Shown here piece after piece: positions 1-64,000 of a stretch of 64,000 nt of DNA. The DNA is from Myxococcota bacterium. GTDB taxonomy: Bacteria; Myxococcota_A; UBA9160; JAFDDA01. The stretch's first letter is position 1, and each line of letters begins with the position of its first letter. Below the pieces are notes generated by a model. That model was given only the letters and a program-made list of their open reading frames with translations, was not told the origin of the DNA and made no database searches. The stretch spans positions 1,824,001 to 1,888,000 of the forward strand of contig OZ245817.1 of assembly GCA_965228475.1 (NCBI GenBank), given 5' to 3'. A program made the translations under genes and the position numbers.

Positions 1-453
1 ATCCGCCAGGCGGCTTCGAGCCTCGGCGCCGCCCAGTTCTGCATCGACGAAGCCGTGGCCTACGCGAAGGAGCGAAAGCCCTTCGGCAAGGCCCTCGCCA
101 CCAACCAGGCCATCCAGTTCCCGCTCGTCGAACTCCAGACCCAGTGCGAGATGCTGCGCGCCCTGATCCACAAGACGGCGTGGCACATGGATCGCGACGG
201 CGCGTTCTCCGTTTCGGACAAGGTCTCCATGTGCAACTACTGGTCGAACCGGCTGTGCTGCGAGGCCGCCGACCGTGCAATGCAGGTGCACGGCGGGCTC
301 GGCTACTCGCGCCACAAGCCCTTCGAGCACATCTATCGTCACCACCGCCGCTATCGCATCACCGAGGGCGCGGAGGAGATCCAGATGCGGCGGGTGGCCG
401 GCTACCTGTTCGGCTTCATGAAGCAGCGCGCGCCGAAGGGCGTGCAGGCCTAG
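1..453 (+). CDS. Acyl-CoA dehydrogenase, C-terminal part (5' truncated by window edge)
   Basis: Frame open from base 1; ACAD C-terminal motifs YAKERKPFG, QVHGGLGY, RITEGAEEIQ. Confidence 0.93.
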   Translation: MRQAASSLGAAQFCIDEAVAYAKERKPFGKALATNQAIQFPLVELQTQCEMLRALIHKTAWHMDRDGAFSVSDKVSMCNYWSNRLCCEAADRAMQVHGGLGYSRHKPFEHIYRHHRRYRITEGAEEIQMRRVAGYLFGFMKQRAPKGVQA

Positions 454-468
454 CGAAGCGGTGTCCGG

Positions 469-1407
469 CTAGGCGCTCCCCAGCCGTTCGAGCTGGCGGC
501 CGAGCCAGTCTTCCATGTCGCGGTTGTAGCGACGCGCCACGTCCGTGCCGGCGAACAGATTCACGCCGTGGGGCGCGCCCGGGTAGACGTGGAGCTCGGT
601 CGGCACGCCGGCCGCACCGAGCCGGCGGGCGTACTCGATGTTTTCGTCGCGAAACCCGTCAGCGCCGCCCACGCAGACGTACGCCTCCGGAAGGCCGGAG
701 AGGTCCGTGGCCCGTGCGGGCGCGGCCAGGGCCGGGACGTCCTCCGTGCCGTGGAGGTCGCCCAGGTAGGAGCGCCAGCCGAACGTGTTCGAAGCGCGGC
801 TCCACACGACGAGATCCTCCGCCTGACTCGAAGGCGTGGCCTGGCGGTCGTCGAGCATGGGGCATTCGAGCAGCTGGAACCGGACTTCGAACTCCCCCCG
901 TTCGCGCACGAGCTGCGCGAGGGCGGCGCACAGGCCCCCGCCGGCGCTGGTTCCGCCGATTCCGATCCTCCCCGCGTCGACACCGATGCGCTCGGCGTTC
1001 TCGAAGGTCCAACGCAGGGCCGCGTAGCAGTCCTCGAGCGGGCCGGGGAAGGGTGTCTCCGGCGCGAGCCGGTACTCGACCGAGACGCCGACGAGGTCGA
1101 ACTTCGGGCACCAGCGGTCGAACTTGGCATCTTCCATCGTGTGGCTGCCCATGACGTAGCCACCGCCGTGGATGGAGAAGAGCGCCGGGCGCAGGCCCTC
1201 CGAGGCGTTCGCCCGATGGATGCGGACCGAGACCGGCGGGGTCTCGGACACCACCACGTTCTCGCTCTTCACCGCGCCGCTCGGCTCGAAGGGCAGCTCC
1301 AGGATCATCTTCCGGAGGCCTTCCAGGGTCTCCGGCCCGGTCGTCGGGATCGGCAGCAGCGGCGCCTGCTCGGCGACCTCGGGGTCGAGTGCGATGGTCT
1401 TCGTCAT
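469..1407 (-). CDS. Alpha/beta hydrolase, HSL-type esterase/lipase
   Basis: HGGGY oxyanion motif, GTSAGG nucleophile elbow, YPGAPHG; start MTKTIALD overlaps upstream stop (ATGA). Confidence 0.92.
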   Translation of the reverse strand: MTKTIALDPEVAEQAPLLPIPTTGPETLEGLRKMILELPFEPSGAVKSENVVVSETPPVSVRIHRANASEGLRPALFSIHGGGYVMGSHTMEDAKFDRWCPKFDLVGVSVEYRLAPETPFPGPLEDCYAALRWTFENAERIGVDAGRIGIGGTSAGGGLCAALAQLVRERGEFEVRFQLLECPMLDDRQATPSSQAEDLVVWSRASNTFGWRSYLGDLHGTEDVPALAAPARATDLSGLPEAYVCVGGADGFRDENIEYARRLGAAGVPTELHVYPGAPHGVNLFAGTDVARRYNRDMEDWLGRQLERLGSA

Positions 1408-2513
1408 TCGGCGTCGCCGTCCCACAGCGAGAGGACGTGGCCGTGTTGCGGCTCGGTGCGGCCGGCCAGGGTGTCTTCGTACACGCGTTCCACGGCCTCG
1501 CGCCCGCGGCCGCGCTTCACCTCGAGCCAGCCTTCGCTGAAGGCACGGAAGCCGGACCAGGCCTCGGCGAGCTTCTCCTGCAGGACGTCGCCTCCCCACT
1601 CGGCGGCCCGCTTCTGGATCTGCGCCGGGGCGAAGAACATCTCGGGGCTCGGGCCCGGGAGGTCTGCGTCGCCCGCGCCCGGGGCGCCGGCCTGGTCCCA
1701 GTGGGTGGCGCCGACGCCGCAGGAGTGCCGGAGCTGGCTGCCGAGATGTTCGTGGACGGCCCGCCGCACCTCGGCGTTCCCGGCCATGTCGACGAAGACG
1801 CTCGGGGTGCCGGCGTCGAGGCTGGGGACCTCGTCGTAGGTCACGACCTCGTCGTAGCAGCCGAGCTTGCGCACGAACTCGAGGTTGCGCGCGGAGGTCA
1901 GCGCGACGGCGCGCGCCCGGCCGCCGCTCGAGACCTGGTGGCCGAGGGCGATCGAGGTCTTGCTCGAGGCGCTCGAGATCAGGATGGCCGCCTCGCCGAA
2001 CTCCCGGCTCGCGATGAAATCGTCGATCAGGAACGACGTCATGAAGAGGCCGCGCATCAGCATGAGCGCGTCCTCGTGCTCGGGCTGCCAGAGGCGATCC
2101 TCCGAGGTCGGGGTGTACTGGCGGTACGCCGGGGCGGTGGCCGCCCGGTGGGCCGCGCCGTCGACGATGCCCGAGGCGCCGACGGCGCTCGGCTCGATCA
2201 CGAGGTAGCGCGACATCGGATAGAAGCCCGAGCAGCGCGTGCCGACGGCGACCTCGGTGTGCTTCGAGGCGATGACGTCGCCGAAGCCCATGGTCGGCAG
2301 CCGCCCGAAGCCCTCGGGCGCCGGGAAGAAGTTCCAGTAGCCGAGCATGTCGCCGGCCAGGGCGTAGGTGATGTTGTTCGCGGTGAACGCGAAGCGGTCG
2401 ACGCGCAGGAGGACCTGACCGTCGCCGATCTCGGGTGCCGGAGCGTCCTGGAAGCGATGCTGCTTCCAGTCGGTCTTGTTCACCAGGAAGTCGAGGCCGG
2501 TGGGGGTTGCCAT
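1404..2513 (-). CDS. DUF2855-like protein (MDR-like fold)
   Basis: FTANNITYA, YWNFFP, SSASSKTS, VGATHW, FFAP motifs. Confidence 0.8.
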   Translation of the reverse strand: MATPTGLDFLVNKTDWKQHRFQDAPAPEIGDGQVLLRVDRFAFTANNITYALAGDMLGYWNFFPAPEGFGRLPTMGFGDVIASKHTEVAVGTRCSGFYPMSRYLVIEPSAVGASGIVDGAAHRAATAPAYRQYTPTSEDRLWQPEHEDALMLMRGLFMTSFLIDDFIASREFGEAAILISSASSKTSIALGHQVSSGGRARAVALTSARNLEFVRKLGCYDEVVTYDEVPSLDAGTPSVFVDMAGNAEVRRAVHEHLGSQLRHSCGVGATHWDQAGAPGAGDADLPGPSPEMFFAPAQIQKRAAEWGGDVLQEKLAEAWSGFRAFSEGWLEVKRGRGREAVERVYEDTLAGRTEPQHGHVLSLWDGDAE

Positions 2514-2520
2514 GGGTCTC

Positions 2521-3606
2521 CTAGTCGTTGGCGAGGACGAGATCGAAACCGCGCTTGGCGACGCGGTGGCGCGGTACGTGGGCGAGCAGCGCCTCCCAGC
2601 CGGTGCCCGCGACCGCTTCGTCGACGGCCTTGCGGGCGGGCGGGGCGAGGGCGGCGTACTCGTCGATCGCGCGCTGCGCGAGGAAGGGGGCGTAGCTGCC
2701 GGCGAAGCGGACGAAGGGCGCGCCGCGGAGCGTTCCCTCGATCTGGCCGACGGCGCGGGGCAGGGGCTCGCCCTCGCGCGGCGCGTCGTCGGCCCAGCGC
2801 TCGAAGACCTCGAGCCCGGCGAGCAGGATCGGGGCGGCGTCCTGGCCCATCACGCGAAGCGTCTCGCGGAAGGTCGGGGCGAGGGCGTCTTCGCCGAGCC
2901 ATGCTCCCTGGGCCGGCGCGTTCGGATGGTTGCAGCGCTCGATCCAGCCGACCACGGGCCGGGCGGTCTCGAGCAGGAGCCGGCGCGAGACCAGATCCGT
3001 GAAGAAGTGTCCGTCGACGGGGCCCATCAGCGCGCAGTCCGCGAAGGACATGCGCTCGCCGAGCAGGTAGGCGTGGCCGGTGAAGTGGGTGGAGAGCGCG
3101 TCGAGGAGGTCGCGCGTGTGGGCCTCGATGGCCGCGCCGTTCTCCTCGCTGGCGCCGACCGCGAAGCGGGCCTTGGCCATGCGGGCGGCGGCGAGCGTGC
3201 CGACCTTCTCGTCGCCGATCATCGCGATGAAGCGCGAGCGGGCCGACGCTTCGCCGAGCTCGCTTCCCCAGCGGTAGTGCATGGCCGGGGCCAGTGCGAA
3301 CTCGTCCGTGTAGAGCTCGACGAGATGGGCCGCGATGCGCTGCACCGGCGTCGCGGGGAAGAGCGGTGGGTCCGGGTGGCGCGCTTCGAGGCGATCGTAG
3401 ATGTCCGTCGAATCCTGCCAGGTCTCGTCCTCGGGCGTCACGAGCATGGGGATGAAGCCGAGGCCCGTGCGCTCCTGGATCAGGCGGAGGTCCGCTCGGA
3501 CCTCGTCGTACCAGAGCCGCTTGTAGCGCAGGGCAGGGCGGACCTTGGCCGAGAAGTAGGACACTTCGAAGGCATGGAAGACGTACGGGCCGGCGGGGGC
3601 GGTCAC
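2521..3606 (-). CDS. Glutathione S-transferase family protein
   Basis: SYFSAKVR N-terminal motif, IP..., QDST, YLLGERMSFAD; GTG start chosen. Confidence 0.85.
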   Translation of the reverse strand: MTAPAGPYVFHAFEVSYFSAKVRPALRYKRLWYDEVRADLRLIQERTGLGFIPMLVTPEDETWQDSTDIYDRLEARHPDPPLFPATPVQRIAAHLVELYTDEFALAPAMHYRWGSELGEASARSRFIAMIGDEKVGTLAAARMAKARFAVGASEENGAAIEAHTRDLLDALSTHFTGHAYLLGERMSFADCALMGPVDGHFFTDLVSRRLLLETARPVVGWIERCNHPNAPAQGAWLGEDALAPTFRETLRVMGQDAAPILLAGLEVFERWADDAPREGEPLPRAVGQIEGTLRGAPFVRFAGSYAPFLAQRAIDEYAALAPPARKAVDEAVAGTGWEALLAHVPRHRVAKRGFDLVLAND

Positions 3607-3704
3607 GGGGTTCCTCGGAGGGCGCGAAAGGCGATGATGCCACATTCGCACACGGCGCCGGAGTACGATCTCCCGGGGCGCAGCCGGAGCGGCTGGAGGG
3701 AACC

Positions 3705-4505
3705 ATGAAGTACGAACAGATCACCTACGAGGTCCGGTCGGACGTGGCGCTGCTGACGCTCGACCGGCCCGATCGCCTGAACGCGTGGACGCCGCGCATG
3801 TCCGAGGAGCAGGCCGATGCGATCGGCCGTGCGAACGCGGACCCGGCGGTCGGCGCGATCGTGATGACCGGCGCCGGGCGGGGCTTCTGCGCCGGCGCCG
3901 ACATGGAGGCGACCTTCCAGTCGCGCATCGACGGGGTCGACCCCGGCAAGAACACCCAGGGCGGCTCCGGGGGCCTGCCCGAGGGTCTCGACTGGGTCGG
4001 GCTCGTCCGGGAATCGAAGCCGATCGTCGCGGCCGTGAACGGCGCCGCCGTCGGCATCGGCCTCACGATGATCCTGCCCTGCGACGTGGTCCTGGCCTCG
4101 GAGCGCGCGAAGCTCGGCATGGGGTTCATCAAGATGGGGCTCGTTCCCGAGCTCGCGAGCACCCACTTCCTGGTGCAGCGCATGGGCTTCGGGCGCGCGA
4201 GCGAGATGTGCCTCTCGGGCCGCCTCTATCCCGCCACCGAGGCCTGCGAACTCGGTCTCGTCGACCGGCTGACCCCCGACGGCGAAGTGGTCGATCAGGC
4301 CCTCGCCCTCGCCGGCGAGTTCGCGGCGAACCCCGCGCCCCAGCTGCGCATGACGAAGCAGCTGCTCACGCGGAACGGCTCCCACACGGACCTCGACGAG
4401 ATCCAGGAACGCGAGAGCGCGCTCCTGCGGGAGTGCTGGAAGACGCCGGAGCACAAGGAGGCGGTGCAGGCCTTCATCGAGAAGCGCCCGCCGAAGTTTC
4501 GCTAG
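3705..4505 (+). CDS. Enoyl-CoA hydratase/isomerase (crotonase)
   Basis: FCAGADM, KPIVAAVNGAAVGIG, AFIEKRPPKF. Confidence 0.93.
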   Translation: MKYEQITYEVRSDVALLTLDRPDRLNAWTPRMSEEQADAIGRANADPAVGAIVMTGAGRGFCAGADMEATFQSRIDGVDPGKNTQGGSGGLPEGLDWVGLVRESKPIVAAVNGAAVGIGLTMILPCDVVLASERAKLGMGFIKMGLVPELASTHFLVQRMGFGRASEMCLSGRLYPATEACELGLVDRLTPDGEVVDQALALAGEFAANPAPQLRMTKQLLTRNGSHTDLDEIQERESALLRECWKTPEHKEAVQAFIEKRPPKFR

Positions 4506-4513
4506 CGGTCGCG

Positions 4514-5650
4514 CTAGAACCCGCGCAGCGTGGCGTAGCGGTCGCGGTGGAACGAACGGTTGCCGAAGCTCGCCTCGAGGGCCCGGGCGCGCTTCAGGTA
4601 GAGGCCCGCGTCGAACTCGTCGGTCATGCCGATGCCGCCGTGGATCTGGATCAGCTCGTTCGACATGTGGTGCAGGAAGGCGCCCGCCTTCGCCTTGGAG
4701 AGGGAGCAGAGTTCCGCCGTGTCCTCCGCCCCGGCGTCGATCGCCTGCAGCGCGGCCTCCACGCAGGAGCGCGTCATCTCCATCTCCGTGAAGAGCCCGG
4801 CCGCCCGGTGCCCGAGCGCCTGGAACCCGCCGATCACCTGGCCGAACTGCTCGCGGTTCTTCAGGTAGTCGAGGGTCAGGTCGAAGGACTGCGCCGCCAC
4901 GCCGAGCATCTCCGCGGCGACGCCGGCCCGCGTCCGGTCGAGGATGGCGTCGAGCAGAGGGGCCGCCTCGTCGAGCGTGCCCAGCGCGGCCTCGGCGGGC
5001 ACCTCGACGTTCTCGAAAGTGACGCGCGCGTAGCCACGGCTGTCGGCGGTGGCGAGCCGCTGGCGGGAAAGGCCGCTCGCATCGCTTTCGACGAGGAACA
5101 GGCTGATCCCGCGAGCCTCGCCCGGGCTCCCGCTCGTGCGCGCGGACACGACGAAGGCGTCGGCCGCGAGGCCTTCGTGGACCTGGGTCTTGGTGCCCGC
5201 GAGACGAAAGCCCGTCGCCGTCTTCTCGGCTTCGAGGGCCGTTCGCAGGGGCGCGTGGTGGGGGCCTTCGTCGACGGCGAGGGTCACGACGGCGCTCCCC
5301 TCGGCGATCTTCGGCAGCCACGCCTTCTGCTGTGCGTCGCTCCCGCCGAGCACGAGGGCCGTCGCGCCGCCGAGCCCCGAGGCCAGCAGCGGCGAGGCGG
5401 TGAGCTGGCGCCCGAGCTCCTCGAGGACGACGCCGAAGGTCAGGAAGCCCATGTCGACCCCGCCGTGCTCTTCGGGCACGACGATTCCGGCCCAGCCCAT
5501 CTCGCCGATGCTCGCCCAGGTCGCCTTGTCGAATCCGTGCTCGTTCGCGCTGTCGCGCATCTCCCGGAACTTCGCGACGGGAGCCTCGTCGCGGGCCCAC
5601 GTCCGGGCCTGGTCCTTCAGGAGTGCCTGCTCTTCGGTGAGTGCTGCCAT
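4514..5650 (-). CDS. Acyl-CoA dehydrogenase (PimD-like subunit of a paired ACAD)
   Basis: REQFGQVIGGFQAL, IQIHGGIGMT; follows a second ACAD. Confidence 0.9.
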   Translation of the reverse strand: MAALTEEQALLKDQARTWARDEAPVAKFREMRDSANEHGFDKATWASIGEMGWAGIVVPEEHGGVDMGFLTFGVVLEELGRQLTASPLLASGLGGATALVLGGSDAQQKAWLPKIAEGSAVVTLAVDEGPHHAPLRTALEAEKTATGFRLAGTKTQVHEGLAADAFVVSARTSGSPGEARGISLFLVESDASGLSRQRLATADSRGYARVTFENVEVPAEAALGTLDEAAPLLDAILDRTRAGVAAEMLGVAAQSFDLTLDYLKNREQFGQVIGGFQALGHRAAGLFTEMEMTRSCVEAALQAIDAGAEDTAELCSLSKAKAGAFLHHMSNELIQIHGGIGMTDEFDAGLYLKRARALEASFGNRSFHRDRYATLRGF

Positions 5651-5662
5651 CGTTCTTCTTTC

Positions 5663-6883
5663 CTAGCCGCGCTGGGTGTTCTCGGGCAGGCCGAGGATGT
5701 TCTTCGCGATGATGTTGTTCTGGATCTCGAAGGAGCCGCCGTAGATCGACATGGCCTTCCCGCTGAGCCAGCTGCGCACGGCTTCGAGCTCCCGCGCTTC
5801 GTACCCCTCGCCCTCCCAGCCGAGGCCCTGGTGGCCGAGGATCTCGATCATCAGCTCGGCGCGCTGCTGGGCGACCGTCGACGCCGCGTTCTTCAGGATC
5901 GACGCGGCGGCGCTCACCTTGGCGTTCCCCCGCGCCTCCTCCGTGATGCGCCGGATGGTGAGGGCGTGGGACTTCGCCTCGATCATGTGCTCCGCCAGCC
6001 GGGCGCGCAGGTCCGGGTCCGCGAGGCGCCCCGCTTCGTCCACGCCGACGTAGTCCTTGGCGATGTCGCGGATCGAGCGTCGCTGGCCGCCGCCGAGGCC
6101 GGAGGTGGCGCCGGTCTGGCTCTGGCGTTCGTGCTGCAGCAGCCGCTTGCCGACGGTCCAGCCCGCGTTCAGCTCGCCGAGCATCTCGTCCTTCTCGGCA
6201 CGGGCGTCGTTGAAGAAGGTCTCGCAGAACGGCGAAGCGCCCCCGATCAGGCGGATCGGCCGCGTCTCGATGCCGGGCTGGTCCATGTCGATCATGAGGA
6301 AGCTGATGCCGTCGCGCTTCGGGGCGTCCGGGTCGGTGCGGACGAGCACGCCGCACCAGTCCGAGATGTCGGCGCCGGAGGTCCAGGTCTTCTGCCCGTT
6401 CACGACCCAGTGGTCGCCCGCGTCGACCGCGCGCGTCTGCAGCGAGGCGAGGTCCGAGCCGGCGTTGGGCTCGGAGTACCCGAGCGACCAGAAGACGTCT
6501 CCCCGGCAGATCCGAGGGATGTGGCGCTGTTTCTGTTCCTCGGTTCCGTACTCGAGGATCGTCGGGCCGACCATCGTGATGCCCATGCCCGTCGTCCGCA
6601 CGAGCGGGTTGAAGGCGCCGGCGCGGTCGAGCTCCTGATTCAGCACGATGGCCTCGGTCTGGCTCAGACCGCCGCCGCCGTACTCCGCGGGCCAGGTGGG
6701 GGTCGCCCAGCCCTTGGCGCCCAGGCGCTTGCCCCACTCGATGGCTTCGGTCTCGCCCGCGGCCAGGGTCTCGCCGGACATCAGCGCGGCGCCGCGGCCC
6801 GCGAGGGAGGCCGGGAAGTTCTCCGCCAGCCAGGCTTGCACCTCGCCGCGGAAGGCTTCGAGTTCGGGGTTCGTGTCGGCCAT
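5663..6883 (-). CDS. Acyl-CoA dehydrogenase (PimC-like subunit)
   Basis: YSEPNAGSDLASL, NGQKTWTS, SIYGGSFEIQ; start MADTNP with AAGGAG RBS. Confidence 0.92.
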   Translation of the reverse strand: MADTNPELEAFRGEVQAWLAENFPASLAGRGAALMSGETLAAGETEAIEWGKRLGAKGWATPTWPAEYGGGGLSQTEAIVLNQELDRAGAFNPLVRTTGMGITMVGPTILEYGTEEQKQRHIPRICRGDVFWSLGYSEPNAGSDLASLQTRAVDAGDHWVVNGQKTWTSGADISDWCGVLVRTDPDAPKRDGISFLMIDMDQPGIETRPIRLIGGASPFCETFFNDARAEKDEMLGELNAGWTVGKRLLQHERQSQTGATSGLGGGQRRSIRDIAKDYVGVDEAGRLADPDLRARLAEHMIEAKSHALTIRRITEEARGNAKVSAAASILKNAASTVAQQRAELMIEILGHQGLGWEGEGYEARELEAVRSWLSGKAMSIYGGSFEIQNNIIAKNILGLPENTQRG

Positions 6884-6905
6884 GGGGTTCTCCTTTGGAG
6901 CCGGT

Positions 6906-7922
6906 CTAGACGACGCTCCGCTGGGTATGCATGCGGAAGTCGGCGTAGCCGGCGAGGTCGTAGTACCGGACCGTGGCGCTGCGGGCGGGCGCCAGGGCAT
7001 CGATACGGGCGAAGTCCTTCGGCCCGAGGGCGACGTCCACGGCACCGAGGTTGTCCTCGGCCTGCTCGTAGGTGCGCGGGCCGATGATCGGTGCCGTCAC
7101 GCCGGGCTGGGCGCCGCACCAGGCCAGGGCGATCTGGGAGACGGTGCAGTCGCGCTCGCCGGCCATCTCGCGCAGCAGGTCGAGGACGTCCCAGGCCAGC
7201 GGCGTCGGCTTGCGTTCGAAGTTGTCCTGGCCGCCCTGCCAGCGGCCTTCGCTCGCAGGCTGGTCGCGGTGGTACTTCCCGGTGAGGAGCCCGCCGCACA
7301 GGGGCCCCCACGGAAGGATCGCCAGGCCGAAGGAGCGCGCCGCCGGGATCACCTCCCGCTCCGCCGTGCGGTCGAGCATGTGGTAGGCGGGCTGTTCGCT
7401 GATGAAGCGGTTCAGCCCGAGCTCCTTCGCGATCCAGAGGGATTCGACCATGCGCCAGGCCGGGAACATGCTGCAGCCGATGTAACGGACCTTGCCGGCG
7501 CGGATGAGGTCGTCGAGCGCGCGCAGCGTTTCGTCGACGGGGATGTTCGCGTTGGCGCGGTGCAGCTGGTAGAGGTCGATCCAATCGGTCTGGAGGCGCT
7601 GCAGGGAGGCATCGCAGGCCTGGATCAGGTGGCGGCGGCTCAGGCCACGCGCGTTGACGTCGTCGCCCTGCGGAAAGTTGAACTTCGTGGCGAGGATGGT
7701 GTTGGCCCGCCGTCCGCCCGCGGCGAGGGCTTCGCCGACGATCCGTTCGCTCTCGTTGTCCGCGTAGACGTCGGCCGTGTCGATGAAGTTCACGCCCCGG
7801 TCGAAGGCGAGATCGACGATGCGCAGCGATTCCTTCCGGTCGGCCTTGCCGCCGAACATCATCGTGCCGAGGCAGAGCTCGCTGACCTGCACGCCGGTGC
7901 GGCCGAGGGGGCGGTACTTCAC
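6906..7922 (-). CDS. Aldo/keto reductase
   Basis: LGRTGVQVSELCLGTM, DTADVY, IDLYQLH, GKVRYIG; GTG start overlaps TetR stop. Confidence 0.93.
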   Translation of the reverse strand: MKYRPLGRTGVQVSELCLGTMMFGGKADRKESLRIVDLAFDRGVNFIDTADVYADNESERIVGEALAAGGRRANTILATKFNFPQGDDVNARGLSRRHLIQACDASLQRLQTDWIDLYQLHRANANIPVDETLRALDDLIRAGKVRYIGCSMFPAWRMVESLWIAKELGLNRFISEQPAYHMLDRTAEREVIPAARSFGLAILPWGPLCGGLLTGKYHRDQPASEGRWQGGQDNFERKPTPLAWDVLDLLREMAGERDCTVSQIALAWCGAQPGVTAPIIGPRTYEQAEDNLGAVDVALGPKDFARIDALAPARSATVRYYDLAGYADFRMHTQRSVV

Positions 7923-8602
7923 GCCGGCTCCTCGAAGCCGGGGGCGCCGTCCACCTCGAGGTAGCGGAGCGCCGAGCGAAGGGCCTCCCGCAGGAACGCC
8001 TCGTCGCTGCGGTTCGCGAGGGGCGACGGCATCGCGTCGGCGCCAAAGCGGGCTTCGAGCAGGGTGGCGAGCTGTTCGATCACGAAGGCGCTCGCGAGCT
8101 CCGGGTCGGGGTGGCCGATCTCCTCGCGCCGGGCGAGCAGGAGCCCGGCGATGCCTTCGAGGAGGTCGCTGCGGAGCTCCGCGTAGTGGGCGCGGAGCGC
8201 GGGTTCGGTGCGGGCGATCAGCAGGCCCGCGCCTTTCATGGCGGGGCGTTCGCGGCCGATGGTGAGGGAGAACTCGAGGTAGCCGAGCAGGCGGTCGGCG
8301 ACCGAGGCCCCCTCCCAGCGCGCCGGGTCGAGCGCCTCGCGGGTCGTCGCCCGGAGTTCCTCGCACATGCGTTCGAAGACCGCGTAGGTGAGGGCCTTCT
8401 TGTCGCGGAAGTGGTGGTAGACCGCGCCGACGGAGCAGCCCGCCCGGGCCGCCACGTCGCTCACCGAGGTGGTCTCGACGCCCTTCTCCGCGAACAGCAC
8501 CGCCGCCGCCTCGAGCAGCGAGGCCTGGGTGCGTTGGCTCCGGGTCTGCTGGCCCGGGCGCACCCAGTGGAGGTCGGAGATGAAGCGGCTTCGCGGCACC
8601 AC
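7919..8602 (-). CDS. TetR/AcrR family transcriptional regulator
   Basis: HTH: LFAEKGVETTSVSDVAARAGCSVGAVYHHFRDK. Confidence 0.93.
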   Translation of the reverse strand: MVPRSRFISDLHWVRPGQQTRSQRTQASLLEAAAVLFAEKGVETTSVSDVAARAGCSVGAVYHHFRDKKALTYAVFERMCEELRATTREALDPARWEGASVADRLLGYLEFSLTIGRERPAMKGAGLLIARTEPALRAHYAELRSDLLEGIAGLLLARREEIGHPDPELASAFVIEQLATLLEARFGADAMPSPLANRSDEAFLREALRSALRYLEVDGAPGFEEPA

Positions 8603-8608
8603 GGAGCG

Positions 8609-9571
8609 CTAGAGCGGAAAGCTCTGGCCGACCATCTCCTCCGAGAGGGTCCAGAGCCGCTTCGCGGCCTCCGGGTCGACGGCATGGGAGCGCACGCCGT
8701 CCGGCGCGTTCTCGCGATCGTCGACCTCGGCGAGGCGGCAGTTTTCTAGGTAGCGCCCGCCGATGCCTTCGAGCTCGGGCGCCGTCGCGGCGTAGACGGT
8801 CGTGGCCGCACCGGCCTCGACGGACTTGAGCTTGAGCTCGGTCCCGCGGGCTTTCGCACGGTCGCGCATCATCTGGTAGTCCGCGTCCTCGAGGTGGCGG
8901 GCGAGGTCCGTCATGATCACGCCGGGGTGGATGGCGTTGGCGTGGACGCCCTTCGGGCCGAGGCGCCGCTCGAGCTCCACCGCGAACAGCACGTTCGCGG
9001 TCTTGGCCTGGCCGTAGGCCGACCACTTGTCGTAGGGCCGGTTCTCGAAGTGCGGGTCGTCGAAGACGACGGGCGAGCGCTCGTGGCCGAGCGAGCTCAC
9101 GGAGACGATCCGCGAAGGCGCTCCGGCCACGAGAGCCGGCGTGATCAGCCCCGTCATCAGGAAGTGGCCCAGGTGGTTCGTGCCGAACTGGAGCTCGAAG
9201 CCGTCGCTCGTCTTGCCGAAGGGGCAAGCCATCACCGCGGCGTTGTTCACGAGCAGGTGGAGCGCGTCGTGTTCGGCGAGGAAGCGCTCGGCGAAGGCGC
9301 GGATGCTCGCCAGCGAGCCGAGCTCGAGTGCCTCCACGGAGACCGCCTGGTTCCCCGTCGACTCCCGGATGCCCTTGGCGACCGCCTCGCCCTTGGCGAG
9401 CTCGCGCGCGGTGAAGACGATGCGGGCGCCCCTGGAGGCGAGCGCGCGGGCCGTCTCCGCACCGAGACCGCCCGAGCCGCCCGTCACCAGGGCGAGTTTG
9501 CCGGTCAGGTCGATGCCCTCGAGGACTTCGTCGGTGGTGGTGTCGTGGCCGAAGGCGGTGCGATCGGGCAT
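8609..9571 (-). CDS. Short-chain dehydrogenase/reductase (retinol dehydrogenase-like)
   Basis: TGGSGGLG, NNAAVM, FGTNHLGHF, YGQAK catalytic YxxxK. Confidence 0.93.
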   Translation of the reverse strand: MPDRTAFGHDTTTDEVLEGIDLTGKLALVTGGSGGLGAETARALASRGARIVFTARELAKGEAVAKGIRESTGNQAVSVEALELGSLASIRAFAERFLAEHDALHLLVNNAAVMACPFGKTSDGFELQFGTNHLGHFLMTGLITPALVAGAPSRIVSVSSLGHERSPVVFDDPHFENRPYDKWSAYGQAKTANVLFAVELERRLGPKGVHANAIHPGVIMTDLARHLEDADYQMMRDRAKARGTELKLKSVEAGAATTVYAATAPELEGIGGRYLENCRLAEVDDRENAPDGVRSHAVDPEAAKRLWTLSEEMVGQSFPL

Positions 9572-9591
9572 GGCGGGCTCCGGGCGAGGTC

Positions 9592-9613
9592 AATCCGAAT
9601 GAAGATTCGGATT
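9592..9613. promoter_or_regulatory. Perfect inverted repeat, probable TetR operator
   Basis: AATCCGAAT-GAAG-ATTCGGATT, 20 bp upstream of the SDR-tetR operon, overlapping the -10 element. Confidence 0.7.
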
Positions 9614-9640
9614 CTACGACGACGCAAAAACCCGCGTCAA
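9611..9640 (-). promoter_or_regulatory. Sigma70-type promoter for the SDR-tetR-AKR-ACAD operon
   Basis: Minus strand TTGACG-18 nt-TAGAAT. Confidence 0.65.
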
Positions 9641-9682
9641 GCCGACGGGCGGCCGATGGGATCTTTCCGCCCGCTTCCGCGA

Positions 9683-10129
9683 CTAGCGCGGTTCGCAGAC
9701 GAAGATCGGGATGTCGCGGTCCGTTCGCGCCCGGTAGTCGGCGTAGGGAGCGTAGTACTGGTCGCAGACCGGCCACATCGCCGGCTTCTCCTCGGCGTTC
9801 GCCAGGCGAGCCCGCAGCGCCATCTTCTTGCCCCGGTAGTTCACCGAGATGTCCGGCTGCTTGACGAGGTTGCGGTACCAGACCGGGTTCTTCGGCGCGC
9901 CGCCCTGGGACGCCACGAGCAGGACGCCCTCCTGCCACGGCACGTACATCAGCGGAATCGTGATCGTCTTCCCGCTCTTGGCGCCCGTCATGGTGACGAA
10001 CACGACGTCGTCCTTGCCGAGCTTGTTGAAGGCGCGGCCGCCGGTCAGCTTGTGGAGGAAGACGTGGGTCTTCGTCATGGCCTTGATCGCCCAACGCGGC
10101 GGGGCCTTGCCCTTGGATTCGTCGCTCAT
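9683..10129 (-). CDS. Deazaflavin (F420)-dependent nitroreductase family protein (Ddn-like)
   Basis: TGAKSG, VASQGGAPKNPVWYRNL, YADYRARTDRDIP. Confidence 0.9.
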   Translation of the reverse strand: MSDESKGKAPPRWAIKAMTKTHVFLHKLTGGRAFNKLGKDDVVFVTMTGAKSGKTITIPLMYVPWQEGVLLVASQGGAPKNPVWYRNLVKQPDISVNYRGKKMALRARLANAEEKPAMWPVCDQYYAPYADYRARTDRDIPIFVCEPR

Positions 10130-10242
10130 CCTCGACTCCTTCTCCGCTCGACCCGGCGCCGGGCACGGGCGAACATGGCGCGCTCGGGCGAGCCTACTCC
10201 CGCCCGGGGGAGTTTGGCTAGCCGGGAGTGCGCGGAGGAGCG

Positions 10243-10767
10243 ATGTCGGTCGAGGAGCGGAAGAGGGCGTTCATCGAGACGCTCGTGGCGCAGCTGCAGG
10301 AACGGATCCAGGGGGCCCACCAGGCCGAGTCCCGGGCCTCCGAGGACGCCGAGGCGATCGGCTCCGAAGCCCGTCGCCGGGAGGATGCCAAGGAGGCCGG
10401 CCTCCAGGCGCGCCTCGCCGTCGGTCACCGCGAGCGCCGGGAGCAGGCCGTCGATGACCTCACGGCGCTGCTCGAGTTCTCGAAGCGTTCGCTGCGAGCC
10501 TTCGGCCGGCGCGACGCGGTGGGTCTCGGCGCACTGCTCGACGTGGCGGTCGAGTCGCCGGAGGGCGAGGAGGAGGAGCGCAGCCTGTTCCTCCTGCCCG
10601 TGGGTGCCGGGGCGGAGCTCTCCGGGCCGGGCGGCGACGGCTTCGTGACGGTGGCGACGCCCGCGTCGCCGATCGGCCGGGCCCTGCTCGGCGCGCGCGT
10701 GGACGACACCGTCGAGGTCGTGGTCGCGGGCCGCTCGTCCGAGTGGACCGTGCTCGACCTCTGCTAG
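10243..10767 (+). CDS. GreA/GreB family protein
   Basis: N-terminal coiled coil, C-terminal TPASPIGRALLGARVDDTV; GGAGGAG RBS. Confidence 0.75.
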   Translation: MSVEERKRAFIETLVAQLQERIQGAHQAESRASEDAEAIGSEARRREDAKEAGLQARLAVGHRERREQAVDDLTALLEFSKRSLRAFGRRDAVGLGALLDVAVESPEGEEEERSLFLLPVGAGAELSGPGGDGFVTVATPASPIGRALLGARVDDTVEVVVAGRSSEWTVLDLC

Positions 10768-10908
10768 CGCGGCTGCGGGCCGGAGTCGTCGCCCGGCATT
10801 TTGCTTCAGCTTTGCCCTCTCTCGGCCTATAGTCGTGCGGCGGGTGGATCCTCATGGCTCCCGGCGGTGCGCGGGCGCAGCGTCCGGGGTCGCCTGGCTT
10901 GGAGGCCG

Positions 10909-12411
10909 ATGCCCCGCGGTTCCCGTCGAGATCTGCGCTTCGTGGTGATCGGTGCCGGCATGGCCGGCATCGCCAGCGCGATTCGCCTGCGGGAAGCCGG
11001 CTTCGAGGACGTCACGCTCTACGAGAAGGCCGAGAAGCTCGGCGGAACCTGGCGGGAGAACACCTACCCGGGCATCGCCTGCGACGTCCCCTCCCACTTC
11101 TACAGCTACTCTTTCGCGCCGAACCCGGACTGGAGCCATCGCTTCTCGGCGGGCGGCGAGATCCAGGCGTACTTCGAGGGCGTGGCCGAGCGTTTCGGGG
11201 TGATCCCGAGCATCCGCTTCGGCATCGAGGTCACGCGCTGCGCGTTCGAATCGGGGCGTTGGCAGATCGAACTCTCGAACGGGGAGCGCGACGCGGCGGA
11301 TTTCGTGATCGCCGCGACGGGCGTCCTCCACCACCCGAAGATGCCGGACCTCCCCGGTCTCGACGCGTTCGAAGGCGCCGCGTTCCACAGCGCTCGCTGG
11401 GACCACGACACCCCGATCGAGGGGAAGCGCGTCGGCGTGGTCGGAACCGGATCGAGCGCGATCCAGATCGTCGGTGCGCTCGTCGACGAGGTGGCGGAGC
11501 TCGTGCTCTTCCAGCGGACGGCCCAGTGGATCACGCCGGTCGAGAACCCGGCCTACAGTGACGCCGACCGGGCGACCTTCCGCGAGCAGCCCGAGGTCAT
11601 GGGGAAGATCCGCGCTGAAGTCGCCCGGGGCTTCCTCGAGAACTTCGCCAACGTCCTGGTCGACGCCGAGTCCCCGATGCTCGACGTGATCCAGAACGCG
11701 TGCCTCACGAACCTCGAGAACAGCGTGCGGGACCCCGAGCTGCGCGAGCGCCTCCGCCCGGACTACCGCGCGACGTGCAAGCGGCTCGTCCTCTCGGCGG
11801 ACTTCTACGACGCGATCCAGAAACCGAACGCGCGCCTCGTCGACGAGGGCATCGAGCGGGTCGAACCGAGGGGCGTCCGGACGCGCGACGGCGTCCTCCA
11901 CGAGCTCGACGTGCTCGTCCTGGCGACGGGGTTCCAGGTGGACGCCTTCGTGCGGCCGATGCGCGTCCTCGGCCGGGGCGGCGTCGACCTCGACGAAGTC
12001 TGGGCCGACGGGCCGAGCGCCTACCTGGCCGTCTCCGTCCCCGGCTTCCCGAACTTCTTCCTGCTGAACGGCCCGAACGCGCCGGTTGGAAACTTCTCCC
12101 TGATCGAGGTCGTGGAGCTGCAGCTCGACTACATCCTCCAGGTCGCCGAGCGGGTGCGGGACGGCGTGGCCCGGGAGCTGTGCGCCTCCCGCGGCGCTCT
12201 CGAGCGCTTCGACGCCGAGCGCCGGGAGGCCGCCAAGAAGACCATCTGGGCCACGGGCTGCCGGAGCTGGTACCTCGGCCCGGACGGGCTGCCGACGGCC
12301 TGGCCCTTCACCTTCGACCGCTTCCGCGACGAGATGCGCGCCCCGCGGTTCGAGGACTTCGCCACCGAGGACGACCGGGACGACGCCCCGGGATCGGAAA
12401 GCAGGACGTGA
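10909..12411 (+). CDS. Baeyer-Villiger-type flavin monooxygenase
   Basis: GAGMAG, GGTWRENTYPG, FEGAAFHSARWD fingerprint (FxGxxxHxxxWD), GTGSSA. Confidence 0.93.
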   Translation: MPRGSRRDLRFVVIGAGMAGIASAIRLREAGFEDVTLYEKAEKLGGTWRENTYPGIACDVPSHFYSYSFAPNPDWSHRFSAGGEIQAYFEGVAERFGVIPSIRFGIEVTRCAFESGRWQIELSNGERDAADFVIAATGVLHHPKMPDLPGLDAFEGAAFHSARWDHDTPIEGKRVGVVGTGSSAIQIVGALVDEVAELVLFQRTAQWITPVENPAYSDADRATFREQPEVMGKIRAEVARGFLENFANVLVDAESPMLDVIQNACLTNLENSVRDPELRERLRPDYRATCKRLVLSADFYDAIQKPNARLVDEGIERVEPRGVRTRDGVLHELDVLVLATGFQVDAFVRPMRVLGRGGVDLDEVWADGPSAYLAVSVPGFPNFFLLNGPNAPVGNFSLIEVVELQLDYILQVAERVRDGVARELCASRGALERFDAERREAAKKTIWATGCRSWYLGPDGLPTAWPFTFDRFRDEMRAPRFEDFATEDDRDDAPGSESRT

Positions 12412-13205
12412 ACGAGGAACACTGTCGGGTCGAGCGCGAGGGCCACGTGTTGATCGTGACCCTGAATCGGCCCGAAGCGAAGAACGCCCTCTCGGGCGGG
12501 ATGCTCGCCGGGATGTACCGCGCCTGGCGCCAGCTCGACGAGGACGACGACCTGCGCGTCGCGATCCTGACCGGCCGCGGCGACGTCTTCTGCGCCGGCG
12601 CCGACCTGAAGGCGATGGGAGGCGGCGAGCGCGACGAGGCGTTCCAGGCGCTGATGGCCGAGGTGCCGGACCTGCATTGGCAGGCGCTCCTGCGACACAA
12701 CCGTCCGGGCAAACCGATCATCGCGGCGGTCGAGGGCTACGCCGTCGCGGGGGGGACGGAGATCCTGCAGGGCACGGACATTCGCGTCGCCGCCGAGGAC
12801 GCGATCTTCGGTGTGACGGAAGCCCGCCGCGGCCTCTTCCCGCTTGGCGGCTCGAGCGTTCGCCTGCGGCGCCAGATTCCCTACACGCTCGCCGCCGAGA
12901 TCCTGCTCACCGGGCGCCACGTCACCGCGAAGGAAGCGCTCGATTTCGGCCTGATCGGCCGCGTCGTGCCGAAGGGCGAGGCGCTCGCCGAGGCGAAGAA
13001 GGTCGCCGAACAGATCTGCGAGAACGGGCCGCTCGCCGTGAAGGCCCTGGTGCGGATGCTGCGCGAGGTCGACGAAAGCATCAGCGAGGCCGACGCGCTG
13101 GCCAGGGAAATCGAGATCGGCGGGCCGGTCTTCGCGTCGAAGGACGCGCGCGAGGGTCCGCGCGCCTTCGCAGAGAAGCGCAAGCCCGTGTTCCGGGGCG
13201 AGTAG
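12408..13205 (+). CDS. Enoyl-CoA hydratase (EchA19-like crotonase)
   Basis: FCAGADL, AVAGGTEILQGTDIR; GTGA overlap with the monooxygenase stop. Confidence 0.92.
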   Translation: MNEEHCRVEREGHVLIVTLNRPEAKNALSGGMLAGMYRAWRQLDEDDDLRVAILTGRGDVFCAGADLKAMGGGERDEAFQALMAEVPDLHWQALLRHNRPGKPIIAAVEGYAVAGGTEILQGTDIRVAAEDAIFGVTEARRGLFPLGGSSVRLRRQIPYTLAAEILLTGRHVTAKEALDFGLIGRVVPKGEALAEAKKVAEQICENGPLAVKALVRMLREVDESISEADALAREIEIGGPVFASKDAREGPRAFAEKRKPVFRGE

Positions 13206-13452
13206 CGGATGTCAGGGTCGGAGCGGAAGGACCTTCGCCGAGGGGCGGGAGTCCCCCCGAGGCCCGGGCGTTCGGCGGAATCCGGCGCCGCGGAGCCGCG
13301 GCGCCGTGCCGGCCCGCTCGGAGCGGGTGCGGGCCCACTGTCCGCGCGGGGCCGGGGCCTCCGCCGGGGCGGGGGACGAGCGCACGTCGGCCCAACGCGA
13401 AGAGAGGCGGGCGGCCATGGAACGAAGTGCGGACAAGGGTTCCCCTTCCTGA

Positions 13453-13468
13453 CGGCACGACGTGTGCA
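13453..13468 (+). promoter_or_regulatory. Putative sigma54 (-24/-12) promoter
   Basis: cGGCACGacgtgTGCA fits GG-N10-GC, about 240 nt upstream of the phosphatase start. Confidence 0.4.
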
Positions 13469-13704
13469 ATCAACGTTCCCGAAGGAAAAGGAAGCTCCTG
13501 GGCGCATCCCCGGGGGAATCGGCCCGGGCGTGGAAAGAGTTTGCCCTCGGGACGGAAAACCCGGTGCCATCGGCGGGTCGGCCCCGGCCCGGCGTAGGCC
13601 CGAGCCACGGCGGGCGGTGTTCGCCGCCGGATGCTAACCCCACGCCGCCGGAACCCTTGTCGCCGACGCAAATGCCGCCGGCACCCATGATTCGGAGATC
13701 CACC

Positions 13705-15417
13705 ATGCCCCGCCGCCCGCTCCACGTTCGCCAGCTCCTGGCTCCCGCCCTGTTCGCCCTGGCCTCGGCCGGCGCCGTCTGCCAGCCGGCTCCGCCCCAG
13801 CTCGACCGGGAGTTCACCTTCAACGGCGGCTTCGAAACCGGGGACCTCTCGAACTGGACCGTCACCGGCTCCTGCGAGGTGCACGACGCGACCTCGCCCT
13901 GGGCGGACCCGGCCGTCGGCAACTACTTCCTCTACGGCGGCGACGACGCCAACGCCTCGACCTGCACGGTGACCCAGGAGGTGATCCTCCCGAACAAGGG
14001 CCTCGGCTCGGACTACCTCGCGGCGAACCCGCTGCTGGTCGATGCGAGCGCCTACCTGCGCGACTTCAGCGGGCCGACCAGCTACGACGACCAGTCCTTC
14101 CTGCGCGTGCGGTACCTGAACGCCCTCGGCCAGGAAGTCTCGAGCATCCGGACCCTGATCGGCGGCAACAACTCCTGGGGGCAGGAGTTCGCAATGGGCC
14201 TGCTGCCGCCCGAGACCTACAAGCTCAGCATCGAGGTCGAGGCCCGCTTCCGGGCCGGCGCCGACAACGACGCCATGGCCGACGAGGTCAGCACGATGGT
14301 CCGCGCGGCGACGCCGGCCATCCCCACGCTGACCAAGCCGCCGCTGCTCCAGGACTTCCGTCAGGATGCGATGACCGTGCTCTGGGAGACCAACGGCAAC
14401 CTCGAGCGGCCGGCCATCGAGTGGGGTCCGGCCGGCGGAGCGCTCTCGAACGTCCTCTCGAAGGTCGAGAGCACCGAAGTCACGCCGAGCCACTACGTCC
14501 ACAAGGCGACGATCACCGGGCTCACCGCCGAGACCGAGTACGACTACCGCGTGCGCATGGGCACCCAGACCTACACGACCTATCGCTTCCGGACGGCGCC
14601 GCTCGCGACGAGCCCGTATCGCGTCGCCTGGACGTCGGACAACCAGAACGGGCCCGGCACCTTCACGAACGTGGTCGGCCTGATGGCGTCGCGAAACCCC
14701 GACCTCTACATCAGCCCCGGCGACATCGTCCAGAACGGGGACACCCTCTCGGAGTGGGGGAACTACTGGTGGACGCCGCTCTCGAACGCGGACTTCGGCC
14801 AGACGACGCCGGTCCTCTTCGCGCGCGGGAACCACGACGGCGAACACGCCTACTCCTACGCCTACAGCGCCCTGCCGGAGAACGAGTCCTTCTACTCCTT
14901 CACCTACGGCAACGCCTTCATCGTGGTGCTCGACACGGAGGCGTCGCCCGGCTCGACGAGCCCGGAGCAGGACCAGGAGGCCTACCTCCAGGCCGCCCTC
15001 GGTTCTCCGGAGGCCGCGGCCGCCGAGTTCCGGATCGTGACCTTCCACAAGCCGCCCTACACGAACCTGTGGGACGCGACGAACATCCTCTTCTGCATCT
15101 TCGGAGGGTCGGGCTACACGGGCGAGACCTCGGTGCGGACGAACTGGGTGCCGCTGTTCGAATTCTTCGACGTGGACCTGGTCGTCTCGGGCCACACCCA
15201 CTCCTACCAGCACGGAGAACAGAACGGCGTGCACTACGTGCTCGTGGGCGGGGCAGGGGGGTCCCTCGACACCTTCTGCGGTGGGGACTGGCCGCTCTTC
15301 GACTTCGAGGCGAGCTCGCACGGCTACAGCATGATGGACGTGAACGGCACGAACCTGACGTGGACGTCCTACGACGACAACGACGTCACGATCCACAGCT
15401 TCTCGATCAACCACTAG
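13705..15417 (+). CDS. Exported purple-acid-phosphatase-like metallophosphoesterase with N-terminal carbohydrate-binding-like and FN3-like domains
   Basis: Signal peptide (possible lipobox AGAVC); NGGFETGDLSNW domain start; metal motifs SDNQ, GDIV, GNHD, FHKP, GHTHSY. Confidence 0.85.
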   Translation: MPRRPLHVRQLLAPALFALASAGAVCQPAPPQLDREFTFNGGFETGDLSNWTVTGSCEVHDATSPWADPAVGNYFLYGGDDANASTCTVTQEVILPNKGLGSDYLAANPLLVDASAYLRDFSGPTSYDDQSFLRVRYLNALGQEVSSIRTLIGGNNSWGQEFAMGLLPPETYKLSIEVEARFRAGADNDAMADEVSTMVRAATPAIPTLTKPPLLQDFRQDAMTVLWETNGNLERPAIEWGPAGGALSNVLSKVESTEVTPSHYVHKATITGLTAETEYDYRVRMGTQTYTTYRFRTAPLATSPYRVAWTSDNQNGPGTFTNVVGLMASRNPDLYISPGDIVQNGDTLSEWGNYWWTPLSNADFGQTTPVLFARGNHDGEHAYSYAYSALPENESFYSFTYGNAFIVVLDTEASPGSTSPEQDQEAYLQAALGSPEAAAAEFRIVTFHKPPYTNLWDATNILFCIFGGSGYTGETSVRTNWVPLFEFFDVDLVVSGHTHSYQHGEQNGVHYVLVGGAGGSLDTFCGGDWPLFDFEASSHGYSMMDVNGTNLTWTSYDDNDVTIHSFSINH

Positions 15418-15450
15418 GCGTCGAGCGCCGCGGCCGGATTCGCTCGCGAG

Positions 15451-15735
15451 CTAGGGGCGGACGCGTCCGAAGCGCGAGAAGACCTCGAGCAGCTCCTTCA
15501 TCTTCTTCTTGCGCTCCGCCGGCCGCCCGCTCTCGACGGCGCCGGTGACGCAGGTGTCGACGTGGGATTCGAGCACGAGGTGGCCGACGCGGTCGAGGGC
15601 GGCCTCGGCCGCGGCGATCTGGTGGAGCACGTCCACGCAGTAGCGGTCTTCGTCGACCATGCGGCGGATGCCTTCGACCTGGCCTGCGATGCGCGAAAGG
15701 CGCGTCTGGACCTGCTTGCGAACCTTCGGCTTCAC
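15451..15735 (-). CDS. csoR: CsoR/RcnR family metal-sensing repressor
   Basis: RLSRIAGQVEGIRRMV..RYCVDVL..HVDTC (C-H-C fingerprint); AGGAG RBS before GTG. Confidence 0.88.
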   Translation of the reverse strand: MKPKVRKQVQTRLSRIAGQVEGIRRMVDEDRYCVDVLHQIAAAEAALDRVGHLVLESHVDTCVTGAVESGRPAERKKKMKELLEVFSRFGRVRP

Positions 15736-15946
15736 CGGACTTCTCCTGGGTTCGGGCCGCACCCGGCGGCCGACGAACCATACACGACGAAGGCCATCCC
15801 GATGCTGGGCGATGGGGCTGGCGCGGGATCGTACGCCGGACTTGCGGCGGGCGGGCCCGGGGCTCGCTATCCCCAGGCTGCGGCGGCGCGGGGGTTCTCG
15901 AACTCCGAGCTCTCGAACCGGCCGCGCAGGGAGGCTCGGGGCCGCG

Positions 15947-18214
15947 ATGGGCGAAGGATCGGTCGGGGACGGGCAGGGGGAGGCGCCGGGGGCGAAGCGG
16001 CGAGCCGCCCTCGGCTTCGTGGCCGTCCTCGTGGTCATCGTCGGGCTGGCCGGGGTGCTGCGGGGGGCCTCCTCCGTCGCCGTCGTCCAGCCGGACCGCG
16101 TCGAACTCACCGGCCCCGGCGACCCCTACTACCACCTGCGCCGCGTGGTCTACGCAGCGGTGAATTTCCCCGAGTCGCTCTCGGTGGACCCGTATCTCAA
16201 CTTTCCGACCGGCGGCGCCGTGGTCTGGCCGGCGACCTTCGATTCCGGGGTGGCCGCGGTCGCCCGCGTGCTCGCGGGGTCGGACGTCGCGGCGATCGAG
16301 CGCGTCGCGGTCTGGGCGCCGGCCGTCCTCGGAGCCATCGCGGCGGGGCTCGCCGCCGTCGTTGCGGGCGTCTACTTCGGGGGCACCGCCGGCACCGTCG
16401 CGGGCTTGCTGGTGGCCCTGCTGCCCGTCCACCTGATGAGTTCCCAGGTCGGGCAGCTCGACCACCACGTGGCGGTGAACGGGTTCACGCTCGCCCTGCT
16501 GGCCGCGGGGCTGTCCTTCGTCGGCGGCGGGGCGGCGCTCGGGCGGAGTATCGCGCTCGGCGTGGCCTTCGCCGGCGGCCTGCTGCTCTGGCCGGGGGCG
16601 CTCGTCCACGTCGGGTTGCTCCAGGGAATCCTCGGCGTGTGGGTCCTCGGTGCCGCGACGTGCGAGGAGGCCCGGCGGCGCGCGCACGGCCTGGCGATCG
16701 CCCACGTCGTGGCGGGGGTGGTGCTCGCCCCGTTCTGCCTGGGGCGGGTGTGGCCGGAGTTCGGCGCCTGGTCGCCCTTCGTACTGTCGAACGTGCAGCC
16801 GATCTGGTTCGCGAGCGGCGCCGTCGCCCTGCTCGTGGCCGCCGAGCTGTGGCGCCGCACCCCGCTTGGCGAAGGCCCCCTCTCTCGGGCCGGGTCGGCC
16901 TTCGCGCTCGTCGCCGCGGGGATCGGCGTCGCGCTCCTGGCCCAGCCGGCGCTTCGCGAAGCGCTGCTCGAGGGGGCGGGCTGGTTCGGCAAGGCCGAAG
17001 ATTTCCAGACCCACGTGGCGGAGCTGGCCCCGCTCTCGCCGCAAACGGCGCTGCTCGACTACACCCCGCTGCTCCTCGCGTTCCCGCTCGTGTGGGCCTG
17101 GCTGTGGAAGCGCGAGGAGGCGGCACCGCTTCGGGTGCTGCTCGCCTTTGCGGGCGCTTTCTTCGTGCTGGCTTGCGTCCAGCAGCGCTTCGGCAACAGC
17201 TTCTCGGTTCTCCTGGCCGTCGTCTCGGGGGTCGCGGCCCAGGCGCTCTGGCGATCGTGGCGCCGCGATGCCTCCGGCAACCGCTCGCTCGTGGCGTTCG
17301 GGCTGTTGCTCGCGCTGGCGACCACCGCGGCGCTCGGCCGGTTCCATCTCCAACGCTTCGCCGAGGTCGGCGCGGCTCGAGCGGACCCGATCCTCGCGCG
17401 GCGCGGCCCGCTCCCGGAGCGGTTCCACGCCGTCTCGCGTGCTGCGGACTGGCTCGGCGATCACTCGCCCGAAACCTCCGGGTGGCTCGATGCACGCCAG
17501 CGGCCCGAGTACGGCGTGCTCTCGGCGTGGGATGCGGGGCACCTCGTTCGCTACCGCGCCCGCCGCCCCATGCTCCAGGACAACTTCGGCGTCTACGGGG
17601 GCCGCGAGAACTACGAAGCGGCCTGGCGCTTCTACGCATCCGAGGACGAGGCCACCGGCGTCGCGCTGCTCGCCGCGCGCGACATCCGCTACGTCCTGGC
17701 CGACGAAGCGGGCGCCGGGACGCCGGTGCCCTACGCGCCGACGTCGATCGCCATGCGCATGGCCCGGGCGCTCGGGAGCGAAACCGTCCTGGCCGGCGCC
17801 GATGGCGCGCGCGTCACCGTCGAAGCGCTGCGCCACCATCGACTGGTCCACTACGCACGCTCCGGTGCCGGGCAGGAGCTGCCGGCGCGGCTTCCCGAGG
17901 CGGCCGTCGGCGTGTGGGAACGCGTGGCCGGCGCGCGCGTCGAGGGATCCGCCGCTCCGGGAGCCGCGGTCGAAGCGGTCCTCCCGCTCGAGATCGGCGG
18001 TGCCCGAACGCGTTACCGGCAGACCGCCCGCGCCGATGCCCGGGGCCGCTACACGCTGGTGCTTCCCTACGCAACCGAGGCGGCGGCCCCGGGGCGAGGG
18101 GGCGTGCGCGTGGGGCGAGCCTACGTCCTGCGGGCCGCGAGCGGCCGGGCGCGACTCGTCGTGCCGGAAGCGGCGGTCCAGGAGGGAAGGGCCTTGGAGG
18201 GTCCTACCCTCTAG
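15947..18214 (+). CDS. STT3/AglB-like oligosaccharyltransferase
   Basis: Many TM segments; GDPYYH, LNFPTG, DHH, VAE, QQRF and a WWDYG-like AWDAGH motif; soluble C-terminal domain. Confidence 0.82.
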   Translation: MGEGSVGDGQGEAPGAKRRAALGFVAVLVVIVGLAGVLRGASSVAVVQPDRVELTGPGDPYYHLRRVVYAAVNFPESLSVDPYLNFPTGGAVVWPATFDSGVAAVARVLAGSDVAAIERVAVWAPAVLGAIAAGLAAVVAGVYFGGTAGTVAGLLVALLPVHLMSSQVGQLDHHVAVNGFTLALLAAGLSFVGGGAALGRSIALGVAFAGGLLLWPGALVHVGLLQGILGVWVLGAATCEEARRRAHGLAIAHVVAGVVLAPFCLGRVWPEFGAWSPFVLSNVQPIWFASGAVALLVAAELWRRTPLGEGPLSRAGSAFALVAAGIGVALLAQPALREALLEGAGWFGKAEDFQTHVAELAPLSPQTALLDYTPLLLAFPLVWAWLWKREEAAPLRVLLAFAGAFFVLACVQQRFGNSFSVLLAVVSGVAAQALWRSWRRDASGNRSLVAFGLLLALATTAALGRFHLQRFAEVGAARADPILARRGPLPERFHAVSRAADWLGDHSPETSGWLDARQRPEYGVLSAWDAGHLVRYRARRPMLQDNFGVYGGRENYEAAWRFYASEDEATGVALLAARDIRYVLADEAGAGTPVPYAPTSIAMRMARALGSETVLAGADGARVTVEALRHHRLVHYARSGAGQELPARLPEAAVGVWERVAGARVEGSAAPGAAVEAVLPLEIGGARTRYRQTARADARGRYTLVLPYATEAAAPGRGGVRVGRAYVLRAASGRARLVVPEAAVQEGRALEGPTL

Positions 18215-18281
18215 GGGGCCTCCAGAGGGCTCGGCGGGGCCCGGGCTGCCACAACGGGCGGCGGGCAACCACTGACCGGGT

Positions 18282-19019
18282 ATGAAGAATCCCCGGTTCT
18301 CGCTGCGTTGGGCCCTGGCTTCTGCACTCCTGCTCGGGGCGGCGGCCCCGGCCTCGGCGGCGCCGATCCAGCGCCAGTTCGAGGCCGTCCTCGCCCTGCA
18401 CTCGGGCCTCGTGCCGACCGTCTTCTTCAGCGGCAGCGGCACGGCCACCGTGGACGCGGTCGACGATCACGTCTTCGGACTGACCCTGCCCGCCGGGATC
18501 TTCGCGACCCAGCAGACCGTGGGCATTCCGGGCCTCGAGGTGCGGGTCGATGCCTCGAACGGAGCGGGCCAATTCACGACGGGCAGCGGGACCTGGTTCG
18601 GCTCGATGCCGATCCTCGGGAACCTTCGGGTCTGCCTCGGTGGAACGTGCGACTCGATGCCCTTCGCCGACGTCTCCCTGCCACTGAACGTCGTCGGCGC
18701 TGGCGGAACGACGACCGCCTCGAGCGGGGCCTTCGTCGTTTCGGGAAGCCCGTGGCAGACCACCACGACGATCCTCTCCGGGACCGGGTTCATCTCGTAC
18801 TTCGGCGGCTACCAGGAAGGGCCGGCGGGGACGACTTCGAGCACCGCCCTCACCGGCGGCTTCATGCTGTTCGTGACGCCGGTGAACGTCTCGATCCCGA
18901 ACCTCGGGAGCATCGACTTCGTGGCCGAACTCGGGATCACCTTCGTGCCCGAGCCCTTCGCCCTGGCGCTGCTCGGCTCGGGCGCGTTGGGTCTGCTCTG
19001 GGTCGTGCGCCGGGGTTAG
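18282..19019 (+). CDS. PEP-CTERM surface protein
   Basis: Sec signal; Gly/Thr/Ser-rich body; VPEP + TM helix + RRG terminus. Confidence 0.88.
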   Translation: MKNPRFSLRWALASALLLGAAAPASAAPIQRQFEAVLALHSGLVPTVFFSGSGTATVDAVDDHVFGLTLPAGIFATQQTVGIPGLEVRVDASNGAGQFTTGSGTWFGSMPILGNLRVCLGGTCDSMPFADVSLPLNVVGAGGTTTASSGAFVVSGSPWQTTTTILSGTGFISYFGGYQEGPAGTTSSTALTGGFMLFVTPVNVSIPNLGSIDFVAELGITFVPEPFALALLGSGALGLLWVVRRG

Positions 19020-22000
19020 TCAGCGACAGGCCGCGAGAGGATCACTCACGAGGCGTTCGCCGAGATCGCGGAAGGGCCGTTGCAGGGAGTCGTCGGTGAT
19101 GCCCGCGGCGAGCTCTTCGACCAGACGCCGGGCAAGCGCCGCCTCGCGCGCTGCCCCTCCCGCGTCGCCTCGCCGCCGCCCGATCTCCGCCAGCAGGCCG
19201 TGGGCTCGCCACTGGACGGGCGGGTACTCGAGCCGCTCCGCGATCTGGAGGGCCTGGCGGAGCGCGGCCTCCGCGTCCTCGCGGAGGTCCATGCTCAGGA
19301 GCACCTGGCCCTCGAGGCACCGCGCACGCGCTTCGATCTTCGGGGACCGGTGCCGCCCTGCCTGTTCGATCTCGGTGGCGACGTGGGTGCGCGCGAGCTC
19401 GGGATTGCCGCGGGCGAGGGCGAGCCGTGCGCGGGCATCCTCCATGTGGAGGTGGTAGCGCCAGTGCTGCCACGGGTCGTCCGGGCGCTCGACGGTCTCG
19501 CGGAGCGGCTCCAGGACGTCCTCGGCCTGGTTCGGCTCGCCGAGCGAGAGGAGGTTACCGGCGAGGTTGATCCCGCCGTTCGCGTGGAGTTCGGGAGCAC
19601 CAGCGACGAGGCCCTCTTCCACGAGCCGGCTCCCGAGCTCGGTCGCGACCTGGTTGTAGCCCCGGGCCTGGCCGGCGCAGCCGATCTCGGCGTGGAGCCA
19701 GCCGATGGTGTTGAGCATGCGCGCCACCATCGCGCGGGCGCCGATGCGCTGGCAGCGCCCGAGCCCGGCCCGCAGGGTCTCGAGCGCCCGGGCGTATTGC
19801 CCCGTGCACCCGAGAGCGAGCCCGAGCACCCAGCTCGGGTAGGTGACGGCGCTGGTCGCGCGCAGTTCCCGGGCCACTTCGAGCGTGCGCTCGGCGATCT
19901 GCGCCGCGTGGGAGAACCGCCCGATCTGTTCGGCGAACAGCGCCTCCTGGGAGAGCGCCCAGGCCAGCGCTTCCGGGTCGTCGCACTGTCTCGCCAGGCG
20001 CGACGTCTCGGCGGCGGCGTCGTCGATCACGCTCGGGCCGTGGGTCGTCATCTCGTAGAGGTCCGACGCCACGCGGACCATCACCTCTGCGGGAACGCTC
20101 CCGTGCTTGCGAGCGGCGGCGAGGCCGCGCTCGGCGACCGCCTTGAAGTCGTCGTAGAGGTGCCCCCAGACGTAGCTGAGCCCGGCGCGCGCGAGGTTGA
20201 GCGCAGATTCGCGGCCCTCCCCGAAGAGCTCGGCCGCACGTTCGTGGGCCTTCCCCGAGCCGGGGAAATCATTCAGGCAGAAGAGGGTCGTCCCGAGCCG
20301 TTCGAACATCGTGGCGCGTTCGGCCGCCGGGCGCTCGAGCCGTTCCGCGATCGCCAGGGCCTGCCTTCCGTGCTCGGCCGCCGAAGCGTTGGCGTAGGCG
20401 GCGATCGCCTTCTCTTCTGCGCGCTGGCTGTAGAGAAGCGCCTTCTCCCATTCCTCGCCCCGGGTGAAGTGATGGGCGAGCGCCTCGTAGTGCTCGGCCA
20501 GGCGATCCGCGTAGAGCTCCTCGATGGCGAGGCCGACCACGCGGTGGAGGGCGCGCCGGCGCTGCTCGAGCAGGCTCTCGTAGGCGACGTCGTGGGTGAG
20601 CGCGTGCTTGAACATGTAGGCGAGTTCGGGGTGCGCCGACTTCTGGTAGATCAGCTCGACGGCGCGGAGCTCCTCGACGACGTCGCCGAGTGCCTGACCC
20701 TGGGAGACGATCCGTTCGAGCAGCCGCAGCGCGAACTCGCGGCCGATCACGGCGGCGGTCTGCAGGGCCTGCTTCGGACCGTCGTCGAGGCGGTCGAGGC
20801 GCGCGGCCAGGACGTCCTGGATTCGGTCCGGGACGGATCCTTCCGCAACGCCGGGGGCCATCTCGATGCGCCCTTCGTGGACCCGGACCGCGTCGGTTTC
20901 GCGCAGGGACTTCGTCACCTCCTCGACGAAGAACGGGTTTCCTTCCGCCTTCTCCGTGATGAGGGCGTGAAGGTCCTGCGGGACGCTCGCGGCGCCGAGC
21001 AGGGTTCGCGTCATCGACTCCGTCTCGTCGGCGGAGAGCGTCTGGAGTGCCAGCCGCCGGTGGAAGCTGCGATCGCCGAAGGGGTGCTGGTAGCCCGGCC
21101 GATGGGTCAGCACGAGCAGGACCGGCGCGGTCGCCACGGCCTCGCAGAGGAAGCCGACGAGCTCCTCCGAAGCCGGGTCGATCCAGTGCAGGTCCTCGAT
21201 CACGAGGACGAGGGGCGCGTCGTCCGAGATGGCGAGCAGGCTCTCCTGGACGGCACGGAAGGTTTCACTCCGGCGCTCGATGGCATCGAGGGCTTCGAAC
21301 TTCTCGTCGCCGCTCGGAAGGGAGAGGAGATTCCTCAGGTAGGGGAGGGTCCAGTCGAGCGTTTCTCCGGAGACCGCGCCGGAGAGCTTCTCGAGTGCCG
21401 TGGCGTCGTCGTCGCGTTCCTGGATGCCGGCCCGTCGGCGGAAGGCGTCTGCGATGCAGTGGAACGCGGCGTTGCGGGCGTAGGAGGCGCAGCGCCCTTC
21501 GACCCAGCGGTGGGAGCGCCTGGCGAGCCGCTCGCGGAACTCGTAGACCAGCCGGGACTTCCCGAGCCCGGCTTCGCCGACGACGAACACCGCCTGCCCC
21601 CTGCCCGCGGCGGCGGAGCGAAACGCCGCTTCGAGCTCGTCGAGCTCCGCGCTCCGCCCGCACAGCGGCGTGAGCCCGGAGGCCAGGCTCGCCTCGACGC
21701 GCCCGGCCACCGCCCGCTCACCGAGCACCCGGTAGGCGCGGATCGGGTCTCGCTTGCCCTTCACCTGTTTCGGGCCGACGTCGTCGAGATCGAAGTAGCC
21801 CTCGATCAGGTCGGCGGTGGTCTCCGAAACGAAGACGCTCCCCGGCGCCGCCAGGGCTTCGATCCGGTTCGCGAGGTTCGTCGTGTCGCCGATCGCCGTG
21901 TAGTCCATGCGCAGGTCGTCGCCGATCGTGCCGACCACGACGGGGCCGCTGTGGATGCCGATCCGCATGCCGAACTCGATTCCGTGGCGCTGACGGATCT

Positions 22001-22544
22001 CCTCGGCGAGCGGGGCGAGCGCCCGCTGGATGCGGAGGCCCGAAGCGACGGCGCGCTGGGGTGCGTCCTCGAGCGCGAGGGGCGCACCGAACAGGGCCAT
22101 GGCGCCGTCGCCGGCGAACTGGTTCACGGTGCCTTCGAAGCGGTGGACCTCGGCGAGGATGATCTGGAAGCAGCGGTCCATGACCTCGTGCATCGCCTCG
22201 GCACCGAGCCGCTCGGCGATGGGCGTCGAGCCGGCGAGGTCGGCGAACAGCACGGTCACGTTCTTGCGTTCGCCCTCGAGTGCGCCCCGCGTGCCGAGGA
22301 TGCGGTCGGCGAGGTGGCGCGGGGTGTAGGTGCGCGGGGCGCTGTCGGCGAGGCCGGCCCGCCCGGGCGTGCCGCGCGACGCCGCGCGGGCTCCGCCGAG
22401 CGGCGTGCCGCAGCCATCGCAGAAGGCGGCGTCCGCCGGAAGCTCCCGGCGGCAGGCCGGACACGCGACGGGGAGCGCGGCTCCACAGCCCAGACAGAAG
22501 CGAGCGCCGGTGCGGTTCTCCCGCTCACATCGGGGGCAATCCAA
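19020..22544 (-). CDS. Class III adenylate/guanylate cyclase with double zinc ribbon, AAA ATPase and TPR domains
   Basis: CPRC..FCLGCG..CPAC..FCDGCG; VLFADLAGST, GDGAMALFGAP, GDTTNLANR; GEAGLGKS P-loop; TTG start. Confidence 0.92.
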   Translation of the reverse strand: MDCPRCERENRTGARFCLGCGAALPVACPACRRELPADAAFCDGCGTPLGGARAASRGTPGRAGLADSAPRTYTPRHLADRILGTRGALEGERKNVTVLFADLAGSTPIAERLGAEAMHEVMDRCFQIILAEVHRFEGTVNQFAGDGAMALFGAPLALEDAPQRAVASGLRIQRALAPLAEEIRQRHGIEFGMRIGIHSGPVVVGTIGDDLRMDYTAIGDTTNLANRIEALAAPGSVFVSETTADLIEGYFDLDDVGPKQVKGKRDPIRAYRVLGERAVAGRVEASLASGLTPLCGRSAELDELEAAFRSAAAGRGQAVFVVGEAGLGKSRLVYEFRERLARRSHRWVEGRCASYARNAAFHCIADAFRRRAGIQERDDDATALEKLSGAVSGETLDWTLPYLRNLLSLPSGDEKFEALDAIERRSETFRAVQESLLAISDDAPLVLVIEDLHWIDPASEELVGFLCEAVATAPVLLVLTHRPGYQHPFGDRSFHRRLALQTLSADETESMTRTLLGAASVPQDLHALITEKAEGNPFFVEEVTKSLRETDAVRVHEGRIEMAPGVAEGSVPDRIQDVLAARLDRLDDGPKQALQTAAVIGREFALRLLERIVSQGQALGDVVEELRAVELIYQKSAHPELAYMFKHALTHDVAYESLLEQRRRALHRVVGLAIEELYADRLAEHYEALAHHFTRGEEWEKALLYSQRAEEKAIAAYANASAAEHGRQALAIAERLERPAAERATMFERLGTTLFCLNDFPGSGKAHERAAELFGEGRESALNLARAGLSYVWGHLYDDFKAVAERGLAAARKHGSVPAEVMVRVASDLYEMTTHGPSVIDDAAAETSRLARQCDDPEALAWALSQEALFAEQIGRFSHAAQIAERTLEVARELRATSAVTYPSWVLGLALGCTGQYARALETLRAGLGRCQRIGARAMVARMLNTIGWLHAEIGCAGQARGYNQVATELGSRLVEEGLVAGAPELHANGGINLAGNLLSLGEPNQAEDVLEPLRETVERPDDPWQHWRYHLHMEDARARLALARGNPELARTHVATEIEQAGRHRSPKIEARARCLEGQVLLSMDLREDAEAALRQALQIAERLEYPPVQWRAHGLLAEIGRRRGDAGGAAREAALARRLVEELAAGITDDSLQRPFRDLGERLVSDPLAACR

Positions 22545-22634
22545 GGGTCCTTCTCTCTCCTGGGAACGTCCTGGCCGGGCGACGAAGACCTTACACCGCG
22601 GGGCGGACCGCCGTCGCTTCGAATCGCCGCGGAG

Positions 22635-24458
22635 CTACTGCGGTGCCACGGACGGCCCTGGAACGGTCGGCGGTGCGGGCCGCCCGGCGCCGAGGCTGCG
22701 GGCGTCGAAGCTCCCCTTGCGCAGGTTCACGAAGACGAGCTCCGGCAGCGAGAAGAGGGCGCCTCGCGCGGCCCGCTCGACCCGGCGCCCGCGGTCGAAG
22801 GGTGCCGTGAGGAGGCCGACGGCGCCGTCTCCCAGGGCCCAGGCCAGGTTCAAGGCTCCCAGGACGGGGCGCAGCGCGGCCGGCCGGTCCGTGAAGAAGA
22901 GGAACGATCCGTCGGTGTGGCGCGGCAGGTAGAGCCGGGAGGTCAGCGTGTTCGACTCGCGAAGACGCCCGGGCCACCCGGGCCGCTCCGCCATCCACCG
23001 GGCCCGCCGGGCCGGCAGGCGCTCGATGCGCGCGGCGGGCAGGCGTCGCGTCAGGCGGTCGAACTGGACGAACGGGACGAAGCCGAACGCGTCGTCCGTT
23101 GCGGCGCGGACCGCGAAGGCGTCCGCGCTGCCCGTGGCGCCGCCGAGGCCCGCTTCGACCGCCGCCGCGAGGGCGGTGACGCAGTTGTGGTCGAAGAGGT
23201 CGTAGTGCTCGGCCCGTGCGAGGTCGGCCTCGGCCTGGCGGAGTGCGCGTCGTGCATCCTCGAGGGAGGGCGTGGTCCCCGGGCGTCCGTCGGCGGCGAG
23301 ATCTCGCGCGGCGTCGGGGAGGCCGATCGGTCCCGCGGAGAGCCGCGGGGGGTGTCCCCCGTCGAGAGCCCGGGCGAGTTCACGGGAGCGGCTCGCGAGA
23401 TGTTCGAGCCGGCCGAGGGCGCGGTCGCCGGGAACGCCCTCGTGGAAGGCGCGGGTTCGCGCGTGCGCCACGGACTCCTCGAGAACCCGTGCGAGCGCCG
23501 CGAACTCCGAGCGTTGTCCCTCGAAGTCCCGAGACGTCATGCGGGGGCCGCCGGGCGGCGTCGGGTCGAGCAACGTGAGACGTCCACGGGCCAGGGATTC
23601 GCTCGCGGCCCGGTGCCGGGCGAGCAGGAGCCAGAGCGTCTCCGGGCGCCCGGCCGCGGTCTGGGCCAGCGTCCGGACGATCGTGTCTTCGATCTCGCGC
23701 TGCAGCTCGGAGAGCGCGCTGCGCTCGCGCGCGGAGAGGGGCGGGTGGGGGACTTCGATCCGGGCGGCGTCCGCCAGGGGAGCGCCGGCACGGAGGGCGG
23801 CGAGGGCCGCCTCGAGGGAAGTGCGGTTCCGCGCATCGCGGATGTCCCGCGCGCGCGAGCGCGTCGGCGGCATCGATCCGAGCCGACGGGCGACGTTCGC
23901 AGCGAGGGCGAGGGCAGGGGCTTCCGCGGTGCCGGTCGAATCGATCAGGCCTGCCCCCGGGCTGGGGACGCCGGCGCGGAGCCCGGCCCGCGCTTCGAGC
24001 CAAGCGACGTCGCGCGCCAGCGCCTCGCGCTCCCGGTGCGCGCGGCGGCCCGCGAGGAAGAGCCGGTCCAGGTGGTCGCGCAGCGCGGCGGTGCGTTCGT
24101 CGTCGAGGGGGACCCATGCGAGGTGCAGGGGCCGGTTCTCGAGCGTGCCGTAGCGGAAGGCGAAGGCGGGCCAGTCTTCGCGGTGCAGGCGGAGCCGGTC
24201 TCCGCCGACCTGGTAGTGGTAGACGCGGTCCTCGATGCGCAGCGCGCTGTGGCCGCCGCTCGCGCTGCCTACGTTCGCCTCGACGTGAACGAACGCGACG
24301 GGTTCGCCGCGGGAGGACGCCTCGCGCTCGGCGGCCGCGCTCGTTCCCATCGAGAGCAGACCGAGGCCGAGAGCCAGGGCGCACGCTCTGGAGAGCGGCC
24401 CGGCCCGGTTCGTTCGGTGACGTGCCTGGGGGGCCGGGTTCGGCGTGGCCGCGCTCAC
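22635..24458 (-). CDS. Exported protein with permuted papain-like His...Asn-Cys motifs (DUF4105/Lnb-like)
   Basis: Signal peptide; GGHSALRI and YDLFDHNCVT; start overlaps the lipoprotein stop (GTGA). Confidence 0.6.
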   Translation of the reverse strand: MSAATPNPAPQARHRTNRAGPLSRACALALGLGLLSMGTSAAAEREASSRGEPVAFVHVEANVGSASGGHSALRIEDRVYHYQVGGDRLRLHREDWPAFAFRYGTLENRPLHLAWVPLDDERTAALRDHLDRLFLAGRRAHREREALARDVAWLEARAGLRAGVPSPGAGLIDSTGTAEAPALALAANVARRLGSMPPTRSRARDIRDARNRTSLEAALAALRAGAPLADAARIEVPHPPLSARERSALSELQREIEDTIVRTLAQTAAGRPETLWLLLARHRAASESLARGRLTLLDPTPPGGPRMTSRDFEGQRSEFAALARVLEESVAHARTRAFHEGVPGDRALGRLEHLASRSRELARALDGGHPPRLSAGPIGLPDAARDLAADGRPGTTPSLEDARRALRQAEADLARAEHYDLFDHNCVTALAAAVEAGLGGATGSADAFAVRAATDDAFGFVPFVQFDRLTRRLPAARIERLPARRARWMAERPGWPGRLRESNTLTSRLYLPRHTDGSFLFFTDRPAALRPVLGALNLAWALGDGAVGLLTAPFDRGRRVERAARGALFSLPELVFVNLRKGSFDARSLGAGRPAPPTVPGPSVAPQ

Positions 24459-24922
24459 GCCGACGTGCCGGGGCCTCCGAGGGCCCGCAGGATGCGGGAG
24501 GTGTCGACGTTCCCGAGACCGGCCTCCCGCAGGCCTTCGGCGAGACCGCGCCAGGTGGCGTTCGCTTCCGTCCAGCGGGCGAGGCCGTAGCTCGCCGCGA
24601 CGTCGGCGACCTCCCGGGCCAGGGCATCGTGGGCCGCGGGGTCGGGGCGAGGCGTTCGCCGCGCCCAGGCGGCTGCGACGAGCCGCACGTCGTTCCGGTA
24701 GCGCGCTTCGGGAAGGCTCTCTTCCTCGTCGTCGCCGCTCGACGAGCGCGAGAACGCATCGGAACTGTCGGCGGAGCCCTGGGAGCTGTCGCCCAGGGCC
24801 TCGCTCGAATCTCCGAGCCAGCGCGAGGGCGACGTCACGGCGTCCGAGATCGAGCCGCAGCCGACGGTCGAAAGGGCGAGCCCCGCGGCGATCAGGCCGC
24901 GGGCGACGGGCGAGCTTCGCAT
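24455..24922 (-). CDS. Ser-rich putative lipoprotein
   Basis: AAGGAGG RBS; lipobox TVGC; SISDAVTSPS...SSRSSS-type Ser-rich tract, then YRNDVR. Confidence 0.75.
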   Translation of the reverse strand: MRSSPVARGLIAAGLALSTVGCGSISDAVTSPSRWLGDSSEALGDSSQGSADSSDAFSRSSSGDDEEESLPEARYRNDVRLVAAAWARRTPRPDPAAHDALAREVADVAASYGLARWTEANATWRGLAEGLREAGLGNVDTSRILRALGGPGTSA

Positions 24923-25067
24923 CGATGTCCTCCTTCGATGGGGAGCCCTCAATCTAGCGGGCGCGTGCCCCGGACCGCATGCGCCGCGCTCGACCCCAGG
25001 TCTGGCTACCATCGCGTCGCATCCCACGGGGTCACGGACGCGGCGCATCGGCGCCGGAGGAGGAGCG

Positions 25068-25475
25068 ATGGACGGAACGGGACGCTGTCTCTGCGGTGCG
25101 GTGCGCTTTCGGGCGGTCGGGGTCGAGACCGATTTCCACGGCTGCCATTGTGGAATGTGCCGCCGCTGGACCGGCGGTCCCGGCTTCGGGGTCGCGGTCG
25201 AAAGCGTGGCCTTCGAAGGGGAGGAGGCGATCTCACGCTTCGAGTCCTCGGCGTGGGCCGAGCGCGGCTTTTGCAACCGGTGCGGGACGAACCTCTTCTA
25301 CCGGTTGAAGGAAGCCGACCGCTACATCCTCTGGATGGGCGCCTTCGACGACCCGTCCGCGTTCCGCCTGACCGGCGAGATCTTCGTCGACGAGAAGCCG
25401 GAAGCCTACGACCTGGCAGGGGAGCACCCCCGGCTCACGGGCGCAGAGTTCATGGCCTCGGTCATGCCGAAGTAG
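25068..25475 (+). CDS. GFA/CENP-V family protein
   Basis: CLCGAV, CHCGMCRR, RGFCNRCGT. Confidence 0.92.
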   Translation: MDGTGRCLCGAVRFRAVGVETDFHGCHCGMCRRWTGGPGFGVAVESVAFEGEEAISRFESSAWAERGFCNRCGTNLFYRLKEADRYILWMGAFDDPSAFRLTGEIFVDEKPEAYDLAGEHPRLTGAEFMASVMPK

Positions 25476-25746
25476 GGTCCATGTCGACGCGGCGTTCGAA
25501 GAGGAACTCGTTGGTGAGATAGCCGGGCGTGTGCTCGGCGCCCGGCTCGATGCGCGGTGGCGGAGGCGCCTGGAGCAGGAACCAGCCGTCCTCGAGGGCG
25601 GCGAGGCCGGTTGCGTAGGGCGGGTCGCCCTCGGGCAGCGCAGGCCCGGCGCCCGCCGTGCCGTCGTGAAAGGCCCAGGCGACGACGCCGGTGTCGAGGG
25701 CGCCCTCGGCCAGCCAGAGGTGGAGCACCTGCTGGCGGCTCGTCAC
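25462..25746 (-). CDS. Small hypothetical protein coupled to the PhyH gene
   Basis: GTG start overlaps PhyH stop; non-shadow-like sequence RQQVLHLWL...PPYATGLAALEDGW...EFLFER. Confidence 0.7.
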   Translation of the reverse strand: MTSRQQVLHLWLAEGALDTGVVAWAFHDGTAGAGPALPEGDPPYATGLAALEDGWFLLQAPPPPRIEPGAEHTPGYLTNEFLFERRVDMDPTSA

Positions 25747-26663
25747 GAAGGCGTGCTCCCGGCCTCGGACCGCGCGCGGCCTTCGAGTCGTGTGAAGTAG
25801 TAGTCGGCATCGAAGCGCGCGTCGCCCGTCAGGTAGCGCCAGAGGCGCGCACGCTCCATCAGTTCGAGGCGGGCCTCGTGGCCCTGCTGCCAGGGCTGCA
25901 TGGCGCGAAAGGCGTGGGCGGCGCTGTCGAAGCGCATCGTCGCGAAGACGTGATCGGCGGCGTCGTTGTGGAAGGCGTCGAAGTCCGCGTCGTTCCAGAG
26001 CCGCACCTGGGGCTGCGCCGCGTTCAGGCGGACCTTGTACATCCAGCGGTCGCGCGGGCTCGGGTTCGGCTGGCCGGCGTGCCAGAGGCCGTGGTGGAAG
26101 ACGAGCAGCGTCCCTGCGGGCCCTTCGTACTGTCGTTCGCCCAGTACTCGCTGGTAGCGCGCGATGCCCTCCGCCCGCACGCGCCGCAGGTGGGAACCCG
26201 GCACGAAGCGCGTGCCGCCTTCGCCCGCGGCGACGGCCCGGGGGAAGTAGAAGAGTTGGACGTCGAAGGAAGGGTCGTCCGTATCGAGCACGGCATCGAC
26301 GTGGAGATGCTGGCGCCACTGGCTCCCGGCCGGAAGGTGGTGGACGAAGTCGTGGTCGTAGACGGGTTCGCGGCCGACGAGGGATTCGACGATGCCGAGC
26401 ACCTCCGGCATCGAGAGCAGCGAGCGGAGGGCGCTGCCTTCGGCGTAGCAGCCCGAGAGCGGGGTTCCGCTCGCCGGGCGCTCCGGCCCGCCCTCCGGCG
26501 GGACGCCGACGGCCTGTTGGAGTTTCACGCGTTCGAGCTCGGCGAGCTCCGCCAGGATCCGTTCGTTCAGTGTCTCGGGGACGAGGGCCTCGAAGCGCAG
26601 GAAGCCTTCGGTGACGAAGCGCGCCATCTCGGCGGTGGTCAGGCGGTGGTCTTGGGCGGGCAT
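25743..26663 (-). CDS. Phytanoyl-CoA dioxygenase (PhyH) family Fe(II)/2OG oxygenase
   Basis: FVTEGFL, HVD (HxD), GGTRFVPGSH, LWHAG. Confidence 0.88.
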   Translation of the reverse strand: MPAQDHRLTTAEMARFVTEGFLRFEALVPETLNERILAELAELERVKLQQAVGVPPEGGPERPASGTPLSGCYAEGSALRSLLSMPEVLGIVESLVGREPVYDHDFVHHLPAGSQWRQHLHVDAVLDTDDPSFDVQLFYFPRAVAAGEGGTRFVPGSHLRRVRAEGIARYQRVLGERQYEGPAGTLLVFHHGLWHAGQPNPSPRDRWMYKVRLNAAQPQVRLWNDADFDAFHNDAADHVFATMRFDSAAHAFRAMQPWQQGHEARLELMERARLWRYLTGDARFDADYYFTRLEGRARSEAGSTPS

Positions 26664-27685
26664 CAGGGGATGAGCAGGACCTTGCCGAAGTTCTTGCGGT
26701 CCTGCAGGTAGTGGTGGGCCTCGGCCGCGCGTTCGAAGGAGAATCGTTCGGCGATGATCGGGCGCACGGCCCCGTCACGGTAGAGGCCGAGTACCGATTC
26801 GAGCCATCCCTGTACGCGGTCGACCTCGTCCCAGAGGTGCCCCATGTTCACCCCGAACACGCCCTTGTTCTGATTCATCAGCGTGACCGGGTTGAACTGG
26901 AGCCACGGCATCGAGGCGACCGTTCGCAGGAGCGAGAGCTTGTTCGGGGTCTTGCCCGTGGCGGCGGAGGAGATCCCGAACATGCCGAGCCGCCCGCTCG
27001 GGGCGAGGCTGCGGAAGCTCTTCTTGAACGAGTCGCCGCCGACGGCATCGAGCACGAGCTCGACGCCGCGCCCGCGCGTCAGCTCCCGCACCCGAGCCTC
27101 GAAGTCTTCGCGCGTGTAGTCGATGCAGGCTTCGACGCCGAGGGCCTTCAGGGCGTCGTGCTTGCCCGCGCTCGCGGTGCCGATCACGCGTGCGCCGAGG
27201 GCCCGCGCGATCTGGATCGCGGCGATCCCGACGCCGCCGCCGGCCGAGTGCACCAGCACCGTCTCGCCAGGGTGGAGGCTTCCCATCACGCGGATGAGCT
27301 GCCAGGCCGTGAGGTAGTTCACGGGGATCGCGGCGCCTTCCTCCGCGCTCATTCCCGGGGGTCGAACCTGGAGCTGGGCCTCCGGAGCGCAGAGCACGTC
27401 GCTGTATCCGCCGAAGCGCGTCATCGCCAGCACGTCGCGGCCGACCCAATGGGAGTCGACGCCGTCCCCGACGGCATCGACCCGGCCGGCGACCTCGTAC
27501 CCGACCACGACCGGCATCGGCGGAAGATCCTGATACTGGCCGAGGCGTCCCACGACGTCGGCGAAGTTCACGCCCGAGGCTTCCACGCGGATGCGCGCCT
27601 CGCCGGGCGCGGGGAGCGGGTCGGCGGCCTCGCGTACTTCGAGCACTTCGGGCGGGCCGGCCTTCGGGATCCAGATCTGGCGCAT
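26663..27685 (-). CDS. MDR family NADPH:quinone oxidoreductase (VAT-1-like)
   Basis: GVNFAD, GYEVAG, HSAGGGVG, RKNFGKVLL. Confidence 0.92.
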   Translation of the reverse strand: MRQIWIPKAGPPEVLEVREAADPLPAPGEARIRVEASGVNFADVVGRLGQYQDLPPMPVVVGYEVAGRVDAVGDGVDSHWVGRDVLAMTRFGGYSDVLCAPEAQLQVRPPGMSAEEGAAIPVNYLTAWQLIRVMGSLHPGETVLVHSAGGGVGIAAIQIARALGARVIGTASAGKHDALKALGVEACIDYTREDFEARVRELTRGRGVELVLDAVGGDSFKKSFRSLAPSGRLGMFGISSAATGKTPNKLSLLRTVASMPWLQFNPVTLMNQNKGVFGVNMGHLWDEVDRVQGWLESVLGLYRDGAVRPIIAERFSFERAAEAHHYLQDRKNFGKVLLIP

Positions 27686-27732
27686 GCCGCGAGCCTAACA
27701 CGGCCGCGCCCGCCGAAGGTCTCGTGGGGGCG

Positions 27733-28884
27733 TCAGTGGGGTCGCTCGAGGTCCGGCACGGTGATCCGGGCCATCTCCGCGAAGGAGTTCCCGAGCTGCC
27801 CGACCACGACCCAGCTCGTTCCCGCGGCGGAGAGGGCAAGAAGGAAGAGCCCGAGACAGGCCACGACCCGCGGCGCCACGCTCCGCCGCGTCGGTTCGGC
27901 CCGCTCGGGTGCCTTCCTGCGGACGGTGCGCGGCGCCGGCGCCGGAAAGACGCCGGCGTCCGCCAGCCAGTCCGCGATCTCGCGCCGCGCGTCCGCGGGG
28001 CTCGCGCCGCGGGCGGCCCGTTCGAGCCGTTCGCGAAGGGCCTGGGTGCTGCGCCCGCGCCGCTCGGGTTCGGACCGCAGCGCGTCGTGGACCACCCGGC
28101 GAAGGGCACGCGGCGTCTTCGGGACGACACGACCGAGTGCCGGGACCCGCCCCGCGGCGATCCGTTTCAGCAGCGGGTCCGTCTCCTCGTCCGGAGCGCC
28201 GAAGGGCAGGCGTCCCGCCACGAGTTCGTAGACCAGCACGCCGAAGGAGAAGACGTCGCTCCGGAAGTCGAGGCGCGCGCCCTGGATCTGCTCCGGCGAC
28301 ATGTAGGCCGGCGTGCCGAGAGCGGTGCCCGTCCGCGTCAGGCCGTGCCCCCGCGCATCCAGCGCGACGCCGAAGTCGGCGAGCTTCACTTCGCCGCCGC
28401 GGCCGACGAGCACGTTCGCCGGCTTCAGGTCCCGGTGCACCAGCCCGCGGCCGTGGATCTCCTCGAGCCCCCGCACGATCTCGAGCGCGACGAGGCAGGC
28501 GATCCGCGCCGGGAAGGCGCCCGCGCGCTGAAGCAGGGTCCCGAGATCCGCGCCTTCGACGTACTCCTGGGCGATGAAGGGACGCCCGCGAAAGCGGAAG
28601 CAATCGTAGACGCCGACGACGTTCGGGTGGTGGACGCCCGCGACGGCGCGCGCCTCCCGTTCGAATCGTTCGGCCTCCCGGGGGTCGTCGTCGAGGTCGC
28701 GGCGCAGGGCCTTCAGGACGACCCGGCGTTCGAGCGAAGGCTGTGATGCCAGGTAGACCACGCCCATGCCCCCGCGCGCGAGCTCGCGCTCGATCTCGTA
28801 GCGGGCGATCTTGCGTCCTGCCTCGCGCGTGGCCGCGGAAGCAGGCTGGGCGCGACGGGTCCGGGCGGAGCGTCCCGAAGACAC
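27733..28884 (-). CDS. Hanks-type Ser/Thr protein kinase with C-terminal TM helix
   Basis: RGGMGVVY, HRDLKPAN, DFG, GTPAYMSPEQ; TM VVACLGLFLLALSAAG. Confidence 0.93.
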   Translation of the reverse strand: MSSGRSARTRRAQPASAATREAGRKIARYEIERELARGGMGVVYLASQPSLERRVVLKALRRDLDDDPREAERFEREARAVAGVHHPNVVGVYDCFRFRGRPFIAQEYVEGADLGTLLQRAGAFPARIACLVALEIVRGLEEIHGRGLVHRDLKPANVLVGRGGEVKLADFGVALDARGHGLTRTGTALGTPAYMSPEQIQGARLDFRSDVFSFGVLVYELVAGRLPFGAPDEETDPLLKRIAAGRVPALGRVVPKTPRALRRVVHDALRSEPERRGRSTQALRERLERAARGASPADARREIADWLADAGVFPAPAPRTVRRKAPERAEPTRRSVAPRVVACLGLFLLALSAAGTSWVVVGQLGNSFAEMARITVPDLERPH

Positions 28885-28896
28885 GAGGGGCTCGGG

Positions 28897-29292
28897 CTAG
28901 AGGTCCGGGAGCTCGTAGACGGGCGGCGGGCCGTCCCGCTTTTCGAGCACGATCTGGAGGACGTGGCCGCCCAGGGCGATGCGGTCCCCGTGCTCGATCG
29001 GCTCGCTGCGGATGGTCTCGCCGTTCAGGCTCGTCCCGTTCGTGCTCCCGAGATCCACGGCGCGGAACCGGCCGGCGACGAACTCGATGGCGAGGTGCTC
29101 CTGGGAGATCGCTTCGTCCGGGAGAACGAGGTCGGCGTCCGTGGCGCGGCCGATCACGGTCCGTGGCCCTCCGACCGGAAACTCGTTGCCTGCCCCCGGG
29201 CCTTCGATCACGACGAGCGTCGCGCGCCAGGCGCCGAATCCTTCGTCCCGATCCGTCGTCGCATCCCGTTTGACCGTGCGTCCGTCCCGCAT
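28897..29292 (-). CDS. Stand-alone FHA domain protein
   Basis: IGR, ISQEH, DLGSTNGT. Confidence 0.92.
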   Translation of the reverse strand: MRDGRTVKRDATTDRDEGFGAWRATLVVIEGPGAGNEFPVGGPRTVIGRATDADLVLPDEAISQEHLAIEFVAGRFRAVDLGSTNGTSLNGETIRSEPIEHGDRIALGGHVLQIVLEKRDGPPPVYELPDL

Positions 29293-29409
29293 GCCGACCT
29301 CCCAAGGCCCACGCGGGCCCCTCCGCGGGCACCGAGGAGTGCCCGCCTTCCGTTCGCTACGGCAGGCCGGGGTGCGGGAAGGGTGAAACGGATCACAGCG
29401 CCGTACGGC

Positions 29410-30099
29410 TCAGCGTTCGTTGAAGCGGTATCCGACCCCGCGGACCGTCTCGATCACGCGGCGCTTCCGGCCGAGCTTCCGCCGGATGGCCTTCACGTGG
29501 GTGTCGACGGAGCGGTGCCCGGCCGCGGCATCGTCGCCCCAGACCGCCTCCACCAGCCGGCCGCGCGAGAGCACCCGGCCGGCATCGCCCATGAGGGTCT
29601 CGAGCAGCTCGAACTCGCGCGGCGTCAGGGCGATCGGCTCGTCGTCCACGCGCGCGCTGCGCGCCTCGACGTCCAGTACGACGCCGCCCCTCCGCTTCGG
29701 GGCCGCGGCTTCGGCCCCGGAGCGGGAGGTGGAGCGCCGGAGGATCGCGCGGACGCGGCCCGCCAGCTCGCGTCCGAAGAAGGGCTTCGGGACGAAGTCG
29801 TCCACGCCGCATTCGAAAGCCAGGATGCGGTCGATCTCGCTGTCGTAGCGGGTCACGATGACGACCGGGACGTGGGCCAGATCCTTCTCGTCGTGCAGCA
29901 GTCGCACGAGCCCGTGTCCCGATACGTCCGGCAGGTCGAGCTCGGTCACGAGCAGGTCGGGTGCCGACGCGCGGGCTCGTTCGAGGGCCCGCGCGGCGGT
30001 CTCGGCCTCGACCACGGCAATCGGCTCCTCGGCCAGGGCCTCGATGATTCGCCGCCTCGACTCGCGGTCGCTGTCGACGATCAACGCCGTCCGATCCAT
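29410..30099 (-). CDS. OmpR/PhoB family response regulator with atypical receiver (phosphoacceptor Asp->Glu)
   Basis: Receiver LIVDSD..PDLLVTELDLPD..KPF; wHTH LTPREFELL, RSVDTHVKAIRRKL, IETVRGVGYRF. Confidence 0.9.
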   Translation of the reverse strand: MDRTALIVDSDRESRRRIIEALAEEPIAVVEAETAARALERARASAPDLLVTELDLPDVSGHGLVRLLHDEKDLAHVPVVIVTRYDSEIDRILAFECGVDDFVPKPFFGRELAGRVRAILRRSTSRSGAEAAAPKRRGGVVLDVEARSARVDDEPIALTPREFELLETLMGDAGRVLSRGRLVEAVWGDDAAAGHRSVDTHVKAIRRKLGRKRRVIETVRGVGYRFNER

Positions 30100-30146
30100 G
30101 GTGCCTGGGAGCCTCCCGCGTGCCCCTGTATGAGAACAGCAAGTGT

Positions 30147-30236
30147 GTGACGGAATCGGGTCGAAGCGGTGAAACACGGGTATCAAAGCGGTGACCGCGG
30201 ACGGACGCGGTCATTCAAGCTCCATGCGGCCGTCAC
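30147..30236. promoter_or_regulatory. Pho-box-like 11-bp-period direct repeats on both strands of the divergent promoter
   Basis: Minus: GGTCAC/TGATAC/TTTCAC/CGACCC/CGTCAC at 11-bp period (AAGCGGTGA exact at 30164 and 30186); plus: GGTCAT 30209, CTCCAT 30220, CGTCAC 30231. Confidence 0.55.
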
Positions 30237-30285
30237 GCAGCCAGCGCGCGGGTGCGCCATACACAGAACTGCGGAAGGAGCGGCA

Positions 30286-30615
30286 ATGCTGGACCGGATC
30301 GGTACGGAATCGGATGTGCAGTTCGAAGCGGACTGGCGGCTGGCCCGGGCGGTTTGCCAGGGAGATCCCGCGGCCTTCGCCCGGGTCTACGGCACCTATC
30401 TCCCGCCGGTGGCCCGCTTCGCAGCGAAGCACTGCACTTCGTCCCATGCGGCTGCCGAGCTCTCGGCGACCGCGCTCACCGCCGTGTTCGAGCACCTCGA
30501 GGGGTACTCGGGCCGGGTGGCGCTGGCGGCCTGGGTCCTCGCGATCTGCCGCAAGGTCCACGCCCTCGAGAGCGAGGCCAGCGGGCACGAAGCCCAGGAC
30601 GTTCGTTTCGGCTGA
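30286..30615 (+). CDS. ECF sigma-like protein containing only region 2 (109 aa)
   Basis: AAGGAG RBS; DWRLARAVCQGDPAAFARVY...LAAWVLAICR resembles ECF regions 1.2-2; stops before any region 4. Confidence 0.7.
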   Translation: MLDRIGTESDVQFEADWRLARAVCQGDPAAFARVYGTYLPPVARFAAKHCTSSHAAAELSATALTAVFEHLEGYSGRVALAAWVLAICRKVHALESEASGHEAQDVRFG

Positions 30616-30626
30616 GCCGCCTCCGG

Positions 30627-31469
30627 TCAGGCGGCCCGGCCGCCTTCTTCGCCACCTTCATCACGATTCCCGATCTCCCGGTATGCGCTCGGCGTCAGGC
30701 CGACCCGGCGCCGGAAGGTCGAGGTGAAGTGGCCGAGCGAACGCCAGCCGGTCTCGGCGGCCACCTCGATCACGGGCCGGTCCGTGGTGCGCAGGAGCTC
30801 CTTGGCGCGGCGCAGGCGGAGCTCCGACATGTACTGCCGGAAGGTGGTCGCGAGTTCGGTGCGAAAGAGTCTCGAGGTCTGTCGTTCCGACGTCCCCAGC
30901 TGCAGGGCGACGCTCGCGAGGTTCACCGAGTCGAGGGGGCCCTGGCCGAGCTCGTCGAGGACCCGCAAGAGCTGACTGCGGCGCTCCCGGGCCCTTCGTG
31001 GTTCGCGCGCCCGCGCCTCGATGAATCCGCCCGGGCCCGGCCGGATCAGGGCCAGCAGTTCGACCCGTCGAGCGGTTCGCTCGAGGTCACAGCCGGGGGC
31101 GGAAGCGTCGGGGGAGTTCGCGAGATCCCGCAGCAGCCGAGCCCCGCGGCGCGCGACGTCGCTGCCGGCGCGGTGGAGGTAGGGGCATTCGCCTTCTCTC
31201 GAGGGCGGCAGGCCCGCCAGGTGCCGGACCTCGAGGGCCCAGAGTTCGTCGGACTCGAAGGCCAGGAGGGTCGCGCCGGGACGATCCGCCTGGATCCGGA
31301 CCGCGCTCCCGGAGGGCACCGTGACGACGTCCCCGGCCTCGGCCCGCCATCGGAGGTCGCCGCCGTCGCTGACGATGGCGGTCTCTCGTTCGATCCAGAA
31401 CAAGGCCGGCCCCCGGATCTCGGTGGGCTCCGTGTGGGGTTCGATCGGCGCGACGTGGGGGGGTTCCAA
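30627..31469 (-). CDS. AraC/XylS family transcriptional regulator
   Basis: Cupin-like AGDVVTVPSG; LRLRRAKELL..VIEVAAETGWRSLGHFTSTFRRRVGLTPSAYR; TTG start uncertain. Confidence 0.88.
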   Translation of the reverse strand: MEPPHVAPIEPHTEPTEIRGPALFWIERETAIVSDGGDLRWRAEAGDVVTVPSGSAVRIQADRPGATLLAFESDELWALEVRHLAGLPPSREGECPYLHRAGSDVARRGARLLRDLANSPDASAPGCDLERTARRVELLALIRPGPGGFIEARAREPRRARERRSQLLRVLDELGQGPLDSVNLASVALQLGTSERQTSRLFRTELATTFRQYMSELRLRRAKELLRTTDRPVIEVAAETGWRSLGHFTSTFRRRVGLTPSAYREIGNRDEGGEEGGRAA

Positions 31470-31839
31470 GGGGCACCTTGCCGGCTCGGCGTTTCCGGTT
31501 TCGCTCGACGGGAGCCCGAAGGCGGGGGCCGGAACTCGTGATTCGTTGGCGTTGGGGAAGGCGGTCTGCAGCACGCGCGAACTCCTCTCGCGACGTTCCC
31601 TTCCCGAAGTCGAGGTGGAAGATACGGGGCCTGGGTGGCAAGCCCGCGCAGGGGGAAAGGCACTTCGGCGGAGGCCCGGACGCGATCGTGAAGGCCGAAA
31701 ACGTTGCGCGCACCGCGCGGTGCGCTGCGTGAAGTTGCTCCGGCACGAGGTCGTGACGTTGATGTGAGGCGTCCGTTCGAACGAGAGCCGGCCGGGAGTG
31801 TGTTGAAGTTCGACGGACCGGAAGCCTATGCTGCCCGCG

Positions 31840-32940
31840 ATGTCACACGCAGCGATCGCGCGACGGTTCCCGATTCGAGTCACTCTTGCCTGCCTCCTCG
31901 TGACCGCCTGCGCGGGTGCGGGGCCCGAAGGCGAGCTGATTCCGAAGGTCTACGACGGGAGGCTGGTGGCGACCCCGGCGACGATCGCCTTTCCGGAAGT
32001 TCGTGAGGGTTGTGTGGGTTCGGTCGATCTCGAGATCGCCAATACGAGCCCGAACCTGCCCATTTCGATCACGAACATCGCGACGCCGCACGGCGCACTT
32101 CGCTTCGCCGAGTCGCTGCCGATCCGGATCGAACCCGGGGACCGCCGCAACCTGGCCTTCCACTTCAGTCCCGACGGGCCGGGTGCGCGTACGGGCGAGG
32201 TCGTGATCCAGACGGACGAAGGGCGCCTTCGCCCCCTGGCGCTTCCCGTGACGGCCCAGGCTCGCGCGGCCGTCCCGCGGGCACAGGCCATCGCACCGGC
32301 GCCGCTCGATCTCGTCTTCGTGCTCGACGTCTCGACCACGATGAACGAGCTGGCGGCCCTGCGCGCGGCCGTGATCCGCGTTTTCGACGTCGCCCGGGCC
32401 AGCGGCCACGACGTCCGCTTCGGACTGACGACCTTCGAGAACGACGTGCGGGTCCACGGCGCCGGCCGCTTCCTCGAGCCCGAGGCGTTCCTGGCCGAGC
32501 TCGACTCCCAGCTGCTGGAGGGAAGCTGGCTCCCGAACCCCGAGCTTCCGCGGCAGCTCCTGAACTTCGACTTCCAGGAGAACATCCTCGATGCGCTGGC
32601 CCTCTCGGCAAGCGAGTTCGAGTTCCGGCCGGACGCACGCCACTTCTTCCTCTTGATGACGGACGACACGTTCCTCGAGCCGCCGGACCGCTTCAGCGAC
32701 GGGACGCCGGTGCTGCACTCCTTCGCCGAGGTCTCGCAGGCCCTCGTGGATCGCGAGGTGAGGCTCTTCTCCGTGCACGCTCCCCAGAGCGGGCGGGGGC
32801 TCTCCTCGCGGTACGAAGGCGCTCCCTCCCTGGTCGCGGCGACCGAGGGTGCCTGGTTCGAGATCGCCGACGTGGACCGGGGTGTGCTCGCCCTCGATTC
32901 GCTGCTCGAGGACCTGGTCGCCGGAGACCTCTGCGACTGA
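31840..32940 (+). CDS. Lipoprotein with Ig-like (ASH/choice-of-anchor-D-like) and vWA domains
   Basis: Lipobox VTAC; beta-rich Ig-like segment; LDLVFVLDVSTTM MIDAS-like, LMTDD. Confidence 0.8.
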   Translation: MSHAAIARRFPIRVTLACLLVTACAGAGPEGELIPKVYDGRLVATPATIAFPEVREGCVGSVDLEIANTSPNLPISITNIATPHGALRFAESLPIRIEPGDRRNLAFHFSPDGPGARTGEVVIQTDEGRLRPLALPVTAQARAAVPRAQAIAPAPLDLVFVLDVSTTMNELAALRAAVIRVFDVARASGHDVRFGLTTFENDVRVHGAGRFLEPEAFLAELDSQLLEGSWLPNPELPRQLLNFDFQENILDALALSASEFEFRPDARHFFLLMTDDTFLEPPDRFSDGTPVLHSFAEVSQALVDREVRLFSVHAPQSGRGLSSRYEGAPSLVAATEGAWFEIADVDRGVLALDSLLEDLVAGDLCD

Positions 32941-33083
32941 CCGGAGGCTCACCGCGAAGCCGGGGTCGGTTCGGTGGCAACTCCTGCGTCCGCCGGACGC
33001 ACTTCTGCAACAGTCGCCGGAAGAGTCGCGGGAGTTCGCGTTCGTAGCTCAAGACGGGTCTCTCGAATGCCGATGCAGCAGGC

Positions 33084-34055
33084 ATGCAGAGCCTCCCCCC
33101 TCTCCGATCCCTCTCGCCGCTTCTCCTCGGGCTCTTCGTCCTGTCGGGAGCGGTCGCCATGGTTCGCCCGGCGGCGGCGCAGGAACTCGTGCTGCGCCCC
33201 CAGTACCTTCCGGGCGACGTCTACCGCCTCTCCCTGACGAAGCAGACCGTCACGGACGCTGCGTCGCGTAGTCACGACGGCCGCTCCTTCGAGGAGGACG
33301 TCGAGCTCGCCTACAGCGCGCGCGTCGAAGTCCTGGAGGTCGATTCGGACGGACAGCCCGTGCGCGAGCGCCACGAGCGCGTGCGTCTGACCTTCGAACG
33401 CCCGGACGGATCTGGCTCACTCTTCCGCAAGGGGACCCGGTACGAGGTCCGGCGCGGCGAAGGCGGCTCCGTCGCGCTCTTCGTTCGCGGCGCGCGCGTG
33501 GATCGGGAGATCGAGCGGGTCGTTGCACCGATCCTCGAGGGCCAGTTCGAGCACGGCCCGGGACCGGCCCTGGTCGACCCCGGACGGCCCGTCGGCATCG
33601 GCGACCGCTGGGAGCTCTCGGAGGGGCAAGCGCGCGAGATGCTCCGCCGGGAAGGCTGGCGCGCCATCTCCTTCGACGGCGCGCCGACGGCAACCCTCGT
33701 GCGCCATCCGACCGAACCCCGCATGGCGCGGCTCGTCTACCGCATTCCGCTCGACTGGGTCGAGCCGGTCCGTTCCGCCCCGAACGCCGAGACGTCGAAG
33801 TCGGGCGGGATCTTCCAGGGCACGGTCGATCTTCCTCCGGACCCGCACGGCCGTCCGCTCGCGCACGCTTCGAGTCTCGAGACGGATGTGTCCGGGCTCA
33901 TCCAGCGCCACGGCGTCACCCGCAACGTTCCCTGGCGGCTCTCCCAGTCCAAGCGCTTCGGGCAGTCCGTCGAGAGCATCGCTCGCTCACCGCGCTCGGA
34001 CGGCGCCTGGGCTGCTACGGGCCACCCGGCGAGCCCGCCCCCCGAATCGCGCTGA
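33084..34055 (+). CDS. Exported hypothetical beta-rich protein
   Basis: Signal peptide ending AAA-Q; PVGIGDRW motif; normal codon usage. Confidence 0.65.
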   Translation: MQSLPPLRSLSPLLLGLFVLSGAVAMVRPAAAQELVLRPQYLPGDVYRLSLTKQTVTDAASRSHDGRSFEEDVELAYSARVEVLEVDSDGQPVRERHERVRLTFERPDGSGSLFRKGTRYEVRRGEGGSVALFVRGARVDREIERVVAPILEGQFEHGPGPALVDPGRPVGIGDRWELSEGQAREMLRREGWRAISFDGAPTATLVRHPTEPRMARLVYRIPLDWVEPVRSAPNAETSKSGGIFQGTVDLPPDPHGRPLAHASSLETDVSGLIQRHGVTRNVPWRLSQSKRFGQSVESIARSPRSDGAWAATGHPASPPPESR

Positions 34056-34422
34056 TCCCGGGAGGGGCGGACCGGCCTCTTCACGAAGTGCGCGCGGGCC
34101 TTCGAGTTCGCTGACCCCGTAGCCCGCGGGTCGACGCTTCTTCTTCTTCTTCGAGTCACAGAATGGCGACGAACGTGTGAGCGGCGTGGTGCACGCTGCT
34201 CGTGCATCGGATTCGTGCGCAACGGTGCCGGAACCCGCACCGAAAGCGAACGTTTCGTGCGCGATGGCGACACCCGACCGTTGCCGGCGTCACGGAACGA
34301 AGACGAATCCGTGAAGGAAGCAACAACACGGCTTCCGCCTCGCGTTCCGCGCGCGCACCCAAGATATGATCCGGCCGCTTCTTCGGAGCACGATGTTCCG
34401 CTCGTCGAGGAGAAAGCCCTGC

Positions 34423-35229
34423 ATGATGTGCTGCGGTCCCTCTGGGAGTCTGCCGTTCCTGCGATCGTTCGTCGCGCTCGTCCTGGCCGTCGCTTGGGTC
34501 GGGGTCGCGGGCTCCGCCGCGGGCGAGGCTCGCGTCGACGATTTCCGCGTGAAGGTCGAGAAGTGGGTCGAGACACGGCAGATCCTGTCGGAGGAGAAGT
34601 CCGATTGGGACGCCGAGCGCGAGCTGCTTCGCGCTTCGCGAGACCTGCTCCGTCAGCAGAAGAAAGCGCTGGCGGAAGAGGTCGCGACGCTCGAAGCGAC
34701 GATCACGGAAGCCGACCAGGAGCGCACGGATCTGTTGCTCGACCGCGGGGAGTACAAGCGGTCCACCACCGTCATGGCGGAGCGTCTGCTCGGCCTCGAG
34801 CAGGACGTGAAGGACCTCGTTCCGTGGCTCCCTGAGCCGTTGCAGGCCAAGCTCGAGCCGCTGCTGGCCCAGATCCCCGAAGACCCCGAGGCGAGTCGCG
34901 CGAGCCTCGGCCAGCGGCTGATCAACGTGCTCGGCGTGATCCTCCAGTCCGAGAAGTTCGACTCGACCGCCACGCTGAGCGGAGAGACCCGGGCCGTCCG
35001 GGAGGGCGACACGCAGAAGGTCCAGGTCCGAACGCTCTACTGGGGGCTCGGCCAGGCCGTCTACGTCGACTCCCAGGGCGAGGTGGCCGGGATCGGGAAG
35101 CCCGGTGCGGAGGGCTGGACCTTCGCGGACGAGCCGGGCCTCGCCGACGACGCCGAGCTCCTGCTCGACATCTACGAGGGCAACGTCGACGTGATTCGCT
35201 TCGTCGACGTGCCGGTGACCGTCCGATGA
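34423..35229 (+). CDS. DUF3450-like periplasmic coiled-coil protein
   Basis: Signal peptide, long coiled coil, VRTLYWGLGQAVY; first gene of a TtpC-type TonB operon; start uncertain. Confidence 0.78.
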   Translation: MMCCGPSGSLPFLRSFVALVLAVAWVGVAGSAAGEARVDDFRVKVEKWVETRQILSEEKSDWDAERELLRASRDLLRQQKKALAEEVATLEATITEADQERTDLLLDRGEYKRSTTVMAERLLGLEQDVKDLVPWLPEPLQAKLEPLLAQIPEDPEASRASLGQRLINVLGVILQSEKFDSTATLSGETRAVREGDTQKVQVRTLYWGLGQAVYVDSQGEVAGIGKPGAEGWTFADEPGLADDAELLLDIYEGNVDVIRFVDVPVTVR

Positions 35230-36653
35230 GGCGGCCGGGAAGCGTGGCTCTGGGGTTCCGCCTGCTCGCCTTGCTCGCCGTCGGCAGTCTGCTCGCGCTG
35301 GCGCCCGAGGCGTCGGCCCAGAAGTTCAACGCGGCGCAGGCGGACGTCGACCGGAAACTCGAAGGTTCGCTCCGCGAGCTGGGCGACCTCCGGGCCAAGA
35401 TCGTGAAGGAGAAGGTCCCGCTCTCGAAGAGCGTCTCGCAGCTCGAGAACGAGGTGATCGAGCTGCGCCACGAGCGCGACCGGCTGCTCAAGATCCGCGA
35501 CAGCCGGACCCTCGATCTATCGTCGCTGCGCAAGAGCGTCGAGTCCCTGGCCGACCAGGAAGACTTCATCAACAGCCGGCTCAACGAGTTCGTGCGGGAT
35601 TTCGAGGGTCGCCTCGACATCAGCGAACTGCCGCGGTTCGAAGGCTTGACCGGCCCGGCGAAGCTCGCCGAGAGCAGCGTCAACCTCGACGGCGTGGAGA
35701 AACGCGAGACCCAGCTCGCGGTCGTGAAGGCGGCCCTGCGGCGCCTGCGGGATCAGCTCGGGGGCCACGTCTACGAGGGCGAGGCCCTGAGCCCGGACGG
35801 AGTCCTCACGAAGGGCCACTTCGTCGCGGTCGGGCCGACGGTCTTCTACGTGAGCGACGACGGCGAAGTCAGCGGGCTGGTCGAGAGCCAGCTCAACGCG
35901 GCGGATCCGGTCGTCATCGCGCTGCCGGACAGCGAGGAGGGTCTCCGCAAGATCGTCAGCGGCTCGGCCGGCTCGCTTCCGCTCGACCCCACGCTCGGCA
36001 AGGCGCTGAAGACGGAGAAGGCGGCCAAGGGGCTGCTCGACTACGTCGACGACGGCGGCGTCGTCGGCTACGTGATCCTCGGCCTCGGGCTCGCGGCGCT
36101 GGCGCTGACGCTCTTCAAGGTCTTCGAGATCCTGGGCTTCGTCGTCGCCGAGCCGCGCCAGGTGGACGGGATCCTCGAGGACCTCGAGCGCGGTGACCGT
36201 GCCGCCGCCGGAAACCGCGCGGACCGCGTGGCGGGAATCTCCGGCGAGCTGCTTGCGACCGGCGTCGAGCACGCAGGGGAGAAGCGGGGCGTTCTCGAGG
36301 AGCTGCTCTTCGAGAAGATTCTCATGGCGCGCCCGATGCTCGAGCGCTTCCTCCCGTTCCTGGCGATCACGGCCGCCGCCGCGCCGCTGCTCGGGCTGCT
36401 CGGGACCGTGATCGGCATGATCAAGACCTTCCAGCTCATCACGATCTTCGGAACGGGGGATGCGAAGAGTCTCTCCTCGGGAATCTCCGAGGCGCTCGTG
36501 ACCACGGCGCTCGGTCTGATCGTCGCCATCCCGACGCTGATCCTGCACGGCGCCCTGACCCGGATGGCGAAGCACAAGCTCGGGATGCTCGAGCAGCTCT
36601 CGGTGGCCTTCGTGAACGGTGTCTCCGGGCTGCGCCGGCAGGCCGAGCGCTAG
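35226..36653 (+). CDS. exbB: Long MotA/TolQ/ExbB protein (TtpC-like)
   Basis: Signal + periplasmic coiled coil, then APLLGLLGTVIGMI, GISEALVTTALGL. Confidence 0.9.
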   Translation: MRRPGSVALGFRLLALLAVGSLLALAPEASAQKFNAAQADVDRKLEGSLRELGDLRAKIVKEKVPLSKSVSQLENEVIELRHERDRLLKIRDSRTLDLSSLRKSVESLADQEDFINSRLNEFVRDFEGRLDISELPRFEGLTGPAKLAESSVNLDGVEKRETQLAVVKAALRRLRDQLGGHVYEGEALSPDGVLTKGHFVAVGPTVFYVSDDGEVSGLVESQLNAADPVVIALPDSEEGLRKIVSGSAGSLPLDPTLGKALKTEKAAKGLLDYVDDGGVVGYVILGLGLAALALTLFKVFEILGFVVAEPRQVDGILEDLERGDRAAAGNRADRVAGISGELLATGVEHAGEKRGVLEELLFEKILMARPMLERFLPFLAITAAAAPLLGLLGTVIGMIKTFQLITIFGTGDAKSLSSGISEALVTTALGLIVAIPTLILHGALTRMAKHKLGMLEQLSVAFVNGVSGLRRQAER

Positions 36654-36661
36654 GCCGCGGC

Positions 36662-37243
36662 GTGACGAGGATCTTCGAGATCTGGCAGAGCGGAGGGTGG
36701 GTGATGATCCCGCTGTTCCTGCTCGCGGTCCTGCTCTACGGGCAGGCCTTCCAGCTGCTGATGTACATCCGGCGCGCACGCATCGGCGGCGAGGACGAGG
36801 CGCACTGGGGCCGCTGGGTGCGGGATCCGGAGGAAGCCGAGGGCCGGGTCGCCGAGATCATCCGTTACACCCAGGACGACGTCACGACGTCCGGCCAGAT
36901 CCGCCGGCGCTTCGACGAGGTGCGTCTCGCGATCCTGGCGCTCGTGGACCGGCGCACGCGGTTCCTCGCGAGTCTCGTGGCCGCGGCTCCGCTGATGGGA
37001 CTGCTCGGCACCGTGCTCGGGATGCTGCGCACCTTCTACAGCATCGCGACCGGCGGTGGCGGGGAGACGGCGGGCAGCGTCGCCTCCGGCATCTCCGAGG
37101 CGCTCGTCACGACCCAGACCGGGCTCACGATCGCGCTGCCCGGCCTGTTCATGGTCATGCTCATCCAGCGCCGCCGGCACGACCTCGAGGCGAAGCTCTC
37201 CCGCCTCGAGAGCCTGACGCTCAGCACCATGAGGGTCGAGTAG
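36662..37243 (+). CDS. exbB: MotA/TolQ/ExbB proton channel protein
   Basis: GGWVMIPL, APLMGLLGTVLGM, GISEALVTTQTGL. Confidence 0.92.
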   Translation: MTRIFEIWQSGGWVMIPLFLLAVLLYGQAFQLLMYIRRARIGGEDEAHWGRWVRDPEEAEGRVAEIIRYTQDDVTTSGQIRRRFDEVRLAILALVDRRTRFLASLVAAAPLMGLLGTVLGMLRTFYSIATGGGGETAGSVASGISEALVTTQTGLTIALPGLFMVMLIQRRRHDLEAKLSRLESLTLSTMRVE

Positions 37244-37245
37244 CC

Positions 37246-37647
37246 GTGCCCCGGCGAAGCATCCTCGAGGAGGACGACCCGCTCGAGATCGATCTCTCTC
37301 CGATGATCGACTGCATCTTCATCCTGTTGATCTTCTTCATCGTCGCGACGGTGTTCGTGGAGGAGCAGGGGCTGCAGGTCGCCAAGCCCGACGCGTCGGC
37401 CGCGGCGTCGACCGAAGAGACCGAGAACGTCGTCCTCCAGATCACCGCCGAGAACAAGATCCTGTTCGACGGCAAGGAGATCACGCTGGCCGACGTCGCG
37501 AACCGGGTGCGGGCCGGCGTGCGGGAGCCGGACACGCCGGTCGTCCTGCGGGCGGACGAGAAGTCGGATCACGGCCTGTTCGTGGCGGTCTGGGACGCGG
37601 CGCGGCGGGGTGGGGCGGGGCAGCTCAGCTTCACCACGACGAACTGA
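37246..37647 (+). CDS. exbD: Biopolymer transporter ExbD/TolR
   Basis: [26 protein letters not shown]. Confidence 0.92.
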   Translation: MPRRSILEEDDPLEIDLSPMIDCIFILLIFFIVATVFVEEQGLQVAKPDASAAASTEETENVVLQITAENKILFDGKEITLADVANRVRAGVREPDTPVVLRADEKSDHGLFVAVWDAARRGGAGQLSFTTTN

Positions 37648-37656
37648 GCGGGGAAG

Positions 37657-38061
37657 ATGGCGAACCGCAGCATCCTCGACGAACGCGAAGAGCCGCTCGA
37701 GATCAACCTCGCGCCGATGATCGACTGCGTCTTCATCCTGTTGATCTTCTTCATCGTCACGACGGTCTTCGTCGAGGCGCCGGGCATCGAGATCCTGAAG
37801 CCCGATGCGACGGTGGACGTCGACCTCGAGAAGAACAGCATCCTGATCGGGATCACCGAGGACAACCAGGTGATCTACGGCGGCCGCGTCCTCGGCATCG
37901 CGGGGGTCGGCGCCCGCGTGAAGGCGCTGCTCAATCGCGAAGACCTGCCCGTGATCATCCAGGCCGATTCCCGCGCGGACCACGGCGTCTTCTCCGACGT
38001 CTGGAGCGAGGTCAAGAACGCCGGCGCCAAGAAGATCAGCATCTCGACGCGGAACGACTGA
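37657..38061 (+). CDS. exbD: Biopolymer transporter ExbD/TolR (second copy)
   Basis: [33 protein letters not shown]. Confidence 0.92.
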
Positions 38062-38714
38062 TGTCGAAGCGAACCTTCAAGCTCCCCGACGCCGATTCCG
38101 AGCTGCGCGGCAGCCTGCTGGCCGGTGGCGCCTTCGCGCTCGGCCTCTTCATCCTGATGGCCCTGGCGCAGATGATGGGCGACGTCGGCAAGCCGGACGA
38201 GAGCCTCGTCGACGACCTCCAGGCCTTCCAGGTCCCGGAGATGGAGACCATCGAGGAGGAAGAGGAGCCGCCGCCCGAAGAGGAGGAGCCGCCGGAGCTC
38301 GAGGAGGAGCTCCCCGAGCTCTCCCTCGATCAGCTCGACATCACGCTGAACCCCGGCACCGGGGGCTCGCTCATGGGCGACTTCGGCATGCCCGACTTCA
38401 AGACGCTGAAGGAGATGAGCACCTCCTTCCTCGACTTCTCCCAGCTCGATCAGAACCCGCGGCCCATCGGCGTCTTCGGCTTCAACTTCCCGAGGCGCCT
38501 GCTCAAGGAGCCGGCCAACGGCCGGATCGTCCTGCTCATCAAGCTGAGCTCCGAGGGCAAGGTCCTCGACGTGGAACTCAGCTCCTCGAATCTCCCGCGC
38601 TTCAACGACTTCGTGATGAAGGAAGTGCGGGGTTGGAAGTTCACGCCGCCCACCCAGGACGGGAAGCCCGTGAACGCCGTCGCGCGGCTCCCCATCCCGA
38701 TCCGGGTCCGATAG
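38061..38714 (+). CDS. tonB: Energy transducer TonB
   Basis: N-terminal TM, Glu/Pro linker EEEEEPPPEEEEPP, C-domain FPRRLL..GRIV..WKFTPPTQDGKPV. Confidence 0.9.
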   Translation: MSKRTFKLPDADSELRGSLLAGGAFALGLFILMALAQMMGDVGKPDESLVDDLQAFQVPEMETIEEEEEPPPEEEEPPELEEELPELSLDQLDITLNPGTGGSLMGDFGMPDFKTLKEMSTSFLDFSQLDQNPRPIGVFGFNFPRRLLKEPANGRIVLLIKLSSEGKVLDVELSSSNLPRFNDFVMKEVRGWKFTPPTQDGKPVNAVARLPIPIRVR

Positions 38715-38744
38715 CGGGCCCGGCTCTCGAACCGCAGGAACACC

Positions 38745-40112
38745 ATGAAGCGTCTTCCCATCCTCACGTTCGTACTCGCTGCCGCCCTCGGCGTGGCACC
38801 CGTGGCCCTCGGGCAGGCGCGCCCGTGGCAGGGCGCCTCCGTCATCGACGACCCCGAATGGCAGGCGCGCTTTCTCGGGAGCTACGGATTCCTCTCCGGG
38901 GCGGAGCCGGACATCCTCGAGGACGAAGTCGAGCTCCTGCGCGAAGTGATCGAGCTGATGAAGACGGACCGCGCGGCGGCGGCGAAGCGGCTCGCCAAGG
39001 ACATCGGCCCCGACAGCAGCGCCGCGATCGATTTCGTTCTCGCGAACCTCTACTTCCAGAACGAGGCCCTCGACGACGCGGCCAAGTACTACCGCAGCGC
39101 CATCGAGAAGTTCCCGGACTACCGCCGCGCCCACAAGAACCTCGGCCTCCTGCTCGTGCAGCAGGGGGACTTCGCCGCGGCGCTCGCCCACATCTCGAGC
39201 GCCGTTGAACTCGGCGATCGGGACGGCCGCAACTACGGCCTCATGGGGTACGCCTACATCAACCAGGAGAACTACCTGGCGGCCGAGCAGGCCTACCGGA
39301 ACGCGATCCTCCAGGACCCGAAGACCAAGGATTGGCAGGTCGGGCTCGCCCGCTGCCTGCTCCAGATGGAGCGCTACAAGGAAGCCGTCTCCCTCTTCGA
39401 CAAGCTCCTGGCCGAGAACCCGAGCGACCCGACCTACTGGATGCTCCAGGCAAACGCCTATCTCGGGCTCGAACGGCCCCAGGCCGCGGCGGTGAACCTC
39501 GAGGCCGTGCGCATGATGGGGCGGGCGCAGACGAGCAGCCTCATCCTGCTCGGGGACATCTACATGACCCTCGGCGTTCCCGAGCTCGCCCGCAGCGCCT
39601 ACCTCGAGGTGATCGAGAAGGATGCGAAGGGGGCGCAGTTCAAGACGGCGTACCGGGCCTCGGACCTGTTGATCCGGACACGCTCCTTCGACGACGCAGC
39701 GACGATCCTCGCCTCCATCGACCGCCGCTACCAGGGCAAGCTCAGCGACGAGCAGGAGCTCGAGGTCCTGACGCTGAAGGCGAAGGTCGCTCGGGGGAAG
39801 GGCAACGAGAAGAAAGCCGCGCGAATCCTCGAGTCGATCGTGAAGCGGGACGGCACGCGCGGGGACGCGCTCCTCGAGCTCGCCACGTACTACCGCACGC
39901 AGGGGAACGTCGAGAAGGCCTTCTTCCTGCTCGAGCGCGCCGAGAACCTCGAGGACTTCGAGTACCAGGCGCTCCTGCACCACGCCCAGTTCAGCGTCGG
40001 CGAGAAGGACTACGCCAAGGCGGCCGAGGTGCTCCGCCGGGCGCTGCAGATCAAGACCGAGCCGCGCGTCGAGCGGTTCCTCGCCCGCGTCGAGAGCGCG
40101 GCCGGGCGCTGA
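38745..40112 (+). CDS. Periplasmic tetratricopeptide-repeat protein
   Basis: Signal peptide and multiple TPR-like helical repeats. Confidence 0.88.
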   Translation: MKRLPILTFVLAAALGVAPVALGQARPWQGASVIDDPEWQARFLGSYGFLSGAEPDILEDEVELLREVIELMKTDRAAAAKRLAKDIGPDSSAAIDFVLANLYFQNEALDDAAKYYRSAIEKFPDYRRAHKNLGLLLVQQGDFAAALAHISSAVELGDRDGRNYGLMGYAYINQENYLAAEQAYRNAILQDPKTKDWQVGLARCLLQMERYKEAVSLFDKLLAENPSDPTYWMLQANAYLGLERPQAAAVNLEAVRMMGRAQTSSLILLGDIYMTLGVPELARSAYLEVIEKDAKGAQFKTAYRASDLLIRTRSFDDAATILASIDRRYQGKLSDEQELEVLTLKAKVARGKGNEKKAARILESIVKRDGTRGDALLELATYYRTQGNVEKAFFLLERAENLEDFEYQALLHHAQFSVGEKDYAKAAEVLRRALQIKTEPRVERFLARVESAAGR

Positions 40113-40143
40113 GCGCAGACGCGACGACGAAGACGCGGATCGC

Positions 40144-43100
40144 ATGAAGCTGCTGCATCGGACATGGGCTCGAAGCGGAACGGAGCGCCGGCAACCCGGC
40201 TGGCGCCTCTTGGCGGCGCTGCTCGGCCTTCTCCTGATGGCGGGGCCGAGCGTCGCGCGGGCCGAGGAAGAGACCGGCCGGGAAGGCGTTCTCGGCGGGC
40301 AGGTCTTCGACGGAGACAGCGGGGATCCGGTCCCGGGCGTGACGGTCATCCTCACCTGGCCCGAGCCCGAGGACGGCAGCGAAGCCCGGCAGGCGATCGA
40401 GACGACCGATGCCGACGGTGCCTACCGCTTCGGCTCGGTCCCCGCCGGCTACTACAGCGTGACCTTCTCGAAGACCGGCTACCGCGCCGCCAAGATGACC
40501 CGCTTCGAGGTGCTCGCCGGGGAGGTGAACCGGGCCGACTTCCCGCTCCAGCCCGCGCCCGTCGACACCGCGGACTCCGTACTCGAGCTCGAGGCCTTCG
40601 TCGTGGAGGCGGAGGTCGTCGAGGACATCCTGAACGAGCTCGAGCTGCGCATGGACTCGGACCAGCTCCTCAACGTGATGAGCGCCGAGGACTTCTCGAA
40701 GTTCGCCGCGAGCGACGTCGCCGACGCACTCAAACGGGTCTCGGGCGTCAACGTCGTCGAGGGCCAGTTCGCGATCATCCGGGGTCTCGACGATCGCTAC
40801 AACTCGACCCTCTACAACGGCGCGCCCGTCCCGAGCCCGGACCCGGACCGGCAATCCGTCCAGCTCGACCTCTTCCCCTCGGACATCGTCAGCAACCTGA
40901 TCATCTCCAAGACCTTCGCCCCGGACCTGCCGAGCAACTCCTCGGGCGGCGCCATCAACATCCTCACCCACGACTACCCGGAGCGGTTCGAGTTCAAGCT
41001 CAGCGGCGGCACGGGCTGGAACGACAACGCCGTCCCGACCTTCCTCGACTTCGTGAAGGAGTCGGCCACCGGCGTCGACAAATCCGGCCTCAGCGACACG
41101 ATCGAGAGCGACTACGGCGGCCTCCTCGGCGGCCGCTACGAGATCTTCGGCCGGGAGGTTCGGCTGAAGCTCGTCGGGAATCGCGAGACGGACTACGAGA
41201 CGGAGGAGGGGATGTTCGAGGAGCGGGAGCCGGGCGACCCTCCGGACAATCCCGATCCCTTTGGAAACTGCGCCGTGATTCCGAGATTTGTCTTCGGCGT
41301 CGGATTCGTGTGCGACGTCCCGCTTGTCGTCTTCCCATCGGACCTGAACAATGGCCTCCTAGGCCTCACAGGTGGCCGGTTCGAGCAGCAGAAGAGTCGT
41401 CGCGAGGTTCAGCTGACCGCCTACGGCGGCGCGGGCTTCGATCTCGACCGAGAGGGTGCCCACCAGATCGACGGCTCCGTTTTCTACACGCGAAAGAAAG
41501 AGGGGTCAGTCGAGCTTCGGAGCAACGGGTTCCTTCCGGGGGTCGACCTTTCGGAGCTTGACCCGACCGACATCAACAACAGCGGGGATTTCGATGATTT
41601 TGTCGCACTCCCCAAGTCCTGGGTCGCGCGGTCCATCCGGCAGTCCGTCCTCGACACCGCAGCGGATGGTCCGGTCTTCTTCACGAGTTTCTCTGAGAGC
41701 CGGGCATTCGAGCGAGAACGTGATCTTCGCGTCTATCAGGCGAACGGCGACCACGACTTCGGGCGACTCCTGGAAGGGCTTCGCGCGAGCTGGGCGTGGA
41801 ACCGCTCTGAGACGAACCAGAACGAATCTGTCTACGGATTGCGATACTTTGCGGAACCTCCGAACGCTGCCGACGTCGGTGTGACCGACCCTCCGACCGA
41901 CCCGACGCTATATCCCCTCGAATTCGACGATGTGCTCGGTCCGGGCCCCCGCTGTCAAAGCGAAACGGGCATCGAATCCACGCAGAACTGTTTCGTCGCG
42001 AACAATGGAATCCTCTTCAGCGAGACCTCGATCTTCGAAGAGCAGGACTTCTTTCGGTTCGATGGAGAGTTCGAACGGGGGCTGTTCAGCTGGCTGACCT
42101 TCTCGTTGAAGGGCGGCGCTTGGTGGGAGGAAGCCGAGCGAGACGTGCAGGCGGGCTTCCTCGAGAACGTTTCCGTCGACGGCGAGAGTAACCAGTTTGC
42201 AATCATTGCCCCGACCGAGGAGGCGCTCGGCGGGGCACCCTTCGAAGACTGTGACGATGGGAACTGCCTAGATCGCGATGAGGACGATGTGTTCCAGTTC
42301 GTCCGGAGCAACACGAACCGCTCTGAACGCGACATCTTCGCTTGGCATCTGAACGGCAAGGCGTCCTTCTTTGACCGGCTCGATCTGCTGGCGGGGCTCC
42401 GTCGGGAGCGGATCGAGATCCGTTCCTTCAACAATCCCTTCGGGGATGGCAGTGGGGCGCCCACGTTCGGGATTCCGCGGATATTCCCGAGTCGATTCAC
42501 GCTATTCGATCGTCTCGACAATCCTGATCGCCCAAACGAGGCCGACCCCCTGAACCCCTTCAACGAGGTTGACCCAATGGATCCGCGGGTGACGGACCCG
42601 GATTTCGCGTTCAATGACCAACTTCTCGGCATCCAGGTTCCCATGGTCCCCTGTCCCACTGCCGATCGGCCCGATCGGATGTGCTCCGATCTCCGGCGCG
42701 GAGATCTCGAAGGTCTGCTCAACGGCGTGATCGATGAGGCATTCATCCTGCCTTCCTACGGTGTTGCCCTTCGGCCCCTCGAGGGTCTCACGTTCCGTGG
42801 CGCCTACTCGCGAACGGTCGCGAGACCCTCGTTTCGTGAGCTCGGATACTACGTAACGGTCGAGACTGGGACCGATGACCGAACGGTCGGGAACCCGCAG
42901 GTAAAGCTCTCGCCGGTCGAGAGCTGGGACCTTCGTGGCGAGTACGTCTGGGGAGACCTTGGGGATATCGTTGCAGTCAGCCTCTTCAAGAAGAACATCG
43001 ACGAACCGATCGAGCGGATCGTCGTTCGTGATCCCCTGGTCCTGACAGGCGATGCAGAGTTTCGAACGTTCTTCAACAATCCCAATACTGCGTCTCTGCG

Positions 43101-43740
43101 GGGCTATGAGATCGAGGCGCGGAAGAGCCTTGGGTTCCTATCGTTGAGTTTCCTGGATCGGTTCGACATCAAGCGACCCCGGTGGCTGAAGGGCTTCGAC
43201 TTCCTCCAGTACCTCTCGGTTGGCGGCAACTTCACGAAGATCGACGCCACCGTGAAACGGACGGATGGTGCGGTTCGTGGGGCGGCCGCCTATTTCGCAA
43301 ATGTGCCATCAGGGACCTTCGAGTTCGAAAACATCGAACCTGAGCGAAGGCTTTTCAACCAGCCGGAGTGGATCCTGAATGCGGATATCAGCTTCGACCA
43401 CCCCGATTGGGGCACGAAGCTTACTCTGGCGTACTTCGAGATCAGCGACATTCTCGATGCGGCTGGCACCGCGTCCTTGAACAACTCGGGCGAGCCGTTC
43501 TCCTTCACCTTGGATCAGTACAAGGACTCGTTCCATCAGCTGGACTTCATCGCGAGCCAGAAGGCGCGGATCGAGTTCCTGCGGGCCGATCTGACGGTGA
43601 AGCTCAGCATCAAGAACCTGACGGACAGCACGCGCCGTCTGATCTACGACCCCAACCAGCTCGTCGACCGGATCGCCGAGCGCGAGTACAAGAAGGGCCG
43701 CGACTACTCGCTCTCGTTCTCGTGGAAGTGGGAGTGGTAG
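40144..43740 (+). CDS. TonB-dependent receptor with N-terminal carboxypeptidase-regulatory-like domain and large loop insertions
   Basis: Signal; GQVFDGDSGDPVPG; plug DVADALKRVSGV..IRGL..RYN..LDLFP; YSRTVARPSFREL; GNPQV; terminal YSLSFSWKWEW. Confidence 0.93.
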   Translation: MKLLHRTWARSGTERRQPGWRLLAALLGLLLMAGPSVARAEEETGREGVLGGQVFDGDSGDPVPGVTVILTWPEPEDGSEARQAIETTDADGAYRFGSVPAGYYSVTFSKTGYRAAKMTRFEVLAGEVNRADFPLQPAPVDTADSVLELEAFVVEAEVVEDILNELELRMDSDQLLNVMSAEDFSKFAASDVADALKRVSGVNVVEGQFAIIRGLDDRYNSTLYNGAPVPSPDPDRQSVQLDLFPSDIVSNLIISKTFAPDLPSNSSGGAINILTHDYPERFEFKLSGGTGWNDNAVPTFLDFVKESATGVDKSGLSDTIESDYGGLLGGRYEIFGREVRLKLVGNRETDYETEEGMFEEREPGDPPDNPDPFGNCAVIPRFVFGVGFVCDVPLVVFPSDLNNGLLGLTGGRFEQQKSRREVQLTAYGGAGFDLDREGAHQIDGSVFYTRKKEGSVELRSNGFLPGVDLSELDPTDINNSGDFDDFVALPKSWVARSIRQSVLDTAADGPVFFTSFSESRAFERERDLRVYQANGDHDFGRLLEGLRASWAWNRSETNQNESVYGLRYFAEPPNAADVGVTDPPTDPTLYPLEFDDVLGPGPRCQSETGIESTQNCFVANNGILFSETSIFEEQDFFRFDGEFERGLFSWLTFSLKGGAWWEEAERDVQAGFLENVSVDGESNQFAIIAPTEEALGGAPFEDCDDGNCLDRDEDDVFQFVRSNTNRSERDIFAWHLNGKASFFDRLDLLAGLRRERIEIRSFNNPFGDGSGAPTFGIPRIFPSRFTLFDRLDNPDRPNEADPLNPFNEVDPMDPRVTDPDFAFNDQLLGIQVPMVPCPTADRPDRMCSDLRRGDLEGLLNGVIDEAFILPSYGVALRPLEGLTFRGAYSRTVARPSFRELGYYVTVETGTDDRTVGNPQVKLSPVESWDLRGEYVWGDLGDIVAVSLFKKNIDEPIERIVVRDPLVLTGDAEFRTFFNNPNTASLRGYEIEARKSLGFLSLSFLDRFDIKRPRWLKGFDFLQYLSVGGNFTKIDATVKRTDGAVRGAAAYFANVPSGTFEFENIEPERRLFNQPEWILNADISFDHPDWGTKLTLAYFEISDILDAAGTASLNNSGEPFSFTLDQYKDSFHQLDFIASQKARIEFLRADLTVKLSIKNLTDSTRRLIYDPNQLVDRIAEREYKKGRDYSLSFSWKWEW

Positions 43741-43753
43741 GGCGCGCGGCGTT

Positions 43754-45397
43754 CTAGTTGACCCGGATCGGGACGGGGAGCCGGGCCCGCGCCGCCACGC
43801 GCTCTCCTCCGCGCGTGGGCGGTGTGAAGCGCCAGCCCTCGACCGCGTCGACGATGTAGCGGTCGAAGTCCGGCAGGTCCGAGGCTTCGACCTCAGCGTG
43901 GACGACGTCGCCCTCGGGACTCAGGTCGATCAGCAGGACGACCCTGCCGTGGGCGCGCTTGCGCAGGAGGCGGCGCGGGAACTCGAACCCGCCAGGCTCG
44001 ATCGGCCGAGGCACGGCGTCGAGCTCGCTCCAATGGGCGGGTGTCGCGGGGTCGGGCTCGGAGGCTGCGAGCTCGACGGCCGTGGGTTCAGGGTCCGGCG
44101 CAGGGCGCGTTGCCTCGGCGACGGCCGAGGCGATGGCGTCGCGCCGCTCGGTAAGGCGGGTCTCGAAGGCATCCAGACGCGCGCCATCGCACGGGCCGAG
44201 GCCACAGAAGAGATCGTGGAAGACCGAGGCGGCGACCTTGGTGGCCGACGTGGAGCCGTCGACGACGAGGCTCACCACCGCAATCCGGGGCGCCTCGGCG
44301 GGAGCGACGCCGATGAACCAGCGGTAGCGGCCCGTGGGGTTCGTGCCGCTGAGCGTGCCCGTCTTTCCCGAGACGCGGACGCCTCCGAGGAGCGGTTCGC
44401 CCCGGGCATCGTGGAAGGCGCTTCGCGCCGTGCCGTGCTCGGTGACGTTGACGAGGACCTCTCGCAGCTCGGTGGCGACCTCGGCGGTCCAGACGGGCTG
44501 GGGGGCGGCGCGCTCCGGCGGCTGCATCGGCCGGCCTTCCGCATCCTTCACCCCGGCGATCCAGTAGGGCTCGACGAGTTCGCCCCGCGCGAGCAGCGAG
44601 GCGAGGCGGGCTGCGGACAGCGGGCTGAGGAAGGACCCCGCCAGGCCTGAGCCGAGGCGCCCGAGCGCGAGCGGTCCGTCCAGCGGCTCGAGCCGGCCTG
44701 CGCGGTGCATGGCGCCTGGGACTTCGAGCAGGCCGATCGCCCGGATGGCGCGGATGAGCGCCGTTTCACCGAGGTCCCGGACCGCGAGCCGCGCGAAGCA
44801 CTGGTTGTTCGAGGTGGCCATCGCCTGGGCGAAGGAGACGGAGCGGCCTCCTTCTGCCGGTGGTTCGAGCTGGCTCGTGTAGAGCTCGTAGGGGCTCCCG
44901 TCGTAGCGGCACGTTCGTGCCGTGGCGGTCGGAGCCTCCTGGAGCACGGCGGCTGCGGTCACGACCTTCATCAGGGATGCGGTGGGGTAGGTGCCCGTCG
45001 CGGGGAAGCGATCCGGGTCGGTCGAGACATAGGCGAGCAGGGCGCCGCTCCCCGGATCCATCACCACCACGTGGCCCAGGTCGACGCCGGACCGGATCAG
45101 CGTGTCGCGAATGCGCCGCTCGAGCGAAAGGTCGAGCGTGTACTCGACCTCGTAGTAGGCGTCCGTTTCCGCGCCGGGTGCCTCGGGCTCCCAGGGCAAT
45201 CGCTCGACCCAAGGCAGGCTCGCCCCGGTCCCGAGTGCCGCTTCCGGCTCGGGTGCGAGGCCGCGAACTCCAGGCGGGAGGAGCGTCGCCCAGGCGGGGC
45301 TCGTCGAAGTCGGTGTCTCGGCACGCGCGGCCGTACCGCTGCCCATGTGAAGAACGAGCAGCGCCAGCGACGCGGCGAGGGCCGGAGCGGGGCGCAT
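43754..45397 (-). CDS. Penicillin-binding transpeptidase domain fused to a TonB C-terminal domain
   Basis: Signal peptide; SxxK (SLMK), SxN (SNN), KTG; Pro/Ala linker; C-terminal FPRRLL..WRFTPPTRGG. Confidence 0.88.
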   Translation of the reverse strand: MRPAPALAASLALLVLHMGSGTAARAETPTSTSPAWATLLPPGVRGLAPEPEAALGTGASLPWVERLPWEPEAPGAETDAYYEVEYTLDLSLERRIRDTLIRSGVDLGHVVVMDPGSGALLAYVSTDPDRFPATGTYPTASLMKVVTAAAVLQEAPTATARTCRYDGSPYELYTSQLEPPAEGGRSVSFAQAMATSNNQCFARLAVRDLGETALIRAIRAIGLLEVPGAMHRAGRLEPLDGPLALGRLGSGLAGSFLSPLSAARLASLLARGELVEPYWIAGVKDAEGRPMQPPERAAPQPVWTAEVATELREVLVNVTEHGTARSAFHDARGEPLLGGVRVSGKTGTLSGTNPTGRYRWFIGVAPAEAPRIAVVSLVVDGSTSATKVAASVFHDLFCGLGPCDGARLDAFETRLTERRDAIASAVAEATRPAPDPEPTAVELAASEPDPATPAHWSELDAVPRPIEPGGFEFPRRLLRKRAHGRVVLLIDLSPEGDVVHAEVEASDLPDFDRYIVDAVEGWRFTPPTRGGERVAARARLPVPIRVN

Positions 45398-45714
45398 GGG
45401 CCAGAAGATATCGCCTGATTTCGCGGAGTTGGCGGGTCTCGCCCGTCCTTCGGGCAGGAATCCGCGACGGCGGCGTTGCGATTTCGTGAGGGTCGTGACG
45501 ATCCCGTGAGCCCCTGCAACACGGGGGCAGGTCCCGCCACTTCAACCTCGAAAAGTCGTCACCCAAGCGTGCCCGCCGGATGGCCGGAGATCGTGGGGGA
45601 TGGCGGCGGATCGGAAGACCCGTCCGAGGCGTGTTCTTAATCTGCGCACCGTTCGGGCCGGAAGAGTCCGGTCGGGACGCAACAGCAGGAACCCAACAGG
45701 GAGCTACCCCAATC

Positions 45715-47403
45715 ATGAAACTGAAATTGTTTGCAGCTCTGGTGCTCGCGGCCGCCGGATTCGCCGGCAACGCGCAGGCGCAGACGGTCGTTGCCGCGGA
45801 CGTCACGTCCGACACGACCTGGAGCGGCGTGATCGTGCTCGACACGGTCATCTTCGTTCGCGACGGCGCGACCCTGACCATCCTCCCCGGTACGATCGTT
45901 CGCGGTCAGCCCCGCTCGGGCCCCGTGGTCGTCGGTTCGACGGTGGGCTCGCCCGGCGCGCTCGTGGTGACCCAGACCGGCCGCATCGTCGCCGATGCGG
46001 ACGAAGCCAACCCGATCATCTTCACGACCGCGGCCGTCGACAACGACAACGACGGCGTGGCCGACGACGATGACGCCAACAACTTCGAGGACTCCTGGGT
46101 CGCCGGCGACACCTTCCTCGACGACACGCCGGCCACGGCGCCCCTCGCTCCGCTGAACACGGCGGGTGAGTCCAACGTCGCCCTCTGGGGTGGCGTGGTG
46201 CTGCTCGGCAACGCGCCGACGAACCTCGCCAACGAGTGCGGCACGGGCTACGGCACCTGCGTGATCGAGGGCCTGACGGTTCCGGGCTTCCCGGCGGCCT
46301 TCGCGACCTACGGTGGCGTGGACCCGAACGACAGCTCGGGCATCCTCGAGTACGTCTCGATCCGCCACGCGGGCGACGAGATCGGCAACGGCAACGAGCT
46401 CAACGGCCTCACCCTCGGTGGCGTCGGCCAGGGCACCAAGATCGCCTTCGTCGAGATCTACGCGAACTTCGACGACGGCTTCGAGTGGTTCGGCGGCACG
46501 GCCTCCGGCTCGAACCTGCACGTCCTGTTCGTGGGCGACGACTCGCTCGACGCCGACCAGGGCTACACGGGCGTCAACCAGTTCGTCTTCGTCGTCATGG
46601 GCTTCTTCGACGAGAACGACGACGACAGCTACGGCTCGCGCTCCGGTGACAAGGCCGGCGAGCTCGACGGCGACGACTGGCGCCCGGACGACCCGGCGCT
46701 GTTCGACAACGTGAACGTGCGCATCAATCAGCCGCTCACCGCGATCGACTCGACGCCCTGGCCGCTCTCGCAGTTCCAGTTCCACAACGTGACGGTCATC
46801 GGCTCGACGCCGGACGCCGGGCAGGAATTCACGCCCAGCTTCCCGGCTTCGACCAACGACGGCATCCAGTGGCGCAACGGTGGCGCGGGCTACGTGTTCC
46901 ACTCCATCGTCGTGAACACCGGCGCCGAGGGCGGGATCGAGATCGATTCCGACATCGGTGACGGTTCGCCGGGCTTCGACACCACGAACAACGTGGCGAA
47001 CGGCCTGGTGGCGCTGGTCTGCTCGACCCTCGACGACGGTGCTGCGCTCTCGGCGGACGAGTCGACGGCGGTGGCCAACGGCAACGCGCTCGCCGACACG
47101 CTCGGTGGCACGCCGCCGGCCTCGAACAACGTGGTCAACAGCCCGCTGTTCCCCGGCCTCGTGAACGAGGACCAGACCTTCGACCCGACCGGTGATGCGG
47201 CCGGCAAGCTCGTGAGCACGCTCAAGAGCTCGCCGATCAACCCGCGGCCGAACTTCGGCCTCACGGGAATCATCGGTTGCCCGACGATCGACAACAAGCT
47301 GGTGACCCCGGTGACGTACCGCGGCGCGTTCGATCGCACCGCCCCGCGCCTCTGGACCACCGGTTGGACGGTCCTGAGCCTCTCCGGCCTGATCGCAGAC
47401 TGA
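45715..47403 (+). CDS. Acidic secreted beta-rich protein of a family typically found beside TonB-dependent receptors
   Basis: AGGAG RBS; signal ending AQA-Q; ATLTILPGT, PIIFT, WGGVVLLGNA, DSSGILEYVSIRHAG, ELNGLTLGGVG, DDGFEWFGG, GDDSLDADQGY, YRGAF..WTTGWT. Confidence 0.8.
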   Translation: MKLKLFAALVLAAAGFAGNAQAQTVVAADVTSDTTWSGVIVLDTVIFVRDGATLTILPGTIVRGQPRSGPVVVGSTVGSPGALVVTQTGRIVADADEANPIIFTTAAVDNDNDGVADDDDANNFEDSWVAGDTFLDDTPATAPLAPLNTAGESNVALWGGVVLLGNAPTNLANECGTGYGTCVIEGLTVPGFPAAFATYGGVDPNDSSGILEYVSIRHAGDEIGNGNELNGLTLGGVGQGTKIAFVEIYANFDDGFEWFGGTASGSNLHVLFVGDDSLDADQGYTGVNQFVFVVMGFFDENDDDSYGSRSGDKAGELDGDDWRPDDPALFDNVNVRINQPLTAIDSTPWPLSQFQFHNVTVIGSTPDAGQEFTPSFPASTNDGIQWRNGGAGYVFHSIVVNTGAEGGIEIDSDIGDGSPGFDTTNNVANGLVALVCSTLDDGAALSADESTAVANGNALADTLGGTPPASNNVVNSPLFPGLVNEDQTFDPTGDAAGKLVSTLKSSPINPRPNFGLTGIIGCPTIDNKLVTPVTYRGAFDRTAPRLWTTGWTVLSLSGLIAD

Positions 47404-47416
47404 GAACGTCACTCCC

Positions 47417-47452
47417 TTCCGGCCCGCCTGCCTGGCGGTGGGCGGGCCGGAA
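47417..47452 (+). other. Intergenic 12-bp stem-loop (mRNA stabiliser or attenuator)
   Basis: TTCCGGCCCGCC...GGCGGGCCGGAA, no clear U-tract. Confidence 0.55.
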
Positions 47453-47485
47453 ACTTCTCCCTGAGGAAGGAAAAGGATTTCGATC

Positions 47486-48271
47486 ATGAAGAAACTGATT
47501 CTGTTGGCATCCATCATTGCGCTCGCGCCGGCCGGCTCCGCCAAGGCGGCGATGATCGCGGGCTTCGATCACAACTCCTACGTCGCAGGCTTCTTGTCGA
47601 CGGACGGCGCGACCCTCGTCGACACGCTCGACGCGCGCTACTCGGACTTCGACCCGACCTTCGGTGCGGGCGCGGAAGCCGGCGCCTTCGGCACGCTCTA
47701 CATGGACGGCTCGTTCGGCTCCACGGCGACGCCGCTCGACGGCTCGGACCCCTACACCTCGACCTCGGGCAGCCTTTCCTCGAACGTGACGGCTCCGGTG
47801 AACGGTGAGCCGGCCGGCGACGTGCCCTTCGGCTCGACGACGGTGCTGACTTCCGAGGGCGTGGCTCCGTTCGGTTCCGAGATCAAGATGGTGGCCAACG
47901 CGGCGACCAGCGTCGTCTACTCGGCGGACCTGTCCTCGATCGCCTCGGTCGGTGACAACTGGAACCTGAGCTTCGCGGGCCAGACGCCGATCGGTACGGC
48001 CACGGTCGGCATCGAGTTCTCGACGGACGGCGCGAACTACGTGGTGGTCGGTGACGAGACCCTGAACACCGTGGACTCGACCTTCAACGTCGTCCTCGGC
48101 GGTGGCCCGTCGGCCCAGGCGTTCATCCGCCTGACCTTCGACGCCAACCAGCCCTTCATCGACAACCTGGCGATCTTCGCCGACGTGTCGGCCGTGCCGG
48201 AGCCGGCGAGCCTCGCGCTCGTCGCCAGCGGCCTGGTCGCTCTCGCGACGGTCCGCCGCCGCCGCGCCTAG
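47486..48271 (+). CDS. PEP-CTERM surface protein
   Basis: MKKLILLAS signal; IDNLAIF; VPEPASLALVASGLVALATVRRRRA. Confidence 0.93.
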   Translation: MKKLILLASIIALAPAGSAKAAMIAGFDHNSYVAGFLSTDGATLVDTLDARYSDFDPTFGAGAEAGAFGTLYMDGSFGSTATPLDGSDPYTSTSGSLSSNVTAPVNGEPAGDVPFGSTTVLTSEGVAPFGSEIKMVANAATSVVYSADLSSIASVGDNWNLSFAGQTPIGTATVGIEFSTDGANYVVVGDETLNTVDSTFNVVLGGGPSAQAFIRLTFDANQPFIDNLAIFADVSAVPEPASLALVASGLVALATVRRRRA

Positions 48272-48306
48272 CGGGAGCGGTTCGGTTCGAATCAGTAGCC
48301 AGAATC

Positions 48307-48342
48307 GGGACCGCCACCTTCGGGTGGCGGTCCCAACCTTTT
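48307..48342 (+). terminator. Rho-independent terminator
   Basis: GGGACCGCCACC-TTCG-GGTGGCGGTCCC followed by AACCTTTT. Confidence 0.8.
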
Positions 48343-48359
48343 CGAGAGGTCTCTTCTCC

Positions 48360-49214
48360 ATGCGCATCGCAGCCGTCGCCACCGCTCTTCTCCTGCTCGC
48401 CTGTCTCGTCTCGCCGCCGTTCGCATCCGCAGACGCGGGGCGCATGACGAGTGACCTTCCCGAGCACGACGCCTCGGATCCCGGGGCCGCGCCGGTGACG
48501 GCCGACAATCTCGAGCAGGCCGCGCGCTTCTGGCCCTTCCGCGTGGCCGTCCGGGAGGCTTGGAAGGCCCCGGGCACGGCCAAGACGATTCGCCCGCAGT
48601 TCCCGGGCGTTCTGGTCCGGGTGGAGCCCGAAGGGATCGCCCGGATCGACTTCGGCCGCGATGGCGTCCACCGGGTTCCCGTCGCCGCGACCGACCTTCT
48701 CGAGCGAGCGAACGCGATCCGCCTGGGCCGTGAGCCGAAGACCGCGCCGAACTTCCTGTACATGGTGGCACCGCGCCTGCTCGATTCGCGGCCCGGTTCT
48801 CTCGGATCCTTCGACTATGCCGAGGTGGCCGCGCACGAGCGCTATCTGCTCGTCTTCGCCGACGTCACGAAGCCCGGGTTCGCGGACCTCGCCGCCTCGC
48901 TACGAACGGTTGCGGGGCGGCAGGATCTTCTGCCCGTCGTTTTTCCGCAGGGCCGCGTCGAGGACGTCGTCGTTCGCGACCGCCTGCGCGAGCTCGAGTT
49001 CGAAGCCGCCTTCGTCTACGACCACCTCTCGGAGGGCTACAGCAAGGCGCTGCTCGAGAGCGCGACGCCGATGCCGGCGGTGATGGTCGTCGACCAGGAG
49101 GGGCGCGCCGAGTTCGGAGAGCCGTGGTCCGCGCGAACGGAGCAGGCGTTCATCGGGCGGCTCGCTGGCGCGGCTACTCCGTCGCGCGCGGGGTCATCGT
49201 CACGATCTCGATGA
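48360..49214 (+). CDS. Exported hypothetical protein, possible Cys-less thioredoxin-like C-terminal fold
   Basis: Signal ending ASA; YLLVFAD...MPAVMVVDQEGR. Confidence 0.6.
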   Translation: MRIAAVATALLLLACLVSPPFASADAGRMTSDLPEHDASDPGAAPVTADNLEQAARFWPFRVAVREAWKAPGTAKTIRPQFPGVLVRVEPEGIARIDFGRDGVHRVPVAATDLLERANAIRLGREPKTAPNFLYMVAPRLLDSRPGSLGSFDYAEVAAHERYLLVFADVTKPGFADLAASLRTVAGRQDLLPVVFPQGRVEDVVVRDRLRELEFEAAFVYDHLSEGYSKALLESATPMPAVMVVDQEGRAEFGEPWSARTEQAFIGRLAGAATPSRAGSSSRSR

Positions 49215-49806
49215 TCCCGTTGTCCTCTTCGACGGAGATCTGCCACGGGCGGAAGACGGGCCGCGCCTCGGCATGCGCCTCGAAGCGGCGGAAGATGCCG
49301 AGGGGCATTCCGCGGAAGACGGCCACGGCGCGATCGGTGGGCGCCTCCTCCGCGGCGAAGAAGGTCCCCATCCACTCGAAGACGAAAGCCGGTTCGGTCG
49401 TGACCCAGGGGGAGTCCGGGTTCGTGAGCCGGTTCTTCGAGTACTGCCGCTGGAAGATGGCGGCCGCGAGCCAGTAGGCCTCGCTCGCCTCGGGGCTCTC
49501 GGGGTGGAGCGTGCGGATCAGGGTCAGCAGGCGATAGGGCTCTTCGAGGCGCCGCTCGGCGACGCCGGCGCGCGCGCGCGCGAGCAGGAGGGCCGGGCTC
49601 GCGAGGAGTTCTTCCCCGCCGGGGAGTTCTTCCTCGCTCGTCGCACCGAGCAGGCCGAACTTTCGGTCGATCAGGTCGAGGCGCCGTTCGACTTCGGCCA
49701 GGCGTTCGTCGAGCGTGGTGTCCGAGGCCGCGGGTGCCGCGGAGGTCGAGAACGGTAGGGCCACCGTGCCGAGCCAGGCGGAGGCCAGCAGAACGCTCTT
49801 GCGCAT
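49174..49806 (-). CDS. Exported hypothetical protein (short coiled coil + TPR-like helices)
   Basis: Signal peptide; LDERLAEVERRL; HPESPEASEAYW; GAGGA RBS. Confidence 0.65.
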   Translation of the reverse strand: MRKSVLLASAWLGTVALPFSTSAAPAASDTTLDERLAEVERRLDLIDRKFGLLGATSEEELPGGEELLASPALLLARARAGVAERRLEEPYRLLTLIRTLHPESPEASEAYWLAAAIFQRQYSKNRLTNPDSPWVTTEPAFVFEWMGTFFAAEEAPTDRAVAVFRGMPLGIFRRFEAHAEARPVFRPWQISVEEDNGIIEIVTMTPRATE

Positions 49807-49840
49807 GGTCGATCCTCGGGTGGGTGGGGCGGCTCGCGGC

Positions 49841-50458
49841 CTAGAACTGGCCGCCTTCGAGGCGGGGGTTCAGGAAGCGTCGCTCGCGGATGGGTGCGCC
49901 GCCGGACCACTCCTTGGGCGGTCCCGGAGGCGGGGCCGGCTCGGGGGTGAATCCGAGATCCCGGAGGGCTTCGAGGTCGCCCTCGGCGCGGAGCTGGTCG
50001 ACGTAGGGCACGTTGCCGAGCGCCGCCATCTCGAAGACCGTCACGCCGGCCTTGCGCTCGTTCGGGATGCCGGTCACCCGGCCTGCGTAGACGTCGTTCA
50101 GGTACTCCCAGTCGGCGCGCCGGAAGGCGTCGTCGCGGTCGACACGAGGGCTTCTCGGGACGACGTCATCGGCGCCGGCGCTCCAGAGGCGCGGGCTCCG
50201 GTCGTTTCGCTCGAGGGCAGGGCGGGCGGTCTCGCGGGGCGCCGTCTCCCTCCGCGGATCCGCGCCGCGCCGCGCGAGTTCGGCCATGACCTGGGCTTCG
50301 AACTCGTGGGCGAGGTAGGCCGCTTCGTCGCTCACCGGAGCGGGCCGTGCGGGCGGGCGGGCATCGGGCCTCTCGGAGCGCTCCCAGGGCACGAACCAGG
50401 CACCGGCGGCGACGCCGCAGAGCGCGAGGACGGTCGCGATTTCGAGTCGACGGGCCAA
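49841..50458 (-). CDS. Hypothetical membrane-anchored protein
   Basis: TTG start after GGAGAG; N-terminal hydrophobic IATVLALCGVAAGAWFV; protein-like tail DWEYLNDVYAGR. Confidence 0.55.
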   Translation of the reverse strand: MARRLEIATVLALCGVAAGAWFVPWERSERPDARPPARPAPVSDEAAYLAHEFEAQVMAELARRGADPRRETAPRETARPALERNDRSPRLWSAGADDVVPRSPRVDRDDAFRRADWEYLNDVYAGRVTGIPNERKAGVTVFEMAALGNVPYVDQLRAEGDLEALRDLGFTPEPAPPPGPPKEWSGGAPIRERRFLNPRLEGGQF

Positions 50459-50562
50459 ACGGGTCTCTCCCGCCGGCAGTGTATCGACGGAACGGAGTCG
50501 GCCCGGTTGCAGCCGTGCGACGATGCGGTGAAGGAATCGCGTTCTTCGGGGCGCAGCGCGCC

Positions 50563-51573
50563 CTAGCCGCGGAGTTCGGCCATGGCCGCGGCGCGTTCTC
50601 CTGCGGGCAGGAAGTCGAGGGCGCTCATCAGCCGGTCGACGCGGCCGCCGAAGCGCTCCTTCATGCGGGCGACCACCTCGCCGGGCGCCGCCACGACGGC
50701 GAACTGTTCGAGGATCTCGTCCGTGATGAGGGTGCCCATCTCTTCCCACTTGCCCTGCTTCGAGAGGTGGTTGAGCTCGGTCTGGAGCTCGCCCCAGCCG
50801 TGGGCTTCGAGCACGCCGCGGTAGGCGGGCGTCGAGCCGTAGAAGGCGATCTGCCGCGTGATGCCGGTGCGAGCGGCCTCGAAGGCCTTCTCGTCCTCCC
50901 CGGTGACGACGAAGCCGGGCAGGGTGAGGGTGAAGTCGCTGCGGCTGCGGCCGGCCTTCTCGAGGCCGCGCTCGATGGCGGGGAGCGTCACCTCGTCGAG
51001 GTACTTCGGCGTGGTGAAGGCGTGCACGATCATGCCGTCGGCGACTTCGCCCGCCGTCTCCGTCATGCGCGGGCCGACGGCCGCGAGGTAGACGCGCGGC
51101 GGGCCGTATTCCGTGTCCGTCGGCGTGAACATGGGCGTCATCAGCGTGTGGGTGTAGAACTCGCCGCGGAAGTCGAGGGGCTTGCCCTCGTACCAGTTCG
51201 CCCAGATCGCGCGGGTGGCGAGGATGAGTTCGCGCATGCGGGCCGCCGGGCTCGACCACGGCATGCTGAAGCGCTTCTGGATGTGCGGACGGATCTGCGA
51301 GCCGAGCCCGAGGATGAAGCGGCCCTTCGAGTAGGCGTTCAGGTCGTGGCCGAGGTTCGCGAGCAGCATCGGGTTGCGCGCGAAGGCGACCGCGATCGAG
51401 GTCATGAGTTCGATGCGCTCGGTGTGCTCGGCGGCGAGGGTGAGCGGCAGGAACGGGTCGTGGGCCATCTCGGCGGTGATCAGGCCGTCGAAGCCTGCTT
51501 GCTCGAGGGCACGGGCGCGTTCGGCGACCTCCCCGAGGCCTCCCATCAAGCCGGCATCGATCTTCATCGGCAT
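50563..51573 (-). CDS. LLM-class probable F420-dependent oxidoreductase
   Basis: HDPFLPL, AVAFARNP, GRFILGLGSQIRPHI, FYGSTPAY. Confidence 0.9.
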   Translation of the reverse strand: MPMKIDAGLMGGLGEVAERARALEQAGFDGLITAEMAHDPFLPLTLAAEHTERIELMTSIAVAFARNPMLLANLGHDLNAYSKGRFILGLGSQIRPHIQKRFSMPWSSPAARMRELILATRAIWANWYEGKPLDFRGEFYTHTLMTPMFTPTDTEYGPPRVYLAAVGPRMTETAGEVADGMIVHAFTTPKYLDEVTLPAIERGLEKAGRSRSDFTLTLPGFVVTGEDEKAFEAARTGITRQIAFYGSTPAYRGVLEAHGWGELQTELNHLSKQGKWEEMGTLITDEILEQFAVVAAPGEVVARMKERFGGRVDRLMSALDFLPAGERAAAMAELRG

Positions 51574-51590
51574 CCTCTCCTCGCGCCGGA

Positions 51591-53110
51591 TCAGGGGCGG
51601 GCGCGCTTCGCCCGCACCCTAGCAGGGCCGCGGGTGCCGCCGAAATCCGCAAGGGCCTGTGCCATCCGCTCGATGCCTTCGCCGATGGCCTCGGGGGAGA
51701 GGGCCGCGTACCCGAGCAGGAAGCCCGCGCGCTCCGGAGGCCGGGCGTAGTAGGGGTGGATCGGGTAGAGGCCGACGCCCCGCTGCTCGCAGGCGCGACG
51801 GAAGACGGACTCCTCGCTGCGAGGGAGGTCCGGGATCCAGAGCAGCCCGTGCAGGCCCGCCCGGGTGCCCTCGAGCTCCGCCGCTTCGGGCAGGTGCCGG
51901 CGACGGCGGCCTCGAGGGCTTCGCGCCGCCTGCCGTTCAGGACGCGCGCCCGCCGCACGTGTCGTTCGAGGTGGCCTTCCTCGATGAACTCGGCGAGCAC
52001 GCGCTGCTCGAGGTTCGAGGAGCCGGTGTCCGCGTAGGCCTTCGCGAGGGTGAAGGGGCGCACGAGCGCTTCGGGGAGCACCAGCCAACCGAGTCGGAGA
52101 GAAGGGAAGAGGACCTTGCTCGCGGTGCCGAGGTAGAGCACGTGCCCGCCGCGGTCGAGCCCTTGCAGGGAAGGTACGGGGCGCCCTTCGTAGCGGTACT
52201 CGCCGTCGTAGTCGTCCTCGAGCACGAAGGCGCGTTCGCGCTCCGCCCAGGAGAGCAGGGCGAGGCGTCGCTCGAGCGAAAGCACGCCTCCCGTCGGGAA
52301 CTGGTGCGAGGGCGTGACGCACACGCCGCGCAGGCCGCCTTGCGTCTCGAGTTCGTCGATGCGCAGACCCTCGCCGTCGACGGGGACCGGCACGACCTCG
52401 GCGCCGTAGGCGGCCAGGGCGTAGCGGAAGCCCGAGTAGTGGGGCTCTTCGAGGGCGATGCGGTCGCCCGGGTCGAGCAGGACGCGGCCGATCAGATCGA
52501 TCGCCTGCTGCGAACCGTGCGTGATCAGGATCTGTTCCGGGCGGCAGGCGACGCCGCGTGCGCGCCGCAGGTATCCGGCCAGGGCCTCGCGGAGCTCCGG
52601 GGCGCCGGCCGGTTCCCCGTAGGCGAGCTTGCGCACGCTGGCGCGCCGGGCGTGCCGGCCGAGCAGGCGGCACCAGGTCTCGAGGGGGAGGTCGCCGTAC
52701 GCCGGTTCGCCGTAGCGGAAGTCGTAGGGGAGGTTCTTGCGCGGGATGGCCCAGCTGACGCCGCCGCGCGGGGCCATGCCGACCATGCGCACGGCGGCCT
52801 GCGAGAGCGCAAGGGCCGGGCGGTCCGCTGCGCTTCGGGGCGCCGCGGGTTCGGCGGGGAGGGCCGCGTCGTCCGGCAGGCTCCCGGCCACGTAGGTTCC
52901 CGATCCGGTCTTCGCGACCACGTAGCCTTCGTCGCGGAGCTGGTCGTAGGCCTGGAGCAGGGTGTTTCGCGAGACGCCGAGCTCCCGCGCCAGGAGCCGG
53001 GTCGCCGGGAGGCGCGCGCCACGCCGAAGGCTTCCTTCAAGGATGGCACCACGGAGTGCCCGGTAGGCCTGCTGGTGGAGGGCGCCTTCGCCGTCGAGTT
53101 CGAGCCACAT
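51591..53110 (-). pseudogene. MocR/GabR family regulator (GntR HTH + PLP aminotransferase), frameshifted near 51900
   Basis: LPATRLLARELGVSRNT, TPSHQFPTG, EDDYDGEY, SKVLFPSLRLG; C-terminus AGLH..LLGYA continues in another frame; one missing C restores it. Confidence 0.8.
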
Positions 53111-53187
53111 GGGGCCTCCAATTGGCTCCATCCATACGATAGAAACGGCTCTTGTGGAAGGGCCTATTTCGGGCGAGTGTGGAAACC

Positions 53188-53994
53188 ATGGCGGCCGACG
53201 TCGACGGATTCCTGCGGCACTTCGTGGCCTTCGGCGCGCGCCCGGACACGGAGCGCTACCTCCGCCTGTTCCACCCCGAGGCGACCCTGTTCGACGCGGG
53301 CATGCCGCAGCCGATCACGGTGCCGGAGATTCCGGAGCACATCGAGGGGATCCTGAAGCTCGTCCCGGACTTCCGCATGACCCCGGAACGCTGGCGCGAG
53401 CGCGGGGGGACGCTCTTCGTCGAGGCGCGCAACACCGCGAGCCTCGGCACGACCGCCCTCGATTGGCGCTCGGTCTACTGCATGGACCTCTCGGAAGACC
53501 GCGTCCTGCGCGGCCGCCGCTACTACGACCGGCGGGCCCTCTACGGGAAGCTCGACCCGACCCTCCCGAGTCTGCCCGCGCCCGACCCGGCTGCGACACC
53601 GGAATGCGTCGATCCGGCCGAGGCCGAGCCGTGCTTCGATGCCGACGAGAGGACACGCCGCCTCGGGGAAGCCCTCGAGGCCGGCAACGCGGCGGAGCTC
53701 GCGGCGCTCTTCCGGGACGACGCGACCCTCGCGAGCCCGGAGCTCGGCCGCCCCTTCGCGCGCAGCGAGCTCACCGCGTGGCACGCGGCCCTTCATCGTC
53801 TCCTCCCGGGTCTGCGCTTCGAACGGCTCGCGTTCGCCGGCGACGCCGCGCTCTCCTTCGCCGAGTGGCGCGTCACCTGCGGTCCGATCTCGTTCACGCG
53901 CGTCGACCGGCTCGACTGCGCCGCGGGCTCGATTCTTGCGGCCCGCGCCTACTTCGACACCCTCGAACTCGCAACACGGTTGGAGGCCCGGTGA
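53188..53994 (+). CDS. Tandem SnoaL/NTF2-like domain protein
   Basis: LFHPEATL..RRYYD and LFRDDATL..RAYFD. Confidence 0.75.
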   Translation: MAADVDGFLRHFVAFGARPDTERYLRLFHPEATLFDAGMPQPITVPEIPEHIEGILKLVPDFRMTPERWRERGGTLFVEARNTASLGTTALDWRSVYCMDLSEDRVLRGRRYYDRRALYGKLDPTLPSLPAPDPAATPECVDPAEAEPCFDADERTRRLGEALEAGNAAELAALFRDDATLASPELGRPFARSELTAWHAALHRLLPGLRFERLAFAGDAALSFAEWRVTCGPISFTRVDRLDCAAGSILAARAYFDTLELATRLEAR

Positions 53995-54428
53995 CCCTTT
54001 CCGCCGAAGCGACGAGCGCCATCGAGAAGTTCATCGTCGGCGCGCCCTACGGCCAGCTGCTCGGCCTCACCTGCGAGCGCATCGAGCCCGACCGCGTGTG
54101 CGTACGCCTGCCGTACCGGGAGGCGCTGACGACCCTCGGCGAAATGGTGCACGGGGGCGCGATCGCGTCGCTCGTCGACGTGGCGGCGACGGCCGCGGCC
54201 TGGGCCCACCCGGAGGCGAGCTTCGGCGCCCGGGGCACGACCGTCGGCTTCAACGTCAACTATCTCGCACCGGGGCTCGGATGCGACCTGGTCGCCGACG
54301 CGCGCATCGTGAAGCGCGGTGGCTCGCTTTGCGTGATCGACGTCGCCGTCGCCAGCCCGGAAGAGACGCCCGTCGCCCGCGCCCTCGTCACCTACAAGCT
54401 CTCGCTGGCCCGGCCGGCGGACGCCTAG
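53991..54428 (+). CDS. PaaI family thioesterase
   Basis: VHGGAIASLVD, VNYLAP; GTGA overlap. Confidence 0.9.
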   Translation: MTLSAEATSAIEKFIVGAPYGQLLGLTCERIEPDRVCVRLPYREALTTLGEMVHGGAIASLVDVAATAAAWAHPEASFGARGTTVGFNVNYLAPGLGCDLVADARIVKRGGSLCVIDVAVASPEETPVARALVTYKLSLARPADA

Positions 54429-54437
54429 GAGTCCCGC

Positions 54438-55370
54438 ATGTCGGATCTCGCACGCTTCCTCGAGTACGCCCGCGCCTTCGAACTCGCCCAGGCGATCGAC
54501 GACTTCTCCCTGATCGAACCCTTCTTCGCGGCCGACGCCGTCCACTTCGTCGCGGGGTCGGGGCCGTTGGCCGCCGACGACCACGGCCGCGAAGCGGTCG
54601 TCGCCGGACTGCGGGCCAGCGTGCAGGGCCTCGACCGCCGCTTCGACCTGCGGGTTCCGGAGATCCTCGAAGGCCCGGTTCCCCGGGAAGACGGCGTCTG
54701 GATGCGCTTCGGCCTGCGCATGCAGCGGGCCGGACTGCCCGACCTGGTCTTCGAGGGGGAGCACCTGACGCGCTACGACGACGCCGGCGCCATCGTGCGG
54801 ATCGACGAGAAGATCCTCGGCGACGGCGAAGCCGAAGTCGCGGAGTACCTGGCCCAGCACGACCACGCGCTGCGTCCCGCGGCGAGTCCGGCCGATCTGC
54901 CCGGGGAGACCGGGCTCGCCACCCTCCGGGATGCCCAGCAGCGAAGCCTCGTGCGGGCCTACGGCCATGCGAAGAGCGCCCGCGACGCGGACGCGGCCCT
55001 GGCCGTCTGCCACCCGGACTTCCGGATCGACACGCTGCCGTTCCGGCTCTGCACGAAGGATCGCGACGACACGCGCAACCAGCTCGCGGTCTTCTTCTCG
55101 GTCTTCCCGGACTACCGCGTCGAGACCGAAGCGGTCGTGGCCGGGGCGGATGGCGCCGCGTGGTGGGGCACGATGAGCGTGACCTTCGCGGGCGCCCTGC
55201 TCGGCATCGAGCCGACCGGGCGGGCGAGCCGTCAGCCGGCCTTCTCGGCCTTCGATTTCAAGGATGGACTCTTGAGCCGCGAGCGGTTCTACTTCGATCT
55301 CGGCACCCTGTGCGAGAACACCGGGATGCCCGCTGCGGAGCTCGAGCGCGCCCTGGCGCTCCTGCGCTGA
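54438..55370 (+). CDS. Tandem SnoaL-like / ester cyclase domain protein
   Basis: FFAADAV; FPDY..GIEPTGR..FKDGLLSRERFYFD. Confidence 0.8.
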   Translation: MSDLARFLEYARAFELAQAIDDFSLIEPFFAADAVHFVAGSGPLAADDHGREAVVAGLRASVQGLDRRFDLRVPEILEGPVPREDGVWMRFGLRMQRAGLPDLVFEGEHLTRYDDAGAIVRIDEKILGDGEAEVAEYLAQHDHALRPAASPADLPGETGLATLRDAQQRSLVRAYGHAKSARDADAALAVCHPDFRIDTLPFRLCTKDRDDTRNQLAVFFSVFPDYRVETEAVVAGADGAAWWGTMSVTFAGALLGIEPTGRASRQPAFSAFDFKDGLLSRERFYFDLGTLCENTGMPAAELERALALLR

Positions 55371-55444
55371 CGGCGCCGATTCATCGCTCCCGCGCCTGAC
55401 CATCGCTCCGGTGGCGATGGGGCCGGGGGCCGGAAGGACCTGCC

Positions 55445-57628
55445 ATGCCCGAAGCCCTTCATCGCGCCTGTCACCTGTGCGAGGCCGGCTGCGGCCTGAG
55501 CTTCCAGGTCGAGCACGGCAAGATCCTCGCCGTCCGCCCGGACCGGGAAGACCCGCGCTCCCAGGGCTACGCCTGCCCGAAGGGCATCCACATCGCGGAC
55601 ATCCAGGAAGACCCGGATCGCATCCGGCGCCCGCTGCGGCGGACCGCCTCCGGCGACTTCGAGGAGGTGAGCTGGGAGGTCGCGCTCGGCGAGACGACCG
55701 AGCGGCTCGCGGCCATCCGCAAGCGCGACGGCGCCGACGCCCTCGGCATCTACATGGGGACGCCCGTGGTGCACGACCACGGCGCTTCGCTCGTGCGCTC
55801 GGGCCTGCTCGAGGCGCTCGGGACGCGCAACAGCTTCAGCGCCGGATCCCAGGATACGAGCCCGCGCTTCGCGACCTCGTGGCATCTCTACGGCAGCTCT
55901 TTCGTGGTGCCGATCCCCGACGTCCAGCGCACGGATTACTTCCTGTGCATCGGCGCGAATCCGATCGTCTCGAACGGCAGCGCGATGACGGCGCCGGACA
56001 TGCGGCGGCGCCTGCGGGCCCTGAAGGAGCGCGGCGGCCGGCTCGTCGTGGTGGACCCGCGCCGCACGGAGACCGCCCGCGAGGCCGACGAACACGTCGC
56101 GGTTCTGCCCGGCGGCGACGCGGCGCTCCTGTTCGGGATGCTCCGCGTGCTGCTCGACGAGGGCCTCGAAGACCGCGCCGCCATCGATGCGACGGCGTCG
56201 GGTTTCGCCGAGGTCGAGGCGCGCGTCCGCCGCCTCGAGCCGAAGGCCCTGGCGCGCTCGTCCGGTGTTCCGTGGGAAGTGATCGCGCGGCTGGCGCGCG
56301 AGTTCGCGGCGGCGCCGAGTTCCGTCGCCTATTCGCGGATCGGGGTCTGCAACAGCCGCTACGGCAGTCTCGCCACCTACGCCGGCGACCTGTTGAACCT
56401 CGCCGCCGGCCGTCTCGGCGCCGTGGGGGGCGCGATGTTCCCCGTGCCCGCCGCGGACCTCTCCCGCATGTCGCGGCTTCCGGGCATGGACGGCCACGGC
56501 CGTCGGCGAAGCCGCGTGCGGGGGCTGCCCGAGACCCTCGGGGATCTTCCCTCGGCCTGTCTGGCCGAGGAGATCGAGACCGAAGGCCCCGGACAGATCC
56601 GCGGCCTGATCACCTACGCGGGGAACCCGGTCCTCTCGGTGCCGAACGGCAAGCGCCTTGACCGCGCCTTCGCGAGCCTCGAGTTCATGGTCTCGATCGA
56701 CCTCTACCTGAACGAGACCACGCGCCACGCCGACATCCTCCTCCCGACCGCGTGGTCCCTGACCGAGGAACACTACGACGTGTTCTTCGCGAACTTCGCC
56801 GTCGAAGACTACGCGCGGCTCTCGCCGCCCGTCGTCGAGAAACAGGCCGAGGACCGCAACGATTGGGAGATCCTGCTCGCCCTGGCCGAGGGCCTCGGCG
56901 GCGGGCTGAGCGGCGTCGGCCCGCTCGACGCCCTGGTTCGCGCGGCGCGCAAGCGCGGGTACGGCCTGACGCCGGACCACGTGCTCGACGCCCTGCTGCG
57001 CACGGGGGCCCACGGCGACGGCTTCCTGCCGAAGCCGCTCCGGTTCGGCCGCTACCGCGACGGGCTCTCCCTCGCCGCGCTGCGGGAGATGCCGCGCGGG
57101 GCCCATCTCGGACCGATGCAGCCGGGGGTGGCGCACCGGGTCCTGCATCGGGAGGGCCGTGTTCGCGTTGACCCGGCGCCGTTCCTCGACGCTTTCGACG
57201 ACTGGGCCCGGGATCCGGCCGCGGCCACGCCGGCCGAAGGCGATCTCCTGCTGGTCGGCCGGCGCGAGATCCGCTCCAACAACTCCTGGATGCACAACGT
57301 GCCGGCGATGGTCTCGGGCCGCGACCGCTGCGTGCTCACGGTTCATCCGGAGGATGCCGCGCGCCTCGGGCTCGAAGACGGCGGCACCGCCGTGCTCGAG
57401 AGCCGCATCCACGCGGGAGCGGTTCCGGTCGCCGTCTCCGACGAGATGCGGCCCGGCGTGGTGAGTCTTCCGCACGGTTGGGGTCACCAGCGCGCGGCGG
57501 CGACGCTGCGGGTCGCCGGTGAGCTGCCCGGCGTCTCCTTCAACGATTGGAGCGACGATGCCGTCACCGAAGCCGTGGTCGGGCAGTCGGTGCTGAACGG
57601 CGTCCCCGTGACGGTCCGCGCGGCCTGA
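55445..57628 (+). CDS. Molybdopterin (bis-MGD) oxidoreductase catalytic subunit
   Basis: CHLCEAGCG..CPKG Fe-S motif, GANP, VVDPRRTETA, SNNSWMHN, PHGWG; no Tat signal. Confidence 0.92.
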   Translation: MPEALHRACHLCEAGCGLSFQVEHGKILAVRPDREDPRSQGYACPKGIHIADIQEDPDRIRRPLRRTASGDFEEVSWEVALGETTERLAAIRKRDGADALGIYMGTPVVHDHGASLVRSGLLEALGTRNSFSAGSQDTSPRFATSWHLYGSSFVVPIPDVQRTDYFLCIGANPIVSNGSAMTAPDMRRRLRALKERGGRLVVVDPRRTETAREADEHVAVLPGGDAALLFGMLRVLLDEGLEDRAAIDATASGFAEVEARVRRLEPKALARSSGVPWEVIARLAREFAAAPSSVAYSRIGVCNSRYGSLATYAGDLLNLAAGRLGAVGGAMFPVPAADLSRMSRLPGMDGHGRRRSRVRGLPETLGDLPSACLAEEIETEGPGQIRGLITYAGNPVLSVPNGKRLDRAFASLEFMVSIDLYLNETTRHADILLPTAWSLTEEHYDVFFANFAVEDYARLSPPVVEKQAEDRNDWEILLALAEGLGGGLSGVGPLDALVRAARKRGYGLTPDHVLDALLRTGAHGDGFLPKPLRFGRYRDGLSLAALREMPRGAHLGPMQPGVAHRVLHREGRVRVDPAPFLDAFDDWARDPAAATPAEGDLLLVGRREIRSNNSWMHNVPAMVSGRDRCVLTVHPEDAARLGLEDGGTAVLESRIHAGAVPVAVSDEMRPGVVSLPHGWGHQRAAATLRVAGELPGVSFNDWSDDAVTEAVVGQSVLNGVPVTVRAA

Positions 57629-57665
57629 GCCGCCCGCGCTCGCGCTGCGGAGCGGCCGCGCTTCG

Positions 57666-58139
57666 CTACTTGCTGTAGTTCTTGCCGCTCGGCGTCTTCC
57701 CGCCGTGCTGCGGGACCGAGTAGTTCTGGGGCACCTCGGGCGCCGACGGCCGGTCCGGCCGCGGCCGCAGCACGGAGTCCGGGATCTTTCCGCTCCGCAG
57801 GCCCGCGCCCTTGCCCGAAGGGTCGGTGTCGTCGTCCATCCCGCTGCCGGTCCCCTCGCTCGGGTCCTCTTCCTGGGGTTCGTAGCCTTCGGGGACGTCG
57901 CCCTCGAAGCTCAGCTCCGAGGGGAGGTCTCCCGTCGGCCGGATGAAGCCGTCGGAGTTCTCTTCGGGGACGTCGGGCTCGAGGCCGTCGTAGCAGCCGA
58001 GGCACTCGGCGCATTCCCGCGGAATTCCCAGGCTGTCGAGGAGTTCCTGCTCGACATCGCAGCCGCCGAGCAGCATGGGGATCACGAGCGTGGCCGAGGC
58101 GATGCTCGGGACGAGCCAGCGTCGAAGGGTCGGGTTCAT
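57666..58139 (-). CDS. Hypothetical lipoprotein with CxxCxxC and acidic low-complexity tail
   Basis: Lipobox LGGC; CAECLGC. Confidence 0.6.
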   Translation of the reverse strand: MNPTLRRWLVPSIASATLVIPMLLGGCDVEQELLDSLGIPRECAECLGCYDGLEPDVPEENSDGFIRPTGDLPSELSFEGDVPEGYEPQEEDPSEGTGSGMDDDTDPSGKGAGLRSGKIPDSVLRPRPDRPSAPEVPQNYSVPQHGGKTPSGKNYSK

Positions 58140-58183
58140 GGCGGGGAGCCTACGCGACGGACCCGGGGATGCGGAAGTGTGGG

Positions 58184-59434
58184 TCAGAGCCCTCGGTTCT
58201 GTGCGCCGCGGGGGCCCTGAGCGGCCAGGCCCGCGAGGTTCTCGCGCATGATCTTGCGCGTGCTCTCGGCGGAGAGCCCCTCGAGCTCCTCCTGGAACTC
58301 CGAAGGCCAGACGAGCCCTTCGGGGTGGGGATAGTCCGAGCCGCAGAGCACCTGGTCTTCGCCGAGGGCCGCGACCACCGCCGGGACGTCGTCCTCGTAG
58401 AACGGCGCGACGAAGAAGTTCCGCTTCAAGGTCTCGCTCGGGCGCAGGGGCGGCTCGCCGAAGCGCCAGAGGTCCTTGCTGAACAGGCGCGCGACGCCGT
58501 CGAGCTTGCGCAGCAGGGCCGGCACCCAGGAGGCGCCGTACTCGATCGAGAGGATGCGCAGCTCCGGGAAGCGGCCGAACAGGTTGTCGGCGACGAGCGC
58601 CGTCAGCGTGTCCGTGATCGGCCGCTCGGTGAAGGAGAGCACGTACTCCATCAGCGAATGCCGGTGCGAAGGCGGGTGCGGACGCAGCCCCCAGGGCGTG
58701 TTGTACATCTCGGAGAAGGGCGTGCGGCCGATGTGGTAGACGACGTTCAGTCCGGCTTCGTGCACGCGCGCCCAGAAGGGGTCGAAGTGCGGGTCCGCCG
58801 GGGATCGGCCGTCGATCGGGCCGGCGGTGAGGATCATGAAGCGGGCGCCGCGCTCGAGGACGCGCTCCGTCTCCGCGATGGCTTCGTCGACGTCCGCGAG
58901 GGAGTTCATCGGGGCGCCGAAGATGCGCCCGTCGGCGCCGTAGCCCCAATCCTCTTCGACCCAGCGGTTGAAGGCGCGCAGGCTCGGGTAGAGCGCCTCC
59001 CGGTGTTTCGGCTTGCGCAGCTGTGGCTCGAGGCCGACCCCCGCCGTCGGGAGCATCAGGCAGGCCTCGACGTTCTGTTCGTCCATGCGCGCGAGCCGGG
59101 CCTTGCGTTCGACGAACTCCGGGACTTCCAGGGCGTTCATGGGGGAAAGGCTCGGGCTTCCGCCTTCGTCCGTCTCGCCGCGGAGGAAGTGCTTCATGAT
59201 CCCGGGCGGGCCGATGCTGTCGCCGGCGCCGACGCTGAAGAACTCGCAGCGCTCGTTGCCGACGTACATGCGGCCGGGACGGCCGGGCTCCGAGCGGTCG
59301 ATCCACATCGTGCGATCGCGAAAGCCGGCCTCGATGTGGCGCTGGTAGCAGTCGTCGGGTTCGTAGTAGTGGTTGTCGGCGTCCCAGATCCGGTAGGGGA
59401 GGGGCGCAGCGTCGGGCGAGGTCGGTTCGGACAT
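58184..59434 (-). CDS. Amidohydrolase_2 family protein
   Basis: DADNHYYE, FDPFW, GSDYPHPEG. Confidence 0.9.
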   Translation of the reverse strand: MSEPTSPDAAPLPYRIWDADNHYYEPDDCYQRHIEAGFRDRTMWIDRSEPGRPGRMYVGNERCEFFSVGAGDSIGPPGIMKHFLRGETDEGGSPSLSPMNALEVPEFVERKARLARMDEQNVEACLMLPTAGVGLEPQLRKPKHREALYPSLRAFNRWVEEDWGYGADGRIFGAPMNSLADVDEAIAETERVLERGARFMILTAGPIDGRSPADPHFDPFWARVHEAGLNVVYHIGRTPFSEMYNTPWGLRPHPPSHRHSLMEYVLSFTERPITDTLTALVADNLFGRFPELRILSIEYGASWVPALLRKLDGVARLFSKDLWRFGEPPLRPSETLKRNFFVAPFYEDDVPAVVAALGEDQVLCGSDYPHPEGLVWPSEFQEELEGLSAESTRKIMRENLAGLAAQGPRGAQNRGL

Positions 59435-59541
59435 GGCATCGCTTTCGGGGAACCCGGCGGGAGCCTAGCACCTGGTGGGGCAAGAGAGGGTTGCTCGAAC
59501 GGGCTCCGATCGCGCAAGCTGTCGCCGGGGAGGGGCGCTCC

Positions 59542-60477
59542 ATGGCATTCGACAACCGGGTGACGCGCATGCTCGGCGTCGAGGTCCCGATCGTCCAGGC
59601 GCCGATGGGCTGGATCGCCCGGGCCCCGCTCGCCTCGGCCGTTTCGGAGGCCGGCGGGCTCGGCATCATCGAGACCTCCTCGGGCGAGCTCGACGCGATC
59701 CGCGGGGAGATCCGGCGCATGCGTGAACTCACCCGGAAGCCCTTCGGCGTGAACGTGGCCCAGGCCTTCGTCCGCGACCCGGACATCGTCTCCTTCGTGA
59801 TCGACCAGGGCGTCCGCTTCGTGACGACCTCCGCCGGCGACCCGACCCGGTACACCCGTCAGCTGAAGGACGCCGGCCTCACGGTGTTCCACGTCGTGCC
59901 GACGCTGCGCGCGGCGCAGAAGGCCGTGGACGCAGGCGTCGACGGGCTCGTCGTGGAAGGCGGCGAGGGCGGCGGCTTCAAGAACCCGCGCCCGGTCTCG
60001 ACCCTGGTGCTCGTGCCGCTGATCCGGGAACGGCTCGACGTTCCGATCATCGCGGCCGGGGGCATCTGCGACGGCGCTTCCATGGCGGCAGCCTTCGCGC
60101 TCGGCGCCGAAGGCGTGCAGATGGGGACGCGCATGGTCTCGGCGGCGGAGTCGCCGGTCCACGAAGGCTGGAAGAAGGCGATCGTCGAGGCGCCGGAGAC
60201 GGGGACGGTGTTCCTGAAGCCCGAGCGGGGGCCGGCCCTCCGCGCGCTGCGTACCGAGACGACCGAACGGCTGGAAGCCGGGGAAGGGGACCCGATGGCG
60301 ACGCTCGGCGGCGGCGTGCGCGACGTGTACTTCGAGGGGCGGCTCGAGAAGGGCATCGCGCTGACCGGGCAGGTGGCGGGCCGCATCGACGGCGTCCGGC
60401 CGGTGGCGGAGATCCTCGCGGAGACCGTCCGCGAGTTCGAGGCGACGGCGGCGCGCCTGGCGGGGCCAACATGGTAG
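59542..60477 (+). CDS. Nitronate monooxygenase / FabK-like flavoenzyme
   Basis: PIVQAPMG, EGGEGGG, IIAAGGICDG, GVQMGTR. Confidence 0.9.
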   Translation: MAFDNRVTRMLGVEVPIVQAPMGWIARAPLASAVSEAGGLGIIETSSGELDAIRGEIRRMRELTRKPFGVNVAQAFVRDPDIVSFVIDQGVRFVTTSAGDPTRYTRQLKDAGLTVFHVVPTLRAAQKAVDAGVDGLVVEGGEGGGFKNPRPVSTLVLVPLIRERLDVPIIAAGGICDGASMAAAFALGAEGVQMGTRMVSAAESPVHEGWKKAIVEAPETGTVFLKPERGPALRALRTETTERLEAGEGDPMATLGGGVRDVYFEGRLEKGIALTGQVAGRIDGVRPVAEILAETVREFEATAARLAGPTW

Positions 60478-60497
60478 GCCGGCGGCGACTCCCGAAG

Positions 60498-61742
60498 GTG
60501 CGGATCTCCCCGGGTCTTCTTGCGGTGGTCCTGCTCGGCGGTTTCGCCGGAACCGGCTCGGCGCAGGTTCCGCCCGAGGCGATCGGCCGCGTCGAAACGC
60601 TCCCCGCGGAGAAGCCGGCGCACTGGGTCTGGGCCTTCGATGCCGTGAACTCCCGCGTCGCGTTGATCGACCTCGACGACGGCCGCATGCGCGGCATCGT
60701 CGACGGAGGCTGGGGCATCACGACGCCGCTCTTCCCGCCGGGGGGCGGCCTGCTCGTCCCGGAGACCCACTACTCGCGAGGGAGCCGCGGCCAGCGAACG
60801 GACGTCGTGACGTTCTACGACGGCACGTCCCTGGCGCCGGAGTACGAGGTGGTGATCCCCGCGAAGCGGGCGCACAACGTGCTCTCGGTCGGAAACGCGG
60901 CGCTCGAAGACGGGGGTCGCTTCCTGGCCGTTGCGAACATGACCCCGGCCACGTCCCTGAGCATCGTCGACCTCGAGCGGCGGACCTTCGCCGGGGAGGT
61001 GCCGACGCCCGGGTGTGCGCTCGTCTACGGCGCGGGCGCTCGCCGCTTCATCAGCGTGTGCGCCGACGGCACCCTGCTCCTGGTCGAGCTCGACGGCGAG
61101 GGCAACGCCGTGCGCCGGCTGCGCTCGGAGCGCTTCTTCGACGTCGACGCGGATCCGGTCACCGAGAAAGCCGTGCGCCGCGGCGACGTCTGGTACTTCG
61201 TCTCCTTCGAGGGCGTCGTGCACGAGGTCGACGTGTCCGGCGGCGCGCCGCGCTTCGCCGAGCCCTGGCCGCTCTTCGACGACGCCGACCGCGAAGACCG
61301 CTGGCGGGTCGGTGGACGCCAGCTCCTTGCGGTGCATCGGGAGAGCGGCCGCCTGTACGTGCTCGTGCATCAGGGCGGGCCCGATACCCACAAACAGCAC
61401 GGGAGCGAGGCCTGGGTCTACGATCTCGAGTCCCGCACGCGTGAGCAGCGCATCGCCCTGCGCAACCCGGGCCTCACCTACCTCGGCGTGTCGATGGGCT
61501 TCGGTGAAGACTGGATCTGGCCCTTCAACCGGATCTACGACGCGCTCCTCTCCCTCGCGCCCCTCGGTGCCTCGAGCCTGGCCGTGACCCAGGGTGCCGA
61601 GCCGATCCTGATCGCCGCCGGGGAGTTTTCGGGCACGCTCGCGCTTCACGACGCGAGCTCCGGCGACTTCCTGCGCCGGATCACGACGGGGAACACGACG
61701 AATCTCGCCGTCCATGCCCCCTATCTGGGAACGGCGGAGTGA
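60498..61742 (+). CDS. mauB: TTQ amine dehydrogenase large (beta-propeller) subunit
   Basis: Signal; ETHYSRGSRGQRTDVV, NMTPATSLSIVDL, PGC, LVHQGGPDTHK. Confidence 0.9.
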   Translation: MRISPGLLAVVLLGGFAGTGSAQVPPEAIGRVETLPAEKPAHWVWAFDAVNSRVALIDLDDGRMRGIVDGGWGITTPLFPPGGGLLVPETHYSRGSRGQRTDVVTFYDGTSLAPEYEVVIPAKRAHNVLSVGNAALEDGGRFLAVANMTPATSLSIVDLERRTFAGEVPTPGCALVYGAGARRFISVCADGTLLLVELDGEGNAVRRLRSERFFDVDADPVTEKAVRRGDVWYFVSFEGVVHEVDVSGGAPRFAEPWPLFDDADREDRWRVGGRQLLAVHRESGRLYVLVHQGGPDTHKQHGSEAWVYDLESRTREQRIALRNPGLTYLGVSMGFGEDWIWPFNRIYDALLSLAPLGASSLAVTQGAEPILIAAGEFSGTLALHDASSGDFLRRITTGNTTNLAVHAPYLGTAE

Positions 61743-61758
61743 GTCCGGGGTGGGTGGA

Positions 61759-62304
61759 GTGAGTCTCGACCCGGTCGTCCTCTGGATCCTGCGCGGAAGC
61801 GTCGCCCTGCTCCTCCTGCTGGCCGCCGCCCACAAGCTGCGCGCGCCCCGCGACTTTCGCGCGATGGTCGCCGACTATGCGCTTCTTCCCTCTGCGCTCC
61901 TTCCGGCGTTCGCGTGGGGGCTTCCCGTCCTGGAGGCCGGGCTCGGGATCGCGCTGGCGTTCGAGGCGACGGCCGTGTGGGCCGCCCGAGCCTCGGCGGG
62001 CCTGTTCGCGCTCTATGCGTTCGCCATCGCAGTGAACCTCGTTCGCGGCCGCCGGCACGTCGCGTGCGGGTGCTTCGGGCCGGCGGCCGAGCGGCCGATC
62101 CACGCGGGCCTCGTCCTGCGCAACAGTGGGCTCGCGGGCGTGGCCCTGGCGGGGAGCCTCGCGGCGACGCCGCGGAGCCTCGGTGCGCCCGACGCGTTCA
62201 CGGTCGCCGCCGCGATCGCGTGTCTCGCCTCCGCCTACTTTGCCGCGGACGCGCTGCTCGGCGCCGATCCTCATCGCGTGTCCGCTCCGAGGGGGCTCTC
62301 GTGA
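61759..62304 (+). CDS. mauE: Methylamine utilisation membrane protein MauE
   Basis: AAAHKL, NLVRGRRHVACGCFG, VLRN. Confidence 0.9.
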   Translation: MSLDPVVLWILRGSVALLLLLAAAHKLRAPRDFRAMVADYALLPSALLPAFAWGLPVLEAGLGIALAFEATAVWAARASAGLFALYAFAIAVNLVRGRRHVACGCFGPAAERPIHAGLVLRNSGLAGVALAGSLAATPRSLGAPDAFTVAAAIACLASAYFAADALLGADPHRVSAPRGLS

Positions 62305-62930
62305 GCGAGCCCTGGGTCGTCTCGCAGGTCGTCCTCTGGGTCGTCGTCGTCGGGCTGGCCCTGGTGGTGCTGGCGCTCGCGCGTCAGATCGGGCTGCTGC
62401 ACGAGCGCATCGCGCCGGTCGGCGCGCTCGTCGGTGCGGAGACGCCGAGGGTCGGAGAGCTCGCGCCCACCCTCGAGATCGAATCCTGGTCGGGGAAGTC
62501 GGTTCGGGTCGGGGGCGTCGCCCCGGACGGGCGCAGCTCGCTGCTGCTGTTCGTCTCGCCGACCTGTCCGGTGTGCCGGGAACTCCTGCCGGTGGCTCGC
62601 GCGATGGTGTCGAGCGCGACCGAGCGGGTCCGCCTGGTCCTCGCCTCCGACGGTCCGCGCGAAGAGCACGAGACCTACGTCGCGCGGAACGGACTCTCGG
62701 AGGAGACCTATCTCCTTTCGAAGCCGCTCGGACTCGCCTACCAGATCGGACGGCTTCCCCACGCGGTGTTGCTCGACGAAGCGGGCGTCGTCCGGGCGCG
62801 GGGCCTGGTCAATACCCGCGAGCATCTCGAGAGCCTGTTCGAGGCGCGAGACCGCGGCGTATCCTCGGTTCAGGAGTATCTTGCGCACGAGCAGCCGGAT
62901 CGTCCGGCCCGCGAGGAGGCTCACGGATGA
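62301..62930 (+). CDS. mauD: Amine dehydrogenase accessory thioredoxin-like protein MauD
   Basis: LARQIGLLHERIAPVGAL, CPVC, GLVNTREHLESL. Confidence 0.93.
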   Translation: MSEPWVVSQVVLWVVVVGLALVVLALARQIGLLHERIAPVGALVGAETPRVGELAPTLEIESWSGKSVRVGGVAPDGRSSLLLFVSPTCPVCRELLPVARAMVSSATERVRLVLASDGPREEHETYVARNGLSEETYLLSKPLGLAYQIGRLPHAVLLDEAGVVRARGLVNTREHLESLFEARDRGVSSVQEYLAHEQPDRPAREEAHG

Positions 62931-63469
62931 GTGCCATCGATCGTCTCGTTTCCGATGCGTCCCGGCGTCTCGCGCGCTCGACCTCGCGCCGCGGCTTTCT
63001 CGGGCGGCTCGGCGGGCTCCTCCTCGGGGGCGCGGCGGTCCCGCTGCTGCCCGTGGCGCGCGCTGCGGCGCAGGGCCGCGAGCCGGCCCCCGGCGAGCCC
63101 GACCCGGAGACGCCGGAAGGCGACCCGAACCACTGCGACTACTGGCGCTACTGCGGCGTCGACGGCTTCCTCGCGAGCTGCTGCGGTGGAACGCACCGCT
63201 CCTGCCCGCCCGGGACCGAGATGTCCGCGGTCACCTGGGTGGGGACGTGCCGCAACCCGGCGGACGGGCGCGACTACGTCATCTCCTACAACGACTGCTG
63301 CGGCAAGAACGCCTGCGGGCGCTGCTTCTGCAATCGCAACGAAGGCGACAAGCCGATCTACTTCCCCTCGAAGTCGAACGACATCAACTGGTGCATGGGC
63401 CGGGCGGGCGTCGTCTACAACTCGACCACGGCCATCGTGATCGGCGTCGCGACGGAACCGGACCGGTGA
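62927..63469 (+). CDS. mauA: TTQ amine dehydrogenase small subunit (AADH-like)
   Basis: Tat signal SRRGFL; CDYWRYC, TWVGTC, YNDCCGK, NDINWC. Confidence 0.95.
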   Translation: MSAIDRLVSDASRRLARSTSRRGFLGRLGGLLLGGAAVPLLPVARAAAQGREPAPGEPDPETPEGDPNHCDYWRYCGVDGFLASCCGGTHRSCPPGTEMSAVTWVGTCRNPADGRDYVISYNDCCGKNACGRCFCNRNEGDKPIYFPSKSNDINWCMGRAGVVYNSTTAIVIGVATEPDR

Positions 63470-63936
63470 TCTCGCGGCTCGTGGTTGCCCGGCCCCGGAG
63501 GACGCTCCTCCTGCCGGCGCTCCTCGCCCTCGGCCTCGCGCCGGTCGGCGCGGCTGCCGAATCCCCAGGCGTCCTCTACATGCTCCACTGCCAGGGCTGC
63601 CACCTTGCAGACGGGACCGGCGCGCCGGGTGCGGTGCCGAGCCTCGCGGGCTCGCTCGCGGCGTATCTCACCGTGCCGGACGGCCGCGCCTATCTCGTGC
63701 AGGTTCCGGGCAGCGCTTCGTCCCGCCTCGACGACGCCGAGCTCGCCGACGTCCTGAACTGGATGCTGCTGCGGTTCGGCCCCGAGGCTGCCGCCCGGGG
63801 GGCGGCGCCGTACACGCGGGACGAGGTCGCACGCCTGCGGAGCACCCCCCTCGAAGACGTCGATGGGACCCGCCGGCGCCTCCGCGAGCAGATCTCCACC
63901 GGTTCCCCGGGCCTCCGGCCGCCGGGAGCCGGATGA
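63466..63936 (+). CDS. Monoheme cytochrome c
   Basis: Signal peptide; YMLHCQGCH; GRAYLVQVPG; GTGA overlap with mauA. Confidence 0.88.
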   Translation: MISRLVVARPRRTLLLPALLALGLAPVGAAAESPGVLYMLHCQGCHLADGTGAPGAVPSLAGSLAAYLTVPDGRAYLVQVPGSASSRLDDAELADVLNWMLLRFGPEAAARGAAPYTRDEVARLRSTPLEDVDGTRRRLREQISTGSPGLRPPGAG

Positions 63937-64000
63937 CCTCTTCGCAAGCGGGGCCCCGGCCCGAGATCGTCTCCCTGACCGGCCTTCGCGCCTTCGCCGC
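63933..64000 (+). CDS. Probable acyltransferase-3 family protein (5' fragment)
   Basis: ATG overlapping cytochrome stop; MTSSQAGPRPEIVSLTGLRAFA matches the typical LxGLR N-terminus. Confidence 0.55.
   Translation, partial: MTSSQAGPRPEIVSLTGLRAFA

Follow-up and report, generated by a model that had tools for sequence, protein, structure and literature searches.

A conserved TonB2-type gene module with Pho-box-type operators in Myxococcota and its possible role in polymer uptake

Gene content of the locus

The window, i.e. the whole stretch of 64,000 nt that was analysed, covers positions 1,824,001-1,888,000 (forward strand) of contig OZ245817.1 from a Myxococcota bacterium (GTDB Myxococcota_A; UBA9160; JAFDDA01; GCA_965228475.1), here labelled G000; other G and L numbers are labels of other genomes and loci. 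Gene calls (GC3) and Pfam and NCBIfam profile searches recovered every gene that the initial annotation had named over about 20 kb, at the positions it had given, and the block extends past its proposed end by two conserved genes, the last two entries below.

27733-28884, minus: Ser/Thr protein kinase with a C-terminal membrane segment (Pkinase, 163 bits)
28897-29292, minus: FHA-domain protein (FHA, 65.6 bits)
29410-30099, minus: OmpR/PhoB-family response regulator (Response_reg and Trans_reg_C)
30169-30615, plus: small sigma-70 region 2-only ORF (Sigma70_r2, 25.0 bits; cut-off 24)
30627 to about 31580, minus: AraC-family regulator (HTH_18, 82.8 bits); start approximate, the long ORF extending to 31883
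31753-31768, minus: Pho-box-type dyad CTCAC-N6-GTCAC in the AraC/VWA divergent gap (1 mismatch to GTCAC-N6-GTCAC)
31828-32940, plus: lipoprotein with beta-sandwich and VWA domain (VWA, 25.1 bits versus 23.8; lipobox by eye)
33084-34055, plus: exported 323-aa protein outside all curated families (zero Pfam or NCBIfam matches)
34366-35229, plus: TtpB-like DUF3450 protein, first gene of the TonB operon (PF11932, 76.7 bits)
35226-36653, plus: TtpC-like long ExbB (MotA_ExbB channel, residues 338-456)
36662-37243, plus: ExbB (PF01618, 82.5 bits)
37246-37647, plus: ExbD paralogue 1 (PF02472, 100.6 bits)
37657-38061, plus: ExbD paralogue 2 (PF02472, 92.3 bits)
38061-38714, plus: TonB (PF03544, 36.4 bits)
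38745-40112, plus: TtpD-like exported TPR protein (matches to many TPR families)
40144-43740, plus: TonB-dependent receptor, 1198 aa (CarboxypepD_reg, Plug and barrel)
43754-45397, minus: exported PBP transpeptidase fused to TonB_C (PF00905, 95.4 bits; PF03544, 37.6 bits)
45484-45510, minus: three phased TCACG half-sites in the PBP/beta-helix divergent gap, including the dyad CTCAC-GGGATC-GTCAC at 45495-45510
45715-47403, plus: secreted acidic right-handed parallel beta-helix protein (PF28492, precomputed accession)
47486-48271, plus: PEP-CTERM-anchored beta-sandwich protein (PF07589, 25.2 bits)
48307-48334, plus: 12-bp G+C hairpin, then TTTT (dG -38.9 kcal/mol, z -3.96)
48360-49214, plus: exported thioredoxin-fold protein without CxxC (Thioredoxin_8 clusters as look-alikes)
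49174-49806, minus: exported 210-aa protein, family unassigned (Pfam and NCBIfam, zero matches)

The core of the block consists of the TtpB/TtpC/ExbB/ExbD/ExbD/TonB/TPR genes followed by those for the receptor, the beta-helix, PEP-CTERM and Cys-less thioredoxin-fold proteins. The overlapping start and stop codons noted initially are real, at 35226/35229 and at 38061. The TtpC-like protein has a periplasmic coiled N-terminal part, then the channel domain, and is 66-69% identical to its counterparts in G013 and G027 (64-65% for the TPR protein), while TonB is built from a membrane anchor, a Glu/Pro-rich linker and the TonB_C domain. The receptor scores 190 bits against TIGR01782, under the cut-off of 310. 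A terminator had been proposed behind the PEP-CTERM gene; the hairpin with its TTTT tail fits this, but is absent from the output of a simple terminator scan.

As the initial annotation had proposed for its PhoB-like regulator, alignment places a Glu at the phospho-acceptor Asp position of the protein encoded at 29410-30099; among seven aligned module-linked regulators this site is E in two, A in one and D in four. The regulator scores 163 bits against PhoB (TIGR02154), under the cut-off of 296, and no histidine kinase is found beside its gene. The choice-of-anchor D match of the VWA lipoprotein is weak. For the 323-aa protein, a protein atlas lists DUF6263-like look-alikes, a lead only.

Conservation across related loci

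We compared 78 related loci from Myxococcota and Verrucomicrobiota MAGs. These loci share kinship and their counts are not independent events; moreover, low neighbour counts are lower bounds, because flanks of at most 10 kb were examined and many contigs break off within the block. The core is one conserved module: the receptor gene is present in 71 of the 78 loci and in 61 immediately precedes a co-oriented beta-helix gene; the other genes counted are those for the thioredoxin-fold protein (61/78), the PEP-CTERM protein (54/78), the TtpC-like protein and ExbD (36/78 each), an OmpR/PhoB-type regulator (32/78) and the 210-aa protein (19/78). Receptor and beta-helix genes occur together in all seven loci labelled Verrucomicrobiota, and in 10 of 12 distant Myxococcota loci a beta-helix relative is still linked to a receptor and/or ExbB/D. 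The PBP-TonB_C fusion was found in or beside the module in six other genomes, and inside the operon in L035, L060, L072 and L104.

The proposal that the entire stretch forms one module, for which synteny had been suggested as a check, therefore holds for the TonB operon, the receptor, the two surface genes, the OmpR/PhoB-type regulator and the PBP fusion, because these co-occur elsewhere. It is not supported for the kinase (2/78) and FHA (0/78) genes, which adjoin the module without being conserved with it, nor for the sigma2-only ORF (0/78), whose membership is doubtful and whose Sigma70_r2 match is marginal. Genes for AraC (5/78) and VWA (1/78) proteins are occasional neighbours; AraC homologues of 317-319 aa adjoin the module in G017 and G005. 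The VWA lipoprotein and the 323-aa protein are accessory parts: the gene for the latter occurs in 7/78 loci and is also seen in G013 and G027, and in G027 a 50%-identical copy of the VWA lipoprotein is encoded directly upstream of DUF3450. We did not find the module in G001, a genome of the same genus (89% complete).

Operator motifs and partner proteins

A Pho box consists of two phased direct repeats (PMC4971064), and the Pho-like boxes noted initially are present in the two divergent gaps of the module, at 31753-31768 and 45495-45510. A looser dyad pattern was at first defined by eye on the gaps of the module itself; the strict form, GTCAC-N6-GTCAC with at most one mismatch, was fixed after inspection of these gaps and the phoU site, and the pst site of G013 is therefore the cleaner replicate. 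That related genome has six perfect dyads, one of them 87 bp upstream of porin-pstSCAB-phoU. At up to one mismatch, G000 carries 138 dyads in 5.0 Mb, among them the two in the module gaps and three others, located in the phoU/pstS gap and ahead of phoB and the pst-linked porin gene. The dyad form of the PBP/beta-helix gap recurs in other loci, and gaps between module genes hold 46 dyads in 31/78 loci, compared with 3-6 dyads in 3-6 of the same loci for four permuted half-site controls. The window scan gave no dyad at the strict form upstream of DUF3450. Operator motifs are common to the module and to pst/phoU/phoB promoters.

Furthermore, in 20/78 loci ppk1, ppx or pst/phoU genes are no more than 10 kb away. 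The order in G017 is ppk-RR-AraC-phoU-pstB-pstA-(gap, not scanned)-pstS-porin, then DUF3450 onward; L125 has a phoR-like kinase, a regulator and PhoU, and L121 a Na/Pi cotransporter. In G000, ppk, ppx and pst are megabases from the module. The link to phosphate suggested by the initial annotation is thus supported by both motifs and neighbours, and the motifs suggest that phosphate limitation would induce the module.

Structure prediction, as had been recommended, gave a right-handed parallel beta-helix for the protein encoded at 45715-47403 (AF2 pLDDT 86.9, pTM 0.90), with VIA-align Z of 15-20 against many beta-helix proteins, a match of the model that reaches fold class only; Foldseek gave zero matches at E <= 0.001 and a sequence search yielded no PDB relative. 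This protein, which has 1239 relatives, is indeed acidic (pI 4.05 in its mature form) and by eye carries a classical signal peptide. The PEP-CTERM protein has a predicted fold (pLDDT 89.1; Z 12.1 to 8x8h_A) that resembles carbohydrate-binding modules. For the thioredoxin-fold protein the atlas look-alikes are Thioredoxin_8 clusters at 0.94-0.95, and CxxC is found in none of 45 orthologues. Among the module proteins, none could be assigned to a phosphatase, nuclease or lyase family.

The PBP-TonB fusion was as described initially. It matches M. tuberculosis PBPA (3un7, the closest solved structure; E 7.7e-16), and its C-terminal domain is 55% identical to the operon TonB over 92 aa. With class B PBPs it shares the transpeptidase domain and the three catalytic motifs SxxK, SxN and KTG, which are invariant in 31/31 sequences. 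Unlike them, it has no N-terminal pedestal or dimerisation domain in Pfam searches, a cleavable-looking signal peptide (by eye) instead of a membrane anchor, a C-terminal TonB_C domain and, in several genomes, a gene inside the TonB operon.

Relation to known systems and proposed function

Operons of the TtpB/TtpC/ExbBD/TonB/TtpD type are already known. As initially noted, the order here is that of Vibrio TonB2/TonB3 (ttpB-ttpC-exbB-exbD-tonB-ttpD), with DUF3450 first and the TPR protein last, and the Vibrio TonB3 operon too includes an outer-membrane receptor gene. According to the published account (PMC6957404), however, Vibrio has one ExbD where we find two, a TPR protein of ~425 aa instead of 455 aa, the receptor gene at the beginning and not the end of the operon, and a Fur box with induction by iron limitation in place of Pho-box-type operators; beta-helix, PEP-CTERM, thioredoxin-fold and PBP-TonB_C partners are absent from the systems as described there. 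The epithet 'undescribed' given to the locus is thus too broad for the motor and for the beta-helix family, which has a Pfam accession, but may suit the assembled module, of which we found no description in the literature searched. In Caulobacter crescentus, PhoB and PHO boxes induce receptors and secretion genes in phosphate starvation, the receptors being described without a dedicated TtpB/TtpC motor or beta-helix, PEP-CTERM or thioredoxin-fold partners (PMC11208175); by comparison, Pho regulation here is read from sequence motifs alone. SusC/SusD loci likewise combine a large CarboxypepD_reg receptor with downstream surface binding or processing genes of carbohydrate-active-like folds, whereas here a beta-helix protein that is not a lipoprotein is the partner, Pfam searches of the module genes gave no SusD-family match, and glycoside hydrolases and sugar catabolic genes are not conserved with the module.

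The module encodes neither an inner-membrane transporter nor a cytoplasmic catabolic gene, and the lack of an importer would suit an Oar-like, TonB-powered export or assembly, in which a Sec-exported beta-helix protein and/or an exosortase-processed PEP-CTERM protein would pass from periplasm to surface. In this case the product would be a surface structure made in phosphate starvation, and nothing would be imported. PEP-CTERM proteins are not known to have an established path through the outer membrane, which we count in favour of export, as we do the candidate cargo genes directly 3' of the receptor gene in 61/78 loci. Myxococcus xanthus is also a member of the Myxococcota, a Ton gene cluster is associated with both receptors, and Oar requires its TonB box and a Ton system for PopC secretion (PMC6434023); the CarboxypepD_reg extension, the Plug and the TonB-box-like stretch of our receptor are Oar-type. 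This likeness is one of architecture, however, and, according to the same account, SusC-type importers share it; in its available part, PopC lacks a signal peptide and its gene is not beside oar, whereas the candidate partners here have Sec signals and their genes come directly after that of the receptor. In addition, in 3/78 loci the block is followed by a gene for a GspC-like type II secretion protein, which has a homologue elsewhere in G000; an ordinary export route therefore exists, and G000 encodes ~47 PEP-CTERM proteins but only six receptors. Together, this makes export rather unlikely.

Several of the same features would fit a polysaccharide-utilisation-type locus serving carbon supply, e.g. 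from acidic algal or bacterial exopolysaccharide, with a substrate-responsive OmpR-family regulator whose own operator, merely Pho-box-like, would be the GTCAC dyads. Indeed, the beta-helix fold is common to PL6/PL9 lyases, alginate epimerases and GH28, the PEP-CTERM protein has its CBM-like fold, the top NCBIfam match of the receptor is the TonB-Xanth-Caul subfamily, AraC regulators adjoin some loci, and Teredinibacter uses TonB2-type genes for carbohydrate use, according to the accessible part of PMC10734418. Yet no conserved glycoside hydrolase, sugar transporter, kinase or isomerase accompanies the block, the dyad also precedes pst/phoU/phoB in two genomes, and phosphate genes recur nearby, so we regard this explanation as unlikely. 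Finally, rather than a single system, the 20 kb might be a TonB-receptor operon with chance neighbours, namely the regulators at 27733-31580 and possibly also the VWA and 323-aa genes, as the low counts of kinase, FHA, sigma2-only, VWA and AraC genes and the result for G001 would suggest. Those counts are minimum values, however, the core is conserved together with an OmpR-type regulator, in G013 and G027 the complete TtpB/TtpC form again comes with the VWA and 323-aa genes, and a dyad occupies the AraC/VWA gap; chance association thus appears quite improbable.

On balance, we believe that the locus is probably, by somewhat better than an even chance, a Pho-regulon TonB2-type uptake module for an extracellular polymer that may bear phosphorus. 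Gene content, conserved synteny, folds and the shared operator motifs are what we observe; induction by phosphate limitation, which way transport runs, what is carried and what each accessory protein does are what we infer. Under phosphate limitation, a PhoB-family regulator (canonical PhoB, the Glu-variant paralogue of the module, or both) would bind the GTCAC-N6-GTCAC boxes in the module promoters, and the dedicated motor (TtpB, TtpC, ExbB, two ExbD, TonB and TtpD) would harness proton-motive force to exert force on the receptor's TonB box. The beta-helix and PEP-CTERM proteins may bind or cleave the polymer, most likely glycan-like and possibly phosphate-bearing, although both proteins are very acidic, which would make the binding of an anionic polymer awkward unless cations bridge. 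Fragments would enter through the receptor, and phosphate could be freed in the periplasm and then imported by PstSCAB, which would account for the missing inner-membrane transporter and catabolic gene. In some lineages, docking to the receptor or cell wall might be mediated by the TonB-like domain of the exported PBP-TonB_C protein, which may there remodel the peptidoglycan around the machine.

Gene content and conservation of the module

Genes were called by third-position G+C, because the G+C content of the window is ~70%, and the called genes were then scanned with Pfam and NCBIfam models. Every gene listed in the initial annotation was found to be present, and the features considered here are the following.

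27733-28884, minus strand, Ser/Thr kinase
28897-29292, minus strand, FHA protein
29410-30099, minus strand, OmpR/PhoB-type response regulator
30169-30615, plus strand, sigma-70 region-2-only ORF (marginal, 25.0 bits, cut-off 24)
30627 to about 31580, minus strand, AraC regulator
31828-32940, plus strand, VWA lipoprotein
33084-34055, plus strand, exported 323-aa protein
34366-43740, plus strand, tightly packed operon of DUF3450, long ExbB, ExbB, ExbD, ExbD, TonB, TPR protein and receptor
43754-45397, minus strand, exported PBP transpeptidase domain with a TonB C-terminal domain (PBP-TonB_C), convergent to the receptor gene
45715-47403, plus strand, acidic secreted beta-helix protein (mature pI 4.05)
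47486-48271, plus strand, PEP-CTERM protein (PF07589, 25.2 bits, cut-off 20.7; TIGR02595, 23.5 bits, cut-off 16)
48360-49214, plus strand, thioredoxin-fold protein, like Thioredoxin_8/TlpA-like clusters
49174-49806, minus strand, product recurring as a neighbour of the module in relatives

The operon is opened by a TtpB-like DUF3450 gene (PF11932, 76.7 bits; 34366-35229) that overlaps the next gene by 4 bp. There follow a 475-aa putative TtpC-like protein, assigned by its architecture (PF01618 at residues 338-456) and not by a TtpC-specific model, a separate 193-aa ExbB, two ExbD proteins, a TonB_C protein and, last in the Ton gene order, a 455-aa TtpD-like TPR protein. Gene for gene, the Ton part matches the Vibrio TonB2/TonB3 operon (PMC6957404), except for its second ExbD gene and the position of the receptor gene. 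The Vibrio operon has a Fur box and responds to iron limitation; the operators found in the module are dyads of Pho-box type. In a relative's otherwise intact copy of the operon (L037:10922-12226, contig G027:C15), a 434-aa ORF with no Pfam match lies between both ExbD genes.

The 1198-aa receptor consists of a CarboxypepD_reg domain (PF13620, residues 50-136), a Plug (PF07715, 170-269) and then the barrel, and has a TonB-box-like stretch, LEAFVVEA, that was picked out by eye. Its N-terminus fits the layout of the Oar subclass, i.e. a CarboxypepD_reg extension ahead of the Plug bearing the TonB box. Against TIGR01782 (TonB-Xanth-Caul), its nearest NCBIfam subfamily, it scored 190.4 bits, under the curated cut-off of 310 bits, which places it outside that subfamily, and its sequence had no match among PDB sequences. 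No module protein matched the SusD family in Pfam, so that the locus does not qualify as a SusC/SusD locus.

Relatives of the acidic protein occur in 10 of 40 sampled genomes of the same order, and neither the protein nor the module was found in the 89% complete genome of the same genus (G001). This patchy distribution, together with a G+C content of 0.61-0.66 in the receptor gene region (40001-44000) against 0.70-0.72 in its flanks, suggests that the block moved laterally. When the window's proteins were matched onto the flanking DNA fetched from relatives, we observed a recurring run in which the receptor is joined by the acidic protein, one or two PEP-CTERM proteins and the 48360-49214 product, often with the 49174-49806 product added (genomes G017, G030, G008, G028, G036, G005, G013 and G027). 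Upstream of the run there is a copy of the Ton set (DUF3450/long-ExbB/ExbB/ExbD/ExbD/TonB/TPR) that is either close (60-75% identity) or distant (31-37%), DUF3450, TonB_C and TPR being confirmed by Pfam in the distant copies.

When the search was widened, with an alignment of acidic-protein sequences as the query, 78 loci were recovered, all from metagenome-assembled genomes. Most bear a Myxococcota or Deltaproteobacteria label, seven the label of Verrucomicrobiota or of one of its families, and a few distant ones (29-32% identity) that of Ignavibacteria, GN15 or Bacteroidota. Many contigs titled 'uncultured Spirochaetales' (L040, L042, L047, L061-L064, L067, L068 and others) belong to genomes placed in the window's order, so that label and genome placement disagree, e.g. 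for G028:C45/L040 and G030:C49/L042.

Window genes with a counterpart at the 78 loci. Low counts are lower bounds, because the flanks extend to at most 10 kb and the block is cut short by the contig end in many cases.
Receptor: 71 (directly upstream of the beta-helix gene, same strand, in 61)
48360-49214 product: 61
PEP-CTERM protein: 54
Long ExbB: 36
ExbD: 36
Regulator: 32
TonB: 21
TPR: 21
49174-49806 product: 19
DUF3450: 17
323-aa protein: 7
AraC: 5
Full-length PBP-TonB_C: 4
Kinase: 2
VWA: 1
FHA: 0
Sigma2-only: 0

From these counts, the core is a real, conserved module that reaches 49806. The initial annotation had proposed a single regulated envelope module, and the TonB operon, receptor, surface genes and regulator do recur together across this set; the core it delimited is borne out, while its end at 48271 has to be moved, as the module runs on to 49806. 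No such support emerges for membership of the kinase, FHA and sigma2-only genes (2, 0 and 0 of the 78 loci), which it had counted as parts of the block.

Among 301 genomes drawn from the phylum, 21 encode an orthologue of the acidic protein over its full length (E < 1e-88) and a further 82 encode proteins of 450-900 aa that match its central core only. Twelve distant loci were fetched, ten of which have a receptor and/or ExbB/ExbD within 10 kb; the receptor lies directly upstream in five and an OmpR-type regulator nearby in eight. Receptor and beta-helix protein thus form an old pairing that is widespread in the phylum. The assembled module had no description in the open-access papers and preprints searched. 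The Ton operon type is already known; what is undescribed in this Pho-type TonB-dependent locus is its widely conserved set of partners.

Surface proteins and the PBP-TonB_C fusion

The AlphaFold model of the acidic protein is a right-handed parallel beta-helix (pLDDT 86.9, pTM 0.90). Its family comprises 1239 matches among 7999 scored candidates, and the precomputed Pfam accession PF28492, which was not found in the open-access papers and preprints searched, is present on all 120 relatives among the matches listed. Searched against the PDB, the model gave nothing at E <= 0.001 (Foldseek) and a sequence profile only a chance-level row (E 0.047). A wide structural search gave Z scores of 15-20 against numerous functionally unrelated beta-helix proteins, including tailspikes, PL6/PL9 lyases, alginate epimerases, autotransporter passengers and NosD. 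The Pfam scan gave no match for the protein, and its likeness to beta-helix polysaccharide lyases and glycoside hydrolases is one of fold class alone; for this protein, then, it is only the fold class that is established, as predicted by the model. In distant loci, some of them Bacteroidota-like (L113-L117), the beta-helix unit is present in two to three tandem copies within frames of 1004-1446 aa, and each unit closes with a (Y/F)xGAF...W..WT motif, as the window's protein does.

With its C-terminal sorting signal and an exosortase in the genome (two matches above cut-off, alongside ~47 PEP-CTERM proteins above cut-off), the PEP-CTERM protein has the features of an exosortase substrate. Its model is a beta-sandwich (pLDDT 89.1), most like carbohydrate-binding modules (8x8h_A, Z 12.1 over 137 residues; 4bj0_A, Z 11.5). 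A predicted complex of this protein with the beta-helix protein scored 0.07 (mark 0.32), which has no bearing either way. Its gene is followed by a 12-bp G+C hairpin and a short T run (48307-48334); a simple promoter and terminator scan returned no sigma-70 promoter, and this hairpin too was absent from its output. None of 45 orthologues of the thioredoxin-fold protein has a CxxC motif. Elsewhere in the window, an AglB/STT3-like oligosaccharyltransferase (15659-18214; AglB_L1, AglB_core-like and STT3 matches) is encoded immediately ahead of a 245-aa ORF (18282-19019) that ends in a PEP-CTERM motif (18945-19013), a pair that could link N-glycosylation with an exosortase substrate.

The C-terminal domain of the PBP-TonB_C fusion is 55% identical over 92 residues to the TonB_C of the operon's TonB, and each is the other's only tblastn match in the genome. 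In the PBP domain, the residues S141/K144 (SxxK), S196-N197-N198 (SxN) and K345-T346-G347 (KTG) are invariant in 31/31 aligned members, which shows the domain to be under selection as an active acyl-serine enzyme. Among solved structures, M. tuberculosis PBPA comes closest (E 7.7e-16). The transpeptidase motifs are those of a class B PBP; the N-terminal anchor and the pedestal (dimerisation) domain are missing, the matches being PF00905 and PF03544 only.

Initially, the nearest relatives to emerge were stand-alone PBPs (445-483 aa), without TonB_C and without nearby Ton genes. That the fusion is unique to this genome is ruled out by module-linked fusions elsewhere and by metagenomic protein clusters, both domains being present in 114 of the best 120. 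The fusion gene lies on the same strand between tonB and the TPR gene in L035 (G013), L060 and L072, and between the receptor and beta-helix genes in L104; it heads the operon in G027 and is on the opposite strand in L106. Its association with the TonB operon, which had been noted in the window, thus extends to six further loci. The fusion had no description in the open-access papers and preprints searched. In three distant Myxococcota loci, just downstream of the beta-helix gene, there are receptors with an N-terminal TonB_C ahead of CarboxypepD_reg and Plug (L121:4157-7087, L122:11043-13721 and L126:6307-8961); TonB_C is evidently a freely used periplasmic module in the phylum. As for the fusion itself, we infer that it may dock through its TonB-like domain at the receptor's TonB box or at the wall.

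Regulators and the link to phosphate

The module regulator has Glu at the phospho-acceptor position of the alignment and, lacking an Asp acceptor and scoring 163.2 bits against the 296.2-bit cut-off of the PhoB equivalog TIGR02154, is not assigned as PhoB. The canonical PhoB gene of this genome is separate, beside phoR and pst at 3.81 Mb; the module regulator is a paralogue with 41.6% identity to it, and the recognition-helix regions of the two are alike by eye. Seven module-linked regulators have Glu (two), Ala (one) or Asp (four) at this site; judging from these sequences, the Glu substitution is not a general feature of them. Control of the regulator by the Ser/Thr kinase, as first envisaged, receives no comparative support from the occurrence of the kinase and FHA genes (2/78 and 0/78 loci).

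In G017, the gene order is ppk, regulator, AraC, phoU, pstB, pstA, an unscanned gap, pstS and porin, with the DUF3450 operon divergent. Within 10 kb of the module, ppk1 was found at 13 of the 78 loci and a ppx fusion at 15 (ppk1/ppx/pstS/pstA/phoU combined, 20); in the window's own genome the ppk/ppx/pst/phoU genes sit elsewhere, away from the module.

The gaps between receptor and beta-helix genes are enriched in CGTCAC words, arranged as phased repeats. Looser dyad patterns tried at the start were replaced by a strict test with permuted controls, i.e. GTCAC-N6-GTCAC with at most one mismatch, a form fixed after seeing the module gaps and an exact phoU site. The window's genome contains 138 such dyads in 5.0 Mb (0.028 per kb), three of them at phosphate genes, namely in the phoU/pstS divergent gap (perfect), upstream of the pst-linked porin gene and of canonical phoB, and two in the module, at 31753-31768 (AraC/VWA gap) and 45495-45510 (PBP/beta-helix gap). 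G013 provides a replicate, in which one of only six perfect dyads lies 87 bp upstream of a porin-pstS-pstC-pstA-pstB-phoU operon that comes just after phoB-phoR. The 78 loci, which are related and hence not independent events, hold 148 dyads in 1.34 Mb (0.110 per kb); 46 of these, spread over 31 loci, are in intergenic gaps of the module, compared with 3-6 in 3-6 loci for four permuted half-site controls. Four Verrucomicrobiota-labelled loci (L054, L059, L074 and L103) have module-gap dyads, and the window's CTCAC-GGGATC-GTCAC fits a form that recurs among the loci, GTCAC-(C/G)GGATC-GTCAC.

In a Pho box, two direct repeats are spaced by one turn of the helix (PMC4971064). The dyads are direct repeats in 11-bp phase, in a form common to the genome's own pst/phoU/phoB promoters, and by sequence their arrangement is that expected of a Pho box. 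Hence the Pho-like boxes and phosphate link put forward in the initial annotation are upheld, both at the two window sites and in the module gaps of relatives.

A perfect dyad in G013, GTCACGGGATCGTCAC (L130:5237, G013:C1:361236), has a spacer identical to that of the window's module site and stands 76 bp ahead of a set of genes for GAPDH, an MFS protein and a hexapeptide transferase, which may be further regulon members. The 310-bp gap upstream of DUF3450 contains a perfect inverted repeat, TCACGGA-N11-TCCGTGA (34289-34314), with one GTCAC half-site inside. An exported purple-acid-phosphatase-like protein (Metallophos and Pur_ac_phosph_N) is encoded at 13462-15417, 12 kb upstream of the module, with no GTCAC dyad in the 570 bp upstream of its gene. 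The window also encodes a 1174-aa protein with a double zinc ribbon, adenylate/guanylate cyclase, AAA_16 ATPase and TPR repeats (19020-22544), and, at 60471-62304, a protein resembling the methylamine dehydrogenase heavy chain, with a MauE-like gene next in order. By word shares only, three sequencing runs contain 0.89-1.00 of the sampled words, and marine and plastisphere metagenome runs smaller shares.

Proposed function and its meaning

On the evidence of gene content and dyads, we lean towards the block being a Pho-regulon acquisition system. A large dedicated receptor would draw its power from the TonB2-type motor, an extracellular polymer would be bound or cut by the beta-helix and CBM-like proteins, and phosphate would be harvested in the periplasm and then taken up by Pst; the lack of a conserved inner-membrane importer or cytoplasmic catabolic gene fits these last steps. 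The Caulobacter PhoB regulon also includes TonB-dependent receptors (PMC11208175). What counts against acquisition is that no module protein matches phosphatase, nuclease or lyase families, and that the partner proteins are very acidic. The receptor might instead export these partners in the manner of Oar and PopC, a precedent for TonB-dependent export (PMC6434023); since Oar's N-terminal architecture is common to importers too, and PopC, unlike the module's partner proteins, is without a signal peptide, we regard export as unlikely.

The two functions could also be joined, in what we consider a long shot. Here the receptor would be a two-way, force-driven gate for macromolecules, and PBP-TonB_C would be the first enzyme with a TonB C-terminal domain as a dock, binding either the TonB box of the receptor or the underlying wall and re-tailoring peptidoglycan locally. 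This would allow the TtpB/TtpC motor to drive the folded beta-helix and PEP-CTERM proteins outwards and then, under phosphate starvation, to pull polymer fragments in. An idea involving lanthanides or other metals, raised by a PQQ dehydrogenase beside the module in G036, was dropped as it concerned a single locus.

If the acquisition reading is true, marine and soil Myxococcota and Verrucomicrobiota would share a dedicated, self-powered outer-membrane phosphorus scavenger for polymers. Several of its building blocks are without an assigned function, namely the PF28492 beta-helix, the CBM-like PEP-CTERM protein, the Cys-less thioredoxin-fold protein and PBP-TonB_C (at least 114 metagenomic clusters). 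For protein export by TonB-dependent receptors, a question pursued so far mainly with Oar/PopC, the module would offer a second, genetically compact case, and it also allows the role of an enzyme-fused TonB C-terminal domain to be asked.

Follow-up and report, generated by a model that had tools for sequence, protein, structure and literature searches.

A penicillin-binding transpeptidase domain and a TonB C-terminal domain (TonB_C) are joined in one open reading frame of a Myxococcota bacterium, whose gene lies convergent with that of a giant TonB-dependent receptor with the stop codons 13 bp apart (Table 1; the window is the whole analysed stretch of 64,000 nucleotides, positions 1,824,001 to 1,888,000 of contig OZ245817.1, assembly GCA_965228475.1). 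The fusion has a single origin in a stand-alone periplasmic penicillin-binding protein (PBP) of the same Myxococcota class. In the reading preferred here, whose chances are judged about even, TonB_C tethers a peptidoglycan peptidase to a TonB2-type transport system, probably at the unusual Ton box of the receptor. The fusion, the three catalytic motifs (SLMK, SNN, KTG) and the tail-to-tail arrangement with the receptor gene had all been reported in a preliminary description and are borne out, the two halves of the frame being recognised by Pfam as Transpeptidase and TonB_C.

Table 1. Features of the fusion gene and of the neighbouring Ton cluster (positions of the window)
Feature	Position	Strand	Basis and remarks
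DUF3450 (motor genes)	34366-35229	+	Pfam
Motor genes, TonB2-type system	34366..38061	+	Pfam
Long MotA/ExbB (motor genes)	35226-36653	+	Pfam
ExbB (motor genes)	36662-37243	+	Pfam
ExbD-like (motor genes)	37240-37647	+	Cross-matches with ExbD; not Pfam
ExbD (motor genes)	37657-38061	+	Pfam
Cluster TonB, 217 aa	38061..38714	+	N-terminal membrane helix, TonB_C 142-212; Pfam, NCBIfam
TPR protein, TtpD-like position	38745..40112	+	Pfam
TonB-dependent receptor, 1198 aa	40144..43740	+	CarboxypepD_reg 50-136, Plug 170-269, barrel; Pfam
Putative Ton box of receptor, L147-E-L-E-A-F-V-V-E-A156	40582..40611	+	Orthologue alignment
PBP-TonB_C fusion gene, ATG start, 547 aa	43754..45397	-	ORF list, Pfam, AF2
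TonB_C domain, residues 455-547	43757..44035	-	Pfam, BLASTP, trees, shared conserved columns
Linker, residues 397-454	44036..44209	-	AF2 secondary structure and pLDDT, alignment
Transpeptidase (acyl-serine transferase) domain, residues 108-396	44210..45076	-	Pfam PF00905, E 4.8e-27
N-terminal region, residues 27-107	45077..45319	-	Alignment conservation; pLDDT 60-86
Likely Sec signal peptide MRPAPALAASLALLVLHMGSGTAARA, residues 1-26	45320..45397	-	Hydrophobicity heuristic; without lipobox
Secreted 563-aa protein, possibly pectate-lyase-like beta-helix	45712..47403	+	No Pfam or NCBIfam match

The whole fused protein is modelled by AF2 with a mean pLDDT of 90.4 and a pTM of 0.75. The signal peptide is placed by a hydrophobicity heuristic and its cleavage site by eye; a short N-terminal hydrophobic stretch is present in 35 of 36 members of the fusion family, with a lipobox-like match in 1 by the same heuristic. 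Only ~80 residues separate the signal peptide from the catalytic domain, occupying the place of the class B PBP pedestal and carrying a nearly invariant LLPPGxR motif (residues 40-45) and an EVEYTxD strand (84-89). No PBP_dimer match is given by Pfam, which finds only two families at E <= 0.01; this and the signal-peptide-like N-terminus suggest a soluble protein lacking a membrane anchor. The linker contains a Cys398/Cys403 pair and a confidently modelled helix (407-429), followed by a low-confidence stretch rich in Pro, Ala and Glu, and the TonB_C match spans residues 472-542 (PF03544, E 3e-9; TIGR01352, 3.3e-10). A scan of positions 43500-45800 for promoters and terminators gave no sites.

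The catalytic motifs are S141-L-M-K144, S196-N-N198, and K345-T-G347, and the transpeptidase domain contains in addition the conserved Cys163 and Cys200. SxxK, SxN, and KTG occur without exception in the 36 fused proteins of the alignment, and in all 116 relatives when the stand-alone proteins are included. The best fold matches are PBPA, SpoVD, and PBP3, and the top matches by sequence as well as by fold are all class B PBPs. Identity as a class D beta-lactamase or BlaR1 sensor was considered and rejected, the second motif being S-N-N and not SxV and the closest matches being class B PBPs. Intact motifs, a PbpA-like fold and the confident model together predict an active enzyme.

A chimeric assembly is ruled out, because both Pfam domains are found in 114 of the 120 closest relatives in the database and because contigs from two runs of two studies, one of them possibly the source of the genome, span positions 43600-45600 unbroken with 0 differences. 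The preliminary description had named absence of the fusion from related genomes or reads as a ground for refutation; it recurs in the former, and contigs span the gene. In the protein tree all 50 fused proteins fall into a single clade (SH-aLRT 99), which branches from within a set of 66 stand-alone PBPs. The stand-alone PBP of the class is 45-56% identical to the fused PBP over residues ~38-410, including LLPPGxR and the catalytic residues; in contrast to the fused form, it ends after the transpeptidase domain, without TonB_C in 27/27 scanned proteins. Its genes are found next to housekeeping genes (NifU-like, HAD, PilZ, AlgH-like), the only neighbours found and thus no functional clue, and a Ton cluster is never adjacent.

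Within the class the stand-alone PBP is encoded in 188/225 genomes and the fused PBP in 18/225; in nine of these 18 the fused gene lies at most 13 kb from TonB2-type cluster genes. In three genomes it directly follows tonB, between this gene and that of the TPR protein. Cluster genes occur in the fetched flanks of 8/14 fused loci versus 0/66 stand-alone loci; an unrelated TPR match was seen in the flank of one stand-alone locus. The TonB_C subfamily of the cluster, in any architecture, was found in only 29 of the 225 class genomes, 14 of which yielded no fusion, and a separate TonB of the subfamily is present in 13 of the 18 genomes with the fused PBP. Among the other five, four were searched for a receptor orthologue, which was not found in two, and a genome of the same genus (89% complete) yielded no member of the PBP family, receptor or TonB. 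The fusion is thus neither necessary nor sufficient for the cluster, a point against the tethering reading, although these absences are provisional as they come from draft MAGs. The fusion family does not extend beyond uncultured Myxococcota of marine type, and its practical reach is accordingly modest.

The TonB_C of the fused protein resembles that of the cluster TonB: by BLASTP, residues 455-546 align without gaps to TonB 125-216 with 51/92 identical (55%) and 69/92 similar positions (E 1e-32), so that the earlier hand count of 51/91 was essentially right. In the tree the C-domains of fusions and cluster TonBs group together (94/92), separate from 16 other TonB_C domains encoded in the same six genomes; the grouping with unrelated TonBs that would have gone against the preliminary description is not seen. 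The mean identity between fused and cluster TonB C-domains is 49.6%, and that to other TonB_C domains ~20%. The kinship to the operon TonB proposed earlier holds at the level of the subfamily, whereas the duplication is old and the protein's own TonB is not its closest relative: the fused C-domain of the window is 71% identical to that of the fused protein P0002 versus 56% to its own TonB. A recent duplication within the genome, or gene conversion with tonB, is rejected because the within-genome identity of fused domain to TonB (46-56%) is not above the between-genome mean (49.6%) and because the C-domain groups with the fused proteins. The sequences therefore point to an old duplication within the subfamily of the cluster TonB. 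The trees are built on ~91 columns and do not settle the order in which fused and TonB lineages branched, and in AU tests a single clade is not rejected for the TonB C-domains (p 0.92) or for all enzyme-fused C-domains (p 0.87), an outcome compatible with one tag lineage but short of demonstrating it.

A second family of fused proteins, ~280 aa in length, joins a LAS/M15-like zinc D-Ala-D-Ala-peptidase-like domain to the same TonB_C, and in one genome its gene likewise lies between tonB and that of the TPR protein. The motifs SQHxxGLAWD and HVQ are invariant in 32/32 of these proteins. By VIA the enzymatic domain resembles the Streptomyces Zn D,D-peptidase 1lbu (Z 8.1 over 99 residues, rmsd 3.6) and VanXYg (Z 7.3), Foldseek gives LysECD7, ChiX, 1lbu, and LdcB at 6.5e-3 to 0.08, and the Pfam matches are below the cut-off (DUF5715, 1.5e-4; Peptidase_M15_3, 0.1); the TonB_C matches solved TonB by fold (Z 9.8 to 6i97_E). 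The presence of two unrelated folds of peptidoglycan-peptide hydrolases on one targeting domain points to peptidoglycan peptides as the substrate. Other carriers were sought with a 98-residue TonB_C against 1.84 billion representatives, and 16 matches of odd length or repeat number were scanned. The scanned single-domain matches were TonBs, PBP fusions or fragments. Two seemed to depart from this, P0269 with a metallo-beta-lactamase fragment and P0210 with an ApbA fragment, but are read as chimeric gene calls and rejected as further fusions. Most of the match list consists of unrelated proteins in which TonB_C is repeated 3-8 times in tandem.

Across TonBs, PBP fusions, and M15-like fusions, 21 columns have the same residue at >=80%, and no column was found that is conserved differently between the three groups. 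The most conserved element in all of them is the C-terminal strand (ARLPIPI), presumed by homology to pair with the Ton box. TonB C-domains can dimerise and bind peptidoglycan, and the fused domain might thus bind the C-domain of the cluster TonB, or the wall, instead of the receptor, with the enzyme riding on TonB or sitting in the peptidoglycan. The common subfamily with its identical conserved positions fits this alternative, as does the gene that directly follows tonB in three genomes; yet a separate TonB of the subfamily was not found in 5/18 genomes with the fused PBP, and the greatest conservation falls on the presumed partner strand of the Ton box, so that it is considered rather unlikely.

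The preferred docking site is on the receptor, the orthologues of which share ~50% identity. In the putative Ton box, L147, L149, E150, F152, V153, V154, E155, and A156 are identical in 7/7 receptor orthologues from fusion-bearing clusters, and the other five receptors of the source genome have a different sequence at the same place. In four related clusters that lack the fusion the TonB is divergent (E 1e-5 to 1e-9) and the Ton box is a different one, (D/G)VEE(F/I)(V/L)(V/I); the Ton box of the receptor thus tracks the type of TonB across the cluster variants. Among the cluster genes, we take DUF3450 to be TtpB and the TPR protein to be TtpD.

Prediction of the complex between receptor residues 137-300 and the fused TonB_C lends docking weak support, with a score of 0.35 (runs 0.35, 0.35, 0.51) compared with 0.00 for the best of 3 controls; the runs agree in >=70% of contacts and the pLDDT of the partners is >=78. 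The mark used for such scores is reached by 116/157 solved complexes and 2/215 mismatched pairs, and at <=0.60 it is passed by only 18/157 solved complexes and by both of the passing mismatches. Since complexes of TonB with receptors have already been solved, the score may reflect those structures. Docking of the fused TonB_C on the Ton box of the receptor is put forward as our inference and not as an observation.

In the tethering model, the fused protein would be a soluble periplasmic acyl-serine D,D-peptidase whose PbpA-type catalytic domain shed the membrane anchor and pedestal typical of class B enzymes and acquired the C-domain of the cluster TonB through one old duplication. TonB_C would act as a targeting or tethering module, most likely binding what the cluster TonB binds, the Ton box LxLEAFVVEA, through beta-strand addition, while the helix and the ~25-residue flexible linker would allow the catalytic domain to extend to the peptidoglycan that underlies the receptor. 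At that site the domain may act locally, trimming or cleaving D-Ala-D-Ala stem peptides or cross-links, and so create or preserve room for the transport machine. Domains of the class B type usually catalyse cross-linking, and for this reason a hydrolytic role is suggested solely by analogy with the M15-like fusion. A wider form of the same reading, which is possible and somewhat short of an even chance, is that the TonB C-domain is a portable address tag by which two or more unrelated peptidoglycan peptidases are brought to one transporter's Ton box, the serine PBP and the zinc LAS/M15-like enzyme being its cargo after one duplication.

Docking on the Ton box would bring the enzyme into competition with TonB itself, which counts against the tethering model and calls for an explanation. 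Another reading, quite improbable in our view, is a regulatory role in which an unenergised decoy on the Ton box brakes or gates transport and the PBP domain senses the state of the wall or a beta-lactam. Such a decoy would need no membrane helix for coupling to ExbB/ExbD, which the fused PBP lacks, and would retain the conserved binding-domain positions of TonB, as the fused TonB_C does; penicillin-binding domains of the BlaR1 type are sensors, and M56 proteins often carry TonB_C according to a preprint (10.64898/2026.04.08.717257). A pure decoy, however, has no need of intact catalytic motifs in 116/116 proteins, nor would an M15-like peptidase, which lacks beta-lactam binding, be able to take its place. 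The preliminary description had proposed either remodelling or anchoring of peptidoglycan at the transport site or competition with TonB; remodelling is favoured because the catalytic residues are invariant and because a second peptidase fold is joined to the same TonB_C, and pure competition is correspondingly less so. The full set of penicillin-binding motifs, and the acyl-enzymes that the closest solved relatives form with beta-lactams, would also suit a gatekeeper that traps or hydrolyses beta-lactam-like compounds entering through the receptor. This is highly improbable, given the parallel M15-like fusion without known beta-lactam affinity, a stand-alone ancestor found in a housekeeping context in 188/225 class genomes, and the lack of linked resistance or regulatory genes.

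The gene of a secreted protein (Table 1) follows that of the receptor in relatives. The protein has an Atlas feature score of 0.98 to Beta_helix_4 clusters, which is a lead only, and the gene of the beta-helix-like protein adjoins that of the receptor in nine loci. In a further reading, a D,D-peptidase of the PBP or M15 type parked at the periplasmic mouth of the receptor trims imported peptidoglycan fragments or other peptides ending in D-Ala-D-Ala, from prey or detritus for instance, and not the cell's own wall. Gene linkage and co-occurrence apply equally to this cargo processing, both fused folds act on peptidoglycan stem peptides in their characterised relatives, and the gene of the secreted protein, possibly of a glycan-active fold, comes after that of the receptor in every case. 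Against it, no muropeptide permease, amidase or recycling genes occur among the Pfam-scanned neighbours of the cluster, and related clusters that share the receptor and the beta-helix protein but have the other Ton box work without any fused peptidase; processing of cargo is thus considered unlikely.

To pull on receptors in the outer membrane, TonB has to pass through the peptidoglycan layer. If the tethering model is true, a Ton system would bring its own wall-remodelling enzyme, as secretion systems and flagella bring dedicated wall hydrolases, recruitment of the enzyme might be gated by the ligand-induced exposure of the Ton box, and the TonB C-domain could be of general use for targeting. 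The way in which Ton systems deal with peptidoglycan is still being worked out, the part that peptidoglycan plays in the Ton motor being the subject of a 2024 paper (cited in PMC12204202), and the fusion would give a direct handle on it. A literature search found no publication on a transpeptidase-TonB_C protein; in PMC12204202, on the evolution of TonB and TolA, the terms "transpeptidase" and "penicillin" are absent.

Among known systems, the closest solved relative of the enzymatic half is Mycobacterium tuberculosis PBPA (3LO7, 3UN7; sequence E 9.4e-23), which is also its best fold match (E 4.4e-20, 26% identity) and shares SxxK, SxN, and KTG with it. PBPA is membrane-anchored, whereas the fused PBP consists of a signal peptide, ~80 N-terminal residues, the catalytic domain and a C-terminal TonB_C. 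PBPA presumably has a SEDS polymerase as its partner; among the neighbours of the fusion that were scanned with Pfam, no gene for a SEDS protein was found. With respect to the TonB transducers (1XX3, 6FIP; complexes 2GSK, 2GRX, 6I97), the fused C-domain matches the solved C-domains by sequence at 1e-5 to 1e-7; in contrast to TonB, the fused PBP has an enzyme in place of the periplasmic spacer and, by the same heuristic, no N-terminal membrane helix, so that coupling to ExbB/ExbD would not be possible.

TonB_C is likewise appended to a non-TonB protein in the M56 (BlaR1-like) peptidases, of which it is reported to form the second most common architecture (preprint 10.64898/2026.04.08.717257); P0325, for instance, combines M56 with three TonB_C domains. 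Unlike the fused PBP, these are membrane metalloproteases acting as signal transducers, and in this family transpeptidase and TonB_C are alternative sensor domains and not linked together. The Vibrio TonB2-type systems (TtpB, TtpC, ExbB, ExbD, TonB2, TtpD; PMC6957404), for which the available text describes no fused peptidase, are matched in kinds and order of genes by the cluster of the window: DUF3450, long MotA/ExbB, ExbB, ExbD, TonB, TPR. In contrast to Vibrio, the latter comprises a second ExbD, a linked giant receptor, a beta-helix protein, and the fused peptidase.

The fused PBP of the window joins a penicillin-binding transpeptidase domain to a C-terminal TonB_C domain and its gene is convergent with that of the receptor, with 13 bp between the two stop codons (table). 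The preliminary description had reported this layout together with a likeness to the neighbouring TonB, and every particular that could be checked by Pfam, NCBIfam, BLASTP and the gene map was borne out; in particular, residues 455-546 align without gaps to residues 125-216 of the cluster TonB (51/92 identical, E 1e-32), while the signal peptide is a heuristic reading. The fusion is real, and the chimeric assembly considered at that stage can be set aside: both Pfam domains occur in 114 of the best 120 relatives among 391 matches, these relatives derive from many independent assemblies labelled mostly Myxococcota, and positions 43600-45600 are spanned unbroken and with 0 differences by contigs from each of two sequencing runs that belong to different studies. 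A third bridges the linker, and one of these runs may be the source of the window's genome. An AlphaFold2 model built from a 36-sequence alignment (mean pLDDT 90.4) places the catalytic domain first, followed by a helix at 407-429, a Pro/Ala/Glu-rich stretch at ~430-455 modelled with low confidence, and the TonB_C fold.

Features of the fused gene, its surroundings and the second fusion
Feature	Position	Strand	Description
TonB2-type cluster	34366-43740		in order: DUF3450, long MotA/ExbB, ExbB, two ExbD, TonB, TPR protein, receptor
Cluster TonB	38061-38714	+	
Receptor of the cluster	40144-43740		1198 residues, N-terminal CarboxypepD_reg domain
Fused PBP ORF	43754-45397	-	547 residues
Penicillin-binding transpeptidase domain of fused PBP	residues 108-396		Pfam E 4.8e-27; NCBIfam agrees
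TonB_C domain of fused PBP	residues 472-542		Pfam E 3e-9; NCBIfam agrees
LLPPGxR near the mature N-terminus	residues 40-45, about 45263-45280		nearly invariant in fused and stand-alone forms
Secreted protein, possible beta-helix	45712-47403	+	563 aa; placed after the receptor gene in every relative observed
Secreted protein	47486-48271	+	261 aa; PEP-CTERM sorting signal (Pfam E 1.6e-5); immediately downstream of the possible beta-helix gene
Long ORF	49841-53131	-	1096 aa, probably over-extended; N-terminal GntR and class I/II aminotransferase domain, MocR-type regulator layout
Second fusion protein (genome G013)	L116:6086-6925	-	279 residues; between tonB and TPR gene

The closest solved relative of the fused PBP is PBPA of M. 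tuberculosis (sequence E 9.4e-23, fold E 4.4e-20), followed by the class B transpeptidase domains of Eggerthella 4MNR, SpoVD and PBP3. Class B PBPs possess a membrane anchor and a pedestal, whereas both are absent here: only ~80 residues, in which LLPPGxR is nearly invariant across the family, separate the signal peptide from the catalytic domain, and Pfam gave no PBP_dimer match. The SxxK, SxN and KTG motifs, Cys163 and Cys200 are present in 116/116 family members examined, and all 36 aligned sequences share Cys398 and Cys403. The window's genome carries five other transpeptidase-domain loci; the fused protein is therefore an extra PBP.

Genome searches divide the PBP family into a fused form and a stand-alone form that ends after the catalytic domain, with TonB_C absent from 27/27 stand-alone proteins scanned. 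In either form the family occurs in 188/225 genomes of the class; the stand-alone form is found in most of them and the fused form in 18/225. The phylum-wide sample of 301 genomes contains the family in 50, all of which lie inside the class, either in the window's own order or in a single family. Stand-alone genes lie in a housekeeping neighbourhood (NifU-like gene upstream in 57/66 loci, HAD in 47, PilZ in 42, AlgH-like in 37). In a catalytic-domain tree with two other PBPs of the window's genome as outgroup, the 50 fused rows all group as a single clade (SH-aLRT 99) that lies within the 66 stand-alone rows; the fusion therefore arose once. At E <= 1e-40 the window's genome (G000) contains only the fused form, and neither form was found in the one other genome of its genus (G006, 89% complete). 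The near-universal stand-alone PBP of the class (loci L026-L092) seems dispensable or replaced in G000 and G006, since it was not found in either.

The C-terminal domain belongs to a TonB_C subfamily present in 29/225 class genomes. Among the six TonB_C matches of the window's genome, that of the fused PBP is 56% identical to that of the cluster TonB (91 columns compared); across six genomes, domains of these two kinds average 49.6% identity to one another, with ~20% to other TonB_C domains. The two kinds form one clade (94/92), inside which the seven cluster TonBs constitute a clade of their own (91/98). The proposed paralogy with the neighbouring TonB thus holds at subfamily level, the window's fused domain being nearest to other fused proteins; given this position, and fused-to-TonB identities of 46-56% within genomes that do not exceed the between-genome level, the duplication is old. 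AU tests rejected neither a single clade of TonB domains (p 0.92) nor a single clade of all enzyme-fused domains (p 0.87).

The order of the cluster genes corresponds to that of TonB2-type systems (PMC6957404). Beyond the receptor come first the fused PBP, encoded on the other strand, and then the possible beta-helix protein; the latter has no Pfam or NCBIfam match, and its protein-atlas features resemble, as a lead only, those of pectate-lyase-like beta-helix clusters (score 0.98). Cluster genes occur within the fetched flanks of 8/14 fused loci and beside 0/66 stand-alone loci, barring one unrelated TPR match; in the class sample, 9/18 fused genes have cluster genes no more than 13 kb away. 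The position of the fused gene varies while its linkage to the cluster persists: it is found between tonB and the TPR gene (L025, L090, G353), upstream of the motor genes (L016, L021), divergent from them (L017, L030), or between receptor and beta-helix gene, co-directional with them in loci of the window's own family (L023/L118) but inverted in the window. A separate TonB of the subfamily accompanies the fusion in 13/18 genomes and was not found in five (G334, G304, G038, G389, G459), a receptor orthologue being undetected in G334 and G038 among the first four, which were searched; 14 genomes carry this TonB and no fusion at all. The fused enzyme is therefore a non-obligatory accessory of this cluster type. 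These counts, from draft MAGs and close kin, are descriptive only.

On balance, with about an even chance of being correct, the fused PBP would be a soluble periplasmic D,D-peptidase whose TonB-derived address domain tethers it to this Ton system, the receptor's Ton box being the likeliest site, for local remodelling of peptidoglycan at the transport site. The putative box, L147-ELEAFVVE-A156, has 8/10 positions invariant in 7/7 receptor orthologues, all from fusion-bearing clusters, and the other five receptors of the window's genome have a different sequence at this place. Four clusters (L125-L128, in G022, G035, G041 and G033) share the gene order, orthologous receptor and beta-helix gene and lack the fusion; their TonB is divergent (matching the window's at E 1e-5 to 1e-9) and their box reads (D/G)VEE(F/I)(V/L)(V/I) as against LELEAFVVEA, so that the type of TonB appears to vary with the box, the fusions going with one variant. 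At 21 columns of a 129-row alignment one residue reaches >=80% in each of three groups, namely the TonBs, the PBP fusions and a second family of fusions, and no column differs among them in its conserved residue, as would be expected if all three groups keep the same partner.

When receptor residues 137-300 and the fused TonB_C domain were modelled as a complex, the prediction scored 0.35 (runs 0.35, 0.35 and 0.51, sharing at least 70% of contacts, partner pLDDT at least 78) against a best of 0.00 in three controls. The mark used is reached by 116/157 solved complexes and 2/215 mismatches, but at <=0.60 by only 18/157 solved complexes and by both of those mismatches; the prediction is weak support for docking, and the score may reflect remembered complexes because TonB-receptor complexes have already been solved. 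Attachment to TonB itself or to peptidoglycan, instead of to the receptor so modelled, is distinctly unlikely. Docking at the Ton box implies competition with TonB, which, together with the genomes where fusion and cluster fail to coincide, is among the main weaknesses of the receptor tether; a protein acting through such competition as an unenergised brake on transport is very unlikely. As regards the genome at large, G000 has only six Plug-domain receptors, three of which each adjoin their own TonB_C gene (L119/L003, L122/L001, L123/L002), which suggests dedicated TonB-receptor pairs.

The strongest clue to the function of the tethered enzyme is, by analogy, the second fusion, in which a signal peptide, a ~100-residue domain and a linker precede the same TonB_C subfamily. 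This architecture is common to ~44 database clusters (family P0122-P0165) and occurs at full length in 2/225 class genomes. VTSxxRxxxDQ, SQHxxGLAWD and YxHVQR are invariant in its N-terminal domain, and the model (pLDDT 76.9) resembles the Streptomyces zinc D,D-peptidase 1lbu (VIA Z 8.1, 99 residues, rmsd 3.6), then VanXYg (7.3), Hedgehog (7.2), the endolysins LysB4 and Ply500 (7.0) and VanYB (6.3); Foldseek matched LysECD7, ChiX, 1lbu and LdcB (E 6.5e-3 to 0.08). Since all Pfam matches fall below the cut-off, the domain is probably, though not certainly, of the LAS/M15 zinc peptidase kind. The one TonB_C domain carries two unrelated folds, in G013 in the slot held elsewhere by the PBP fusion, and characterised relatives of both cut peptidoglycan stem peptides. 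This recurrence favours peptidoglycan peptides as the substrate and speaks against a role specific to beta-lactams, so that a beta-lactam trap, which a PBP domain might provide, is extremely improbable; processing of imported cargo bearing D-Ala-D-Ala is unlikely.

Other apparent TonB_C architectures, P0269 (metallo-beta-lactamase fragment) and P0210 (ApbA fragment), look like chimeric gene calls in which the end of a TonB or PBP fusion follows an unrelated N-terminal part. Numerous proteins 350-1000 aa long, including P0201, P0202, P0259, P0211 and P0325, carry 3-8 tandem TonB_C domains with ~30% identity to the window's domain, and one combines an M56 peptidase with three.

Hundreds of transpeptidase-TonB_C proteins are filed in databases with generic labels, among them 'TonB family protein' and 'penicillin-binding transpeptidase domain-containing protein', and a literature search found no published description of the architecture. 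The nearest published analogue found is the M56-TonB_C architecture of BlaR-like proteins (preprint 10.64898/2026.04.08.717257), and in kind the fused PBP belongs with PBPs, with proteins that bear a TonB_C domain and with envelope machines that have wall enzymes of their own.
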